Shown: piece by piece, positions 1 to 64,000 of the stretch
How the letters are laid out: every line of letters begins with the position of its first letter
How positions within the stretch are numbered: position 1 is the first letter of the stretch
From: a virus
Reading direction: 5' to 3' (one strand)
Virus record (IMG/VR): IMGVR_UViG_3300030331_005816
Location: 1 to 64,000 of that record
DNA: 64,000 nucleotides
Position numbers and translations under genes: made by a program
The notes under the pieces: generated by a model
The model's database searches: none
Told to the model about the DNA's origin: nothing
What the model saw: only the letters and a program-made list of their open reading frames with translations

Positions 1-2
1 GG

Positions 3-263
3 ATGTTAGAATGTCTGCCAATTTCAACTGATCAAGTTGATCCAATGTCTAGAGTTGACGAACAATTAAAAGATAAAATGATTGAAGATTTCCCGGGATT
101 TCCAGAAGAAGGTGCTACACTTGGTTTTGGTTACTGCCACATGTGGAAATTTAAATGTCACAGTGCCAGAGCATGCAATACTTGGGCTGGAGGAGGCCCA
201 ATTGATACTAATGAACAGTCTATAGAAACACAAACAGGTAAAAAACCAGACGATGACGAATAA
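3..263 (+). CDS. Hypothetical Cys/His-containing protein (probably 5'-truncated by window edge)
   Basis: GYCHMWKFKCHSARACNTW cluster suggests metal binding; stop overlaps next gene start. Confidence 0.6.
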   Translation: MLECLPISTDQVDPMSRVDEQLKDKMIEDFPGFPEEGATLGFGYCHMWKFKCHSARACNTWAGGGPIDTNEQSIETQTGKKPDDDE

Positions 264-792
264 CATAACAGAAGAAGAACTCAAAAAGATTATTGCTGAA
301 GAATTAAATGACACTCTTGTTCTTGTAGAAAAATGCTGGAAGGGTTATGAAAAGAAAGGCATGAAAAAGATGTTTGGAAAGATGTACCCAAACTGTGTTA
401 AAAAGAAAAAAGGTAAGAAACGAAAAAAACGTAAAAACGAAAGTGTTGATTTGTACGAAGCAGATCCAAAAAAAGGCACAGGTAAGAAACCCAAAGGCTC
501 AGGAAGAAGATTATACACAGATGAAAATCCCAGTGATACAGTATCTGTAAAATTTTCAACAGTGCAAGATATTAAGGATACTCTTTCTAAATCATCTTTC
601 AAATCAAAATCACATAAAAGACAGTCTCAAATTATTAACTTAATACATCAAAGAGCAAGAGCAGCTTATCAAAATGCTAAAGACCCAAAAGTTAAAGCAA
701 GACTTAAAAAATCTTTTGATTATGCAAAAAAAAGAAAAGAAGCATCAAAAAGAAAAACACAATCAATGAACAAGGCTAAAAAAGATGAGTAA
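253..792 (+). CDS. Basic, modular putative head-internal protein
   Basis: Lys-rich; CWKGY...PNCVK module and ADPKKGTGKKPKGSGRRLYTDENP module each preceded by L-x-E; N-terminal ITEEELKKIIAEEL. Confidence 0.65.
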   Translation: MTNNITEEELKKIIAEELNDTLVLVEKCWKGYEKKGMKKMFGKMYPNCVKKKKGKKRKKRKNESVDLYEADPKKGTGKKPKGSGRRLYTDENPSDTVSVKFSTVQDIKDTLSKSSFKSKSHKRQSQIINLIHQRARAAYQNAKDPKVKARLKKSFDYAKKRKEASKRKTQSMNKAKKDE

Positions 793-1030
793 ATATATGA
801 AAGATCCAGAGTATTTATTTTCTATACTTGCTGCAATAGTTAAGAAAAATGATGGATTCTTAAGACTTACTCAAGAGGAAATTGAAGCTGTCACTAAAAA
901 TGATATTATTGGTATGTATTTCGAGCCGGAAACAAATTCAATTGTTTTTAAAAAGGTTGATACAAAAGATGCTTTAGCTGCATCTAGCATGATTAAAAAT
1001 AGGCCCGAAACAACAACATACGATAATTAA
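785..1030 (+). CDS. Hypothetical protein
   Basis: ORF overlapping the upstream stop, tightly packed. Confidence 0.7.
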   Translation: MSKYMKDPEYLFSILAAIVKKNDGFLRLTQEEIEAVTKNDIIGMYFEPETNSIVFKKVDTKDALAASSMIKNRPETTTYDN

Positions 1031-1034
1031 TTGT

Positions 1035-1376
1035 ATGTACGAATACTCTTGTAAATTGATTCGAGTTATTGATGGCGATACTGTTGATGCACTTATTGAT
1101 TTGGGCTTTGATGTCTGGATTAAGAAAAGAATAAGATTATACGGCATTAACACTCCAGAAGTCCGCACTAGAGACATTTGGGAGAAGGAGCAGGGTCTAG
1201 CCAGCAAAAAGAGATTAGAAGAGCTTCTAGAGGGTGTAGACAACAAGTTTATATTAATTTCTAAAGGTGTCGGTAAATACGGAAGATGTCTGGGAGAACT
1301 ACTTATAGGTGAGTATGGAGAAGTACATATTAATAACTTACTTTTAAGTGAGGGTTTAGCGGAGAAATACGAATGA
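1035..1376 (+). CDS. Thermonuclease (SNase-family) nuclease
   Basis: VIDGDT, RIRLYGINTPE and GKYGRCL SNase motifs. Confidence 0.9.
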   Translation: MYEYSCKLIRVIDGDTVDALIDLGFDVWIKKRIRLYGINTPEVRTRDIWEKEQGLASKKRLEELLEGVDNKFILISKGVGKYGRCLGELLIGEYGEVHINNLLLSEGLAEKYE

Positions 1377-1690
1377 GTCAAAATGGATGGGACACATATT
1401 CTAAATTAGTTTTACAACAGCTTGAAACTATGGCCAACGGTATCGAAGCCCTCCGCGGTGAATTACAAGATGTAAAAGAGCAGTTGACTGAACTCAAAGC
1501 TAAAGAAGATCGTGTGCAAGATTTAAAAATGTGGAAAGATAAAATGGATGATATAGCTTCACCTCCGCAATTAAAAACTGCATTAAAAGAAATTGAAGAG
1601 CTTAAAACTTTCAAAACAAAATCAATTGCTATTTTTATGGCTGTACAAACCATGATGGGCTTGGCTATGGCATGGTCAAAAATGTTTTAA
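1373..1690 (+). CDS. Coiled-coil protein with C-terminal transmembrane anchor
   Basis: Heptad-like region followed by hydrophobic SIAIFMAVQTMMGLAMAW. Confidence 0.7.
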   Translation: MSQNGWDTYSKLVLQQLETMANGIEALRGELQDVKEQLTELKAKEDRVQDLKMWKDKMDDIASPPQLKTALKEIEELKTFKTKSIAIFMAVQTMMGLAMAWSKMF

Positions 1691-1691
1691 T

Positions 1692-1976
1692 ATGTCAGAT
1701 TTAGATCGTCAAAAAAAATTAATTAGACAAATTATAAAACAACTGTCTGGAGAGGTTGACGAAGATATCGATTTAGTTCCAGAGTATGGTATTGAAGGCA
1801 CTGGGCATATGTTTTGTTTCCAACCATCGACCCGATCATTTGTAAAAATTTACAAAAATCAAAATATTTATGTCTTAGGTGAATTAAACGAAGGAAAAAA
1901 ACTATTAATATACACAACATGTGGTAAAATAGTAGAAATTGATACCGATAAAGTATACAAAATGGATTTTAATTAA
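1692..1976 (+). CDS. Hypothetical protein
   Basis: ORF in tight gene train. Confidence 0.7.
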   Translation: MSDLDRQKKLIRQIIKQLSGEVDEDIDLVPEYGIEGTGHMFCFQPSTRSFVKIYKNQNIYVLGELNEGKKLLIYTTCGKIVEIDTDKVYKMDFN

Positions 1977-2128
1977 TGTTATTTACATTTAACAAATTTT
2001 GGAAAACAATTTTATTTTTAGGTGGTTCATGGTTATCATTATCTCTCATAGGGTTTGAATTTACCGCTGTCACAATATTGTCACTATTATATTGTTCAAA
2101 ATTTGGAGATTCGCAGACACTAATATAG
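1976..2128 (+). CDS. Small membrane protein (50 aa, not in ORF track)
   Basis: TAATG-coupled start; MLFTFNKFWKTILFLGGSWLSLSLIGFEFTAVTILSLLYCSKFGDSQTLI, two hydrophobic stretches; fills the gap. Confidence 0.65.
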   Translation: MLFTFNKFWKTILFLGGSWLSLSLIGFEFTAVTILSLLYCSKFGDSQTLI

Positions 2129-2147
2129 ATTATTATCTATTTAAAGT

Positions 2148-2351
2148 GTGGGCAGCACAAAAAACAAAAAAAAGTACTATCGTTTTGATGGCGAAGGCTC
2201 TAAATCCACTAATTTAGTGCTTGTAAAATGGATTGAAGACGATTCAATTAAAATAAGCTCACCAATCAAGGATTATAATAAAGCATTAAGTAAATGCCAG
2301 TCATATTTAGAGAAAGGTATTTGTTCTTGGATGGTTTATTACGATGGATGA
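2148..2351 (+). CDS. Hypothetical protein (GTG start, probably leaderless)
   Basis: CTATTTA motif ends 4 nt before GTG. Confidence 0.6.
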   Translation: MGSTKNKKKYYRFDGEGSKSTNLVLVKWIEDDSIKISSPIKDYNKALSKCQSYLEKGICSWMVYYDG

Positions 2352-2589
2352 AAAAGGGCCTTTTGGTTCTGGAATAGCACAAGATTTTGAGATTGGTGAC
2401 ATTGTTGAATGGTCTAAGTGGGACATCGATTTAGAAGAATGGGTTTCCAGTTACGGTATACTTGTCTCAATGGAGAATAAAGTTGTAGCTGATCGATTAA
2501 TATCAATTTCTACCATAAAACCTTTAAATGAAAAAGATAATAAATTGTTAGATTTATTTACAATATATTTAAAACGAGTGATTACATAA
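2344..2589 (+). CDS. Small SH3/KOW-like beta-barrel protein
   Basis: FEIGDIVEW...YGILV pattern. Confidence 0.55.
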   Translation: MDEKGPFGSGIAQDFEIGDIVEWSKWDIDLEEWVSSYGILVSMENKVVADRLISISTIKPLNEKDNKLLDLFTIYLKRVIT

Positions 2590-2623
2590 TCTTAACAACT
2601 AATTAATCTAAACCGGTTATATT

Positions 2624-3463
2624 ATGGATGATACACTAAAAAGTTTGATAAAACAGTTTATGCCTTTTGCTCAAAAACAGATTGGTTTTGAAAATCCACC
2701 TAGATTATTTTTGAGAAGAGATGGTGATAATGCCAAAAACCCGCTTGGTAAGACAGCATTTTATGACCCTAACAACATGTCCGTGACACTTTATATATCT
2801 GGCCGCCATCCAAAAGATATTCTCAGGTCACTTGGTCATGAGCTAGTTCATCATAAACAAAATTGTGATGGAAAATTTAGTGATTCTGATGATATGGGCC
2901 CCGGTTATGCTCAGAAAGATCCACACTTAAGACAAATGGAACAAGAAGCAAATCGCGATGGAAGTATGTGCTTAAGGGATTTTGAAGATATGTTAAAGAA
3001 AGAAAACACTATTTATTACGAACATCTACAAAAAGGAGATAACAAGATGTCTACAAAAGATTGGAAAAATGAAGAAATTCGTAGCCTTTTAGCTGAGGCT
3101 TGGGGTTTTAAATTTAATACATTACAAGAATTTGAGGAGTTTAATGGACAAGGTGAAATTCAAGCAGAGAGTGAAGAAGAAGTTACCGAAGAAGCTGTTG
3201 AAGAAAGCACTGAGGAAACCGTTGAAGAATCCGCCGAGGAATCTGTAGAAGAACTAGCCAGAGCAACTGGTGGTCATGGTGCCCACAGAGACAGAATGAA
3301 GGATCGTAAAGATGCTGCTAAAGCTCGTCGTAAAGATGATGATGAAGAAAAAGTTGAAGAAGCTGATCATGGTGATGATGAGGAAAAGGTTGAAGAGTCT
3401 GATGTTACCAATGAATTGACTGAGGCAATTGCGACTGTTCTTCGCAAACATCTGCGAGGTTAA
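2624..3463 (+). CDS. Zincin-type metallopeptidase fused to acidic C-terminal region
   Basis: LRSLGHELVHHKQ (HExxH) with downstream MEQEAN glutamate; C-terminal half Glu-rich. Confidence 0.75.
   Translation: MDDTLKSLIKQFMPFAQKQIGFENPPRLFLRRDGDNAKNPLGKTAFYDPNNMSVTLYISGRHPKDILRSLGHELVHHKQNCDGKFSDSDDMGPGYAQKDPHLRQMEQEANRDGSMCLRDFEDMLKKENTIYYEHLQKGDNKMSTKDWKNEEIRSLLAEAWGFKFNTLQEFEEFNGQGEIQAESEEEVTEEAVEESTEETVEESAEESVEELARATGGHGAHRDRMKDRKDAAKARRKDDDEEKVEEADHGDDEEKVEESDVTNELTEAIATVLRKHLRG
3047..3463 (+). CDS. Nested in-frame acidic, scaffold-like protein (138 aa)
   Basis: ACTATTTA at 3008-3015 and SD AGGAG at 3034-3038, 8 nt before ATG 3047, all inside the peptidase ORF. Confidence 0.55.
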   Translation: MSTKDWKNEEIRSLLAEAWGFKFNTLQEFEEFNGQGEIQAESEEEVTEEAVEESTEETVEESAEESVEELARATGGHGAHRDRMKDRKDAAKARRKDDDEEKVEEADHGDDEEKVEESDVTNELTEAIATVLRKHLRG

Positions 3464-3558
3464 TCAAATGTTAGGTAAATACAAAAGTTGAGCTTAAAAA
3501 AAGTCGCAACAAATTTATCAAAAAATTATTACTATTATATTCACAAGAGGACGAACCA

Positions 3559-3807
3559 ATGTCATTAGACAAAGCATGGAGAGATTTCTTAACCGAGAGT
3601 GTTGATGAAAAAAACATCTATACATATATTCAAGGTCTCCAAGAAATAATTTCCAATCTTAAACCTAGAACTGTAACAGAAAAAAGAAGATTGCAGCTAG
3701 CTAAACAACATCTTAGAGAAGTTAGGAGATTTGCCCGTAAATTGGATAATCGCATTGGTGTTCTTGAAGAAAAATTAACAATTTTAGAAGAGTCTACTGG
3801 GGATTAA
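3559..3807 (+). CDS. Hypothetical coiled-coil protein
   Basis: SD GAGG; several L/V-x-E motifs. Confidence 0.7.
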   Translation: MSLDKAWRDFLTESVDEKNIYTYIQGLQEIISNLKPRTVTEKRRLQLAKQHLREVRRFARKLDNRIGVLEEKLTILEESTGD

Positions 3808-3810
3808 AAT

Positions 3811-5883
3811 ATGGCGAAAGCTAATACTCACCTTACTCATCTTGAAGAATTAGTTCTAACACAGGGAGCGGATGGTTATAAAATGGCCAGAAGCTTCCTT
3901 TTAGAGCTTTTAAAGTCTTTGAAGGGTAATACCAGCACTAAGATTCAAACATCCGTCAAATGGGATGGTGCACCGGCTATATTTGCTGGAATTAATCCAG
4001 AGAATGGTCAGTTCTTTGTTGGTACTAAGTCTATCTTTAATAAAATACCTAAGATTAACTATACGAAAGACGATATAGTAAAAAATCATGGTCATGCACC
4101 CGGGCTTGTGGATAAGCTAACCAAAGCTTTGGAGTATTTACCTGCATTAAACATTAAAAACATCTTACAAGGTGATTTTATGTTTGACGATGAAATGATC
4201 AGAAGAGCTGAAATAGATGGTGTACCTCATTATAAATTTAAGCCAAACACAATTGTGTATGCTGTTCCTGTTGATTCAAAACTCGGTCAAGAAATAGAAC
4301 AAGCTAAATTTGGTATTGTGTTTCATACAACATATGAAAGCTTAGACAGTGGTGCTAGTTTTGGAGCAGATGTATCGTCGCTCCGTAGAGCACCCGGGGT
4401 GTGGTTTGACGATGCCTTCTTCACAGATGATACCGGTATTGTAACATTAACAGATGACGAGGAAGAACAAATTGTTAGCTTAGTTAAGCAAGCGGATACT
4501 GTTAATGGACAAATAGATTATGATAATCTACCATTCTCTTTATTAAACATTTATATTAATAGCGAAATTAAAGCTGGTAGTTTTCTCGATGACCCTGAAA
4601 AATCTTTTGAGGGATTCAATAATTGGTATTCACAAAGAGTACAAAATAAAATTGATAAGCTTAAAAGTGATAGAGGTAAAGAGTCGGCGAGTCAAAATGC
4701 CCAACAAATGTTACAATCTTTTGCTGACAAGAAAAACGATATAGTCAACATTTTTAAGGTTAGTCGTTTGCTATTTGAGGCAAAAAACATTTTTATTCAA
4801 AAATATAATAATGCCGTTTATAACACTAAACACTTTGTTGATGATGGTTCAGGTGACTTAGTTGCTAGTAATCCAGAAGGTTATGTAGCAGTCGATCACA
4901 AAGGTAACGGAATTAAGTTTGTTGATCGTCTAGAATTTAGTAGAGCCAACTTCGCTGTTGATAAGGGAGGCAAATTTACTGGCGATATCAATGAGCAAGA
5001 AGAGGACGAATTTGATATCGATAATGAAGACGACGATCCAGTGGTAGATACAGATTATCCAAAAACTGTAGCCGTGGTACCCGGAGCTTTTAAGCCGCCG
5101 CATCTTGGACATTTGGATATGGTGCGGAAATACTCTAATATGGCTGATGAAGTTATTGTGATAATATCAAAACCTACAAAACAAGCAAGAACTTTACCAA
5201 ATGGAACAGAAGTAAATTCTGCAGATTCCCTCAAAATATGGCAAGCATTAGCTAGCGGTTTATCTAATGTTAGAATTGAGGCTTCAAAAGACCATGCCTC
5301 ACCTGTAACAGCAGCATATGATTTTGTTGGCGACAAAGGCCCTTTAAATACTGGTGATAAAGTTATACTAGGTGCTAGTACTAAAGATGACGATTGGAAA
5401 AGATGGTTAAGTGCTAGCCAATATGTTAAGGACGGAGTTGTTTTGTTAAATCCAGAGGAAACAGCAGTTGATCCGTCACAACATTCTGGAGAATATATGA
5501 AATTATTATCGATGGAGGCTGAAAAAGGGTCTGACTTGTATAATAATATGCCAAGTGTTAAGGCCGGGAAGGATTCTAGACAATTCCATGCTAGTGATCT
5601 TAGGTTTGTATTAGTAGAAGCAACTAAAAGCGACATAGCCCGTAAAATGTTAGAAGATTTTGTAGGCGGACAAAATGTGGAATCTGTTTTAAATATACTT
5701 GGACTGTCGAATATGGACGAAATGTCATCCATGTCAGGAGGTGCAGTAGCAGGATACTCAGCCCCTTTGGGATATGGGTCGGCTAAAAGACCCAAAAAGA
5801 AAAAGAAAACAAATGAATATATGGATTTAAGTTTGATTGATGAAGTTATCGAACTAATTATGAAAAGAGGCATTACCCAATGA
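3811..5883 (+). CDS. Fusion of ligase-like nucleotidyltransferase (DUF6267-like) and HxGH cytidylyltransferase
   Basis: N-domain VKWDG, QGDF, EGYV, IKFV; C-domain GAFKPPHLGH and HASDLR; acidic linker after INE. Confidence 0.75.
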   Translation: MAKANTHLTHLEELVLTQGADGYKMARSFLLELLKSLKGNTSTKIQTSVKWDGAPAIFAGINPENGQFFVGTKSIFNKIPKINYTKDDIVKNHGHAPGLVDKLTKALEYLPALNIKNILQGDFMFDDEMIRRAEIDGVPHYKFKPNTIVYAVPVDSKLGQEIEQAKFGIVFHTTYESLDSGASFGADVSSLRRAPGVWFDDAFFTDDTGIVTLTDDEEEQIVSLVKQADTVNGQIDYDNLPFSLLNIYINSEIKAGSFLDDPEKSFEGFNNWYSQRVQNKIDKLKSDRGKESASQNAQQMLQSFADKKNDIVNIFKVSRLLFEAKNIFIQKYNNAVYNTKHFVDDGSGDLVASNPEGYVAVDHKGNGIKFVDRLEFSRANFAVDKGGKFTGDINEQEEDEFDIDNEDDDPVVDTDYPKTVAVVPGAFKPPHLGHLDMVRKYSNMADEVIVIISKPTKQARTLPNGTEVNSADSLKIWQALASGLSNVRIEASKDHASPVTAAYDFVGDKGPLNTGDKVILGASTKDDDWKRWLSASQYVKDGVVLLNPEETAVDPSQHSGEYMKLLSMEAEKGSDLYNNMPSVKAGKDSRQFHASDLRFVLVEATKSDIARKMLEDFVGGQNVESVLNILGLSNMDEMSSMSGGAVAGYSAPLGYGSAKRPKKKKKTNEYMDLSLIDEVIELIMKRGITQ

Positions 5884-6680
5884 ACCCAAATGAAGAGAAA
5901 ACTCTCAGAGAAAGTATAAGACTTGCGATTCGTGCTGTCAAGCAGAAACGTCAAAATATTGTAAATGAACAAGAACAAAAATTACGAGAAATTATTCGTG
6001 GTTTTATGACTCTGGAAGAATCCCAGATTAAAGAAGGAACTCCAGATGTAGATCCAACTCCAAATAAATCTACTGGTATTAATGTATTAGAACAATTGCT
6101 TAAGAAAATTGTGCCAATCTTAGAAGAAGATTATAAGTCTTTGACAACTAATAAAAATCAAAGAGATTCATATCGAGCACACATTGTAAATGCTGTTGAG
6201 AACTCATTAACACCAGCAATTATGAACAATGAAGCCGGCGAAGAAGAAGATGGTGATCTTGAAGAAGTTGTGGATATCAAAGTTGGCGGAGAAATGGATG
6301 ATGATAAATTCATTGATATTAGAAGCCCGGCTGAAATAGCTGCAGATGCTGAAGATGATACAGACCCTAGAGAGGAATTTGGAAAAGATGTTGAAGGCGA
6401 CGAAACTGGAAGAAACATGGCATATGAGTCTTACAAAAAAATTGAAACAAATGTAATTGATTCATATGAACTACTTTCGGATGCTGAAGATCAAGAACTA
6501 TTTTATGATTATTTAATCGCTAATCTTAAAATGTATTTCAACAAATTTGAAGAAGAATTATCACCAGAGGTTCCAGAGCCAACAAATCAAGCCTACGATA
6601 TGGCTCAAAAAGATAAAGATGTACAAACTCAAGAACCCGGAGAGGCTGCTGAAACTGATGATCTCGAACTTGATATATAA
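5880..6680 (+). CDS. Acidic putative prohead core/internal protein
   Basis: Very acidic; repeated LRE/VNE/IKE/LEE motifs; ATGA coupling. Confidence 0.65.
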   Translation: MNPNEEKTLRESIRLAIRAVKQKRQNIVNEQEQKLREIIRGFMTLEESQIKEGTPDVDPTPNKSTGINVLEQLLKKIVPILEEDYKSLTTNKNQRDSYRAHIVNAVENSLTPAIMNNEAGEEEDGDLEEVVDIKVGGEMDDDKFIDIRSPAEIAADAEDDTDPREEFGKDVEGDETGRNMAYESYKKIETNVIDSYELLSDAEDQELFYDYLIANLKMYFNKFEEELSPEVPEPTNQAYDMAQKDKDVQTQEPGEAAETDDLELDI

Positions 6681-6698
6681 TTTTTTTTAAAAAAATAC

Positions 6699-6727
6699 TT
6701 GACAAGTTTTAAAATCAAGGTTACACT
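6699..6727 (+). promoter_or_regulatory. Sigma70-type promoter
   Basis: TTGACA-17 bp-TACACT with A/T-tract upstream. Confidence 0.75.
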
Positions 6728-6732
6728 TTGTT

Positions 6733-6767
6733 TGTGACAATCACTTGCTAGCACTGTGACTATCACA
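6733..6767. promoter_or_regulatory. Tandem palindromic operator-like boxes
   Basis: TGTGACAATCACT (6733-6745) and TGTGACTATCACA (6755-6767), 22 bp apart, with TGCTAGCA between. Confidence 0.65.
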
Positions 6768-6777
6768 TATATAATTT

Positions 6778-7122
6778 ATGAAATTAAATACATTATCAGG
6801 CATATCAACTATCACTAAATTAAAAGATCATAATAAAATTAATGATCAGTTATTAACCTGCATTAACAGTTTAAAATTAGAAGATCTGATAGCTATTAAA
6901 TTAGAATTATCATCACAACATGTTAATAATAGATTATATGGCCTTGACATCTGGCGAAGAACACCTTACATTGTTAGAGATGGAATACTAAAGTTTTCTC
7001 TTTCAGTTGCAAAATCAAAAAAGGATGCTGCCAGATTCTTGGGGCTAACATATGTTGAATATATGCGACATCTTAAAAATTTTAATACTAGAGAATATTT
7101 TGAGGACAAAGAAAATGTTTAA
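6778..7122 (+). CDS. Fis-like helix-turn-helix DNA-binding protein
   Basis: C-terminal SKKDAARFLGLTYVEYMRHLKNF resembles the Fis HTH ([23 protein letters not shown]); four-helix layout colinear. Confidence 0.6.
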   Translation: MKLNTLSGISTITKLKDHNKINDQLLTCINSLKLEDLIAIKLELSSQHVNNRLYGLDIWRRTPYIVRDGILKFSLSVAKSKKDAARFLGLTYVEYMRHLKNFNTREYFEDKENV

Positions 7123-7714
7123 ATTATTACCACTCGTCACAGCAATTGCCTGCGGCCCAAGCAAACTAGAGACGACAGAAAATAGAGATACACAGACATC
7201 TGAGCCACTGCCGGTTCCTACAGAATTTGGAGTTATATCCGGCCCCGACTGCAGCCAGACGGGCCCGGGCGATTATGCATGCAATGTGGTGCTTTATGAT
7301 CAAGATAAAATTCCATGGCAACTTTATGATCATAAGGGCAAAGTAGTTATTTTAGATTTTTCAGCTAGCTGGTGCCCACCGTGTCAAAACTCTGGTATGT
7401 TTGTACAACCTATACAAGATGATTATGAAGATGATGTTATATTTGCTACTCTTTTAATTGATGGTTACACTTTTGGAATAGAACCTACAGATGATGAAAT
7501 AACTGATTGGGCTGATAGCCATAATATTACAACTGCCCCAGTATTATATGCTAGTAGAGATTTAGTATTTGATCCAACTGGTACAGGTATAGAGGGATAT
7601 GTTATTGAAGGCTTCCCAACTTACATATATATCGGCAGAGATGGTATAATAGCTGAAGGTCATACAGGATTCAGTGAGGGATATGTTAGAACTATTATTG
7701 AAAGGTTAAGATAA
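7115..7714 (+). CDS. TlpA/redoxin-family thiol-disulfide oxidoreductase lipoprotein
   Basis: GKVVILDFSASWCPPC, GFPT cis-Pro motif; start moved to ATG 7115 (SD GAGGA; signal MFKLLPLVTAIA-C). Confidence 0.85.
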   Translation: MFKLLPLVTAIACGPSKLETTENRDTQTSEPLPVPTEFGVISGPDCSQTGPGDYACNVVLYDQDKIPWQLYDHKGKVVILDFSASWCPPCQNSGMFVQPIQDDYEDDVIFATLLIDGYTFGIEPTDDEITDWADSHNITTAPVLYASRDLVFDPTGTGIEGYVIEGFPTYIYIGRDGIIAEGHTGFSEGYVRTIIERLR

Positions 7715-7923
7715 TGTGGAAAGTATATAAGTATGATGGAAATTACATTCAAGGTGAGCTTATAAGCAAACACACATCTGAAAATGCTGCTCTCAAGGCA
7801 GCTAAAAAGAGTATTGGTTATACTTTTTGTGAAAAAAAGAAAGTTAATAAAGAAATAAGAATTTGGCTTGATAGTGTAAATTATGCACCACTGGGTGTAA
7901 TTATAAAAAATACAAGGGGATGA
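7714..7923 (+). CDS. Hypothetical protein; stop codon lies inside tmRNA 5' end
   Basis: TAATG coupling; TGA at 7921-7923. Confidence 0.7.
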   Translation: MWKVYKYDGNYIQGELISKHTSENAALKAAKKSIGYTFCEKKKVNKEIRIWLDSVNYAPLGVIIKNTRG

Positions 7924-8257
7924 TTAGGTTTCGACAGGGCAAAAGAAAAGGAATAGTGCAAGCAGGTTAGATACGACCTTAACAGTTCAAATAATTTAGT
8001 TGCAAACAACAACTTACACTTCGACGAAACAGCTCGTTTAGCTGCTTAATCGGGAGGCTGATTAGAGCCTTCTATCCAATCTAATCAACACAACAGATAA
8101 GTTGCAAAAATCAAAACATTTATCATTAGTTTGATGGGCAATGATATCTTATTTCCATCTATCTTTGTCAGTTTATGATATAGAAACTGAATAAGCTTGT
8201 GAATGACTACAATTGGAATTGTTTTGGACGCGGGTTCGACTCCCGCCATCTCCACCA
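7916..8257 (+). ncRNA. ssrA: tmRNA
   Basis: Acceptor GGGGATG/CATCTCC with G3-U70, A discriminator, encoded CCA; TTCGAC after D-loop; T-arm GCGGG-TTCGACT-CCCGC; tag ORF 8002-8049 ANNNLHFDETARLAA*. Confidence 0.97.
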
Positions 8258-8295
8258 TTTAAAAACATGACTATTTATTAATAATGAGGTGAGTT

Positions 8296-8481
8296 ATGTT
8301 TAGTTTTTTTAAAAAAAACAAGATTATCAAATCTGATAAAAAAGAGAAAAGATTAATATCTGACAATATTGAAAAATCACTTTGGGATATTAAAGAAATA
8401 TATGATTTTGAAACTGAAGAAATTGAAAAAGTCGTATTTGAAAAAAGAAATTTTGATTTGAAAAGAAAGGAAAATGATTAA
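8296..8481 (+). CDS. Hypothetical protein
   Basis: SD GAGGTG; ACTATTTA motif 18 nt upstream. Confidence 0.65.
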   Translation: MFSFFKKNKIIKSDKKEKRLISDNIEKSLWDIKEIYDFETEEIEKVVFEKRNFDLKRKEND

Positions 8482-8495
8482 GCACCATAATTAAT

Positions 8496-8756
8496 TTGGT
8501 GTATGACATTGACCAAATAGAAGTTGGCAATATAGTATCTGAAGTAAACTATGTTGCTTATTTTAATTCACCAATGACTGCGAGAATAGGAATAGTAATA
8601 AAGGTTTATGAGGCAAAAAGTAATCCATATTTAAAATATACTCACAGATTAGCTAAAATATATTGGTTCAAAAGCAAAAAGTATGAGGTTGTCCCTATAT
8701 ACCTTCTAAAACATTACGATTATGACTACTCACAATACGAATGTGAAAAAATATAA
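8496..8756 (+). CDS. Small SH3/KOW-like protein (start TTG 8496 or GTG 8499)
   Basis: IEVGNIVS...IGIVIKV...KIYW pattern. Confidence 0.55.
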   Translation: MVYDIDQIEVGNIVSEVNYVAYFNSPMTARIGIVIKVYEAKSNPYLKYTHRLAKIYWFKSKKYEVVPIYLLKHYDYDYSQYECEKI

Positions 8757-8964
8757 AGTTGATGATATTGTATATTATGAGCCCTTCAAACACTCAGATA
8801 CAATAAAATCAGAAATTTTAAAAAACATTTCTAAAAAATCTGTTATACTTGAAATATATGACACAAATAATAATAGATACCAGCTTTATGACTATAAAAT
8901 TTGTATAATTGATTCTGGTGAAATTAAAAAAGTCAAAGAAAAATACTTAACATTTAAGGAGTAA
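8722..8964 (+). CDS. Small SH3/KOW-like protein
   Basis: YKVDDIVYY...VILEI...YKI...VKEKYL pattern. Confidence 0.55.
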   Translation: MTTHNTNVKKYKVDDIVYYEPFKHSDTIKSEILKNISKKSVILEIYDTNNNRYQLYDYKICIIDSGEIKKVKEKYLTFKE

Positions 8965-8966
8965 AT

Positions 8967-9446
8967 ATGTCCAATAACACTAAACCGACAGTTATGGTTT
9001 CTGGCGGCTTCGATCCGGTTCATGTTGGTCACATTCGTATGATTTTAGATGCATCAAAATATGGAGATGTAATTGTTATTGCTAATACTGACAATTGGTT
9101 ACATCGAAAAAAAGGTTTTGTTTTTATGGAATGGGACCGACGAGCAGAAATTCTTAATGCTTTAAAAGGTGTCATTTTAGTTGATTCAGTAGATGACACG
9201 GATGGTACCGTGTGCGAAGCAATTAGAAGATTGAAGCCTACCTATTTTGCCAACGGCGGAGATAGAGGAAAACACAACACTCCTGAACAGAAAGTTTGTG
9301 AAGAAATGGGAATAGAAATGTTATGGGGGATCGGCGGTGATTATAAAGCTGATGCATCAAGTGATCTTGTTGACAGGTTTAGAAAACACAGAAATTCTGA
9401 TGATGAGTTAAAAAACAATATAGGAAATAAACCCTCTGGACGCTAA
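8967..9446 (+). CDS. Cytidylyltransferase-like protein (TagD/RfaE-II family)
   Basis: SGGFDPVHVGH, FANGGDR, ASS motifs. Confidence 0.9.
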   Translation: MSNNTKPTVMVSGGFDPVHVGHIRMILDASKYGDVIVIANTDNWLHRKKGFVFMEWDRRAEILNALKGVILVDSVDDTDGTVCEAIRRLKPTYFANGGDRGKHNTPEQKVCEEMGIEMLWGIGGDYKADASSDLVDRFRKHRNSDDELKNNIGNKPSGR

Positions 9447-9482
9447 TAAATTTTACTAAGAATATAATACACTAGTTAAAAT

Positions 9483-10019
9483 ATGGGACACTCTTCAATA
9501 AATAATAATGTAAAAACTCTGAAGCTTGATATTTCGTATAGACCAATTGAGATAGTTGATGCCATAGATGCATTAGTGTTATGTTTAATTGGTAAAGCCC
9601 AAGCAATTGAAAATTACAAAAAAGAAATCAGTTCTGTTAGTGAAAATTTCAAGTTACCCGCGGTAATTGTACTAAAAAGATTTGTTAAATTTCATTTTAA
9701 AATAGTTTCTGCACATCGTAGAGAGATTATTCTTAGAGATAATAATCAGTGCCAATATTGTAGTATTGAACTACCAAACGATAAACTTACACTTGATCAC
9801 ATCATACCAAAAAGTAAGGGCGGAAAAAATACTTGGGATAATTTGGTTGCCGCATGCAAAAAGTGTAATCAAAAGAAAGGGAACAGAACACCTGAACAGG
9901 CAAATATGAAATTGATTTGTAAACCCACTAAACCAAAATATAATATTCTCCGTTCAGTTGGAAAAAATCAAATATCTAAATTATGGGAAAATTACCTTTG
10001 GGAAATAAATGAAAAATAA
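9483..10019 (+). CDS. HNH endonuclease
   Basis: RDNNQCQYC...TLDHIIPKSKGG...WDNLVAACKKCNQKKGN. Confidence 0.93.
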   Translation: MGHSSINNNVKTLKLDISYRPIEIVDAIDALVLCLIGKAQAIENYKKEISSVSENFKLPAVIVLKRFVKFHFKIVSAHRREIILRDNNQCQYCSIELPNDKLTLDHIIPKSKGGKNTWDNLVAACKKCNQKKGNRTPEQANMKLICKPTKPKYNILRSVGKNQISKLWENYLWEINEK

Positions 10020-10254
10020 AAATATGATTTGTTATTTATCTGAAATCGGACACAGAAACTTTTTTTATCCGACACATGTAAAAGCTGTTTTAAATGACTC
10101 TTGTGAGTATGAGCTAATGAATTTTATTGGTGGCTCATCAAGAAACTTAAAAGCAGTGAAAGTTAAAAATAGTTGTCTTGTTCCACTAGAAATTAATGAT
10201 AATTTTGTACATACAGATTTAAATAGCTATTCTATTGTTTGGGTTAATGTTTGA
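10009..10254 (+). CDS. Hypothetical protein
   Basis: Overlapping ORF in gene train. Confidence 0.6.
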   Translation: MKNKNMICYLSEIGHRNFFYPTHVKAVLNDSCEYELMNFIGGSSRNLKAVKVKNSCLVPLEINDNFVHTDLNSYSIVWVNV

Positions 10255-10281
10255 CAAGTAATTTATCGTATGTTATATAAT
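10251..10281 (+). promoter_or_regulatory. Sigma70-type promoter for tRNA-Asn
   Basis: TTGACA at 10251; TGnTATATA at 17 bp spacing or TATAAT at 19 bp. Confidence 0.65.
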
Positions 10282-10287
10282 TTATAA

Positions 10288-10363
10288 TGCCCCTTAGCTC
10301 AGTTGGTAGAGCAAGCGACTGTTAATCGCTGGGTCCGCGGTTCAAGCCCGCGAGGGGCAGCCA
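10288..10363 (+). tRNA. tRNA-Asn(GTT)
   Basis: Full cloverleaf, acceptor TGCCCCT/AGGGGCA, anticodon arm AGCGA-CTGTTAA-TCGCT, G73, CCA. Confidence 0.97.
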
Positions 10364-10382
10364 CTAAACATAGGAGAAAAAC

Positions 10383-10859
10383 ATGTCTGTTTTAAAAAGA
10401 CTACAATCACTTAATTTATCAGATGATTCCATAATCACACTTATCCGTGAAGAAGGCACCGATGTTTTTGTTCACAATGAGACCGAAGTAGAAGATGCAA
10501 TTAATGAGACAACAGTAATTGAAGATTTTGCTACTTTAATTTCAAATACTGAGCTTGATGCCAGAAATCGCTGGAGCGGAAATATTATTGAGCATTTAAG
10601 AGAAAATGATTTTCTTGATGATTATGAAAGAGGTTCATTTGCATTTGAAGATTATTTAGCCGAAACATTATCAGAAAATTTTTATGATGTTGATTTAATT
10701 GAATATTCTACAGAAAAGTATGACCACAAACGAGGCTTTACAACTTTAACTGCTCAAGTAGATATTCCTTTTGCAAATTTTGCAGAGGTTAATCCTTTTG
10801 TTTCTGGATGGACTGTATCTGTTGAAACAGATAACGGTACTTTGACATTTGATGCTTAA
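10383..10859 (+). CDS. Hypothetical acidic protein
   Basis: SD AGGAG. Confidence 0.8.
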   Translation: MSVLKRLQSLNLSDDSIITLIREEGTDVFVHNETEVEDAINETTVIEDFATLISNTELDARNRWSGNIIEHLRENDFLDDYERGSFAFEDYLAETLSENFYDVDLIEYSTEKYDHKRGFTTLTAQVDIPFANFAEVNPFVSGWTVSVETDNGTLTFDA

Positions 10860-10889
10860 TTGTTCTACTTATAAAAGGAGGGTAGTGTT

Positions 10890-10928
10890 ATGGAAAAATG
10901 TGATTGCTGTAACTGTGAATGTTGCTAA
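10890..10928 (+). CDS. 12-aa Cys-rich micropeptide MEKCDCCNCECC
   Basis: SD AGGAGG 8 nt upstream; CTACTTA motif 18 nt upstream; 6 of 12 residues Cys. Confidence 0.6.
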   Translation: MEKCDCCNCECC

Positions 10929-10934
10929 ATAAAT

Positions 10935-11034
10935 GCGCTGTTCTGCTCGCTTTATAAGCAGAAGGGGGTTGCCCGACCCAAACGTAGGCAGAGGTTTCCG
11001 GTTATCCTAGTTCTAGACAGAAAACCGGTTTTTT
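10935..11034 (+). ncRNA. Candidate structured RNA (hairpin, pseudoknot, terminator-like hairpin)
   Basis: GC-rich island: TTCTGCT/AGCAGAA; GGGT/ACCC crossed by TGCC/GGCA; CCGGTT/AACCGG followed by T6. Confidence 0.5.
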
Positions 11035-11054
11035 ATATTTGACATATATACTTT

Positions 11055-11204
11055 ATGGAAGAAGTTGCAGAATTAACTATTTTAGCTATGGTTATGTTTG
11101 TAGCTGCTTTTTTTTGCTATCGTGTTTTATTGATTCCAAATGCTTCCATTAAATCGATTGAAAAAATACATGAAGTAGAAGATATGTTGTCTGGTAATGA
11201 GTAA
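11055..11204 (+). CDS. Small membrane protein (49 aa, not in ORF track)
   Basis: MEEVAELTILAMVMFVAAFFCYRVLLIP...; ATATATA motif 4 nt before ATG; ends 1 nt before tRNA-Thr. Confidence 0.6.
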   Translation: MEEVAELTILAMVMFVAAFFCYRVLLIPNASIKSIEKIHEVEDMLSGNE

Positions 11205-11205
11205 T

Positions 11206-11281
11206 GCTCGCATAGCTCAATTGGTAGAGCAACGGTTTTGTAAACCGTAGGTTGTGGGTTCAAGTCCCTCTGCGAGCACCA
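11206..11281 (+). tRNA. tRNA-Thr(TGT)
   Basis: Acceptor GCTCGCA/TGCGAGC, anticodon arm ACGGT-TTTGTAA-ACCGT, CCA; one U-U mismatch in T-stem. Confidence 0.95.
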
Positions 11282-11334
11282 TTATTTAAACTTACTTTAA
11301 AATTATAATACTATATATTGTATAGAAGGCAGGT

Positions 11335-12672
11335 ATGTCAAAAAAGAAAAATTATGTGTTAGATACTAGTGTTTATCTAACAGATGCAGATGCTATTTAT
11401 AAATTTGATAATCATGATATTTTTATTCCTCTTAAGGTTTTAGAAGAAGTTGATAATCACAAAAAAAGACAAGACTCTGTTGGCTCAAATGCTAGACAAT
11501 TTATTCGTACACTTGATGAACTAAGAGCCAAGGGAAGTCTAGAAAATGGTATAAGAATCGATAAAGGAAAGGGTATTATAAAAGTAATATCTTATTCAAA
11601 TTTGAATAATATAATTTTTCCACCTGACTTAGACATGAGATTACCAGATCATACAATAATTGCAACTGCCAAAACAATTCAAGCAACTTTACCAGATAGG
11701 AAAACCATATTGGTAAGTCGAGATATTAATATGCGAGTTATATGTGACTCTATTGGAATTCTCGCCGAAGATTTTGTTTCTGAAAAAGCTGTTAGAACAT
11801 CTGAAGAATTGTACAATGGATTTGTTATACATTCAGTTGATGATCAAATAGTTGATCAGTATTATGCTGGAGAAGATGTTTTTATTGAAGAAGATGATTT
11901 TAAAGAACCATGGCACCCAAATCAATATGTTATGTTAGTCTCTAATGCAAATGAGAAAAAATCTGCCCTTGCAAGATACAAAAATTCTTTTGAACCTCTT
12001 CAGCAGGTTATTAATAAGGATATTCACGATTGGAATATCAATGCTAGAAATAAAGAACAAGCATTTGCTATTGATTTACTTTTAAATCCAGACATCAAAA
12101 TTGTGTCATTAATTGGCCGTGCTGGCTCTGGAAAGACTTTGATGGCTATTGCTGCAGGATTACAGCAGACTATAGGCTTGCGAGGCGAGAACAACCATTA
12201 TGACCGAATGATAGTATCTCGACCAGTGCAGCCATTGGGCAAAGATATTGGATTTTTACCCGGCACAATGGAAGAAAAAATGCTCCCATGGCTAATGCCA
12301 ATTCAAGATAATCTTAAATTTTTAATGGGCGATAAAACATCTCTTCAAATGTATATGGAAAAAGGTAAGATTGAGTTAGAAGCACTAACATATATTAGAG
12401 GTCGTTCTATTGCGAATGCATTTATAGTTATTGACGAGGCACAGAATTTAACTAAGCACGAGGTTAAAACAATTATCACTCGTATCGGTGAGGGTACCAA
12501 AATTATCCTAACAGGAGATATTGAACAGATTGATAATGTGTATGTTAATGAAACATCCAATGGATTAGCTCATGCTATTGAGAAATTTAAAGAATACCCA
12601 ATAGCTGGTCATGTTACATTTAGAAAAGGTGAAAGATCAGAAGTTGCTACACTAGCTTCAAAAGTACTGTAA
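11335..12672 (+). CDS. phoH: PIN-PhoH ATPase (PhoH2/YlaK-like)
   Basis: N-terminal PIN (VLDTSV, SRDINMR); GRAGSGKT, GFLPG, YIRGRS, DEAQN, GDIEQID. Confidence 0.95.
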   Translation: MSKKKNYVLDTSVYLTDADAIYKFDNHDIFIPLKVLEEVDNHKKRQDSVGSNARQFIRTLDELRAKGSLENGIRIDKGKGIIKVISYSNLNNIIFPPDLDMRLPDHTIIATAKTIQATLPDRKTILVSRDINMRVICDSIGILAEDFVSEKAVRTSEELYNGFVIHSVDDQIVDQYYAGEDVFIEEDDFKEPWHPNQYVMLVSNANEKKSALARYKNSFEPLQQVINKDIHDWNINARNKEQAFAIDLLLNPDIKIVSLIGRAGSGKTLMAIAAGLQQTIGLRGENNHYDRMIVSRPVQPLGKDIGFLPGTMEEKMLPWLMPIQDNLKFLMGDKTSLQMYMEKGKIELEALTYIRGRSIANAFIVIDEAQNLTKHEVKTIITRIGEGTKIILTGDIEQIDNVYVNETSNGLAHAIEKFKEYPIAGHVTFRKGERSEVATLASKVL

Positions 12673-12717
12673 AATGGTATTTCATGTGTTATAATTAATG
12701 ATATAGGAGATATAGCT

Positions 12718-13038
12718 ATGAGTAATAAAAAAGAACAATCTTCTTCGATTACAGAAGAACAAGCCCATTTAAATCCCGTGTTGGCTATGACAGTTGAAAA
12801 AGATTCAGAATTAAAAAGTTATCTTGTCGATTATGTTGGCACCAAATTTGATCAAGAAAATGTAACTGTTAACATGGTTGCAGAAATTTTGGCAACAGAA
12901 TTTCCAGATTTTATGTATGCCATGGCAGAAGAAAATTTTCTTAGAGGGTACCAACTCGGCCTAAATGATGCAATAAATGGCTTTACTGAGTTAGAAGATG
13001 AAGACTTACATACAACAACGACAACAAAAACTTCGTGA
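12718..13038 (+). CDS. Hypothetical protein
   Basis: SD AGGAG; AEENFLRGY motif. Confidence 0.75.
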   Translation: MSNKKEQSSSITEEQAHLNPVLAMTVEKDSELKSYLVDYVGTKFDQENVTVNMVAEILATEFPDFMYAMAEENFLRGYQLGLNDAINGFTELEDEDLHTTTTTKTS

Positions 13039-13684
13039 ATCGCAGACAAATTTTTACACCCCGTCTGGAATTCATATTTATATAAAAGAACCTGTAAATC
13101 AAACCGTTGTTAGTCGGGCCCTAAATATGTTAGAGCAGAGAGTACCGATCCATATACTATCTGAAGTAGAAATGATTATGTTTGGTTGGTTTGCTGAATT
13201 TGATGAACGAGGTCTACAGGCATATTTTGATGGTGGAACAATTTTTGTATCTAATCTCTTTGATGATGAGATAGAATTATTTGAAACTTTGATCCACGAA
13301 ACAGCACATGCAGTTGAAAAAACTTACGGCTATGAAATTTACGGTGATGATAAAATAAAACAGGAATTTATTAGAAAAAGACAATACCTTCATGACATTT
13401 TATGGAAAGAAGGCTACAAAATGCCAATATCTGTTTTTCTTGACACAGAATACGACCAAGAATTTGATGAAATGCTATATCAAAAAATTGGTTATGGTAA
13501 ACTCGATGGCTACGCTGCTGGCATTTTCATTACATCATATGGTGCCACTTCTTTAAGAGAATATTTTGCAACCGCATTTGATGATTACTTTATAAATCCC
13601 AACCATTCATTTTTAAAAAAGATTAGTCCTGCAGTTTATGAAAAAATAAATTTAGTTTTAAGTGAAGAAGAACTTGACATTTGA
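12998..13684 (+). CDS. Zincin-type metallopeptidase-like protein
   Basis: LIHETAHAVE (HExxH) and downstream YGATSLREYFA. Confidence 0.7.
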   Translation: MKTYIQQRQQKLRESQTNFYTPSGIHIYIKEPVNQTVVSRALNMLEQRVPIHILSEVEMIMFGWFAEFDERGLQAYFDGGTIFVSNLFDDEIELFETLIHETAHAVEKTYGYEIYGDDKIKQEFIRKRQYLHDILWKEGYKMPISVFLDTEYDQEFDEMLYQKIGYGKLDGYAAGIFITSYGATSLREYFATAFDDYFINPNHSFLKKISPAVYEKINLVLSEEELDI

Positions 13685-13701
13685 TTTCAAATGGTTATAA
13701 T
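13674..13701 (+). promoter_or_regulatory. Sigma70-type promoter upstream of nuclease/glycan operon
   Basis: Perfect TTGACA and TATAAT, 16 bp spacer. Confidence 0.7.
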
Positions 13702-13723
13702 ATAACTTAATATTGGAATATAT

Positions 13724-14485
13724 ATGAAACACATTTCCTATTCTGAATTAAAAGACTGGGCTCACTGCCCTTTCTATCACAAACTTACACGAATTGATGG
13801 AATCGATGGATTCACCGGAAACGAATACACCGCTTTCGGTTCTGCCATTCATTCTGTGTGTGAGAAAAAATTACTTAATGAAGAAGTGAAAGAAGATTTT
13901 TTTGTCCGTGAATTAAAAAAGAATATTTCTGAACTTGATGATGATGTAGATTTAAAGACAGTCCATCAGATGATGAAGCAGGGTAATAAAATCATCCCTG
14001 AAATTGATGATGCTTTGTCAGACTACTTTGACGAATATGAAGTACTGGCTGTTGAATTGCCACTATATGAGCCTATGAAAAATCAAAATTTTCGTTTTAA
14101 AGGTTACATCGATGCAGTTGTAGCAACACCAGACGGTAAAGTACATATTTTTGACTGGAAGACTTGTTCATGGGGTTGGGACTCACGAAAACGGAGTGAC
14201 AAAATGGTTACCTATCAATTGACTTTATATAAACACTTTTTCTGCCAGAAGATGTCAATTGAACCAAAAAATGTAGAAACACACTTTGCACTTCTTAAAA
14301 GAACAGCCAAAAATAATCATGTAGAATTTTTTAGAGTCACAAGTGGCCCAAAAAAGACAGAAAATGCACTTAAACTTTTAAATACTGCAATATACAATAT
14401 TGAAAACGAAAGGTATATTAAGAATCGTCTTTCGTGTACTTCCGGTTACGGATGTAAATTTTATAAGACAGAACACTGTCCATGA
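13724..14485 (+). CDS. PD-(D/E)XK exonuclease, Cas4/RecB-like
   Basis: ISYS...CP, FGSAIH, GYID, IFDWKT, QLTLY; 1+3 Cys Fe-S arrangement. Confidence 0.88.
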   Translation: MKHISYSELKDWAHCPFYHKLTRIDGIDGFTGNEYTAFGSAIHSVCEKKLLNEEVKEDFFVRELKKNISELDDDVDLKTVHQMMKQGNKIIPEIDDALSDYFDEYEVLAVELPLYEPMKNQNFRFKGYIDAVVATPDGKVHIFDWKTCSWGWDSRKRSDKMVTYQLTLYKHFFCQKMSIEPKNVETHFALLKRTAKNNHVEFFRVTSGPKKTENALKLLNTAIYNIENERYIKNRLSCTSGYGCKFYKTEHCP

Positions 14486-14492
14486 GGAATAA

Positions 14493-15776
14493 ATGAAAAA
14501 AACAAAAATTCTAACCTTGTCTGATCACCCGCTATCACCATCGGGTGTTGGTACACAAACAAGGTATTTTATCGAAGCACTTTTAAAAACTGGTAGATAT
14601 CAGTTTGTTTGCTTGGGTGGAGCAATGAAACACAATGATTATACCCCTACAAATGTTGAACCTTATGGGGAAGATTGGCAAATTATACCAGTTGATACAT
14701 ACGGAACACCTGATATTATTCGCTCTGTTTTACAAAACGAACGGCCAGATGTTTTGTGGTTCATGACAGATCCGCGGTTTTACGAGTGGTTGTGGGAAAT
14801 GGACAACGAAATTAGATCACTCGTGCCAATGGTATATTACCATGTGTGGGATAACTTTCCAGCACCTGAGTTTAACGGTAAGTGGTATCGTTCTACAGAC
14901 GAAATCGTAGCAATTTCAAAAGTAACATATGGTTGTGTTAAAGAAGTAGTGCCTGAAGCTTCATTAAATTATATCCCACATGCAGTTCCAACACAATTTT
15001 TTCACCCTGCTACAAGTAACGATGAAAAAAATAAAGCTGCAACTTTAAGAAATAATATAATCAATACATCAACTGAATTTAATAATCCAAAAAAGAAGAT
15101 ATTTTTCTGGAACAGTAGAAATGCAAGAAGAAAGTTAAGTGGTACACTTATTTGGTGGTTTAAAGAATTACTAGACGAAATCGGGCACGATAAAGCCTCG
15201 CTACTTATGCATACAGATGCTAGGGATCCACATGGCCAAGATCTGCCTCATATTATGGAAAGATTGGGTTTAACCGATGGTCAAGTGTTGTTATCAACGA
15301 ATAAAGTTAGCCCAGAAGAACTGGCACATATGTATCGTGCAGCCGACTACACTATTGGCATTAGCGATGCTGAAGGTTTTGGTTTATCAACACTTGAATC
15401 ATTAACATGCGGAACTCCAATTATTGCAAACATGACAGGCGGCCTTCAAGAGCAGGTAACTGATGGTACAAACTGGTTTGGCTGGGGCATTGAGCCTGTA
15501 AGTAAAACTGTCATTGGTTCTTTGCAAGTACCATATATCTATGAAGATAGAATCTCACAAAAAGATTTTAATGCAACAATTAAGAAAGCAATAAAATTAA
15601 GCAAACCAAAATATCAAAAGCTTTCAAAAATGTGCTTACAACATGTTAAGGATAATTATAGTTTTGAAAAATTTGAACAATCTTGGATTAATTTAATGGA
15701 TGAAATTGTAGAGAAACATGGTTCTTGGGAAACTAGAAAAAATTATGATCGTTGGACACTATTGGAGGTAGCATAA
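14493..15776 (+). CDS. GT-B glycosyltransferase (GT4-like)
   Basis: NARRK and EGFGLSTLE motifs. Confidence 0.9.
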   Translation: MKKTKILTLSDHPLSPSGVGTQTRYFIEALLKTGRYQFVCLGGAMKHNDYTPTNVEPYGEDWQIIPVDTYGTPDIIRSVLQNERPDVLWFMTDPRFYEWLWEMDNEIRSLVPMVYYHVWDNFPAPEFNGKWYRSTDEIVAISKVTYGCVKEVVPEASLNYIPHAVPTQFFHPATSNDEKNKAATLRNNIINTSTEFNNPKKKIFFWNSRNARRKLSGTLIWWFKELLDEIGHDKASLLMHTDARDPHGQDLPHIMERLGLTDGQVLLSTNKVSPEELAHMYRAADYTIGISDAEGFGLSTLESLTCGTPIIANMTGGLQEQVTDGTNWFGWGIEPVSKTVIGSLQVPYIYEDRISQKDFNATIKKAIKLSKPKYQKLSKMCLQHVKDNYSFEKFEQSWINLMDEIVEKHGSWETRKNYDRWTLLEVA

Positions 15777-17029
15777 TGCTTCAAAAAGTAATTTTAACAG
15801 CACCGGTATTAACTCGTTCAGGCTATGGTGAACAATCAAGATTCGCCTTAAGAGCACTTAGGTCGCGACCGGATTTATTTGATATTTATATTCATCCTTT
15901 AGAATGGGGTAAAACTTCTTGGCTTAGTGAAGATAATGAGGAAAGAAAATGGATTGATCAAACAATCCAAAAAACAATTGATTTTCTTCAAGTAAATAAC
16001 AGTGCAGATAATAACTTATTTGATGTATCACTACAGGTCACTATTCCAAATGAGTGGCAAAATATTGCTAATCACAATGTTGGTTATACTGCTGGCATTG
16101 AAACAACAAGGGTAGCACACGAATGGTTACAAAAAGGTAACGAAATGGATAGTATTATTGTTGTTTCTGAACACTCTAAGAATGTATATAGAAACACAGT
16201 TTATGATGCACACAATCAGCAAACAGGCGAAGACATTACATTATCATTGAACACTCAAATTTCTACAGTCAATTACCCTGTAAAAACATATGATAATTTA
16301 GAAGCTCTTGAGCTTAACTTAAAGCATGATTTTAATTTTGTTACCGTTGCACAAATGGGCCCAAGAAAAAACATCGATAATACCATTAATTGGTTTTTAC
16401 AAGAGTTCCACGACGATGAAGTTGGGTTAGTGGTAAAAACAAATGTTGCTAAAAATTGTCAAGTTGATAAAGAAATAGTTCACGGCTCATTAATGAGACT
16501 TATTAGAGCCCATGATGCCACTAATGAAAATAGAAAATGTAAACTTTATTTGCTTCACGGTGACTTAACTGACCAAGAAATGCACGAACTATATTTAAAC
16601 CCAAAAATTAAAGCGACTGTTTGTTTAACACACGGTGAAGGATTTGGTTTACCAATGTTTGAATCAGCTTACATGGGTGTTCCGGTTGTTGCTACAGATT
16701 GGTCGGGTCAGTTAGATTTCCTTTGTGATTCGGAAAAAAGAACAAAATTCTACAATGTTGGCTTTGATTTACAACCAGTTCCTGATCAAATATTGTGGGA
16801 TGGTGTAATTGTTAAGGGTTCAATGTGGGCAGTTCCAAGAGAAAACTCTGCAAAGTATAACATGAGGCTGTGCTATGATGAAGTTACCGAGGGGACTAAC
16901 AGTGCATGCGAATATTCAAAAGAACTTTGTGAGAGGTTTTCAGAAGATAAGATGTATGCAGCTTTTATTGAAGCTATGAATTTGCCAATTGTACAAACTC
17001 CAGAATCAGAATTGGTAGAATTTGAATGA
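15776..17029 (+). CDS. GT-B glycosyltransferase (GT4-like)
   Basis: SGYG, PRKN, GEGFGLPMFE; start moved to ATG 15776 (SD GGAGG). Confidence 0.9.
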   Translation: MLQKVILTAPVLTRSGYGEQSRFALRALRSRPDLFDIYIHPLEWGKTSWLSEDNEERKWIDQTIQKTIDFLQVNNSADNNLFDVSLQVTIPNEWQNIANHNVGYTAGIETTRVAHEWLQKGNEMDSIIVVSEHSKNVYRNTVYDAHNQQTGEDITLSLNTQISTVNYPVKTYDNLEALELNLKHDFNFVTVAQMGPRKNIDNTINWFLQEFHDDEVGLVVKTNVAKNCQVDKEIVHGSLMRLIRAHDATNENRKCKLYLLHGDLTDQEMHELYLNPKIKATVCLTHGEGFGLPMFESAYMGVPVVATDWSGQLDFLCDSEKRTKFYNVGFDLQPVPDQILWDGVIVKGSMWAVPRENSAKYNMRLCYDEVTEGTNSACEYSKELCERFSEDKMYAAFIEAMNLPIVQTPESELVEFE

Positions 17030-18639
17030 GTAAGTTAGTTTATGTCAGCGATTTTTTTGTTGAGCACATCGCCGGCGGTGCTGAGATAAACGATTCTATA
17101 TTATTAGAGAATCTATCAAAAGATATAAAAGTAGTCAAGTTTTTATCTCGTGAATTTACTAGCAAACATGTAAATTTATATCTTAAAAGTGGCTTTAAGT
17201 TTTTAATATCAAATTTTGCTACTCTTGATGTTAGCACAATGCAAGAGTTAGTAAATAATCCCAAGTGTTATTCCATAATCGAACACGACCACAAGTATTT
17301 AAAACATAGAAATCCATCAATATATAAAGATATGCTTGCACCACCGCAAGATATTATAAACAGAATACTGTATGCTAATGCCGCCTGTGTATTCGCACAG
17401 TCTAATATACACAAACAAGTTATTCAAAGAAACTTAAAAATTTCTAATGTCATAAATCTTGGCATGAGTTTGTGGTCAGATGAGCAATTATCGATAATTG
17501 AAAAAAACTACAGCGATGTAAAAAAACCGGGCTGTTCTATAGTAAACAGTCAAAATCCAACTAAAAATACAGCAGGAACAATTCAGTTCTGTGAAACCAA
17601 TAATATTGAATATAATTTAATTGGTTCTCCCTCTTACGAGGAGTTTATAAAACAACTATCTGAATACGAAAGATATGTTTACATGCCAATTGTTCTTGAA
17701 ACCTTTAACAGAGTTATAATTGAAGCTAGAATGTTGGGATGCAAAATCTCATCTACTAATTTAAATGGATGCTTTTCTGAAGATTGGTTTTCAAAGTACA
17801 AGGGCAAAGAACTAATTGAATATGTGAGACAGCAGCGACAAAGAGTTGTTAATGAAGTTGCTAGCGGTATATTTGATGATTCAGATACCAAAGAAAAATC
17901 AGACATTACAGTTATTTTGAACGGGTATAGAAGGCCATATAATCTTAAAATGCAAGTTGATGCATTAAGAAGCCAAACAAACCCTCCAAAGCAAATTTGG
18001 CTGTGGATTAATGATCATGAAGACAATCATGGTTTTGATTTTGAATCTATTGGAGTAGATAGAATATTTCATAATGATTATAATTGGAAGTTCTATGGCC
18101 GCTTTGCAGCAGCACTTTTAGCAGACACCGAGTATATTGCAATCTATGATGATGATACTGTGCCCGGCAAAAGGTGGCATGAGAATTGCTTAAAAACAAT
18201 GAAGACTCATGAGGGTATTCTTGGTTCTGCCGGCATCATACTCAATGGTTCACGATATGTGCAACACGACAGGTGCGGCTGGCCAACACAAAATTCAACC
18301 ACAACTGAAGTTGATTTAGTTGGCCATGCTTGGTTTTTTAAACGAGAGTGGTTACGATATCTCTGGCAAGAAAAACCTGTCACTTGGGATAATGGAGAAG
18401 ATATCCAATTTGCTTTTATGGCAAAAATCCATGGGGGTATACCAACATATTGTCCGCCACATCCGCCCGAAGACATTGATTTGCATGGTTCTATACTTGG
18501 GAATGAATTAGGTATAGACAATAAAGCAACATCAACCAATTCTGCTGTTTCGCATCAACAATTTTTCTCCGAAAGAGATATGTGTGTGCAAACAGGACTA
18601 CAAAAAGGCTGGAAAACAGTCAATAATATAACATTATGA
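17026..18639 (+). CDS. Bifunctional glycosyltransferase (GT-B plus GT-A/GT2-like)
   Basis: GGAE and ETFNRVIIEARMLG, then ITVILNGYRR and AIYDDD, GEDI. Confidence 0.8.
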   Translation: MSKLVYVSDFFVEHIAGGAEINDSILLENLSKDIKVVKFLSREFTSKHVNLYLKSGFKFLISNFATLDVSTMQELVNNPKCYSIIEHDHKYLKHRNPSIYKDMLAPPQDIINRILYANAACVFAQSNIHKQVIQRNLKISNVINLGMSLWSDEQLSIIEKNYSDVKKPGCSIVNSQNPTKNTAGTIQFCETNNIEYNLIGSPSYEEFIKQLSEYERYVYMPIVLETFNRVIIEARMLGCKISSTNLNGCFSEDWFSKYKGKELIEYVRQQRQRVVNEVASGIFDDSDTKEKSDITVILNGYRRPYNLKMQVDALRSQTNPPKQIWLWINDHEDNHGFDFESIGVDRIFHNDYNWKFYGRFAAALLADTEYIAIYDDDTVPGKRWHENCLKTMKTHEGILGSAGIILNGSRYVQHDRCGWPTQNSTTTEVDLVGHAWFFKREWLRYLWQEKPVTWDNGEDIQFAFMAKIHGGIPTYCPPHPPEDIDLHGSILGNELGIDNKATSTNSAVSHQQFFSERDMCVQTGLQKGWKTVNNITL

Positions 18640-19622
18640 TACTGATTAGTTTTGGAACTCGACCTGAGTTTATTAAAATAAAGCCTCTTATCGAGGCATT
18701 TAAAGATAGGATACCTTTCAAGTTACTTTTTACTGGTCAACATGTTGATCTGTTATCCGATGTAGAGGGCGACATTCACAAGCTGACGATCGAAGATGGG
18801 TCAAATAGGCTTGATTCAATTGTCTCCTCAATGATGAACAACGATGCTATTTTTGAAGGTGTGGAAGCAGTGTTGGTTCAGGGTGATACAACATCAGTTT
18901 TTGCTGTTGCATTGGCCGCATTTCATAGAAGAATAAAAATTATACACCTTGAGGCTGGATTAAGAACATTCAACAAAGATCATCCATACCCTGAAGAGTT
19001 TAATCGTCGTGCGGTCTCTGTCATGGCTGATATCCATCTATCGCCAACAGAACTTTGCACTGAAAACCTTAATAAAGAAAGAGTCGATGGAAAGATTTTT
19101 ACAGTCGGCAATACTGTACTGGATAATTTGGTAGATATACAACCCGAATACACAAACAAAGTTGTCATTACAATGCACCGAAGAGAAAACCATCACATTA
19201 TACCAGAATGGTTTGCTGCATTTGATAGACTTGCACTTGAAAATCCACAGTATGAATTTATTATTCCTTTGCACCCTAATCCAAATGTTCAAAAGCACAA
19301 AGACTTGTTAAAGCATGTCAAAGTTGTTGATCCTATGCAATATGCAGAGTTTATTAAGTTACTATCACAAGCTCGTTTAGTTATTACAGATAGTGGTGGA
19401 CTGCAAGAAGAATCTTCGTTCTTTAAGAAAAAGTGTATAGTGTGTAGACAGGCTACAGAAAGAGTTGAAGGTATGGGAACATTTGCATTTATGTCATCAC
19501 CAGATAAAGTAGAGAGCGATTTTTATTCTATGATTGATGATTATATTCCCGATGATACATGTCCTTATGGAGATGGTCACAGTGCAGAAAGAATTACAAA
19601 CATTCTTTTAGAGGAATTATGA
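18636..19622 (+). CDS. wecB: UDP-N-acetylglucosamine 2-epimerase
   Basis: GTRPE, TGQH, VQGDT, HLEAGLRT, PEEFNR, HRRE, TDSGGLQEE, YGDG. Confidence 0.95.
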   Translation: MILISFGTRPEFIKIKPLIEAFKDRIPFKLLFTGQHVDLLSDVEGDIHKLTIEDGSNRLDSIVSSMMNNDAIFEGVEAVLVQGDTTSVFAVALAAFHRRIKIIHLEAGLRTFNKDHPYPEEFNRRAVSVMADIHLSPTELCTENLNKERVDGKIFTVGNTVLDNLVDIQPEYTNKVVITMHRRENHHIIPEWFAAFDRLALENPQYEFIIPLHPNPNVQKHKDLLKHVKVVDPMQYAEFIKLLSQARLVITDSGGLQEESSFFKKKCIVCRQATERVEGMGTFAFMSSPDKVESDFYSMIDDYIPDDTCPYGDGHSAERITNILLEEL

Positions 19623-20422
19623 AAGACTTTACCAATGCCTTTAATACTCTGCTGCACAAGCTAGAAAATAAAGAAAATTTTGCTTTTACTAGGTTTTCTG
19701 ATGGTGAGCTTTTTATCTTGCAAAATAAAACAGTCATACTAGCCGAGGACCATTATGTAACCGGTGATGTTAAGGGGCCTAATGTTTACACTAAAGAAGA
19801 ACAAAAAGAATTCTTACCTGAACAACATGGCTTTTTTCGTGACAAGCTGATGGAATGCTATCTTCACAATCAAGATAATTTTTACAAAGGCATATGCACA
19901 GGAACCGATCCTCATGTTGGAAATGAAAATTTTAAATGGATGATAGAGCAACACGGTGGCGATCACGAGAATTTAACATTTTCTAATCTTTTAATAAATG
20001 CAAATTATAAAAGATTCATTGAAGAAATGGTACCCATGTTGGTTGACAGAAATGTAATTTATGTTGCAAATGAGAATGCAAATATATCAAAACTACCGTT
20101 TGATGTAGAAAAGCATTTCATTGTTGGTTCAAATTGTATGATAAATGATTATAATTTAGCTGAAGAAATAAAAAAATATATTGACGATAACAACCTGAAA
20201 GATTATATTGTTCTATGTTCTGCTGCTAGTTTAAGCAATGTCGTGACTTACGAGTGTTTTAAGGATAATCCAAATAATACATTTCTTGATATTGGAAGCT
20301 GTTTAAATCCATTGCTAGATCTAGAAGGGTGGAAATATACCAGAGGTTATCTAACCAGCTATTGGCTTAATTCTGATAGCCCATTTGGCACACAGATAGA
20401 TGTATGGCAGAGTACAGATTAG
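19619..20422 (+). CDS. GT-D fold-like (DUF1792-type) glycosyltransferase
   Basis: FAFTRFSDGE and LDIGS motifs; start moved to ATG 19619. Confidence 0.6.
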   Translation: MKDFTNAFNTLLHKLENKENFAFTRFSDGELFILQNKTVILAEDHYVTGDVKGPNVYTKEEQKEFLPEQHGFFRDKLMECYLHNQDNFYKGICTGTDPHVGNENFKWMIEQHGGDHENLTFSNLLINANYKRFIEEMVPMLVDRNVIYVANENANISKLPFDVEKHFIVGSNCMINDYNLAEEIKKYIDDNNLKDYIVLCSAASLSNVVTYECFKDNPNNTFLDIGSCLNPLLDLEGWKYTRGYLTSYWLNSDSPFGTQIDVWQSTD

Positions 20423-20805
20423 TAAATAACAACCCTTCTTACTGGGAATTTATTCGTGAGCTAAGGACCATGGAAGGTGTTCGAGAAGGATTTATTTCAC
20501 AAACTGAAATTACTCCCATTGAGCAAGCTACTTATATGCTAAAATATAATTCTAACTATTGGATATGTTTGGATGACAAAACACCTGCAGGTTATGTTGG
20601 AGTAATAGACGATGATATTAGGGTAGCAACTCACCCAGACTATCAAGGCAAAGGTGTTGGAACATTTATGATTAATGAAATTATGAAACTAATACCAACA
20701 GCGATAGCAAGAGTTAAATTAGATAATGAAGCTAGTGTAAAACTATTTGAAAGATGTGGCTTTAAAAAGAAATACTATATTTTGGAAAGAGATAATGAGA
20801 CATAA
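20404..20805 (+). CDS. GNAT acetyltransferase
   Basis: HPDYQGKGVG and NEASVKLFERCGF. Confidence 0.9.
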   Translation: MAEYRLVNNNPSYWEFIRELRTMEGVREGFISQTEITPIEQATYMLKYNSNYWICLDDKTPAGYVGVIDDDIRVATHPDYQGKGVGTFMINEIMKLIPTAIARVKLDNEASVKLFERCGFKKKYYILERDNET

Positions 20806-21409
20806 CCCATATAAAATTGTAAAAATGTTTGAAGAGACCGTAGCTGACTATTGTGGCTCTAAGTATGCAGTATCGACTGACAATTGCACTGATGCTCTTC
20901 TTTTATGTTGTGAGTACTTGAGGGTGAAGGAAGTTGTAATCCCGGCTAAAACATACCTGTCGGTCCCGCAATCTATCATGCATGCGGGCGGAACTGTAAA
21001 GTTTAAAGACTACAGGTGGAAAGGTATATATCAACTTGAGCCATATCCAATTTATGATGCAGCTAAAAGATTTACAAGTGATATGTATATTCCTGACTCT
21101 TTTATGTGTTTATCGTTCCATATCAAAAAGCATTTGAAGATTGGAAAGGGCGGTATGATTCTTACCGACGATGCTGATGCTGCAGCATGGTTTAGAAAAG
21201 GTCGTTATGAAGGCCGCGGTGAAGTTATGTATCATGAAGATAACATACAGATTAACGGATGGAATGCATACATGACTCCTGAGCAAGCAGCCCGCGGCTT
21301 GATGTTAATGCAAAACTACCCAGATCATATGGAAGATTTGCCTGAAGAACCGTTCTACAGAGATTTGAGAGAATTTGACTTGTTTAAGGATGTAGAGGTT
21401 GTAGAATGA
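20795..21409 (+). CDS. Short DegT/DnrJ/EryC1/StrS sugar aminotransferase
   Basis: YAVSTDNCTDAL, YDAA, SFHIKK, GGMILT, GWNAYM; start moved to ATG 20795; only 204 aa. Confidence 0.85.
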   Translation: MRHNPYKIVKMFEETVADYCGSKYAVSTDNCTDALLLCCEYLRVKEVVIPAKTYLSVPQSIMHAGGTVKFKDYRWKGIYQLEPYPIYDAAKRFTSDMYIPDSFMCLSFHIKKHLKIGKGGMILTDDADAAAWFRKGRYEGRGEVMYHEDNIQINGWNAYMTPEQAARGLMLMQNYPDHMEDLPEEPFYRDLREFDLFKDVEVVE

Positions 21410-22236
21410 AGATTGCACTGTGCTTACATGGCTACTTTGCTAATGCAGAGGGGTATGAAGAATCTGTTGAGGCTCACAAATACTTAAAAAGAAAAGTACT
21501 TGATGGCAATGATGTAGATGTTTTTATACACAGTTGGGATCTTGAAAACGAAAAAAAAGTGTTATCGTTATATAATCCAAAAAAGTATAATTTTGAAAAG
21601 CAATTAGATTTTAAACAAGAATTAAAAAAAATTGATATTAACAATGATGAATATAAAAGCTCATATGGTAATACTGTATTTAGAACATTGAGTTTTTTAT
21701 ATTCAAGAATGATGGCCGTGAAAATCAAAAGTGATTATGAAGAAGAAAAAAAATTCAAATATGATTGTGTAATATTAGCAAGATTTGATATATCAAGAAG
21801 AGGATTAAAACATATACAAACACATTATGTTTCACGAATGAATTTTGATCCGAAATTAGATATGGATTTTGTTTATTCTGCATATTGGGATCAATTAAAT
21901 CATGGATATGCAGACCACTGGTTCTATTCATGTTCTGAAAACATTGACACTGTTGCAAATTTATATTATGATGTCTTTGAGTATTATCAATCAAATAGTG
22001 ATTATGTAAAATCGGTCACTGAAGGGTGGCCTGAAAGCAATGCTGAACATGAATTTTCCAATGAGTACATGAAACCTAAAAAATATAAAGCCAAAAAATT
22101 AATATTTTGGGAGAAGTCAAGTTGTATTGACAATCATAAATTATACAAATGGCATTTTATGAAAACTGGTTTACATCAAAAGTCTAAATTTGTTGATATT
22201 ACAACTGATACTGATAAGCCAAGGATTATGAATTAA
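21406..22236 (+). CDS. Putative glycosyltransferase
   Basis: MKIALCLHG, DVFIHSW, YDCVILARFD pattern typical of glycan-cluster proteins. Confidence 0.55.
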   Translation: MKIALCLHGYFANAEGYEESVEAHKYLKRKVLDGNDVDVFIHSWDLENEKKVLSLYNPKKYNFEKQLDFKQELKKIDINNDEYKSSYGNTVFRTLSFLYSRMMAVKIKSDYEEEKKFKYDCVILARFDISRRGLKHIQTHYVSRMNFDPKLDMDFVYSAYWDQLNHGYADHWFYSCSENIDTVANLYYDVFEYYQSNSDYVKSVTEGWPESNAEHEFSNEYMKPKKYKAKKLIFWEKSSCIDNHKLYKWHFMKTGLHQKSKFVDITTDTDKPRIMN

Positions 22237-22239
22237 TCT

Positions 22240-22965
22240 ATGAATAAAGAAACCGCCATTATTATGTACAGTCACAGCAGTTACTCTGATGTATGGGGTA
22301 TGTTTATGGGACAAATTGATAAGTATTTTTCTAATGATGTAAAAAAATATGTATTTGTTGATGATGATAAGGGTCTTATTGACAATAATTGGAACATAGT
22401 TTTATATGATGATTCTATGTCGTATGATGTTAGATTTAGTACATGTTTAGAAAGTGTAAAAGAGCAGTATTGTATCCTTCACCATGAAGATATGCCCTTA
22501 ATAACTAAACCAGATATTGAAGAATTGCAACGATGTCACGGAATATTAAAAAATGAACCAGAGTTAGATTATATAAAGCTGATTAAGGGTGGAGAAGTTA
22601 GAGATATACCATATAAAGAATACAAAAACTTATATGACATACCACACAATTCTAAATGCATATTTGCCGTGCAGCCGACCATATGGAAAACTAATAAATT
22701 AAAAATTGTTTACAATAACACAAAAACAAATCATATTAGAGAATTTGAACCCAAAAGCCAAACTACTTGTGTTGAAAATTCGATACATGGAGCTTATTAT
22801 TTCAATTCTGAAGTTGATTTGAAAAGAGGCAGTGATCATTATAATTCATCAATTTATCCATATGTTGCCACGGCCATAGTAAAGGGAAGATGGAATTTAG
22901 CTGAGTATTATGTTGAGATATCAAACTTGGCTAGAGAATATAAAGTTAATCTTGGAGATAGATAA
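22240..22965 (+). CDS. Putative GT-A-like glycosyltransferase
   Basis: SYSDVW, ILHHED, QPTIW, AIVKGRW; cluster context. Confidence 0.5.
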   Translation: MNKETAIIMYSHSSYSDVWGMFMGQIDKYFSNDVKKYVFVDDDKGLIDNNWNIVLYDDSMSYDVRFSTCLESVKEQYCILHHEDMPLITKPDIEELQRCHGILKNEPELDYIKLIKGGEVRDIPYKEYKNLYDIPHNSKCIFAVQPTIWKTNKLKIVYNNTKTNHIREFEPKSQTTCVENSIHGAYYFNSEVDLKRGSDHYNSSIYPYVATAIVKGRWNLAEYYVEISNLAREYKVNLGDR

Positions 22966-23489
22966 TGATTAAATTAGTGATATTAGATGTTGATGGTGTA
23001 ATGACAGATGGTCGCAAATACTATGATCACACTGGCATGCCCGTTGCAAAGACTTATTGTGACAAAGATTTCACTGCTATTAAAAGACTTCGCGGAGCAG
23101 GAGTGAAAGTTTGTATTCTGTCAGGAGATGATTTTGTCAACAAAGCTATGGCTCATAATAGAAATATAGATTTTTATTCTGCTAGAGGTAAAGATAAGGC
23201 TTCTTTTATTCCTCACTTTATTGACAATTATGATGTTGATGCGGAAGATATGGCATACATCGGCGATGACTTATTTGATAAAAGTGTGATGGAAGCTGTT
23301 GGTCATGCATTTTGCCCGGCAGATGCCTGTGCAGATATCGTTGAGTTATGCGGACCCTCAAACACATTGCCACAAAATGGTGGCTGCAATGTAGTTGCTG
23401 GCATGGTTAATACCATGCTGAAGAGAGGCTTGATACCAGATGCCACAATGAAACAAATTGAAGAGTTAGATAAAAACGAGAGGTTTTAG
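22965..23489 (+). CDS. KdsC-like HAD phosphatase
   Basis: LDVDGVMTDG, YIGDDLFD, PADA. Confidence 0.88.
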   Translation: MIKLVILDVDGVMTDGRKYYDHTGMPVAKTYCDKDFTAIKRLRGAGVKVCILSGDDFVNKAMAHNRNIDFYSARGKDKASFIPHFIDNYDVDAEDMAYIGDDLFDKSVMEAVGHAFCPADACADIVELCGPSNTLPQNGGCNVVAGMVNTMLKRGLIPDATMKQIEELDKNERF

Positions 23490-24370
23490 TGAGCTTTGAT
23501 TTAACAGTCTACGGTAATCTAATATTAGATAATACATTCTGTGTAGAACAATATGCTCATGAAGAATCAAATATTTGTACAGCACGGCACATGTCTCCGG
23601 GTGCTTCTGCAAATGTGGTGAGTGCAATTAGCAGGCTTGATTCTGCTTTGAGTGTTAATATCAGTTCAATAATTGGCGATGACACTGCCGGACGGTATAT
23701 AGAGAAATGGTTTTTAAATTTTAAAAAACTTAACTCAATTAACTTAAATTTAAATTTAGAAAAAAGCTATCAAAACACATCTGAGGCAGTGATTATTTCA
23801 GACCTGACTAATAAGTCCAGAAGCAGCATTGTAAATTGGGGTGCCTGTCAAACACTAAGAAACTTAAAAAACTTTAACTCTAAGTGGTCTCATATACTTT
23901 ATCTTGACAAGCTACCTAATTTAGATTTAAACAGTTTAAAAAAATTATCAGAAGAAAGTATAATATCTGTAGACTTGTGTTCCTCTAATCAAGATTTAGA
24001 AACAAGAGAGACGATGATTTCCATGTTGCCATATATTGATTATGTATTTGCTTCGTTTGAAGAGGGTTGTTGTTTAGCACAAGAAAATAATCCTTATGAT
24101 GCATCTCGCTTTATTGCTAAAAAAACAAGAGGCTGGTGTATTCTACACTCTCCAGATGGTAGTTACATATCAGAAGGCAGCCATCAAACAACAAAAAAAT
24201 ACAATGTCGCTGACAAAGTAACAGGGCCGGTCAATGTTTTAGGTGCTGGCGACAACCTTGCTACTGCTTTTATTGTTGACCAGATTAAAAGACAAAGCGA
24301 AGTAAGCGAGTCAATTAAGTTTGCACAAACACAAGCAACCGAATATATTAAAAATAACCAAAAGGAATAA
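23489..24370 (+). CDS. PfkB-family carbohydrate kinase
   Basis: GASANV, IGDDTAG, NVLGAGD. Confidence 0.85.
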   Translation: MSFDLTVYGNLILDNTFCVEQYAHEESNICTARHMSPGASANVVSAISRLDSALSVNISSIIGDDTAGRYIEKWFLNFKKLNSINLNLNLEKSYQNTSEAVIISDLTNKSRSSIVNWGACQTLRNLKNFNSKWSHILYLDKLPNLDLNSLKKLSEESIISVDLCSSNQDLETRETMISMLPYIDYVFASFEEGCCLAQENNPYDASRFIAKKTRGWCILHSPDGSYISEGSHQTTKKYNVADKVTGPVNVLGAGDNLATAFIVDQIKRQSEVSESIKFAQTQATEYIKNNQKE

Positions 24371-24371
24371 A

Positions 24372-25532
24372 ATGTCAAAAAAATATAATTTACTCTTGCC
24401 AATTGCTGGAAGAGCCCAAAGATTTTTAGATGCTGGCTATACAATGCCTAAGCCACTTATTATGTCTAAAGATAAACACATCATTGATTGGTCTATGAGT
24501 TCAATTAATACAGAAGAATGCAATATGATTTTTGCTGTGAGATTGGAACATATCAACAACTTTTCAATTGATGATATCTTAAGAGAAAAGTTTGGGGATG
24601 ACATTACTATAGTTGTTATTGACAGGGTGACAGATGGCTCTGTTTCTACTTGCTTGTTAGCTAAAGAACATATTAATAATGACATGCCACTTATAATCTA
24701 CACTCCAGATGTATATTTTGAAGATCAATTTAATCCCGCAGACATCCCTGAAGAATTGGATGGTTATCTGGTAACATTCAAGGCTAACAGTCCTGCTCAT
24801 AGTTACATTGAATTAAATGAAAATAACATGGCTGTTCGTACCGCTGAAAAAGATGTTATCAGCACAAATGCCGCCGTTGGTGTTTACTGCTATAAGAGTG
24901 GCCGCATGTTTGTTGATTATGCTGAAGAGATGATTGAAAAGAATATTAGAACTAAAGGTGAATTTTATATCTGTCCAATGTATAACTTAATGATTAGAGA
25001 TGGTGCACAGGTTGGCATTCACGAAGCTAAAAAGATGCATGTCTTAGGAACTCCCGCAGAGCTTGAGTTTTTCGTGGATCATGTAACAACTAGATTTGGT
25101 AATAAGCCGGTTGCCCTTTGTTGCGATCATTCTGGTTTTAGAATGAAAGAGATAGCAAAAGAAAGACTTACTAAGAATGGAGTTGAGTACATTGACTTTG
25201 GGACATATGTTGATAAAGATTGCGATTACAACGAATATGTTACTCAGGCTGTCCGAGCAGTGCATGAAAAAACTTGCGATTTTGTTATGGGATTTTGTAG
25301 AACAGGACAAGGTGTAAATATCCTTGCTAATCATTTAGATGGTATTCGTTCTGCATTGGTCATCGACGAATATACTGCTGAATATGCAATTAGGCATAAC
25401 TGTGTCAACTTTTTTGCTGTTCCTGAAAAATATGTATCTGAAGATTGTTTAGATAAGATGATTAAGATATGGAAGGAAACCACTTTTGATGGGGGCCGTC
25501 ACATGACAAGAATGAAGAAGACAATGGGCTAA
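24372..25532 (+). CDS. Sugar-phosphate nucleotidyltransferase fused to RpiB-type isomerase
   Basis: PIAGRAQRF...PKPLI, GEFYI, LGTP; then CDHSG, CRTGQG, RHN, FDGGRH; start moved to ATG 24372. Confidence 0.88.
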   Translation: MSKKYNLLLPIAGRAQRFLDAGYTMPKPLIMSKDKHIIDWSMSSINTEECNMIFAVRLEHINNFSIDDILREKFGDDITIVVIDRVTDGSVSTCLLAKEHINNDMPLIIYTPDVYFEDQFNPADIPEELDGYLVTFKANSPAHSYIELNENNMAVRTAEKDVISTNAAVGVYCYKSGRMFVDYAEEMIEKNIRTKGEFYICPMYNLMIRDGAQVGIHEAKKMHVLGTPAELEFFVDHVTTRFGNKPVALCCDHSGFRMKEIAKERLTKNGVEYIDFGTYVDKDCDYNEYVTQAVRAVHEKTCDFVMGFCRTGQGVNILANHLDGIRSALVIDEYTAEYAIRHNCVNFFAVPEKYVSEDCLDKMIKIWKETTFDGGRHMTRMKKTMG

Positions 25533-25533
25533 A

Positions 25534-26181
25534 ATGAAAGATATACAATTACATAAGCGATTATTAAAACTGTTATATGAGCACAACGAGGAACATGTTG
25601 GTAGTTGTTTTTCTTGCATTGATATCATAGATTCTATTTTTGCAACCAAAAGCGAAGATGACATTTTCATTTTATCAAATGGTCATGCAGCATATGCTCT
25701 ATATTCTGTTCTAGAAAAATACTACCCTCACATCGATGCTGATGCCCTTGTAGAAAAGCATGGCGGTCACCCTAACCGAGATGAGGAAAACCACATCTAC
25801 TGTTCAACTGGTAGCCTTGGTATGGGGATTATGATGGGTGTTGGTAGAGCCTTGGCTAAACCTCATAGAACAGTGCATGTTATGATTAGCGATGGCGAGT
25901 CCACTGAAGGTTCAGTTTGGGAAGCTCTTAGATACATTGAGGAAAAGAATGTAGACAACATTGAAGTTTATGTTAATGCTAACGGATATGCTTGTTATGA
26001 CGAAATGGATGTTGATTATTTAGAAAGAAGATGTAAGGCATTTTTACCAAGAATACATTTTCATCGCACTGAACAAGAAACATTTCCTTTCTCATTTTTA
26101 TGGGGCCTTGATGCACACTATATTAAGATTAATGATGAGCAATATCAAGAAGCCTTGGAGGTCTTAGAAAATGAGTGTTAG
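25534..26181 (+). CDS. Transketolase-like N-terminal (ThDP-binding) subunit
   Basis: HVGS, SNGH, GHP, STGSLGMG, SDGE...EG..WEA. Confidence 0.9.
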   Translation: MKDIQLHKRLLKLLYEHNEEHVGSCFSCIDIIDSIFATKSEDDIFILSNGHAAYALYSVLEKYYPHIDADALVEKHGGHPNRDEENHIYCSTGSLGMGIMMGVGRALAKPHRTVHVMISDGESTEGSVWEALRYIEEKNVDNIEVYVNANGYACYDEMDVDYLERRCKAFLPRIHFHRTEQETFPFSFLWGLDAHYIKINDEQYQEALEVLENEC

Positions 26182-26650
26182 AAAAGTATTCGTTGAATTA
26201 CTTCACAAAGAAATGAGAAAAAACGAGGATATTGTTTTTGTAATTGGTGATCTAGGCTATGGTCATTTTGATGCAATTCGAGAAGAATTTCCTGATCGTG
26301 TATTTAATCCCGGTGCTGCTGAACAACTAATGCTTGGTATGGCTTGTGGCTTAGCCATGGATGGTAAGATACCAGTATGCTATTCTATGACTCCCTTTGT
26401 GTTATACAGACCGTTTGAAATTATTAGAACTTATATCGATTACGAAAAGATTCCTGTTATCTTAGCTGGGGCTGGTAGAGATAAAGATTATGCTTCTGCT
26501 GGCTGGTCACACTGGGCAACAGACGATAAGAAGCACCTTAGTGGATTTTATAATATTGCGAAGCTATGGCCTGATGAAGACACTCTTAGGCTAGAATTTG
26601 ACAAAATTATAAATACTAAGACACCATACTATGTAAACCTGTCGAGATAA
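26171..26650 (+). CDS. Transketolase-like pyrimidine-binding subunit (short)
   Basis: GDLG, FNPGAAEQ, RPFEIIR, GWSH. Confidence 0.88.
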   Translation: MSVRKVFVELLHKEMRKNEDIVFVIGDLGYGHFDAIREEFPDRVFNPGAAEQLMLGMACGLAMDGKIPVCYSMTPFVLYRPFEIIRTYIDYEKIPVILAGAGRDKDYASAGWSHWATDDKKHLSGFYNIAKLWPDEDTLRLEFDKIINTKTPYYVNLSR

Positions 26651-26652
26651 TT

Positions 26653-27420
26653 ATGAGAGAGAATTTTACTGTTTTAGTTCAAGGACCGTTAGAGCAAAAT
26701 ACAATTAAAGCAATTGAATGCTATTCTATGGACTATAAAGTTGTTGTGTCAACATGGCAAGAAGAAACAGAACTACATGATCATGTTCAACATCTTTGCA
26801 AGTTAAACAATAATATTAAATTTGTAAATGAAAAAGCCCCTACAGTTATAGGTCCACCGGGCTTAGCTTGTGTGTTAAGAAATACAACTTTTCATTATGC
26901 AATTACTGGTTTGCAAAACGGTTTAAAATTTGTAGATACAGAATATGTTATTAGAGTTAGAACTGACGAGTTTTTTGATTCTCTTGACTATCTTGCAAAC
27001 CTTTCTTTACAAAACAGTGAAAAATTAGTGTTTGGTAACATATTTGCTCGTAAATGGTCTGATGTTAAATATCATATAGGGGATCACATTTATGCTAGTA
27101 AAACTCATATTCTCAAAAGTGCGATTGACAAACTTTACAAAATACAAATTAAAGAAACACCTTTTGAAAACTGGGCTGAACAAGGCCCATATGCCGCTGA
27201 AACAGTCTTAGCCCATGCATTCTTAGCAGCAAAAAATTCTAATCAAGCTTTTTGGCATGATCTCAATACTTTTAAAAACAACTTTTTAGTTTTTGATATT
27301 AATAACTTTAGTGATTATAGAGTTCGTCATGGCCATGCTAATATAACATGGATTAAAAATGATAGCCCATTTAACAATCAAAGATTCTTTGTAAAAGAAA
27401 TGTCGGATATGGTTACATAA
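26653..27420 (+). CDS. WavE-like glycan synthesis protein
   Basis: VLVQGP, VVSTW, GLKFVDTEYVIRVRTDE, HIGDH. Confidence 0.7.
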   Translation: MRENFTVLVQGPLEQNTIKAIECYSMDYKVVVSTWQEETELHDHVQHLCKLNNNIKFVNEKAPTVIGPPGLACVLRNTTFHYAITGLQNGLKFVDTEYVIRVRTDEFFDSLDYLANLSLQNSEKLVFGNIFARKWSDVKYHIGDHIYASKTHILKSAIDKLYKIQIKETPFENWAEQGPYAAETVLAHAFLAAKNSNQAFWHDLNTFKNNFLVFDINNFSDYRVRHGHANITWIKNDSPFNNQRFFVKEMSDMVT

Positions 27421-27421
27421 C

Positions 27422-28039
27422 ATGTATGTTAATGAAGATTTAAAAATAGCATTTATACATATTGCCAAAACTGCTGGTTCTGCCATACACATTGCATTGA
27501 AAGATGCATCTAATTGGCAAATGGGAGATATCAGACGAGCGGATCCTCCACCGCCCATACATCATATGACAGTAAATGAATTTATATCAATAAAAGAAGA
27601 ATACAAATCGTATTATAAATTTGCGGCTGTCCGAGAACCACTGGACAGACTTAGATCGGGCTATGTAGATTTTTTAAGAAGCGGTGATCGAATTGATTAT
27701 AAGATTTCATCTCCTCCAGTTTCTGAATATGAAAATTTCGAGAATTTTTGTGTTAACTTTCCAAACTCTGAGTGGGCCCGTGACCCTCACTTTAGACCTC
27801 AACACGAAATGATATGCGACAGTAAAGATAATATTTTAGTAGATGTGTGTCGATATGAAAGTCTAAATAATGATTTATTAAGAGTTGGTGAAATGTTGGG
27901 GTTTTCAACAAATCCATTTACAAATTTAGGTATGCATCGCCAAGGCCAAAAAGCATGGCTAGATTTATCTCTATCTGCTGAAACTGAAACAACTATACGA
28001 AACTTTTTTAAAAAAGATTATGAGATTTTAGGTTATTAA
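27422..28039 (+). CDS. Carbohydrate sulfotransferase
   Basis: FIHIAKTAGS (5'-PSB), VREPLDRLRSGY (3'-PB), HFRPQ, RYE, DYEILGY. Confidence 0.9.
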   Translation: MYVNEDLKIAFIHIAKTAGSAIHIALKDASNWQMGDIRRADPPPPIHHMTVNEFISIKEEYKSYYKFAAVREPLDRLRSGYVDFLRSGDRIDYKISSPPVSEYENFENFCVNFPNSEWARDPHFRPQHEMICDSKDNILVDVCRYESLNNDLLRVGEMLGFSTNPFTNLGMHRQGQKAWLDLSLSAETETTIRNFFKKDYEILGY

Positions 28040-28040
28040 T

Positions 28041-28736
28041 ATGAAAGATAAAATTGGTTTATTGTTTAGTCATTTACATGTTAGAGAAAATGAACTTTAC
28101 AAATTTAATATGTTAAAGTACTCCATTGAGCACTTTAAAAGTTTTGATTCTGACTTTTATATTGTTGTCAGCGGCCACGGTATAAATCCTCCTGATTTTA
28201 TTACAGAACAAATTGACGACATGTATTGGGAATCCCAAATTGACACAAACGAGATAGGTGTTGGCCATCCAAAATTTTGCATTAAAGGATATGAACTATT
28301 ATTGAACCAAGGCATTAGTAATTGTATAAAGCTAAGAGGGTCAGACCTGATCACAAAAGAGGATAAACTCTTATTAGCCCTAAAAACATCGAAAGTTACA
28401 CTTACTGAACAAACATCTTTTGACCGTGGAATGATTGGTGATTTATTAATGATTGGAACAACAACCATGGTTCACGACTTATGGACAAAAAATAGCTGGA
28501 ACTATAAAAAAAGTGGACTGTACAACCTATTTGATAATGCAAGAAGTCTGTGTGAGAATCATTTTGACTTACATGAACAACTAAAAAATAAATATAACTT
28601 TTTATCACCTCATGAAATTGGTTGGATGACACTTGAAAATAACTGGAATGATCAAGAGTTAAACATTATAGAACCGTTTTCTCAGAAACACTTGTGGGGT
28701 CATATGCAAGGATACGGCTACTATGGAGGCTTTTAG
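28041..28736 (+). CDS. Putative glycan-modifying protein
   Basis: Cluster context; KLRGSD...IGDLLMIG weakly WavE-like. Confidence 0.45.
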   Translation: MKDKIGLLFSHLHVRENELYKFNMLKYSIEHFKSFDSDFYIVVSGHGINPPDFITEQIDDMYWESQIDTNEIGVGHPKFCIKGYELLLNQGISNCIKLRGSDLITKEDKLLLALKTSKVTLTEQTSFDRGMIGDLLMIGTTTMVHDLWTKNSWNYKKSGLYNLFDNARSLCENHFDLHEQLKNKYNFLSPHEIGWMTLENNWNDQELNIIEPFSQKHLWGHMQGYGYYGGF

Positions 28737-29197
28737 TGATATTGATAGCTCACAGAGGTAATACAAGCGGCCCAAACCCTTCAAAAGAGAATCATCCTGA
28801 TTACATAAAAGATGCAATAAACAACGGCTACCATGCGGAAGTTGATGTTTGGTATCTTGATAATACATGGGTGCTTGGGCACGATAATCCTGAATATGAA
28901 ATTGATGATAGATATTTCAATAATTTTAGAATGATGTCATTTTGCTGGTACCATGCTAAAAACTTACAAGCACTTGAAGAGTTTTCTAGTAAACAGAAAT
29001 ATACCGATTGGAAATATTTTTGGCATGATAAAGATGATTATACTCTCACCAGTAATAAAAAAATATGGACATTTCCTAAGAAAAATGTTACATTAAACTG
29101 TATAATTGTTTGTAATAGTAAGCAAGAAACACTAAAAATGGCTAAGAAAAATATATTTGGTGTTTGTAGTGATTATGTTGGCGAGGTGAAGAAATGA
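28736..29197 (+). CDS. Glycerophosphodiester phosphodiesterase-like protein
   Basis: LIAHRG, EN, EVDVW, LGHD, HAKN, GVCSD; probable GTG start 28736. Confidence 0.8.
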   Translation: MILIAHRGNTSGPNPSKENHPDYIKDAINNGYHAEVDVWYLDNTWVLGHDNPEYEIDDRYFNNFRMMSFCWYHAKNLQALEEFSSKQKYTDWKYFWHDKDDYTLTSNKKIWTFPKKNVTLNCIIVCNSKQETLKMAKKNIFGVCSDYVGEVKK

Positions 29198-30156
29198 AGT
29201 TAGTAGTTGTTACGGGTTGTTTAGGTCTTATTGGGCACCATGTAACCAGACAGTGCTTATCTTTGGGCTATAAAGTTTATGGAATTGATAAGTTAACATA
29301 TGCTGCAAATTACGAGTATATAGCTGAGTTACAACAGCATAAAGGCTTTACTTTTAAAAGAGGCGATATCGCGACACTTGATTACTTGCCAGACTGTGAT
29401 TACATAATCAATACAGCCGCTGAGTCACATGTTGGTAACAGTATTGTTAACAGTTCAGAATTTATCCATTCCAACATCACCGGTGTCCAAAATCTTCTTG
29501 AATTGATTAGATTAAAACAAGGAAATGTTTGTAAAAAGCCTGTTCTCTTTCACTTCAGCACAGACGAGGTATACGGCGATATTATATCCGGCGAGCACAC
29601 CGAGGATGACTTTCTTAAACCAAGCAATCCCTATTCTTCATCAAAGGCCGCAGCCGATATGTTGATATACGGTTATGCTAGAACTTATGGAATCGATTAT
29701 ATAATATTTCGCCCTACAAATAACTACGGAATTGGACAATATCCAGAAAAGCTTATTCCTTTATCAGTCAAACTGTTAATGAGGGATAAAAGAATTAGAC
29801 TACATGATGCGGGTGAACCAATTCGTAACTGGCTTCATTCTGCAGATACTGCAAGGGCTGTAACAACAATTATTGAGTCTGGTAAAGTAAATGAAATTTA
29901 TAATGTTGCAGGTGGTTTTGAGCAAAAGAATTATGATACAGTCTGTAAAGTTATAAAATCATACTTTAATAGACCATTAGAATCAGATTTAGACATTTCT
30001 GAATATATTGATTTAGAGCATGTCCGCCCCGGACAAGATGTGCGGTATGCTTTAAATGATGATAAACTTCGTGATCTTGGGTGGAAACCTGAGAGAACAT
30101 TTGACGAAGAAATAAATAGCATTGTTAGCTATTATAAAAATAATTTTAAGTGGTAA
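29194..30156 (+). CDS. rmlB: dTDP-glucose 4,6-dehydratase
   Basis: TGCLGLIG, DKLTYAA, AAESHV, STDEVYG, YSSSK, NNYG, QYPEKLIP, RPGQDVRY. Confidence 0.92.
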   Translation: MKLVVVTGCLGLIGHHVTRQCLSLGYKVYGIDKLTYAANYEYIAELQQHKGFTFKRGDIATLDYLPDCDYIINTAAESHVGNSIVNSSEFIHSNITGVQNLLELIRLKQGNVCKKPVLFHFSTDEVYGDIISGEHTEDDFLKPSNPYSSSKAAADMLIYGYARTYGIDYIIFRPTNNYGIGQYPEKLIPLSVKLLMRDKRIRLHDAGEPIRNWLHSADTARAVTTIIESGKVNEIYNVAGGFEQKNYDTVCKVIKSYFNRPLESDLDISEYIDLEHVRPGQDVRYALNDDKLRDLGWKPERTFDEEINSIVSYYKNNFKW

Positions 30157-30176
30157 AATATACCAAAGGAGAAAAA

Positions 30177-30386
30177 ATGCAACTTTCAAATCAAGCACTC
30201 GGTGCAATCATGTTGGCTCTTCAAGAATCGCTACTTGAACAAACCGACATTGTTCCTGTACTTAAAGGTTTTACACTTCAAGAATCCGGCGAAGGGTTAA
30301 TTATCACAAACCCTCCAACAGTCAGATTCACCGATAATACTGAAGTTACCAACCAAGATTTAGAAAATATGGTAGCAGATAAGTAA
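30177..30386 (+). CDS. Hypothetical protein
   Basis: SD AGGAG before ATG 30177. Confidence 0.7.
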   Translation: MQLSNQALGAIMLALQESLLEQTDIVPVLKGFTLQESGEGLIITNPPTVRFTDNTEVTNQDLENMVADK

Positions 30387-30655
30387 TGCCAATATACAAG
30401 TATGAATGTGCTGCTTGTAATCAAATCAGCAAGTTCATGCATGCTTCAACAGAAATGATGTCACATTGTAAAAAATGTGGCACTGAAAATTCGTTAGTTA
30501 AGCAACTAGCAAAACCTTTTGTAAATAAAGGTAATAAAACTTCCAACAAAGATTCTGAAGTTGGTGAAATAACCAAAAAATTTATTGAAGAAAACAGGAA
30601 AGTTTTAGAAGAACAGAAAAAAGAGTATTCAAACAAACAATATGACAAATCTTGA
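30386..30655 (+). CDS. FmdB-family zinc-ribbon protein
   Basis: MPIYKYECAAC...CKKCG. Confidence 0.85.
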   Translation: MPIYKYECAACNQISKFMHASTEMMSHCKKCGTENSLVKQLAKPFVNKGNKTSNKDSEVGEITKKFIEENRKVLEEQKKEYSNKQYDKS

Positions 30656-30974
30656 ATTAACACTCGCAATAATATTAGCACTTTCTTTAATCGGTAATGT
30701 GGCACTGGCTGTTTATGCTCGTGCTGCGATTGTTAGATTATTAAGTGTTGCCGAAGAACTATATGATTTAAAAGATATGTCAGATTCTCTTCTTAATCAT
30801 CTGCAATCTGTATATGAGTTAGAGATGTTTTATGGTGATGAGACATTAGGTTCACTAATGAATCATGCAAGGTCTTATACTGAACAGTTTGAGACTTTTG
30901 AATACATCTACAACCTTATAGAAGATGAGAATGACAACAGAGACACCGAAGAGGAAGAGACGGAAACGTCGTAA
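30642..30974 (+). CDS. Membrane-anchored hypothetical protein
   Basis: N-terminal hydrophobic helix, acidic tail. Confidence 0.7.
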   Translation: MTNLELTLAIILALSLIGNVALAVYARAAIVRLLSVAEELYDLKDMSDSLLNHLQSVYELEMFYGDETLGSLMNHARSYTEQFETFEYIYNLIEDENDNRDTEEEETETS

Positions 30975-31638
30975 GAATCATTATTTTACACAAGAACATG
31001 AAGATGCAATCGTAAGATATGCACAAATTACTTGTATAAGAGAAAGAACAGAGCTTTATGTAAGATGGATTGAGCCAGCCTTTAATGAAATGGTTGATAA
31101 AATTGTCTTTACATATAAGTTTACTAATTTGCCAAACATAGATTTGCTGCGAGACGAGTGCAAAATTTGGCTAATGACGATTCTTGATAAATACGATCAA
31201 AGTAAGGGCTCGAAAGCATTTTCGTATTTTTCAGTTATCACTAAAAATTGGTTTATTCATAAAGTTAAAAAACAACAAAAACAAAATAGAACTGAAGTTA
31301 ACATTGACAACATAGCAAAAAACTATGAAGAAAAGTATTTGTCAACTGAGGAGTCGTATCTTTCTGAAAGAGAGAAAGACGAATTTTGGATTAAGTTTTA
31401 TGAAGAATTAAAATCTTGGGACACTAATACTATGAAAGAAAATGATTTAAAAGTTTATAAAGCAATATGTGTTTTATTTGAATCAAAAGACGACATCGAT
31501 ATTTTTAACAAGAAAGCTATTTATTTATACTTGCGAGAGTTAACAGGCTTAAACACCAAGCAGGTTGTAAATTCTCTTAAAAAGTTTAAAACTAAATATT
31601 ACAATTTTAGTGCTAACTGGAAAAACGGAAACATATGA
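30925..31638 (+). CDS. Phage late sigma factor (gp55-like)
   Basis: NHYFT, KYDQSKGSKAFSYFSVITKNWFI region-2-like motif; directly precedes the structural module. Confidence 0.7.
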   Translation: MRMTTETPKRKRRKRRKNHYFTQEHEDAIVRYAQITCIRERTELYVRWIEPAFNEMVDKIVFTYKFTNLPNIDLLRDECKIWLMTILDKYDQSKGSKAFSYFSVITKNWFIHKVKKQQKQNRTEVNIDNIAKNYEEKYLSTEESYLSEREKDEFWIKFYEELKSWDTNTMKENDLKVYKAICVLFESKDDIDIFNKKAIYLYLRELTGLNTKQVVNSLKKFKTKYYNFSANWKNGNI

Positions 31639-31937
31639 GTAATAAAGATTTAGACACCTTAATGGCTGAAGCTCTCGGTAACATACGAAATGATCGTAAA
31701 GTTGCCCGGGAGTTTTTGAATGAGATAGCTAACATTATATCTACAGATCCTGATCAAAACAAGTACTTAAGTCCCGTTGCAGCCAAGCACATCGAAACCT
31801 TGCAAAGGTCAAATGAACAGCTTGTTAAGATTATTTCAATTCAATCTAAAAAACCAGAAGCTGATTTTGAATTATCAGAAAATGATAAAGAAAATCTGTT
31901 TGATATGATTCAAAACCAAGCAGTGGAGGATAACTGA
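31635..31937 (+). CDS. Hypothetical helical protein
   Basis: ATGA-coupled ORF. Confidence 0.7.
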   Translation: MSNKDLDTLMAEALGNIRNDRKVAREFLNEIANIISTDPDQNKYLSPVAAKHIETLQRSNEQLVKIISIQSKKPEADFELSENDKENLFDMIQNQAVEDN

Positions 31938-33307
31938 TGGCATTTGGTATTGATAATATTATAGATGCTACTGAAACAACCACAGGTGAGGCTGGTCTTG
32001 ATATGCTGGCAGAGGCTGTAGCTAATTCTGGTGTCGGCAAAAAAGACAAATTAGAAGGAAAAGATCAGTTTAATGCTGTTGTGATCTTTTCTGTTTTGCC
32101 TGATGGTAGAACATTTTCTACTACTTCGCTGTCAGCAATGTTAGGAACTGATATCACATTTGGCACTGATTCAAATCCTTCTGATTCGGGTTTTGCCGGC
32201 TACAGGGTTAGAATTACTGATGAGGACAATCCTCATGCCTTTTATCCGATGCCATGTCCGATTGATACAACCGCACCCGGTGCACCATCTATAGCAAATA
32301 AAATAATTGGTGGAATGCACACAATGGCTCTTGTTAGTTCAGATATAAAGTTGACACCCGGCGATAAAATTATTATAAAACTTAGAAAGCTAAATGGCAA
32401 TTATGATTTGAAATATGCTCATTTTATTAGTCGCACTGGCAAAGATCAAGATTATTTTACCAAACAACAAAATAGAAATTCACAAGAATCATGTCAAAAA
32501 CTTGGCGATGTATTTACTTTAGATGCAACGAAATATTTGGACGGCTCACCAAACAAAGTAATACAATCAACTTATACTGGACTAGGGGGAACTGGACTTC
32601 AACTTATAAATGGTGAACTTCCTCCTAATTTATTGGTAGAGCCAGATCCCAGATACACTAATTTCCCAACAGGATTTAAAATTTTAGTTGACTGTAAAAC
32701 TGATTGGGATAATTTGGCTAAAAAATACACCGAAGTTTTTGGTAGAAAAATACAACCATCCGGCCCAGCTTCTGGTTTTCGCAGTTTATCAAGTCAAGTA
32801 TCCACATATGCCCGGGCACCATTAACCGTTAATTCAGCCGGCCGTCCAGTTCGTGCTGCAGCCACCCCCGGGTCGGGAAGACCCCCAACTCATGGTTTTG
32901 CAACTGCAGTAGACATAAACAGAAAAACACAACCCGGCGACACCGCGGTTGCAGCTAAAATACCAGCACTAAAAAAGAAACAAGATGAACTTAAAGCTGC
33001 TGGCATCACAAGATCAATATCATATATATGGTTATTTCTTAATGCTCCTGCATTCAATTGGGGAAATCCTTCATGGGCCCAAAAACCCGAAGCATCTACA
33101 GTTCTTGGGAGACCATGTGTTCCACCTCCGGGTAAAAAATGCGGTAGTAAGATTGAACCATGGCATTGGGAGTGGGGTGGATATTCAACTGTATTTTCAA
33201 ATACTATAAAGGTAGATAAGCCGCCACCCGGTGCATCAGATCCATTAGGATCCGACCCGCTTGACCCTGAATTAGATGATCTTGGTCAACCTGAACGAGT
33301 TACATAA
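31937..33307 (+). CDS. Baseplate-associated protein with M15 (VanY-like) peptidoglycan peptidase domain
   Basis: SGFRS..Q, AATPGS...HGFATAVD, WLFLNA, EPWHW. Confidence 0.8.
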   Translation: MAFGIDNIIDATETTTGEAGLDMLAEAVANSGVGKKDKLEGKDQFNAVVIFSVLPDGRTFSTTSLSAMLGTDITFGTDSNPSDSGFAGYRVRITDEDNPHAFYPMPCPIDTTAPGAPSIANKIIGGMHTMALVSSDIKLTPGDKIIIKLRKLNGNYDLKYAHFISRTGKDQDYFTKQQNRNSQESCQKLGDVFTLDATKYLDGSPNKVIQSTYTGLGGTGLQLINGELPPNLLVEPDPRYTNFPTGFKILVDCKTDWDNLAKKYTEVFGRKIQPSGPASGFRSLSSQVSTYARAPLTVNSAGRPVRAAATPGSGRPPTHGFATAVDINRKTQPGDTAVAAKIPALKKKQDELKAAGITRSISYIWLFLNAPAFNWGNPSWAQKPEASTVLGRPCVPPPGKKCGSKIEPWHWEWGGYSTVFSNTIKVDKPPPGASDPLGSDPLDPELDDLGQPERVT

Positions 33308-33325
33308 GATCCAATAGAGAGTTAA

Positions 33326-34468
33326 ATGTCTAAAAAGCAAGAAAAGATTTTTAAAAGGGTTAAAAAGAAAGCACAACGACCCGAATATATATCAAAATTA
33401 AAAAGCGATCTTAATAGAACTGAAGAATTAGCTCAAGATGTAATTCAAAGTTCCGGTGAACCAACGATTAACGATGCGATCAGAGAGGGTATTCCTGCAG
33501 ATCTACCAGTTAACCCACCTCTTGAGACATTGCAAGATAAAATTGATCTTGGTCAGCCAATTCAATTTTCTGAAAATGGTATATTCCACACAGCTATCCC
33601 ATTACAAACAATAAATTATAAAACTAAACCAAATGAAAAAGTCATTCAAAACGAAGGTTCATATATTGTTTTGGGCACTGATGGTGACAAGGGAACTGAA
33701 AGTGGATACGGTGCCATTGGTTCTAATAGGGCGAATTCAATAGATTTGGTCGTTGGTAGAATGTCCTCTGCTCGCGATGGAAAAGGCCCTAAAGGTTCTG
33801 ATACATTAAAAGGTGCTTATGTTGATGATTCATACTTTGCTGATGCGGCGAGAATCAACATTAGTCAACTAACCGATATTGATAAATCATTCGGACTCTC
33901 AGAGACAAACACACCTCAGTCAGTTGCTCGTTCAGGAATTGGCATAAAAGCCGATGCAGTCAGAATTATTGGCAGAGAAGGAATTAAAATTGTAACAGGT
34001 AGAGCGGATGGTCCATCAGGTTTTGGTAGAAAAGGTGAGACTAATTCTTTAGGTGGCAAAATTGCTGAGTCTGCTCCAACAATTGATTTAATTGCAGGTA
34101 ATAATACTGGTAATATTAAAGTTTGGGGAGGTTTGTTTCAGCCTGTTGAAATGATACCAAATCTACAACCAGCAGTTAAAGGGTATATTACTCGTGATGC
34201 ATTTAGAGATTTAGGCAACATTGTTGATGAATTATGGTCTGCCGTTTATGCACTTACTCTTTCTCAAATTACATTTAACGGTGTTCTGGGTGCTGATCCA
34301 TTTAGACCATGGGTACCACCCGGTGCCGTAGCTGCAACAACTTCTCAAGTTTTATTTGTTATGAATTCTCTTTATCATACAAGAGTAAACAAAAATATGT
34401 GGGAATTCAACTACTTATATCCGTTCGGTTATAAGTTTATTTGCAGCAGGAATGTCAACATAACATAG
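33326..34468 (+). CDS. Putative baseplate central spike (gp5/VgrG-like beta region)
   Basis: Short beta repeats IGIKADAVRIIGREGIKIVT; position before gp25/gp6. Confidence 0.5.
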   Translation: MSKKQEKIFKRVKKKAQRPEYISKLKSDLNRTEELAQDVIQSSGEPTINDAIREGIPADLPVNPPLETLQDKIDLGQPIQFSENGIFHTAIPLQTINYKTKPNEKVIQNEGSYIVLGTDGDKGTESGYGAIGSNRANSIDLVVGRMSSARDGKGPKGSDTLKGAYVDDSYFADAARINISQLTDIDKSFGLSETNTPQSVARSGIGIKADAVRIIGREGIKIVTGRADGPSGFGRKGETNSLGGKIAESAPTIDLIAGNNTGNIKVWGGLFQPVEMIPNLQPAVKGYITRDAFRDLGNIVDELWSAVYALTLSQITFNGVLGADPFRPWVPPGAVAATTSQVLFVMNSLYHTRVNKNMWEFNYLYPFGYKFICSRNVNIT

Positions 34469-34475
34469 GTATAAA

Positions 34476-37400
34476 ATGGCAGAAGAAAAACCACATTCAA
34501 GTTCAACATTAGTGCCCGAGGCATCAGATCCTCCAAGCTCTGGAACATCACCATTCCTGCCTTATCAGGATCCTAATGGCGATGGTCTTCCTGATGTTTG
34601 TGATGTGGAAGTTGCCCCGGCCCAACAAATTTGTAAAGATTGTATACCCAATCCGAGTGCAATTGTCAGAGATTGGAGAAGAACTGATCAAGACAGTCCA
34701 TTTTTAAATGCAAAAATATGCAAATATCAAATTTGCTTCAATACACCAGAGACGACAACAGGCTTTGTTAATGGAATGTCAGAAGAAGAGGCTGATCGGG
34801 CCCTTAATGATTTGTATGAAAAGTATGCAGAACCAGCACTTATAGCTTTATTGGAAGGTTTTCAGAAAGACACCGGTGCCGGAATAGTATCTCAAGTTTT
34901 ACCAGCATTAGAATACACCAGTTATGATTTAGATACACGACCAAGTTCAAGACTGAAACTATTATATTCTGTTAATTTTTCTCAAATATTTTCTTTACCA
35001 GAAGAAGATATAAGGAATGAAGACGATCAAACTGATTCAGAAGAAGATATAACAGTTACCTATGAAGCTTCTGATATGGTCACAACTAACATTAGAGTTA
35101 GAAAAGGTTTAAATCTTTATGGAAGATTTTACAAAGTTGGCCGTGCGGTCGAAGGCAAAAAGATACGTGTTAAAGAAACAAACAAACTTTTTGATTTTGA
35201 AAAATACGGTGATAATGCACTATTCACCGGAAAGTCACCTGTTGGGGCATGCTTACGAGATTTAGATGCATGGCTTAACAGTCGCGACTACAATATAACT
35301 GGGATTGGCGGAATATTTAGTGGTTTGGGCGATGACAAAGTTATTAAATTAGATTTTATATTTTCTGCAAAATATAAACTAAAAAAGCTAAAAGTATATA
35401 CTGAAGCTTGCGGAACAAATGAACCCGATGCTACCTACAGTTCCAACAAACTTAAAGCACTAAATGCTAAAGATTCTTGGAAAGATCCAACTGCAGTTGC
35501 TTACTTTGCTAAAATGAAAAGTATTGAACAAGATTTGAGTGCAAGAGTTCCAATACCATTTGAAGAGTTTGTTATAAAGCATACATACCCGGAAGTACTA
35601 ATCGATACTTCTAGAACTGGAGGTGCAACCTCGGAGCAAACCATAGCAAGCTGTGTAGGAGATGCATTAGTAAACGATGCCAAAGAACTTGGCCAAGATA
35701 TATTTGATGATGTGTTTAGTTTGGCAGATGCAATTGCTTACAAGTTTCACAAGAACTTGTGCCAATCTGACCCAACTAAAGTTGACGAAGAGGCAATATT
35801 AAAAGGTCTTAACATCGGTGGTCCTGCTGGCCCAATATCTGATGTATATAATATGGCTAAAAATCAAGCTCTCAAAGAAGTAGAATCACAAGATTCAGCC
35901 TTCGCCGAACTTTGTTTTAGGATGATATCTATTGGCACATCTGGAGTTGCATGTGGCTTATCACCACTGCAACAGCTTGATCAGATGTATGCGGAAGGAC
36001 TTGATAGGGCTGGTATATGTGGTCTTATGGATCTGTTTTTAGAAGCACTTCAGTGTTTATTCAAGGGCTTAACATTAGAGGAAGCACTAGCATCAATTGT
36101 TAGAGCAGCTTTAAATGCTATGGGTGTAAGACAGATTGGTGAACTGTTTATTGGATTACCACCTGATAAGCAAGCTGAACTAGAAAGAGTAGTAAATCAA
36201 AAACTAGAATCAGGCGATATTTTTTCCGAAGGTTCTGCCGGTCAATCTACATCAGATATACTTGCTGGTAAACAAAACGCACCAGACCCTGTAATTCTTA
36301 AAAAGTTTAAAAATAAAAAACCATGGAACGATAAAGACTATGTTGAAAAAGAGGAAAGTAATAAAAGAGCTGACAATTATGGCAACATGGTTGCATCAAA
36401 AGCCCCCGGCCGGCCCGCTGATGACTCTAGAGAAAGAAGAACTATTGGTCAAAAATTAGAATCACCTCTTGGAAATGATTATCAAACTAACAATGTCATT
36501 TTAAATGCTTACATCGAAGCACTTATGGAAGTATATCAAGACAACTATCTTGAATTAATAGACTTTTTAAATAAATTTCCCGGTGCCAAATTGATAACAA
36601 ATGTTATTGCATTCATGGATTGCCCAACACCACCTCTTTTCAACCCCGGGTTCGACGACTTCTTTAAAAGCCTACAATTACCTTTCTGTAGAAATATTGC
36701 AGCCCCAACTTTCCCCCGGTGGGAAAATCCGTTTCTTTATATACCACAACTTACAGATGTATTGAAAGCTATTTTCGCTGCCCTTAAAAAATTAGTTCTT
36801 TGTATCATTATGAAGGTTATAGTAACTATACTTTCCAAGGTGTGCGAAATCATTGGTGATGCTATCTGTAAAGCCATCGAGTTAGCCGGTAAGGTAACTG
36901 CCGGCTTACTGACAGGAAATACAGATTTAGCTGGTATTCTTAGAGAAGCAATTTGTGGGCCGGATGCTACAGACGAACAAATTAATGCTACAGCCATAGA
37001 TTTAATGGCTAATTTTGGTGTTGGCGGTGCTGCATTCTCGGATCCTGAAAGAACATTTAGTTTTTTCGGAGATGTTATCAATAACTCGAATCGACAAGAG
37101 GGACTGCAACTTATGATTGATGGCCCTAGTGATGAACAAATAAGAATTGCGGATACACTACTGGAAGAAGAATATCAAGAATTCCGAGAGGCTTTACCCA
37201 ACCGCTCTTCAATTAGATCAATGTTTGAGGGTATATCAAATGTTGTGCCGGAAAGAAACAAAGATGAAATTAGGGCCGCTCTTGAAATGTCAGCCGATGA
37301 GCTTCTGCTACCAGCGAACCCTACCATTTGTGCAACTCCTGAAGATATCGAAAACTTTGAAAAGGTTAGATGCGATTTGCTAGCTGGTAGAATGTCACCA

Positions 37401-40400
37401 GAACAATGTAAAGTTCAATCTGATCGTGCAAGAGATAAATTATTAGAAGATGCAAACGACATACAAAGAGTCATTAATGAAGGATTTGGTTCGGCACTTG
37501 AAAATGAGATGCCGCCTATTTTCTCAGATCCGGGCTGCGAAAATGGACTACTACCATTCGAGCCTGAAGAATCAATAAAAACTGCGACGGGTGCTTTAAA
37601 AGGTGATATGGAAAGTCTACAGATTGCTTTTACCGACGATATGCTTGGTAATGGTGGATTGTTTGCCGGCGACGATGATTGGGGTATGATTAATATGATA
37701 TTATCAGATACATTTGCCAATCCTTATACAGCACACCAAAGAAAAACTGCTAATAGTAGAAGGTTTGTAGATTTTTATCTTCCAAGTGATGATGAAGATG
37801 ATGGTAATATTGCTAGCGAGAAAAGACAAAAAGGTGCATATCCACAATATGTTGCTGAATGGTTAAAATATCAATTTGAAGCTTCTAATCGTGTGGTAGA
37901 CCTCCACAGTTCTTTTGCATTAGGATTTAAAGGCACAAACGATGTACAAGAGTTGGAAGTAAATAGAATATCATTTTCTGATTTGGGATTTGAAGGTTTG
38001 TTTGACACTGATGTCAACTTAGTAGAACTACAGGACTATGGATATAATGTAAATTATAATGTCAATTATGAAAAAGAATTAGTTGCAATACGACGAGCCC
38101 CCCGTAAAAAAACTGCCGACATCACTATGAAGTTTAGAGATAATGCCAAGGGCTACAGGAAAGAACCTAACGGTCAGCCCTCATATGGTTTTAATCTCAA
38201 AGCATATTACTCGGATATACAAGAAGTAGATCGAGAAGACAGACAAGGCTTTTTCAATATACCAAATGACAACATCAGAGTTATAATTGATGAAGCTGTA
38301 CTTGATGATGCTCAAACTAACACATCAGATGTTGTTAGACTTGATCCAAACAGTTCAGTTCCCGCTGCTGTTCCAAATCAACCAACCTTTGAAGAAGATG
38401 CCTTTGTTTATCCAAAACATGAATTTTTTGCTATCGATACAACATTTGAAAATTTAGAAATTGATAGAGTTTTGTTCCCATTACTGTTCGATTCATTTAG
38501 AGATTCAGTTAAAGATTATTCTCCTCAAGTTTATGCTTTGGCAGATTTGACGGGTTTGCCACCTCGACGATGCAAAGTGTTGTATGATACTAACAATACA
38601 AAACTTTTTAAAGAAATAGCAAAAGAAATTGGTAAAAATGAAGAAGCATGGCAATACGGTGCAGAATTCGACGGACTATTGGAAGAAGATTTTGATTACG
38701 GAGTTGTTGTTGACGGTAGATTCGTTGATTACAAAGATCACCAAGTTCAAGAATATGATGACGACGGAAACCGTGCCGGCACCAGATCAGTTCAAAATAG
38801 TGATTCGCTTCTTGGAGTGTCCAGAGATGCATGGAAAAATCAAGACAATCCAGATAAAATCAGAGTCCATTACCTAAATCCTACTCAATTTGGTAATTCA
38901 TACATGTCTCCTTCTCTTTATGTCAAGCCCTTAAAAAACAAGGGTTGGCTTGGAGCCGTTAATCTTATCTTTCCTGAATACTCTCCATGTAAACCAAGAG
39001 AAAATAATTTAATTTCATTTGATACGATTAAGCAAAAAATCGATCAAGTGTATCCAAGAATACCAGAAGATAATCGATTAAAAACAGATCCAGATTGTAC
39101 AACTGAGATGCCATTTAATAGGATATTGTCCAGACCGTCTAGAGCAGGCTTAGAGGCATTGGTAACTGCCACTATTAGAATTTTTACAAGTGTAAGTTAT
39201 ATCAAAAGCATGCCGACTTTCTTAACATTTGCACCAAAATTTAATCAAAACTATAGCAATATATATGCCTCTTATATTATTGAGCTTATTGAAGAGTCAT
39301 GTAAAGAAGCTGGTGGTAACTTTTTAAGTCCTTTTAAGGATGATGAATTTTGGTATGCCTTTTTAGAACAAGCAGTGCAAGTTTACAGTAGAAGATTGGA
39401 TGATGATTTAGATGATAGCATTACCCCAGAGACCGTCCCAGAACATGTAAGGGAGGCAATAGAAAAAATTAATGATATGCAAGAGAACTATAATTATCCA
39501 TCACGGGATGATTTTAAGGATGCTCCTTCTGAGGAAAAGGCAAACTTCCAATCACTTAAAAGCTTTAGGGAAGAAAAAAACCTTGAAGCTGTTCAAAGAA
39601 TGGAAGAGCCTGCTAAATTTATTTTGACAGAGTTAGTGAGAGAACAACTTGAATTTGTTGGCAGTCTTTTTTCAACCAATATTAAACAAGCTGGATTTAC
39701 ACCAAAAGTAATTAATAATGATTATTATCTTCTTGAAAAATTTGCTGCCGGCGGCAGTGACCTTGATTTAGCAAAAGCTGTAAGCTTTGTTGACAGAGTT
39801 GATAATTCAGAATTAGAAAGCATTATAGAGTCAGAGGGCAGTGGCTATACAACAGGCGGCCTGTTTACACTACCAGACGGCACACCATATGCTGGCGACT
39901 ATCATGTTCATATTGATTCTAATGGTAATCCTATTTTCATGGTAGGAGAATATCATGTTGCCTCAGCTCATGATGTTTTGACTCCATATGCTAATAATGT
40001 TAAGGTGGGTTATAAAGACATCAACGGTAATGTGCAAAATATTGGAGATATTTCAAACTATAATGATGAAATTGCTGCCGCCGGTAAAATGTTCTATATA
40101 AAGAAATTTGTAGCCATTAATGGTGAACGTCAAAATGTAGAAGTGGCAGAGAATACGATTAGATCAAGAGGTACTGCTAATATTTCTGCTTACTATCCCG
40201 GCACTATGAGAGTAGTCCGAGAACCAACTAGTAGCAAAGTAGTAGGTATTGATGGTGACTTAGGTGTCCAACATGGACTTGAGTTTGGAATTATTAATAG
40301 TGGAAACCCAGTAAAGATCACCGATGTGCTAATAAATGCCTTGGACTTACCGGTAAATGAATTTGAAGGACCAAAAGCAAACAGTAAACTTTTGTTGTGT

Positions 40401-40955
40401 TTAGTAGATAATCTTAGAGATGATATTAGATTTAGAATGACAGTTGATTATATTTTCTCAATGAAGAAGGCACTTTCATTAAATGCCATTTACAATGATA
40501 TTGGTTTAATGCCGTCAATTGGAGAGTTCACCGTTGATAACAATGACTACAAGTCTAAAAATCTATCTGTTAAACCCGGAGTTAGGGCCGATATCGGCGA
40601 AGATCAGAACGGTAATAGAAAGGTTGTAATCGAATCCACACCCGGTTGGGCTCATGAATCAGATAGAAACGGATTTTTTGCAAGCCCATTTTACAAAAAA
40701 TGGGATGAGTGGGATCAAATATTACTTAGAAAATCAACTAAAAGAATAAAAAAATTATTTAAACCATATTACACAAAAAGAAAGTTTGAAGTGGAAGATG
40801 ATACCGATGCCGGGCCGGGCGAACAGTTCTTGAGTATAACGAAATCTAGATTCACTCCCGTGCCCGGTGGTAATAAAATTTCTTGGTTCAAAAGAAGAAA
40901 GCTTAAACCAAACCCGTTTGATAGTAATGGACAACTCTGCAAAAAACCCAATTAA
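34476..40955 (+). CDS. Very large virion protein of unknown function (2159 aa)
   Basis: Uninterrupted ORF in baseplate module; Cys-rich helical N-half. Confidence 0.75.
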   Translation: MAEEKPHSSSTLVPEASDPPSSGTSPFLPYQDPNGDGLPDVCDVEVAPAQQICKDCIPNPSAIVRDWRRTDQDSPFLNAKICKYQICFNTPETTTGFVNGMSEEEADRALNDLYEKYAEPALIALLEGFQKDTGAGIVSQVLPALEYTSYDLDTRPSSRLKLLYSVNFSQIFSLPEEDIRNEDDQTDSEEDITVTYEASDMVTTNIRVRKGLNLYGRFYKVGRAVEGKKIRVKETNKLFDFEKYGDNALFTGKSPVGACLRDLDAWLNSRDYNITGIGGIFSGLGDDKVIKLDFIFSAKYKLKKLKVYTEACGTNEPDATYSSNKLKALNAKDSWKDPTAVAYFAKMKSIEQDLSARVPIPFEEFVIKHTYPEVLIDTSRTGGATSEQTIASCVGDALVNDAKELGQDIFDDVFSLADAIAYKFHKNLCQSDPTKVDEEAILKGLNIGGPAGPISDVYNMAKNQALKEVESQDSAFAELCFRMISIGTSGVACGLSPLQQLDQMYAEGLDRAGICGLMDLFLEALQCLFKGLTLEEALASIVRAALNAMGVRQIGELFIGLPPDKQAELERVVNQKLESGDIFSEGSAGQSTSDILAGKQNAPDPVILKKFKNKKPWNDKDYVEKEESNKRADNYGNMVASKAPGRPADDSRERRTIGQKLESPLGNDYQTNNVILNAYIEALMEVYQDNYLELIDFLNKFPGAKLITNVIAFMDCPTPPLFNPGFDDFFKSLQLPFCRNIAAPTFPRWENPFLYIPQLTDVLKAIFAALKKLVLCIIMKVIVTILSKVCEIIGDAICKAIELAGKVTAGLLTGNTDLAGILREAICGPDATDEQINATAIDLMANFGVGGAAFSDPERTFSFFGDVINNSNRQEGLQLMIDGPSDEQIRIADTLLEEEYQEFREALPNRSSIRSMFEGISNVVPERNKDEIRAALEMSADELLLPANPTICATPEDIENFEKVRCDLLAGRMSPEQCKVQSDRARDKLLEDANDIQRVINEGFGSALENEMPPIFSDPGCENGLLPFEPEESIKTATGALKGDMESLQIAFTDDMLGNGGLFAGDDDWGMINMILSDTFANPYTAHQRKTANSRRFVDFYLPSDDEDDGNIASEKRQKGAYPQYVAEWLKYQFEASNRVVDLHSSFALGFKGTNDVQELEVNRISFSDLGFEGLFDTDVNLVELQDYGYNVNYNVNYEKELVAIRRAPRKKTADITMKFRDNAKGYRKEPNGQPSYGFNLKAYYSDIQEVDREDRQGFFNIPNDNIRVIIDEAVLDDAQTNTSDVVRLDPNSSVPAAVPNQPTFEEDAFVYPKHEFFAIDTTFENLEIDRVLFPLLFDSFRDSVKDYSPQVYALADLTGLPPRRCKVLYDTNNTKLFKEIAKEIGKNEEAWQYGAEFDGLLEEDFDYGVVVDGRFVDYKDHQVQEYDDDGNRAGTRSVQNSDSLLGVSRDAWKNQDNPDKIRVHYLNPTQFGNSYMSPSLYVKPLKNKGWLGAVNLIFPEYSPCKPRENNLISFDTIKQKIDQVYPRIPEDNRLKTDPDCTTEMPFNRILSRPSRAGLEALVTATIRIFTSVSYIKSMPTFLTFAPKFNQNYSNIYASYIIELIEESCKEAGGNFLSPFKDDEFWYAFLEQAVQVYSRRLDDDLDDSITPETVPEHVREAIEKINDMQENYNYPSRDDFKDAPSEEKANFQSLKSFREEKNLEAVQRMEEPAKFILTELVREQLEFVGSLFSTNIKQAGFTPKVINNDYYLLEKFAAGGSDLDLAKAVSFVDRVDNSELESIIESEGSGYTTGGLFTLPDGTPYAGDYHVHIDSNGNPIFMVGEYHVASAHDVLTPYANNVKVGYKDINGNVQNIGDISNYNDEIAAAGKMFYIKKFVAINGERQNVEVAENTIRSRGTANISAYYPGTMRVVREPTSSKVVGIDGDLGVQHGLEFGIINSGNPVKITDVLINALDLPVNEFEGPKANSKLLLCLVDNLRDDIRFRMTVDYIFSMKKALSLNAIYNDIGLMPSIGEFTVDNNDYKSKNLSVKPGVRADIGEDQNGNRKVVIESTPGWAHESDRNGFFASPFYKKWDEWDQILLRKSTKRIKKLFKPYYTKRKFEVEDDTDAGPGEQFLSITKSRFTPVPGGNKISWFKRRKLKPNPFDSNGQLCKKPN

Positions 40956-40982
40956 GTATATTTAGTACAGTAGGATAACAAT

Positions 40983-41351
40983 ATGTCTTCGTTAGCAATA
41001 AAATTACCTTTGATAAGAGATGATATAGATGGCTTTGAAACAGTAAAATCATTTCGTAGTTTAGTAAAACAAAATTTTAAAATGTTGCTCTTAACTGATC
41101 AAGGTGAAAGAGTAATGGAACCCAATTATGGTGTTGGGTTAAAAAAATATTTATTTGAAAACTTTGATCAATCTACTTTTTCAAGAATTGAAACAGACAT
41201 ACTTGAACAAGTATCAATATACATGCCGATAGTGGCAATACAAGAAATATCTTTTCAACCATCAGATAGGTTCAGCAATAGGCTGAACATTAAAATAGCT
41301 TATGCTATCCCTGAGATTGCTGCGAAAGATTTGCTGCAATTTACTATTTAA
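40983..41351 (+). CDS. Baseplate wedge gp25-like protein
   Basis: QNFKMLLLTDQGERVMEPNYGVGLKKYLFE. Confidence 0.92.
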   Translation: MSSLAIKLPLIRDDIDGFETVKSFRSLVKQNFKMLLLTDQGERVMEPNYGVGLKKYLFENFDQSTFSRIETDILEQVSIYMPIVAIQEISFQPSDRFSNRLNIKIAYAIPEIAAKDLLQFTI

Positions 41352-41365
41352 ATTGAGGATTTAGA

Positions 41366-43162
41366 ATGCCAAAGAAACAAAAAGACCTTTTACCAATTGA
41401 TTATACTCATAGAGAATTTTCAACCATTCAGCAAGACTTAATTGAAATAGCTGAAAGGTTTTATCCTGATACATTTCAAGACTTTAGTGAAGGCTCTTTT
41501 GGTGCACTTATGATTGATGCCGTATCATATGTCGGCGATCAACTTTCATTTTACATGGATTATAATGTTAATGAATCTTTCATGGACACCGCTTTTCAGT
41601 ATTCTAATATTGTCCGACACGGTCGCACACTCGGATATAAATTTGAAGGTCGTCCATCAACATATGGCACGGTTGCTTTGTACATTCTAGTCCCTGCTTC
41701 CTCAATTGGAATCGGCCCTGACAGAGATTATTTGCCACTATTAAAAAGAGGTAGTACATTTGGAACAACAACTGGATTAAGTTTTATTCTAACTGAAAAT
41801 GTAGATTTTTCCAATTCAAGAAATTTATTCGTTGTGGCTAGAAATGATGAAACCACCGGTGCCCCAACTTTCTATGCGGTTAAAGCATACGGGAATGTAG
41901 TCTCCGGTCAGTTTGGTCAAGAAAGAGTGACTATTGGAGCTTTTGAAAAATTTAAAAGAATTACACTTGAAGCGGATAATGTGTCGGAGATAATTTCTGT
42001 TTTTGATACTGAAGGTAATCAATATTATGAAGTAGATTACTTGGCTCAAGACACAATATTTAAGGAAATACAAAATCCAAACTTTAAAAATGATAATGTT
42101 CCATCTATTATTAAACCGTTCTTGGTTTCAAGAAAATTCATAACTCAGTTCAATAGAAACGAAATTACACTACAATTTGGTAGCGGAAAATTTAACCAAT
42201 CAAATATTGTGGAAAACCCACAGAATGTTGCTGTAGATGTTTATGGTAAAAACTATGTTACTCAAACAACATTTGATCCAAGTAGATTATCTGAAAATGA
42301 AAGCTTCGGCATTGTTCCAGCGAACACAGAATTAATAATCACATACCGTGCGAATAATCCAACAAATTCTAATATAGCCGCTGGTAATTTAAATACTGTT
42401 TCCGAATCTAGCTTGTTTTTTAATGATGAACAGTCACTTTCAGCAACAAAATTAAATCAAGTTATTTCCTCTATTGAGGTAGAAAATGAAGAGCCAATCG
42501 TTGGTGATATCTCTTTGCCAACATCCGACGAAATAAAACAAAGAATTTATGACACTTTTCCAACTCAAAATCGAGCTGTAACTCAAGCTGACTATGAAAA
42601 CATCTGCTACAGAATGCCTGTAAAGTTTGGTTCAATTAAACGAGTTTCAGTGCAGAAAGATGTTGATTCTCAAAAAAGAAATCTAAATTTATATGTTATA
42701 TCTGAGGATGTAAACGGCAAACTTGTAATAAGCAATTCAGTTATAAAAAACAACTTAAAAACTTGGATTAATCAATATAGAATGATTAATGACACTGTTG
42801 ATATTTTAGATCCATTTATATTAAATTTTGGAATTGATTTTGCTGTTCGTGCACAAGAAGCCGCTGAAAAATTTACTGTATTAGAAAGTTGCATGGCCGC
42901 CCTTAAAACTAATTTTGAAAAGACATACTTCATTGGTGAATCTTTACACATAAGTGATATATTCAATGTTTTAAAAGAAGTATCTGGTGTTCTGGATGTC
43001 TTAAAAGTGAAAATTAATATGAAAGCCGGCGGAGAGTACTCAACTTCATCAATAGATATAAACTCCAACTTATCTGCTGATGGTTCACAATTAATAGTAC
43101 CAAATAATGCAATTCTTGAATTAAAATTTCCAGAAGTTGATATTGTAGGAAAGATTAGATAA
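41366..43162 (+). CDS. Baseplate wedge gp6-like protein
   Basis: DYTHREF, DFSEGSFG, SYVGDQLSFY, NESFMDTA, QNRAVTQADY. Confidence 0.92.
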   Translation: MPKKQKDLLPIDYTHREFSTIQQDLIEIAERFYPDTFQDFSEGSFGALMIDAVSYVGDQLSFYMDYNVNESFMDTAFQYSNIVRHGRTLGYKFEGRPSTYGTVALYILVPASSIGIGPDRDYLPLLKRGSTFGTTTGLSFILTENVDFSNSRNLFVVARNDETTGAPTFYAVKAYGNVVSGQFGQERVTIGAFEKFKRITLEADNVSEIISVFDTEGNQYYEVDYLAQDTIFKEIQNPNFKNDNVPSIIKPFLVSRKFITQFNRNEITLQFGSGKFNQSNIVENPQNVAVDVYGKNYVTQTTFDPSRLSENESFGIVPANTELIITYRANNPTNSNIAAGNLNTVSESSLFFNDEQSLSATKLNQVISSIEVENEEPIVGDISLPTSDEIKQRIYDTFPTQNRAVTQADYENICYRMPVKFGSIKRVSVQKDVDSQKRNLNLYVISEDVNGKLVISNSVIKNNLKTWINQYRMINDTVDILDPFILNFGIDFAVRAQEAAEKFTVLESCMAALKTNFEKTYFIGESLHISDIFNVLKEVSGVLDVLKVKINMKAGGEYSTSSIDINSNLSADGSQLIVPNNAILELKFPEVDIVGKIR

Positions 43163-44793
43163 TGCCAATTAAAAAATATACAGCAGATGCTGATAACACT
43201 ATAGTAAATGCATTTCAACAAGACTTGCAAACAAGGGCCACCGGTGCGAATGCAGGTGCTGCTGATATTGTTGAGGTCTACTCTGTTTTTGGCCGTCAAT
43301 CCAGTGGTTCCCAAGAGCTATCCAGAGTGTTAATGCAATTTCCTGTTACATCTATCAGTACAGACCGCTCAAATGGTGTTATTCCTGCCTCTGGTTCGGT
43401 TAGTTTTTATTTGAGAGTTTACAATGCAGAAACTAGTAGAACTGTTCCGAGAAATATGAAAATGATGGTGCATGCTATATCACAGTCATGGCAAGAGGGT
43501 GTTGGGCTTGATTTAGAGGGTTACAAAGACTTAACTAACGGCAACGAAGGCTCTAACTGGATGTCGGCATCAAATTCAACTTTTTGGAAAGATGCTCACG
43601 GAATTGTATTGGCCGGCGGATCCTACCACACACAATCGGTACCAAATGCAGATGTGAACACAGAAGTTCATATATTTGATCAAACATTATCAACAGGTTT
43701 GGAAGATATTGAAATTGATATTACACCGCTTGTAGAACAATGGATAGATGGCACTTATGCAAATTACGGTGTCGGCCTATCTCTTACAGCCAGTCAAGAA
43801 TCATTTATTTCAGGAGCACTCAATGGTGTAGCTAGCAGGGTTGATAGATTGCCTGACCCCGCTGACTCTTCTCAAGCTGTTATTTATAACCCAAGCGGAT
43901 CGACTGTTTCGTTTTACACTAAAAGAATGTTTGCTAGAGGTACAGAATTTTTCTTTAAAAAGCCTGCCATTGAAGCAAGATGGAATAACATAAAAAGAGA
44001 CGATAGAGCTAACTTCTTTTATAGTAGTTCTTTAGCATCTGGGCCAGATAATCTTAATACACTGTTTCTTTATAACTATGTGCGCGGCCGGCTTGCTAAT
44101 ATCCCCGAGATTGGTGCAACCGGTTCAATTATGGTTAGTCTTTATTCTGGTTCTGCTGACAACTCTGGACCATCTGGCTCCAAACTAATTCTGTTTGACG
44201 GCAAGACTAGTATTACAGGCGGTCATGTGGCAACTGGTATTTATAGTTGTTCGTTGGCTATCACAGCCGCTGCAACTCCCATACAAACTCTTTACGATGT
44301 CTGGCATAGTGGCTCAATGAAGTCAGAGCATTCGCCCACTAGTGAGTTTTCAACAGGTTCAATTAGGCCTCAATCGTTGGAAGCTGCTGAAACTGTGGAT
44401 AAAGAAAGACACTTTATTAATATTACCAACTTAGAGAACGAATATTCTAAAAATGAGACTGCTAGGTTTAACTTGTACATCAGAAATAAAAATTGGTCAC
44501 CAACTATTTATGTAAAGGCAAAGGAGAACCCGCCACATTCACCAATCATAAGTGCTTCATATCGAGTATTTAGAACTCTCGATGCTCTAGAAGTTATACC
44601 GCATAATACAGGTAGTGATTTTGCTACTGGTTTATCATATGATGTATCTGGAAACTACTTTAATCTCGATATGAAATTACTACAACCCGGATTTGAATAT
44701 GGTTTTAAGTTTGCTTTTTATGATCAAGAATTCGATTCTTGGCAAGAACAAGATAAAATATTCAAATTTAGAGTGTTAAACGATGAGTACTAA
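43162..44793 (+). CDS. Tail/baseplate protein with DNRLRE-like beta-sandwich
   Basis: SRVLMQF, SWQEG, DITPLVEQW, NYG, KPAIE; S/T-G-S rich. Confidence 0.65.
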   Translation: MPIKKYTADADNTIVNAFQQDLQTRATGANAGAADIVEVYSVFGRQSSGSQELSRVLMQFPVTSISTDRSNGVIPASGSVSFYLRVYNAETSRTVPRNMKMMVHAISQSWQEGVGLDLEGYKDLTNGNEGSNWMSASNSTFWKDAHGIVLAGGSYHTQSVPNADVNTEVHIFDQTLSTGLEDIEIDITPLVEQWIDGTYANYGVGLSLTASQESFISGALNGVASRVDRLPDPADSSQAVIYNPSGSTVSFYTKRMFARGTEFFFKKPAIEARWNNIKRDDRANFFYSSSLASGPDNLNTLFLYNYVRGRLANIPEIGATGSIMVSLYSGSADNSGPSGSKLILFDGKTSITGGHVATGIYSCSLAITAAATPIQTLYDVWHSGSMKSEHSPTSEFSTGSIRPQSLEAAETVDKERHFINITNLENEYSKNETARFNLYIRNKNWSPTIYVKAKENPPHSPIISASYRVFRTLDALEVIPHNTGSDFATGLSYDVSGNYFNLDMKLLQPGFEYGFKFAFYDQEFDSWQEQDKIFKFRVLNDEY

Positions 44794-47700
44794 GGATTTA
44801 TTCACTAGAAATTACTTAACTGATAAAAATGAAAAAGATGCATTTTCTGAAGTTGAATCTGCTGACAATATTAAAGAAGTAAGAAAAAAACAAACAACCT
44901 TTGTACCTAATGTTGATTACACTGACCCATTATCGTTTGCTAGATATGGTTCCGCTCGCCTTTATTATAAAAGTGCTATTGATAGAATAGTTGATTTCTA
45001 TCCTTATGATGGTTCACAGGCTGAATTAAATGAGTTCCATAACAAATCTCTTGACATAGAAAAGCATATATTTGATAATCGCTACCCAAGAACAACAGGG
45101 TATGCCAACTTTTCTCCTAATGGCTGGGGTACAGCTACCTCACGACCCGGAGGATATGGCTCCTCAAATGTAAATGAGTACATTACATTTAAAGCTGGCC
45201 CAAACTCAACCAGCCAAACTGCTGCTTTGAAAAGCTTAGTTCCAGACTCAGAAACAAGCACATATCAATACAGCAATATTTACGACGAATCCCTGTACAC
45301 CAATAAGGGCCTACCTTCAGATTATGGTCAAGGAACTCGTACCTCAAACTTAAAATCAAATTTTGATACAGGTGTAACAATTGAGTTCTGGGCTAAGACA
45401 GGCTCACTTGACACATCACTTACTGAAAAGCAAGTAATAGTTGATATATGGAATAATGAACTTAGTTCAAGTGCTCATTATGGCAGAATTACTGTTGAAC
45501 TTGATGGAACTGCCGGCGGTGCAACTCCATGGCTAGTCACTGTTGAATCTGGCTCAACAAGTGTCTTTCAACAATCAGTTGGTACAGATTTATCAATTGA
45601 CACTCTGAGTGATTGGAAACACTATAGTTTTGTTTTACAAAACAGTGGTTCTGATTTTCATATTAAGCTATATGTAGATGGCCAGCACAATGATACCGAA
45701 GTTGTATCTTCTAGGGCTGTGTCAGAAATTAATCCCGAAAATCTTATGGGACGAATTGGTGCTCTTCAAACTGCCCCCAAGGGATTGGAAGATGTATCAA
45801 AAATTTCCAACTATAGCGGTGCAGGGAAACTTAGTGGCTCAATCGACGAATTTAGATTTTGGAAAGTTGCGAGAAATGCCAAGCAAGTAGGGCAAAATTG
45901 GTTTACACAAATTAGGGGTGGTGTTAATACAGATATATCCAACACTACTCTTGGAATGTACTATAAGTTTAACGAAGGTATTACAAATTCCTCATCGTTA
46001 GATAGTGTTGTGTTGGACTACGGCGGCCGTGTATGCAATGGTACATGGACTGGGTATGTCGCAACATCCAGAAACACTGGCTCAGCCATAGTGTCTGCTT
46101 CGGCAGCCGGCAGTGAGTATCTTGACCCGATTATTTACTCAGTACATCCAGATGTAGTTTCTCTTAAAAGTGAGTTAGAAGACTTAGGAACTTTCCACGA
46201 TTCGCAAAATAATAGCATGTTCTTAAAGAGTGTGCCGGCATGGATTCTCGAAGAAGCTGAAGATCTTGGAAACAGCGATCTTGAAAAATTAACACATATA
46301 ATGGGTGCTTATTTTGATAAACTTTACTTGCAAATTCAAGCTATACCAAAGTTAAGACATCAAAATTATATTAGTGGCTCTGAACAACAAATTCCATTCT
46401 CCCAAAACTTACCTCAATCTTTAGGACTTCAGACACCAGAAATATTTGTTGACTCAACTGTTCTCGAAAAGTTTGCCAACAGGACCGACACACAGTTGTT
46501 TCAAGAGGATTTACAACAAACTAAAAGTTTAATTTATCAAAACATTTACAATAACTTAGCAGACATTTATAAAGCTAAGGGAACAGAAAAAGCAATCAGA
46601 AATGTTCTTAGATGCTTTAATATTGATGACAACTTAATATACTTGAGAGCTTATTCAAACAATCAATTATTTGAATTAAAAAACAATCTCAAACAAACAC
46701 AGAAAAAAACCAGACTTCTTAATTTAAATAAGCAAACATCTACGACCGCAGTTGTATACCAAGCCGCCGATCCAAGTGTGACCGATGCAAGAGGCTTTAT
46801 ATCAGGATCTGAAGGACTGGCCTATGAGGATAACTACGGCTTCACTGCTGAGGTTGGTGTAAAATTTCCCAAGTTTTTCCGCTCTCTAGACAAAATTGAT
46901 AGAGAGTTTATAAACACTGTTTCCATTTTTGGTATGCACTCAGCAAGTGTTGATAATCCATCTGAGACAACTATATTCTCATCTGACACCGCCAACTTTC
47001 AAGTTCAGGCTGTGAGAGATAAAGTATATTCTAAGAATGTATTCTTTAGACTTTCATCATCTGTGACTCCTTTCCCGGCACCATTACTCACTAGTAGTTT
47101 ATATTATAATGTTTATGACGATGAAAACTGGAACCTCTCTGTTGGCTTAAGACCCTCTAAATACCCGTTTGTTAACATATCGTCAGGTTCAGAAGACTTT
47201 ACCTATGATTTTGTATTCCGAGGCTACAACAATAAATTAGGCACTGTTAACAATAGCTTTGAGCTTACCGCATCTGTTAGTAAGGAAGTTGGACAGAACT
47301 TCTTAAGAGCAGCGAAAAGATTGTATGTTGGGGCTACGAATGAAAACATAACCGGTTCAACTAATACTGTACAATCAGATGTTCAATATACGGATGCTAG
47401 ATATTGGACCAAGTATATTGATTCTTACACTCTCAAACAACATTCGGTTGATAGAGAAAACTTTGGCTTATCTGGCTCTTACAGGAGTATTGACCCAGTA
47501 ACAACACCGATAGATAACCAAAACAGTTACAATTTTAACTCATTGGCACTTGATTGGTTCTTTGAGACTGTGACTGGATCTGATGCAGCAGGACAATTTT
47601 ATGTTACTGATTTAAGTTCAGGTTCGGCACTTATAAGAAACAACTTTGGCTGGGCTGGTCAAATTGGTGGTCATCCACATACTGGCCGCGGGAAAGGATT

Positions 47701-57542: not shown

Positions 57543-60500
57543 CCTATAGCGGCGATACGACAGACTTATTTGGTAGATTTTTACCAACACCAATATTTGA
57601 TGGTATAAAAATTAGTAATGTTTCTCCAAGTGACAAAGATGTTGAGGATGCTAAAGATAGTGGCCTTGCAACCATAGCCATCATCGAAGGAGACGCTGCT
57701 ACAGATCTCGGCACCTTGGGTGATATAAATTATTCAAATATGGCTAGAATTGAAGTCAATGCTTCTTTGATATTTAATTCTGATGATTCCTTTAATCCAG
57801 AAGAATATTTTAATACATTATTAACAAATGGTGCTGATAATGTTCCATCTTTATATCTTAATATTATTGCAATAAAAGAAAGTAACTTGGAGCAAAATTT
57901 TATACGAGCACTAAAAGATGATAAGTTAGAAATTTCTAATCTTAGACTGGCTATGGATTCTATACAAAATACGGTGAACAGATATACAGGAGACTCATCA
58001 TTGTATGAACTGCCATCTTCTGCTCTTGAAAACGATTTAATTGTTAGTAAATTTTTAAACAAGACGGCATTTCAAGCATATTCTATTCCTTATTCTTCTG
58101 TTGTGTCAGATTACGAATTTAGAACTGATTACGATGATGATGGAAATCCATTTTTTGTCACTGGTAACCAGACCTTCAAATTTATTATTCCAGATTTTAG
58201 AGGGCTTAAAAATGTTTCAATTTTTGCATGCCTCTCAACTCGTAGTATTCATGATATATCTCTGCAATCAAAAGCAATGTTTGCATTAAATTTTGGTGAC
58301 ATAAGCTACGAAGACATTGTAATAGGTGGCAAAGTTGCAAAGTTTGGTGATCCTGTTTTTATCGATTCACAAAGTTTAGTTTACACGAATATGCCTTTAA
58401 TGGCACTAAACTCTAAATTTTATAAAACTGACTCAATAACAAAATTAGATTTGGATAAATCTCTTGATCCGATAATAACAAAATATAGTAAGTTTATAAA
58501 TAACGACAAATCTTTAAAAAGACAAATTGACAATATTTTATTTGTAAGACAAAAATATTCTGATTCTACTGAATTACTTCCAAATTTGCAAAAGAGTAAT
58601 AATCTATCTCCAAGCAAAAGTCCTAACAACAACATTGGCAGAATGTATGATGAAATTAGAATTTCCATCAATAATTTTAATGTTGGGCTACAAGGAGAAG
58701 AAGAAGTAGTAAAAAGAATTTTTAGAAATTTTAAAATTTTAGACTTAAGAGATGTTGTTAATTTAGAGTTTACCACATCTTATGACGAAAATAATGATCT
58801 TGAAGTGGTCGATGGTAGAAATGTGGACGAAAATTATATCTACATGAACAAAATACACTCTAATGCTGCCAAATATGTACCAATAAACGATGCTATGAAT
58901 TGGCCCGGTAGAGCCGAAATACCAGTGACATCTGCCGAAAGAAAGCAACAAGTTTTGACTAGGATTGCTACCATAAAACAAGAAATAAAAAAAGTAGCAA
59001 AGGATGCCATACTGGGTTCATTGGGAGATATTACTAATGACACTCTTGAATCTAAAATTGATGAGGCTGATGAGTGGTTTCAAGGATTTTGTCAATTTTG
59101 GGCTGGGAAGGATGATAATGTCAAGAAGCTTGTTGGTGGGAACTGGATAAATCAGAAATCGACAAATTCTAAACTTTACTTAGCAAAAGAATCTTCCATA
59201 GAAAATGTAGATGAGATTACGAAATCCGAAGCAGGCGCCGCCGCAAAGCAAGCTTCAGAATATTTTGAAACAGTGTATAACAATGAAAGTTTGGACTTTT
59301 TTATGAGAGGTCCATGGGAAGATGATGATATCGAAGACGGCAATCTCGCACCCACAGTTACGGGCGGCTCAAAATATGAAGAACTTTCCGTCAGACAAAT
59401 TCACGAGTTAACCGGAATGGCCCATTTAAATGCCAAAATACAACTTATTTTCCCAAAAACAGTCTCCGGCCGGAATGACACTTTGCCAACAATAGGTTCA
59501 GATAGAGCGGCTCATATTTCACAAGCAAATGATGTTGCTAAGGAGTTTCGTGTTTTTGATACTTTGGTTAAAACATATGATGACCCGTATAGTTTTTCTG
59601 AATTTGTTTATAGTAATACATATGGTGTGTTTGGCACAGCTAATGCAGAAGAGTTTGTTTCTGGAATTGCAGTTAAAGATAACGAACAAGTCAAACAAGA
59701 CTTTCGTGTAAATTTAAAAAATGCAATTGAAAATCATTTGACTGGCAATGGCAAACTTTTAGACGGTACTCTTGGCCCCGATGATAACGAAGGACTCGCC
59801 TATAATATATTTAAAATAAAAGATCAAATTTTTAATAACATTGAACAAATTATAGATGAAGAAATTGACAAAATACTTAATACGAACCTTTATCAACAGC
59901 TACTACAGGAAAGTTCCAGAGATCTTAGAGCAAAGGCAATATTTGTTACATTGAGAAAAAAATTAAAGGTAGCCGTAGAAGAAACAATTAGCTCTGCTGG
60001 CTATACAGCCTTTTTAGCAACTCCTGCAACTATCAGTGGGGATCCGCCCTCTGATCTCATTAGGGAGCAATGCATACCACAAGCTAAATTAATAAAAACA
60101 AGTGACACCAATAATAAGGGAATAATATACGGTAAATATCCAAAACTACAACAGAAGTTTAGCCCAAGCTATGCTAATGGTGGTTCGTTATGGTATCATA
60201 AAATTGATTTGAGTGGTGGCATGCTAGAAGCAATGAGCGAAGGGTTGATGTCAGAAAAAACACAAATTGAAAATTTAATTGAAAATGCGCTTGAAGAGGC
60301 AGTTGGATATGAAGCTATTGTTTATGATACTAGATTATTTGATAAACTGGCAGAGACAGACATTATAATTCAAAAATCAGGATATTTTTTCTTTGATTAT
60401 GAAAAGTTTGTTAGACGGCGATCATTTTTATCAAGGTATATGGATGTTGGAAGATTAATTGACTTTACTTCAACCGGCAAGGAACTTACAAATGCATCCA

Positions 60501-61612
60501 TTAAGGTTGATAAGGTTAGACTTATTAATTTAACTCACAATTTAAATATGCTATTAGATCGAGATATCCAAAGTTTTAGTGCAGAACCACAAGATCCAGT
60601 TGAATATAAAACCTTTAAATTTCATACTAGTCTAAATTCAAATGGAGATTTACATGCATTTCCAAAAGCACCTATTTCAAAAGCAATAACATCTGAACAA
60701 TTTTTTAATTTAGATTCTTTGCCAACTGCAACCGCGGTAGCCACTGCCACCGGCACACCAATTAGTGCTGGGTACGAATCTGCGGCTGCCACTGGCTTAC
60801 CCACCACGGCTTTAACGGCTGATACTTCCGTAATTGCTTCCGAGACTGATGTAGAATCTTCATTCGTTGATACATTTTCAAAAATTACACAAAGAAATTT
60901 TAACTTTACTGATTTCAATAATGGGCTTTTGAGAGAGGGCCAAACATGGAAAGATGATTATAGACTAAACATGTATCAATATCAATTTTTTATTGATGAT
61001 GATCAATTTAATAGAGTTCCTACCACAGTCGATCCCAGTGACTTTTCACCCAATTCCGAGCGAAAAGATGGTCATACAATAGACTATCAAGTATACGAAA
61101 TTAAAATAATAGATGATTCACATGACTCATTGATTGCAATTGCTGCTAAGTTTGAGGATCTTTACAATAATTTTAAAAACAATTATTACGATGTGGCATT
61201 GGAGCAATGCTCATATAACGAATTTAACAAAACGTTTAATGATTTTTTTGTATCTGCAATTAAAGAAAAATATCCAAATACTTTAAACCCTTGGTCGCAG
61301 ATGGTCTCAGTATATGTTCTATATTTGAATATCTTCACCAATAGTTTTGAAGGAGACTATGTACAAATGGTTGAATTTGGTGAAAAAATGTTAAGCAGCA
61401 TAAGACCCGAAACAGGAACTTTGGATCGTTTGATATCAGTTAATAATGTATTCGTTAATTTTAATAATGAATTGAAATCTTTAATTTCGACTGCATCTGA
61501 CGATTTTAAATCATACTCAAATATACAAACAATTCAGGTTCAACAAGCTATTCAAAGACCAATATTAGATCATATTGGCGACTATTCTGATGTTCTTGGA
61601 CCAACAGGATAA
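57530..61612 (+). CDS. Large putative virion protein (1360 aa)
   Basis: Long ORF in structural module; Ala/Thr-rich linker near C-terminus. Confidence 0.7.
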   Translation: MPRLTYSGDTTDLFGRFLPTPIFDGIKISNVSPSDKDVEDAKDSGLATIAIIEGDAATDLGTLGDINYSNMARIEVNASLIFNSDDSFNPEEYFNTLLTNGADNVPSLYLNIIAIKESNLEQNFIRALKDDKLEISNLRLAMDSIQNTVNRYTGDSSLYELPSSALENDLIVSKFLNKTAFQAYSIPYSSVVSDYEFRTDYDDDGNPFFVTGNQTFKFIIPDFRGLKNVSIFACLSTRSIHDISLQSKAMFALNFGDISYEDIVIGGKVAKFGDPVFIDSQSLVYTNMPLMALNSKFYKTDSITKLDLDKSLDPIITKYSKFINNDKSLKRQIDNILFVRQKYSDSTELLPNLQKSNNLSPSKSPNNNIGRMYDEIRISINNFNVGLQGEEEVVKRIFRNFKILDLRDVVNLEFTTSYDENNDLEVVDGRNVDENYIYMNKIHSNAAKYVPINDAMNWPGRAEIPVTSAERKQQVLTRIATIKQEIKKVAKDAILGSLGDITNDTLESKIDEADEWFQGFCQFWAGKDDNVKKLVGGNWINQKSTNSKLYLAKESSIENVDEITKSEAGAAAKQASEYFETVYNNESLDFFMRGPWEDDDIEDGNLAPTVTGGSKYEELSVRQIHELTGMAHLNAKIQLIFPKTVSGRNDTLPTIGSDRAAHISQANDVAKEFRVFDTLVKTYDDPYSFSEFVYSNTYGVFGTANAEEFVSGIAVKDNEQVKQDFRVNLKNAIENHLTGNGKLLDGTLGPDDNEGLAYNIFKIKDQIFNNIEQIIDEEIDKILNTNLYQQLLQESSRDLRAKAIFVTLRKKLKVAVEETISSAGYTAFLATPATISGDPPSDLIREQCIPQAKLIKTSDTNNKGIIYGKYPKLQQKFSPSYANGGSLWYHKIDLSGGMLEAMSEGLMSEKTQIENLIENALEEAVGYEAIVYDTRLFDKLAETDIIIQKSGYFFFDYEKFVRRRSFLSRYMDVGRLIDFTSTGKELTNASIKVDKVRLINLTHNLNMLLDRDIQSFSAEPQDPVEYKTFKFHTSLNSNGDLHAFPKAPISKAITSEQFFNLDSLPTATAVATATGTPISAGYESAAATGLPTTALTADTSVIASETDVESSFVDTFSKITQRNFNFTDFNNGLLREGQTWKDDYRLNMYQYQFFIDDDQFNRVPTTVDPSDFSPNSERKDGHTIDYQVYEIKIIDDSHDSLIAIAAKFEDLYNNFKNNYYDVALEQCSYNEFNKTFNDFFVSAIKEKYPNTLNPWSQMVSVYVLYLNIFTNSFEGDYVQMVEFGEKMLSSIRPETGTLDRLISVNNVFVNFNNELKSLISTASDDFKSYSNIQTIQVQQAIQRPILDHIGDYSDVLGPTG

Positions 61613-61641
61613 ATTAATAATTATTATGGAGGCATAAAACG

Positions 61642-62220
61642 ATGTTTAAAATACCTTTTCAGGTTTCACAAATTAAAAAACAGCCAAAGCTTTATACAAA
61701 AAATAAAAACAAGTTTATATTAGGCGATAAAATTGTTAATAAAAATACCGATCCAACATTATTCAATGTACAAAATGCTGCACTAGCTGTCCAGCATATG
61801 TCTGGCACACCATCGTCTGCCAGACCCACCACTCACTCCACGACAACAGATATAGAAGCAATCTCTGTTGAAACTTTAATTCAGATGAATGTGGGCATTA
61901 GTGGTTTAAAAAAAGATTTCTCTTTACTAGAAGATAATAACCCTCAAATCGATTTGTCAAATCCAAGCATTATAGCTCAAAAAGAATTAGATAATGTAAG
62001 TAACGACCTAATCAAGCCAAGCGGATTTGATTTAGCTAATGATCCTATTTATGAACTTGATGCTGCTAAAGTGTCTGCAGCAAATATTAATGATTTGCAA
62101 GATGCTAGAGATTTTTTTGCACCCGTTGATCCATCTCAAATACTCTCTGGTTTAAATATTATGAATCAAAGTTCAGAGTATTTTGGTAGAAATAAGTACT
62201 ACGAAAAATTTGGGAGATAA
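61642..62220 (+). CDS. Hypothetical protein
   Basis: SD GGAGG; ATAATTA motif 18 nt upstream. Confidence 0.7.
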   Translation: MFKIPFQVSQIKKQPKLYTKNKNKFILGDKIVNKNTDPTLFNVQNAALAVQHMSGTPSSARPTTHSTTTDIEAISVETLIQMNVGISGLKKDFSLLEDNNPQIDLSNPSIIAQKELDNVSNDLIKPSGFDLANDPIYELDAAKVSAANINDLQDARDFFAPVDPSQILSGLNIMNQSSEYFGRNKYYEKFGR

Positions 62221-62223
62221 TAA

Positions 62224-63051
62224 ATGCCAACTCTTGAAAATATATTATTAAAAATTGACGAGCAAGATAGCACACATATAGACAAAATTATTGATTTTAC
62301 TGATGAAAACAAACTAGAAGTAGAAGATTTAACCAAAATAGTCTCCTCTGGTGATAATACACAATTATTATTAGGAACATCAATTGAAACTGACGGGCAA
62401 GTTATAGATACTGACTCATTTGTGAGTTCACTTTACAATTCTGGTCTAATTGGCCAACAATTTACCGGTGACGGCGGTATAAGTGAGGAACAATATGCAA
62501 TTTACTCAAGCACTTTAAATAATAGTATTGGGCTTGTCTTAGTTTTAATGGAGCAGTCCCGTAAACTTAGCAGCGGTTACACAACCACTGAATTGGTCCC
62601 TGTGTTTGCACACACAGCTAACGATGCATTAAATGATCCATCTTTTAATGCAACATTTGATTTTGGCGAGCAGAGTGAAGACACATCATTGCCTACCAAT
62701 TATATATCTTATGAGCCGTATGGAAGTGAAGCTTACAATAATTCTGAATATCTTGCACTTAGAGGTAAGTTTGGATATGAAGAATTAACAACAAGCAATG
62801 TTGTTCTGGCCCCTTTTAATGAGGCATATGCTAGAATGACACAAGATGTTGACAAACTTGCTTTGGACATAGCATCTGGAATCCTAACATCAAAAGACAT
62901 CATAAAAACAACTAATAAGTTAGAATTAACAGATAATCTGTTGCAGGAAATAACTCAAGATGAAGTTTCAAGCACAAGAGCAAGCCTAGAATCATCGAGT
63001 CCAAATACATCAGCAACTACTGTTTCCGTCCCAACCGGAGTATCATATTAA
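62224..63051 (+). CDS. Hypothetical acidic protein
   Basis: ORF in gene train. Confidence 0.7.
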   Translation: MPTLENILLKIDEQDSTHIDKIIDFTDENKLEVEDLTKIVSSGDNTQLLLGTSIETDGQVIDTDSFVSSLYNSGLIGQQFTGDGGISEEQYAIYSSTLNNSIGLVLVLMEQSRKLSSGYTTTELVPVFAHTANDALNDPSFNATFDFGEQSEDTSLPTNYISYEPYGSEAYNNSEYLALRGKFGYEELTTSNVVLAPFNEAYARMTQDVDKLALDIASGILTSKDIIKTTNKLELTDNLLQEITQDEVSSTRASLESSSPNTSATTVSVPTGVSY

Positions 63052-64000
63052 TGAGTGTCGATTTAGAACAAATTCAAATTTATATTGACTCAATATCACA
63101 ATATCCAACACAAGAATATGGTGGTAAATTTACTAGTCTAGTTGATGTCAATTTATTTTCCGGCTCTAATGATCTGTTTAGAAACTCAGTTGGTGGATAT
63201 TTTTTTAATTCTATAGATGATGCACAACAATTAAAAGTACCACCAAATTTTAAAAAATTTCTATACTTTGATAATATTAATCCACAAATATATTCTATTA
63301 ATTCTTACAAGGGCGAAAGAATCAACAGTAATATTGAGTTTGTCCAATCTGGCATGGATCGCAGCGAATCTAGCTCTGGTGCTAGCTTAATACAAAACAA
63401 GGGTGTTGCAAGTCAAGATACAATATTACCTTCCGTAAAATTTGTTTGTCAAGTTGAGGGCGATCCTAGAAATGAATTTTTGCAAGATCCCGTTGTTGGA
63501 AATAAATATTGGGAAAAATTATTCACTGGTGGTCAATTTAACGGCCAGAATATTGAACCAATATACTCAACTGAGTCATTTGATTCACACTATACAACGA
63601 TTAACATGCCGTATGATAAAATTGATTTTAAAACTTTAAAAAATGGCTCAGCAGTTGATAGATATACACAAGTTTCATATGAATATAATACTTATAATCA
63701 ATTATATCAAGACTTTGTCAGATCACTAAGCTCTGAAAAGCAAAATATAAATTGGTATTTATTAAACATGTATTCATTAAACTTTTCAATTGATGTCCAC
63801 ACTAAATCACACTATGGATTTTCCTCAACAGAAGAACCAATAAAACTTTTTAATGAAAATACTGAACAATATTTACTCAATGTCAGAGAAAATATTTTAA
63901 ATTCAGGGCCGACACAATCTTCTGAGTTTGAAAAAAGGCAAACAAATCTAATATTCAACAGTAACTCAATCCGTGAATTATTAAAGCCAGATACACCTGC
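63051..64000 (+). CDS. Hypothetical protein, runs off window end (not in ORF track)
   Basis: TAATG-coupled start MSVDLEQIQIYIDSISQY...; frame open as far as translated by hand. Confidence 0.7.
   Translation, partial: MSVDLEQIQIYIDSISQYPTQEYGGKFTSLVDVNLFSGSNDLFRNSVGGYFFNSIDDAQQLKVPPNFKKFLYFDNINPQIYSINSYKGERINSNIEFVQSGMDRSESSSGASLIQNKGVASQDTILPSVKFVCQVEGDPRNEFLQDPVVGNKYWEKLFTGGQFNGQNIEPIYSTESFDSHYTTINMPYDKIDFKTLKNGSAVDRYTQVSYEYNTYNQLYQDFVRSLSSEKQNINWYLLNMYSLNFSIDVHTKSHYGFSSTEEPIKLFNENTEQYLLNVRENILNSGPTQSSEFEKRQTNLIFNSNSIRELLKPDTP

What the first reader, a model, noticed from the sequence alone, without database searches (positions are those of the whole stretch)
1..64000. RCGY tetranucleotides (ACGT, ACGC, GCGT, GCGC) almost eliminated
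Seen: reading every CG context I found about 27 RCGY sites among roughly a thousand CG dinucleotides, where about a quarter would be expected; none between about 13,520 and 30,960. RCGR, YCGY and YCGR are common, so this is not general CpG depletion. Three survivors sit in RNA elements (tmRNA 8228; 10935; 10982). Inference: long-term pressure from a host or phage C5-methyltransferase or restriction system of RCGY specificity. Established: the methyl-directed endonuclease GlaI cuts R(5mC)GY.
Basis: partly seen in the sequence, partly recalled or inferred. Interest (0 to 1): 0.75.

Follow-up and report, generated by a model that had tools for sequence, protein, structure and literature searches.

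The report
Phage purged of its own restriction site
A marine T4-like phage has lost over 90% of the four-letter DNA word RCGY, most likely because its lineage carries its own DNA-cutting and DNA-methylating enzyme pair aimed at that word, so the genome has evolved to avoid being cut by the phage's own weapon.

Summary
Synonymous-codon shuffling expects 313±15 and finds 28 (z −19), with depletion in all three codon frames.

The cause is lineage-specific. The 91%-identical sibling G001 (130.7 kb) has 18 RCGY among 3232 CpG. The syntenic complete relative G003 (187 kb) has 1182 among 5718, which is normal. The depleted lineage differs from G003 by a 2-kb insertion next to the DnaE polymerase gene. 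The insertion holds a C5 cytosine methyltransferase and an unannotated 286-aa protein that folds as restriction endonuclease HinP1I (Z 17.4).

Every contig carrying this gene pair is RCGY-depleted (28 loci, median 5.9% of CpG). None of 150 polymerase-anchored loci without it is depleted (16.6–31%).

Codon-frame patterns point to selection against the site rather than 5mC deamination. The module is not on the window's own contig, so its presence there is inferred. RCGY specificity is also inferred; it is supported by a giant-virus preprint that found 5mC at RCGY next to a HinP1I-like nuclease.

This scan had already found the same purge with a fused form of the enzyme in giant viruses. This is the first phage case seen here, with the two genes separate.

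The parts
1..64000 (.). Window-wide depletion of RCGY: 27 sites among 1293 CpG, about 9% of the codon-corrected expectation.
13513..30965 (.). A 17.4-kb stretch with no RCGY at all. It covers the glycosyltransferase-rich gene block.
   Evidence: neighbouring sites at 13512 and 30966.
50200..51450 (+). Undepleted patch inside the 3895-aa ORF (44783-56470). Here 8 of 31 CpG are RCGY (26%), against 0 of 102 and 1 of 95 in the flanking parts of the same ORF. Read as a recently imported, not yet purged mosaic segment.
   Evidence: Fisher p 4e-8.
49790..52204 (+). Segment of the giant ORF with no DNA match to sibling G001, although the surrounding DNA is about 92% identical upstream and 71-77% identical downstream. 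It contains the undepleted patch. The closest protein relatives in IMG/VR are only 30-36% identical.
429..432 (.). Surviving ACGT kept in both G000 and G001. It is one of 7 shared survivors: 429, 5948, 10982, 30966, 35165 in the window, and 71920 and 71929 beyond it. Four of the five in-window sites are nnR|CGT Arg-codon junctions; 10982 is intergenic.
7916..8257 (+). Phage tmRNA gene holding survivor ACGC at 8228. This site is private to G000; G001 has ACCC there.

Best explanation
The window belongs to a marine T4-like myovirus lineage that carries its own Type II restriction-modification module. The module is a C5 cytosine methyltransferase followed by a small HinP1I-fold endonuclease, inserted next to the DnaE-type polymerase gene. 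The pair most likely recognises RCGY: the methylase makes R(5mC)GY and the nuclease cuts unmethylated RCGY.

The nuclease is made inside cells where phage DNA is replicating fast, so any site left unmethylated is a liability. Selection has therefore removed about 90-98% of RCGY sites by whatever synonymous change was available. The few that remain are protected by the methylase.

What is shown: the depletion; its restriction to module-bearing lineages; the fold and conservation of the two genes; and the selection-type codon pattern.

What is inferred: that G000 itself carries the module; that the specificity is RCGY; that the nuclease is active; and what it is used for (degrading host or rival-phage DNA is a guess).
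For: 1. The depletion survives codon correction, and the sister genome does not show it. G000 has 28 against 313 expected. G001 has 15 against 660 (ratio 0.023). The module-free, syntenic sister G003 has 1110 against 1276 (0.87).

2. A C5 methyltransferase (PF00145, E 2e-34) lies at the end of G001. None is found in the complete relatives G002 and G003.

3. In G005 and L126 the methyltransferase is followed by a 286-292-aa ORF, 861 bp from its most likely ATG, which overlaps the methyltransferase's end by 11 bp. Together the two genes form a roughly 2.05-kb insertion between two genes that are about 64 bp apart in G003.

4. The ORF models at pLDDT 91.9. Its best fold matches are HinP1I (Foldseek E 9.8e-10; VIA Z 17.4, rmsd 2.6 A, 206 residues aligned) and then MspI (Z 12.4); the next match scores 7.1. 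Profile relatives of the ORF reach Pfam R-HINP1I.

5. The family has invariant K59, D61, S73, K75 and Q85. Within the lineage dN/dS is 0.11-0.16 for the nuclease and 0.06-0.07 for the methylase.

6. The two genes are adjacent in all 9 IMG/VR loci and in 39 of 47 metagenome loci, in either gene order. Seven of the other eight contigs are about 2 kb or shorter; in the eighth the nuclease lies at the contig edge.

7. RCGY as a share of CpG has median 0.059 (range 0-0.143) in 28 module loci, against median 0.223 (0.165-0.297) in 69 control loci. The ranges do not overlap (Mann-Whitney p 1.5e-14).

8. Of 151 loci anchored on the neighbouring polymerase gene, the 150 without the module have 0.166-0.310. 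The one with it has 0.003.

9. Within the polymerase gene alone, the module-bearing lineage has 0-2 RCGY, while seven orthologues 87-91% identical in protein have 38-46 each.

10. The pattern is one of selection. In G001 nnR|CGY is 6 against 148 expected, while nnY|CGY is 333 against 191. In the polymerase gene the six frame-2 sites that were lost all went by flank changes. Frame-0 sites split 4 transitions to 4 transversions.

11. The purge is still going on. Since G000 and G001 split (91% identity), they gained 8 and 1 private RCGY sites, against 95-191 private sites for each other CpG class.

12. External support: in the giant virus ChlorV-1, nanopore sequencing shows 5mC at RCGY. A strain-specific C5 methylase there sits next to a protein whose best structural hit is also HinP1I 2fkc (bioRxiv 10.1101/2025.11.19.688996, text and supplement file 10).
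Against: 1. The module is not on the window's contig. G000 ends about 55 kb short of the locus, so its presence in this phage is inferred from a 91%-identical sibling.

2. G000 has 30 sites where the homologous part of G001 has 8. G000 may therefore be under weaker pressure, or may have lost the module recently.

3. No enzyme activity, cleavage site or methylation has been measured for this family. RCGY specificity rests on the depletion itself plus one preprint about a virus whose sequences I could not compare.

4. Contigs sharing the module are not phylogenetically independent, so the p-values overstate the evidence.

5. Some module-bearing groups are only mildly depleted, and more at ACGT than at GCGC. 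That could mean different specificities or simply younger acquisitions.
Confidence: 0.72

Rival explanations
1. Classical anti-restriction avoidance: the host encodes one RCGY enzyme, or several cutting ACGT, GCGC and ACGC/GCGT, and the phage has purged the sites to escape it. On this view the phage-borne module is incidental, or was captured later.
For: Site avoidance against host enzymes is common in phages. This same genome also lacks CCWGG and CAGCTG entirely. Those two avoidances are shared with the module-free relative G003, so host-driven avoidance probably does operate in this clade.
Against: RCGY depletion tracks the module, not the phage backbone. Relatives with 87-91% identical polymerase, and the syntenic G003, presumably infect similar hosts yet are undepleted. 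Different backbones that carry the module (CCWGG present, different GC content) are depleted. No relative of the nuclease was found in 185,579 prokaryote species genomes.
Confidence: 0.1
2. Mutational decay: the phage methylase makes 5mC at RCGY, and spontaneous deamination (5mC to T) erodes the sites without any selection by a nuclease.
For: A C5 methylase is present in the lineage. Many lost sites are now RTGY or RCAY: 23 of 38 in the polymerase gene. RTGY density is higher in G001 than in G003, 15.5 against 13.7 per kb.
Against: C>T is the only synonymous exit at NAC|GYN junctions, so those transitions are expected under selection too. Where deamination products would change the protein (nnR|CGY), depletion is just as strong (6 against 148 expected), and it was achieved by flank transversions that keep the CG. 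Frame-0 losses are half transversions. A 40-fold depletion is far beyond what I know of for 5mC target sites in bacteria (own knowledge). The nuclease gene is under purifying selection.
Confidence: 0.1
3. Methyl-directed attack: because the phage methylates RCGY, hosts with Type IV or GlaI-like nucleases that cut R(5mC)GY select for fewer methylated sites.
For: GlaI-type enzymes that cut R(5mC)GY exist (PMC7604892). The phage lineage is predicted to carry 5mC at exactly these sites.
Against: No such host enzyme was found or could be looked for, because the host is unknown. Under this pressure, losing the methylase would be a simpler escape.
Confidence: 0.05

Closest known systems
ChlorV-1_078 / ChlorV-1_079 of Chlorarachniophyte virus 1 (bioRxiv 10.1101/2025.11.19.688996)
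   Same: It is a marine virus with a strain-specific C5 methyltransferase whose best solved match is M.HaeIII. The neighbouring 'hypothetical protein' has HinP1I (2fkc) as its best structural hit and MspI as its second, the same ranking as here. The measured 5mC motif is RCGY.
   Different: It is a giant virus of a eukaryotic alga, not a phage. The paper reports frequent 5mC and does not mention any depletion of RCGY.
HinP1I restriction endonuclease (G^CGC; PDB 1YNM, 2FKC) and MspI (C^CGG)
   Same: The fold matches over almost the whole protein (Z 17.4 and 12.4). The size fits a small monomer. The catalytic-type motif D-X11-S-x-K has the same spacing as HhaI's SD-X11-EAK (PMC7026639). GCGC is one of the four RCGY words.
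   Different: Sequence identity is only 11-12%. The protein gives no direct Pfam R-HINP1I hit. The predicted specificity is degenerate at the outer positions (R/Y instead of G/C). The carrier is a virus, whereas characterised members come from bacteria.
Fused HinP1I-like nuclease plus C5 methylase of giant viruses, noted earlier in this scan (e1-5501895, e1-5548971)
   Same: The two domains and the RCGY purge of the carrier genome are the same. A fused 668-aa relative (P0161) has a methylase half 45% identical to the phage methylase across the whole length, including the target-recognition region, and a homologous nuclease half.
   Different: Here the two activities are separate, slightly overlapping genes in a T4-like phage. 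I could not confirm that P0161 is one of the giant-virus proteins from those notes.
Restriction-site avoidance in genomes that carry the cognate R-M system (Gelfand and Koonin 1997; Rocha et al. 2001, cited in PMC4176335)
   Same: A short palindromic target is under-represented in the genome that encodes the enzyme.
   Different: The carrier is a virulent-type phage. Complete R-M systems are rare in phages: 9 in 831 genomes (PMC4176335). To my knowledge the depletion here (O/E 0.02-0.09) is far deeper than is usual in bacteria.

Membership tests
Type II restriction-modification system | A DNA methyltransferase with the conserved C5 motifs | tested here: met
   PF00145 matches at E 2e-34 to 4e-48. 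The complete 365-aa copy L126:8506-9603 shows FxGxG, PCQ, ENV, RxR and the C-terminal motifs. The best solved relatives are M.HaeIII and M.HhaI.
Type II restriction-modification system | A cognate endonuclease with a nuclease fold, genetically linked to the methylase | tested here: met
   The fold is that of HinP1I/MspI. The genes are adjacent in 9 of 9 viral loci and 39 of 47 metagenome loci, in either gene order.
Type II restriction-modification system | Both enzymes act on the same sequence: the nuclease cuts it and methylation blocks cutting | not testable with these tools
   This needs enzyme assays. The only evidence here is indirect: the RCGY purge and the ChlorV-1 methylome.
R.HinP1I family (Pfam PF11463) | Match to the family profile above the curated cut-off | tested here: not met
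   The phage protein gives no Pfam hit at E<=0.1. Profile relatives P0141, P0098 and P0102 do pass PF11463 at 26-31 bits against a cut-off of 25. The protein is therefore a distant relative, not a member by Pfam's own test.
R.HinP1I family (Pfam PF11463) | HinP1I/MspI monomeric two-sheet fold with a D...x-K catalytic motif | tested here: met
   Z 17.4, rmsd 2.6 A, 206 of 241 residues aligned. D61, S73 and K75 are invariant. No residue-by-residue superposition was available.
Restriction-site avoidance | Target word far below expectation after composition and codon correction, and specific to lineages exposed to the enzyme | tested here: met
ChlorV-1-type RCGY system | 5mC at RCGY in the virion DNA | not testable with these tools
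   No candidate gene was seen in the phage contigs, and the host is unknown.

The most novel reading that the evidence does not exclude
This unannotated HinP1I-fold nuclease and its methylase may form a mobile RCGY 'weapon cassette' that moves between unrelated marine viruses (giant viruses and T4-like phages). The carrier would use it offensively, to shred host and rival-virus DNA. Self would then be told from non-self mainly by the scarcity of sites in the carrier's genome, with methylation needed only for the last few dozen sites. If so, the nuclease would be the first R^CGY-type restriction enzyme, and the degree of purge would date each acquisition.
Probability: 0.3. Interest if true: 0.8.

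Novelty: new variant of a known kind. Interest (0 to 1): 0.62.

Why it matters
- It gives a clean natural experiment in how fast and by what routes a genome can erase a four-base word. The nearest undepleted relatives share 87-91% identical proteins. A recently imported, still undepleted patch acts as an internal clock.
- It shows that complete restriction systems, rare in phages, can reshape a virulent-type phage's own genome.
- It points to an unannotated enzyme family (277 clusters at 50% identity) whose predicted degenerate four-base specificity, RCGY, is one I know of no characterised restriction enzyme having. That could be useful as a CpG-context cutter.
- It links phages and giant viruses of the same waters through a shared module.

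Tried and rejected
- Megablast of 20 kb of the window against GenBank phages gave no match. The closest cultured relatives (cyanophages, pelagiphage HTVC008M, Methylophilales phages) are at most 39% identical in one protein, so the host stays unknown.
- Substitution spectra against relatives about 76% identical in DNA are near saturation and did not separate deamination from selection. The codon-frame argument was used instead.
- A donor for the undepleted patch was sought in IMG/VR; only 30-36% identical relatives turned up.
- The scan of prokaryote genomes for the nuclease found nothing. It used only two peptide patterns, so distant bacterial relatives are not excluded. Profile relatives that hit Pfam R-HINP1I may be bacterial.
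- The cluster look-up gave no informative names or accessions.
I therefore could not look for the module in the sample that holds G000, nor lay reads.
- The two HinP1I structure papers (PMC1074309, PMC1363774) are not held. HinP1I catalytic residue numbers were not checked and are not used.
- Folding and a permissive Rfam search of 10800-11300 gave no RNA family around sites 10935 and 10982 (fold z -1.5).
- No complex prediction was run.
Full report
**Observation**

The window holds 1293 CpG. Only 27 are RCGY (ACGT 11, ACGC 7, GCGT 3, GCGC 6), against 520 RCGR, 337 YCGY and 409 YCGR. None lies between 13512 and 30966. The whole contig, G000, is 73,723 bp and has 30 sites.

Under an order-2 Markov model the four RCGY tetramers are the four lowest of all 256 (O/E 0.14-0.18). 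Shuffling synonymous codons within each of 71 ORFs keeps protein sequence and codon usage fixed. It expects 312.8±14.8 sites and finds 28 (z −19), with depletion in every codon frame.

**What the DNA is**

- The contig carries a tmRNA and two tRNAs.
- It also carries PhoH, glycosyltransferases, an HNH endonuclease, UvdE and a primase.
- Its relatives are marine IMG/VR contigs of up to 195 kb.
- Three of those relatives (G001, G002, G003) encode a T4-type Gp23 capsid protein.
- Cultured phages are distant: at most 39% identity in one protein to cyanophages, pelagiphage HTVC008M and Methylophilales phages. The host is unknown.

**The depletion is lineage-specific**

Among 80 loci sharing the DUF6267 gene, the RCGY share of CpG is bimodal. 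About ten close relatives (81-91% protein identity in that gene) sit near 1%, except L002 at 4.6%. All others, including relatives at 84%, 82% and 81% identity, sit at 17-30%.

| Genome | Relation to G000 | RCGY / CpG | Coding RCGY, observed vs codon-shuffle expectation |
|---|---|---|---|
| G001 (130.7 kb) | 91% identical in DNA | 18 / 3232 | 15 vs 660 |
| G003 (187 kb, complete) | syntenic relative | 1182 / 5718 | 1110 vs 1276 |

**What distinguishes the depleted lineage**

A search for C5 methyltransferases found one at the very end of G001 and none in the complete genomes G002 and G003.

Full copies lie in G005 and, without gaps, in L126. There the methylase (L126:8506-9603, 365 aa) is followed by a 286-292-aa ORF, 861 bp from its most likely ATG (L126:9593-10453), which overlaps the methylase's end by 11 bp. 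The DnaE-type polymerase gene comes next. Against G003, the two genes form a roughly 2.05-kb insertion between neighbours that are only about 64 bp apart.

The second ORF has no Pfam or PDB sequence match. It belongs to a conserved family with invariant K59, D61, S73, K75 and Q85 and a GPLTLQMKGSG block. Its AlphaFold model (pLDDT 91.9) gives these fold matches:

- HinP1I: Foldseek E 9.8e-10; VIA-align Z 17.4, rmsd 2.6 Å, 206 residues aligned.
- MspI: Z 12.4.
- Next best match: Z 7.1.

A full profile search finds 277 clusters. Some of them pass Pfam R-HINP1I. One (P0161, 668 aa) is the nuclease fused to a C5 methylase that is 45% identical to the phage methylase along its whole length.

Both phage genes are under purifying selection within the lineage: dN/dS is 0.11-0.16 for the nuclease and 0.06-0.07 for the methylase. 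Taken together this is a Type II restriction-modification pair.

**Association with the purge**

- All 9 IMG/VR loci with the nuclease have the methylase beside it, in either gene order.
- So do 39 of 47 metagenome loci. Seven of the other eight contigs are about 2 kb or shorter; in the eighth the nuclease lies at the contig edge.
- In 28 module loci with at least 100 CpG, the RCGY share has median 0.059 (range 0-0.143). In 69 control loci it has median 0.223 (range 0.165-0.297). The ranges do not overlap (Mann-Whitney p 1.5e-14). Related contigs are not independent, so this p-value is generous.
- A cleaner design anchors loci on the neighbouring polymerase gene, so that the insertion site is covered. 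Of 151 such loci, the 150 without the module have 0.166-0.310. The one with it has 0.003.
- Inside the 3.4-kb polymerase gene itself, module carriers have 0-2 RCGY. Seven orthologues with 87-91% identical protein have 38-46 each.
- No relative of the nuclease was found in 185,579 prokaryote species genomes, at the limited sensitivity of that scan.

**Selection or deamination?**

At NAC|GYN junctions the only synonymous change is C>T, so transitions there are uninformative. The informative frame is nnR|CGY, where deamination would give Cys or His.

- In G001 these sites are 6 against 148 expected, while nnY|CGY is 333 against 191. CGY arginine codons are mostly kept (8.2 per 1000 codons in G001 against 14.2 in G003), and the base before them has been switched.
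- In the polymerase gene the six frame-2 sites that were lost all went by flank changes.
- Frame-0 sites split 4 transitions to 4 transversions.

This is the signature of selection against the word, with deamination at most a contributor.

The purge is also continuing. Since G000 and G001 diverged they gained 8 and 1 private RCGY sites, against 95-191 private sites for each other CpG class.

**The survivors**

Seven sites are shared by G000 and G001 (five in the window; four of those are nnR|CGT Arg-codon junctions and 10982 is intergenic), which suggests constraint.

Eight others lie within 50200-51450, in the 3895-aa ORF. There RCGY is 26% of CpG, against 0 of 102 and 1 of 95 in the flanks (Fisher p 4e-8). 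This patch sits in the only stretch of that region with no DNA match to G001 and has no close relative in IMG/VR. I read it as a recently imported mosaic piece that has not yet been purged.

**Specificity**

RCGY specificity is inferred from the depletion. All three word classes are depleted in every module group, ACGT most strongly.

Independent support comes from a preprint on the marine giant virus ChlorV-1. Nanopore data there show 5mC at RCGY. A strain-specific C5 methylase sits beside a 'hypothetical protein' whose best structural hits are HinP1I 2fkc and then MspI (10.1101/2025.11.19.688996, main text and supplement file 10). The paper does not mention depletion. I could not align those proteins with the phage pair.

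**Relation to earlier work in this scan**

After I had reached this reading, the scan's notes showed that the same purge, with a fused HinP1I-like/C5-methylase enzyme, had already been reported in freshwater giant viruses. The present case extends it to a T4-like phage with the two genes separate.

**Weak points**

- The module is not on G000. The contig stops about 55 kb short of the locus, so its presence in this phage is inferred from the sibling and from the ongoing purge.
- G000 has 30 sites where G001 has 8 over the same stretch.
- No biochemical data exist for this family.

**Verdict**

- The best explanation is self-avoidance of a phage-encoded RCGY restriction-modification module, at confidence about 0.7.

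Noticed in passing
window 1-64000 (whole contig G000): CCWGG is completely absent (about 48 sites expected) and so is CAGCTG (about 12 expected). The module-free relative G003 also has only 6 CCWGG and 0 CAGCTG in 187 kb. These avoidances are therefore older, shared by a wider clade, and have a different cause, perhaps host enzymes. G003 carries an N4/N6 methylase and a Dam-like gene at about 66.4-67.6 kb.
   Followed up: partly
G002, G003, G005, L126:10512-13946: These phages have a T4-type Gp23 capsid. The two complete genomes (G002, G003) show no family-B DNA polymerase (PF00136). Instead they carry an approximately 1150-aa DnaE-type Pol III alpha with a PHP domain.
   Followed up: partly
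window 7916-8257: A one-piece tmRNA gene in a phage (Rfam 122 bits), with predicted tag peptide ANNNLHFDETARLAA. It is flanked by tRNA-Asn (10288-10363) and tRNA-Thr (11206-11281).
   Followed up: no
window 34476-40955, 44783-56470, 57530-61612: Three giant ORFs of 2159, 3895 and 1360 aa. DNA identity to sibling G001 falls from about 92% to 70-77% or nothing from 49.8 kb onward, which suggests a fast-evolving, mosaic host-recognition region.
   Followed up: partly
window 14493-30156: A long co-directional block rich in glycosyltransferases (GT1, GT2 and GT4 'conflict-system' family hits). It holds no RCGY at all. Other first-stage notes cover this island.
   Followed up: no
P0102 (1299 aa), P0098 (359 aa), P0059 (1099 aa): Relatives of the nuclease occur in odd fusions. 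One follows RNA-polymerase Rpb1 domains that hold an intein with a LAGLIDADG domain. Another follows NUMOD4 and HNH_3 homing-endonuclease modules. A third sits at the start of a 1099-aa protein with no other Pfam hit. These may be gene-calling run-ons or real mobile-element fusions.
   Followed up: no
L095 (G007:9503-11754): A viral contig with two tandem C5 methylases (38-40% identical to the G006 copy of the module methylase), no nuclease relative, and normal RCGY content (21%). It is a possible methylase-only comparison case of unknown specificity.
   Followed up: partly
window 9483-10019: An HNH homing-type endonuclease gene (PHROG hits to 2.9e-35) lies among the tRNA and tmRNA genes. The G000-G001 alignment is broken near 5.4-5.7 kb and 11.0 kb, which hints at other mobile insertions.
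   Followed up: no

What the first reader, a model, noticed from the sequence alone, without database searches (positions are those of the whole stretch)
10865..10928. 12-residue metallothionein-like micropeptide with complete expression signals
Seen: MEKCDCCNCECC, a CxCC-x-CxCC repeat, with a perfect AGGAGG at optimal spacing and the promoter motif at the canonical 18 nt. Inference: a minimal metal chelator, or a cysteine-sensing leader peptide controlling the structured RNA that starts about 10 nt downstream.
Basis: partly seen in the sequence, partly recalled or inferred. Interest (0 to 1): 0.7.

Follow-up and report, generated by a model that had tools for sequence, protein, structure and literature searches.

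The report
Phage six-cysteine micropeptide gene
A 12-codon reading frame that gene finders skip is a real, conserved gene of uncultured ocean phages; half of its residues are cysteine, so it probably makes a tiny metal-binding peptide rather than a switch for the RNA next to it, though neither translation nor metal binding has been measured.

Summary
The ORF is there as described: ATG 10890 to TAA 10928, MEKCDCCNCECC, with AGGAGG 8 nt upstream and a CTACTTATA motif at 10865.

It is not chance. The same peptide occurs in five metagenome contigs, some only 76% identical in the flanks, and differs only by synonymous Cys-codon changes. The core CDCCNCECC also occurs in a different phage type, between a tail-fibre-like gene and lysis-like genes.

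At the same locus most relatives carry an 18-21-residue, mostly nine-cysteine version. There are 21 distinct 20-codon versions. All seven invariant Cys columns use both TGT and TGC, and pN/pS is 0.27.

The downstream RNA is real, with two covariation-supported pseudoknots, but it is independent of the ORF. Eleven distinct relatives have the RNA without the ORF. The ORF also sits before tmRNA genes or protein genes elsewhere. This rejects the cysteine-sensing leader reading.

Best reading: a mobile, self-expressed phage micro-gene for a metallothionein-like thiolate peptide. Metal binding is inferred from composition only. No Pfam, NCBIfam or PDB match was found, and none of ten 20-residue relatives looked up is in a 15-billion-protein collection.

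This scan has already noted similar cysteine micro-genes in other marine phage genomes.

The parts
10865..10873 (+). Promoter-like motif CTACTTATA (cassette consensus CTAnnTAy), 2 nt before the AGGAGG (4 nt before its GGAGG core).
   Evidence: Columns C9, T10, A11, T14 and A15 are invariant in alignment A1. The motif is present in 22 of 31 distinct cassettes. In the window the related pattern CTA[CT]TTA occurs 14 times on the + strand and 4 times on the - strand, several times just before gene starts. The exact 9-mer is only weakly enriched: 5 found against 2.1 expected. Promoter function was not tested.
10876..10882 (+). Shine-Dalgarno sequence AGGAGGG, 7-8 nt before the ATG.
   Evidence: Read directly from the sequence. 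GGAGG is invariant in alignment A1.
10890..10928 (+). Micro-ORF of 12 codons plus TAA, encoding MEKCDCCNCECC.
   Evidence: The identical peptide, with synonymous changes, occurs in L211-L214. The core CDCCNCECC occurs in L210, L215 and L216.
10935..11034 (+). Adjacent but independent conserved RNA. Pseudoknot 1 is 10935-10937/10948-10950 crossed by 10941-10947/10957-10963. Pseudoknot 2 is 10964-10966/10977-10979 crossed by 10969-10974/10987-10991. A hairpin 10998-11003/11023-11028 is followed by T6. A possible third short helix is 10992-10994/11006-11008.
   Evidence: Alignment A2 holds 30 distinct sequences. Pair counts show helices 2 and 4 are 100% paired with compensatory changes, pair 36:51 is CG in 14 sequences and GC in 14, and pair 4:17 switches between CG and UA. 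No Rfam family matches.
10383..10859 (+). Upstream 158-aa conserved hypothetical gene. In relatives without the micro-ORF, the RNA follows this gene's stop codon directly.
   Evidence: No Pfam match.

Best explanation
The 39-nt frame is a genuine, translated phage gene. Together with its strong ribosome-binding site and a conserved promoter-like motif it forms a small mobile cassette. The product, MEKCDCCNCECC, is the short six-cysteine form of a family of cysteine-packed micropeptides carried by uncultured marine phages. The commoner form at this locus has 20 residues and nine cysteines. The peptide itself is the functional unit, not the act of translating it. It most likely wraps its thiolates around metal ions as a miniature metallothionein. 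Six Cys fit a two-metal M(II)2S6 or a Cu(I)4S6 cluster, and nine Cys fit the M(II)3S9 cluster of metallothionein beta-domains. This would buffer or sequester Zn, Cu or Cd, or supply thiols, during infection. Shown here: the ORF exists, it is under purifying selection at the amino-acid level, it is mobile, and it is independent of the neighbouring RNA. Inferred only: translation in vivo, metal binding, which metal, and any benefit to the phage.
For: 1) Conservation of the 12-mer. L212/L213 (flanks 94.5% identical) and L211/L214 (flanks 76% identical, with a different promoter-SD spacer and a different RNA class) encode the same 12 residues and differ from the window by two synonymous Cys-codon changes. 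L215/L210 and L216 belong to a different phage type and carry MK[ED]CDCCNCECC between a tail-fibre-like gene and small lipoprotein/TM ORFs. The 30-nt core of L216 is identical to the window's.
2) The long form at the same locus. There are 21 distinct 20-codon versions. Seven Cys columns are invariant, and each uses both TGT and TGC. Variable sites by codon position number 12, 7 and 18. Pooled pS is 0.66 and pN is 0.18. Gly8, Ala11 and Pro12 are kept through synonymous changes.
3) The cysteine total stays at nine in nearly all 20-residue versions of all three architectures, although one Cys moves between positions 6, 11 and 3.
4) An SD is present in 26 of 31 cassettes.
5) Composition: no aromatic residue and no His in any true family member.
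6) A wider class exists. The skeleton CxCCxCxCC-stop finds at least 15 further SD-led ORFs of 11-16 aa in unrelated IMG/VR phage contigs, for example MKCDCCNCTCC and MKKCDCCDCNCC.
7) Chance is excluded.
8) The cluster stoichiometries come from established metallothionein chemistry: M3S9 beta-domain (PMC2872756); the 26-residue Neurospora Cu-thionein (PMC4755600).
Against: There is no experimental evidence of translation or of metal binding. No sequence match exists to any metallothionein family in Pfam, to NCBIfam or to the PDB, so the link rests on composition alone. The gene is dispensable: a complete 195-kb relative (G001) lacks it, and its presence is patchy on the tree of the flanking gene. 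No metal-related partner gene was seen nearby. The cassette often lies directly 5' of stable-RNA genes (the pseudoknot RNA, or tmRNA), and a pure peptide function does not explain that. If the promoter-like motif is a -10-type element, its 4-nt distance from the GGAGG core would place the transcript start at or inside the SD.
Confidence: 0.55

Rival explanations
1. Thiol peptide with a non-metallothionein role. The peptide is functional, but it acts as a redox or thiol buffer, an Fe-S or other cofactor ligand, or a metal-bridged binder or inhibitor of a host or phage protein, rather than as a metal store.
For: The selection evidence is the same as for the best explanation. In L215/L216 the gene sits in a late tail-fibre and lysis-like block. 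In the wider class it is tightly coupled to varied downstream genes.
Against: No partner gene is conserved across contexts. The Cys counts of six and nine match closed metal-thiolate clusters, though this is an inference.
Confidence: 0.2
2. Cysteine-sensing leader or expression cassette for stable RNAs. Ribosomes pausing on the Cys codons, or simply the cassette's promoter, tune the amounts of the downstream pseudoknot RNA with its tRNA, or of tmRNA. The peptide would be a by-product.
For: 25 of about 28 distinct true cassettes lie 1-10 nt upstream of a stable-RNA gene: 21 before the pseudoknot RNA and 4 before tmRNA. Cys codons make up 45-50% of the ORF, as in the mycobacterial polycysteine sORF attenuators (bioRxiv 10.1101/834739). 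The cassette brings its own promoter-like motif.
Against: The RNA is conserved, nearly identical in sequence, in 11 distinct relatives without the ORF. The same 12-mer stands before protein genes with no such RNA. Non-Cys residues (Gly, Pro, Ala, the acidic positions) and the Cys total are conserved. There is no room for a terminator or antiterminator, and no extra-stable ORF+RNA fold (z = +0.84). The downstream gene has no ribosome-binding site to unmask. No Cys-metabolism genes are nearby, and no tRNA-Cys either.
Confidence: 0.12
3. Precursor of a modified peptide (RiPP) processed by a phage or host enzyme.
For: Cys-rich short peptides are common RiPP cores.
Against: The peptide has no leader region; 12-20 residues are almost all core. 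No maturase-like gene (radical SAM, cyclodehydratase, lanthipeptide synthetase) was found among the neighbours scanned or in the other contexts.
Confidence: 0.04
4. Non-functional remnant. The 12-codon frame is a decayed allele of the 20-codon gene, produced by an 18-nt in-frame deletion plus a 2-nt deletion that creates the TAA.
For: Alignment A1 shows exactly that relationship to the 20-mers at this locus. The first 7 codons are identical to those of L007.
Against: The 12-mer recurs unchanged at the protein level in genomes whose flanks are 76% identical, and in an unrelated phage type, with only synonymous differences. The SD and the motif are intact. Similar ORFs of 11-16 aa with the same Cys skeleton are widespread.
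Confidence: 0.04

Closest known systems
Metallothioneins, especially the smallest fungal Cu-thioneins (Neurospora crassa, 26 residues; PMC4755600), the nine-Cys M3S9 beta-domain (PMC2872756), and fungal metallothioneins with a CCC motif (PMC13107397)
   Same: Very high Cys content arranged as CxC and CC(C). The other residues are small and polar. There are no aromatic residues and no His. The Cys counts (6 and 9) fit known closed thiolate clusters. The peptides are gene-encoded.
   Different: At 12-20 residues they are about half the size of the smallest classical metallothionein, or smaller. They show no detectable sequence relationship to any metallothionein family. They are encoded by phages as a mobile cassette. 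Metal binding has not been shown.
Polycysteine leaderless short ORFs of mycobacteria (Cys-responsive attenuators; Canestrari et al., bioRxiv 10.1101/834739)
   Same: Tiny unannotated ORFs dominated by Cys codons that sit at the head of a transcript.
   Different: Here the ORF is led by a strong SD and is not leaderless. What follows is a stable RNA or a variety of unrelated genes, not Cys-metabolic genes. There is no duplex sequestering a ribosome-binding site. Residues other than Cys are conserved.
Other phage cysteine micro-genes noted earlier in this scan (9-Cys 20-22-mers; 13-17-mers behind nrdJ; a 10-Cys ORF beside tmRNA; SAR86 8-Cys peptides). These are unpublished AI notes.
   Same: The same kind of object: SD-led, unannotated micro-ORFs of 12-33 codons, 40-55% Cys, in uncultured marine phages. 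One note (e1-5768695) appears to describe the 20-mer of this same locus in a relative.
   Different: The window carries the shortest, six-Cys form. Here I show that this short form is itself conserved and shared between two unrelated phage types.

Membership tests
Metallothionein (operational class) | Low molecular mass, Cys content about 30% or more in CxC/CC/CxxC motifs, and few or no aromatic or His residues. | tested here: met
   The 12-mer has 6 Cys and the 20-mers have 9. No F, W, Y or H occurs in any true member.
Metallothionein (operational class) | Binds several metal ions in metal-thiolate clusters. | not testable with these tools
   This needs peptide chemistry. At under 30 residues the peptide is also too short for the structure predictor.
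Metallothionein (sequence families in Pfam, e.g. Metallothio, Metallothio_Pro) | A significant profile match. | tested here: not met
   hmmscan of five 20-mers against Pfam and NCBIfam at E up to 10 gave no family. phmmer against PDB sequences gave none. The 12-mer is below the tools' 20-aa minimum.
Polycysteine sORF attenuator (Canestrari et al.) | Leaderless sORF at the 5' end of the mRNA. | tested here: not met
   GGAGG lies 7-8 nt before the ATG in 26 of 31 cassettes.
Polycysteine sORF attenuator (Canestrari et al.) | [quoted passage not shown] | tested here: not met
   The next feature is a non-coding RNA that starts 1-10 nt after the stop. The ORF+RNA fold is not more stable than shuffles. 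The RNA structure is the same with and without the ORF.
Polycysteine sORF attenuator (Canestrari et al.) | Controls cysteine-metabolic genes. | tested here: not met
   The neighbours are tRNA-Asn, a 158-aa hypothetical gene, the pseudoknot RNA, a 49-aa TM protein gene, tRNA-Thr and PIN-PhoH. In other contexts they are tmRNA, or tail-fibre and lysis-like genes.
Conserved protein-coding gene (general test) | An excess of synonymous over non-synonymous change, with the reading frame kept across relatives. | tested here: met
   pN/pS is 0.27. Each of the 7 invariant Cys columns uses both TGT and TGC. Copies of the 12-mer differ only synonymously in the 9-residue core.

The most novel reading that the evidence does not exclude
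Marine phages carry and exchange the smallest gene-encoded metallothioneins known: 12 residues with 6 Cys, and 20 residues with 9 Cys. They form a previously unannotated class of mobile micro-genes that lets a virus retune trace-metal (Zn, Cu, Cd) or thiol chemistry in its host late in infection. A bolder variant is that their habitual position directly 5' of tmRNA and tRNA-cluster RNAs couples cysteine or sulfur supply to the output of the phage's translation-rescue RNAs.
Probability: 0.4. Interest if true: 0.8.

Novelty: new variant of a known kind. Interest (0 to 1): 0.62.

Why it matters
Gene callers discard frames this short. None of the ten 20-residue relatives I looked up is present in a collection of about 15 billion predicted proteins. 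The literature searches found no paper describing phage-encoded metallothionein-like peptides.

If the peptides bind metal, they would be well below the size of the smallest classical metallothioneins. They would also add trace-metal or thiol handling to the list of host functions that ocean viruses manipulate, in waters where Zn, Co, Fe and Cu are limiting or toxic.

The peptides are easy to test, because they can be made by chemical synthesis. Even if the function proves different, the case shows that 12-codon genes can be recognised from comparative data alone.

Tried and rejected
- **Rfam:** no family matches the downstream RNA, either at gathering thresholds over the whole window or at E up to 10 on the region in the window and in a relative.
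- **Degenerate search for the full 12-mer (with the MEK start) in IMG/VR:** 0 hits. The shorter core pattern did find copies.
- **Protein similarity tools:** The structure predictor, the protein atlas and the representatives search all need at least 30 aa, so I did not try them.
- **Bacterial genomes:** the C-terminal 20-mer pattern gave 48 hits, of which only one is a true family member (L171, a 1.7-kb contig binned as 'Rickettsiales'); the rest are chance matches or unrelated tails. The 12-mer pattern gave 0 hits.
- **Host or cultured relative:** the flanking gene has no GenBank phage match. PIN-PhoH is at most 39% identical to anything in GenBank phages. The second phage type has no nucleotide match. 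One MAG hit, binned as Latescibacterota, is uninformative.
- **Second copies elsewhere in the genome:** CxCxCCC and CxCxCxC pattern scans of five records found only the known locus plus chance hits.
- **My own earlier reading:** I first read the window allele as a freshly decayed 20-mer. I dropped that reading.
- **Link to the 49-aa membrane ORF downstream:** rejected, because that ORF is conserved whether or not the micro-ORF is present.
- **Link to a phage tRNA-Cys:** none lies within 3 kb in 26 relatives.

Full report
**1. Observation**

The window is part of a 73.7-kb IMG/VR phage record. It is 35% G+C, and nearly all its genes are on the + strand. It carries a tmRNA (7916-8257), tRNA-Asn (10288-10363) and tRNA-Thr (11206-11281). 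Baseplate-wedge hits point to a myovirus-type tail.

At 10890-10928 the sequence reads ATG GAA AAA TGT GAT TGC TGT AAC TGT GAA TGT TGC TAA, which is MEKCDCCNCECC. AGGAGG lies at 10876-10881, and CTACTTATA at 10865-10873.

In 300 dinucleotide-preserving shuffles of the window, only 2 produced any ORF of 25 aa or less with at least 5 Cys and at least 40% Cys.

**2. The ORF is conserved as a coding sequence**

I used the flanking 158-aa gene and the PIN-PhoH gene to fetch 131 related loci from IMG/VR. They come from an uncultured marine phage lineage whose complete genomes are about 190-195 kb. One of them has terminal repeats.

Many relatives carry a Cys-rich micro-ORF at the same place. Usually it has 20 codons. 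Three architectures occur:
- MEKCECCGCxAPCxCxCCCK
- MxNCDKCGCSCPCxCECCCK
- MNCCDKCECSTSCxCECCCS

Nearly all 20-residue versions have nine Cys, although one Cys sits at position 6, 11 or 3 depending on the type.

Across 21 distinct 20-codon versions:
- Seven Cys columns are invariant, and every one uses both TGT and TGC.
- Variable sites number 12, 7 and 18 at codon positions 1, 2 and 3.
- Pooled pS is 0.66 against pN of 0.18.
- Gly8, Ala11 and Pro12 are kept through synonymous changes.

This is the signature of selection on a peptide.

**3. The 12-residue form is itself a stable gene**

Aligned with the 20-mers at this locus, the window allele looks like an 18-nt in-frame deletion plus a 2-nt deletion that creates the TAA. 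I first read it as a decaying copy.

A search of metagenome contigs for the core CDCCNCECC-stop changed that reading:
- L212 and L213 have flanks 94.5% identical to the window.
- L211 and L214 have flanks only 76% identical, with a different promoter-SD spacer and the other sequence class of the downstream RNA.
- All four encode exactly MEKCDCCNCECC and differ from the window by two synonymous Cys-codon changes.

IMG/VR contigs L215 and L216, and Tara contig L210, belong to a different phage type. They carry MK[ED]CDCCNCECC between a tail-fibre-like gene and small lipoprotein/TM ORFs. There is no RNA element after it. The 30-nt core of L216 is identical to the window's.

A looser search for the skeleton CxCCxCxCC-stop found at least 15 further SD-led ORFs of 11-16 codons in unrelated phage contigs. 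Examples are MKCDCCNCTCC, MKKCDCCDCNCC and MSSCKCCRCCSCECC. They are tightly packed before varied genes.

The window's peptide is therefore a member of a wider, unannotated class of phage cysteine micropeptides.

**4. Relation to the downstream RNA**

The RNA at 10935-11034 is real. In 30 distinct sequences (alignment A2):
- Helices 10941-10947/10957-10963 and 10969-10974/10987-10991 are paired in 100% of cells, with compensatory changes.
- Pair 10964:10979 is C-G in 14 sequences and G-C in 14.
- Pair 10936:10949 switches between C-G and U-A.

The helices cross, giving two tandem H-type pseudoknots followed by a hairpin. A third short crossing helix is compatible but shows no covariation. No Rfam family matches.

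Eleven distinct relatives have this RNA directly after the stop codon of the 158-aa gene, with no micro-ORF. One complete 195-kb genome has the RNA and no such ORF anywhere.

On a tree of the flanking gene, presence of the ORF is patchy, and sister phages carry different ORF types.

The 20-mer cassette also stands 1-5 nt before tmRNA genes in L151 and L152, and by sequence in L149 and L171. It stands before protein genes in L139/L140.

The ORF plus RNA folds no better than shuffled sequence (z = +0.84).

So the RNA is not a device controlled by this ORF. The features that define the known polycysteine attenuators are a leaderless sORF, a duplex that sequesters a ribosome-binding site, and cysteine-metabolic targets (bioRxiv 10.1101/834739). 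None of them is met here.

**5. Most likely mechanism**

The cassette consists of the CTAnnTAy motif, GGAGG 7-8 nt before the ATG, and the ORF. It behaves like a small mobile moron-type gene.

Its product has the composition of a metallothionein: 45-50% Cys as CxC and CC(C), small polar residues elsewhere, and no aromatic residues or His. From established metallothionein chemistry, nine Cys fit an M(II)3S9 beta-domain cluster (PMC2872756), and six Cys fit M(II)2S6 or Cu(I)4S6 clusters.

I therefore favour a metal-thiolate peptide, with confidence about 0.55 for the whole statement. I put about 0.9 on 'real gene selected for its peptide'.

Metal binding, the identity of the metal, the timing of expression and the benefit to the phage are all inferred.

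Caveats:
- There is no sequence match to any metallothionein family.
- The gene is dispensable.
- Its frequent position 5' of stable-RNA genes is unexplained.
- If the motif acts as a -10-type element, the transcript would start at or within the SD.

**6. Comparison and novelty**

The smallest classical metallothioneins are the fungal Cu-thioneins of about 26 residues (PMC4755600). These peptides are half that size or less, and they are phage-borne.

None of the ten 20-residue sequences looked up is in a collection of about 15 billion predicted proteins. No GenBank phage carries the locus. My literature searches found no description of phage metallothionein-like peptides.

Earlier notes of this scan report the same kind of micro-gene in other marine phage genomes. 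I treated them as leads. My results agree with them and add that the six-Cys 12-mer is a conserved form shared by two phage types.

I rate it a new variant of a known kind, with interest 0.62.

Noticed in passing
window 10935-11034: A conserved RNA of about 100 nt with two covariation-supported tandem H-type pseudoknots and a 3' hairpin. No Rfam family matches. In most relatives it is followed within a few nt by a second tRNA-Asn(GUU) instead of a T-run. It always begins 0-10 nt after a stop codon, either of the 158-aa gene or of the micro-ORF. The layout (stop codon, a string of pseudoknots, then a tRNA) recalls the upstream pseudoknot domain plus tRNA-like end of tobamovirus RNAs, and the pseudoknot ring of tmRNA. 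Its function is unknown.
   Followed up: partly
L151:7850-8223; L152:10439-10822; also L149 and L171: In other marine phages the 20-residue cysteine micro-ORF, with the same CTAnnTAy + GGAGG head, ends 1-5 nt before the first base of a tmRNA gene. After RNase P cleavage its mRNA would therefore end almost at the stop codon.
   Followed up: partly
window 11055-11204: A 49-aa ORF with one hydrophobic helix (MEEVAELTILAMVMFVAAFFCYRVLL...) is conserved at 45-82% identity across the lineage, whether or not the micro-ORF is present. It is probably a real small membrane protein gene between the RNA and tRNA-Thr.
   Followed up: partly
L215:1290-2740; L216:1215-2660: In the second phage type the 12-mer gene is followed by a run of small ORFs that look like a lysis block: a lipoprotein-like ORF with a VTAC lipobox-like motif, and several single-TM proteins.
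   Followed up: no
IMG/VR loci L218, L234, L253, L278, L260, L293, L294, L224, L298: Many unrelated phage contigs carry ORFs of 11-16 codons that end in CxCCxCxCC. The stop codon often overlaps or abuts the next gene's SD (for example TGTTGTTAGGAGA), which suggests translational coupling to varied downstream genes.
   Followed up: partly
window 11335-12672: A PIN-PhoH (PhoH2-type) fusion gene lies just downstream of the tRNA/RNA cluster and is conserved in all relatives. PIN-domain VapC toxins can target tRNAs (tRNA-Cys in M. tuberculosis, PMC13096801, abstract only). I found no evidence of any link to the Cys-rich ORF.
   Followed up: no
G000 record as a whole: CheckV completeness is listed as 5% for this 73.7-kb record, although complete relatives are about 190-195 kb. 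The estimate looks unreliable for this lineage.
   Followed up: no
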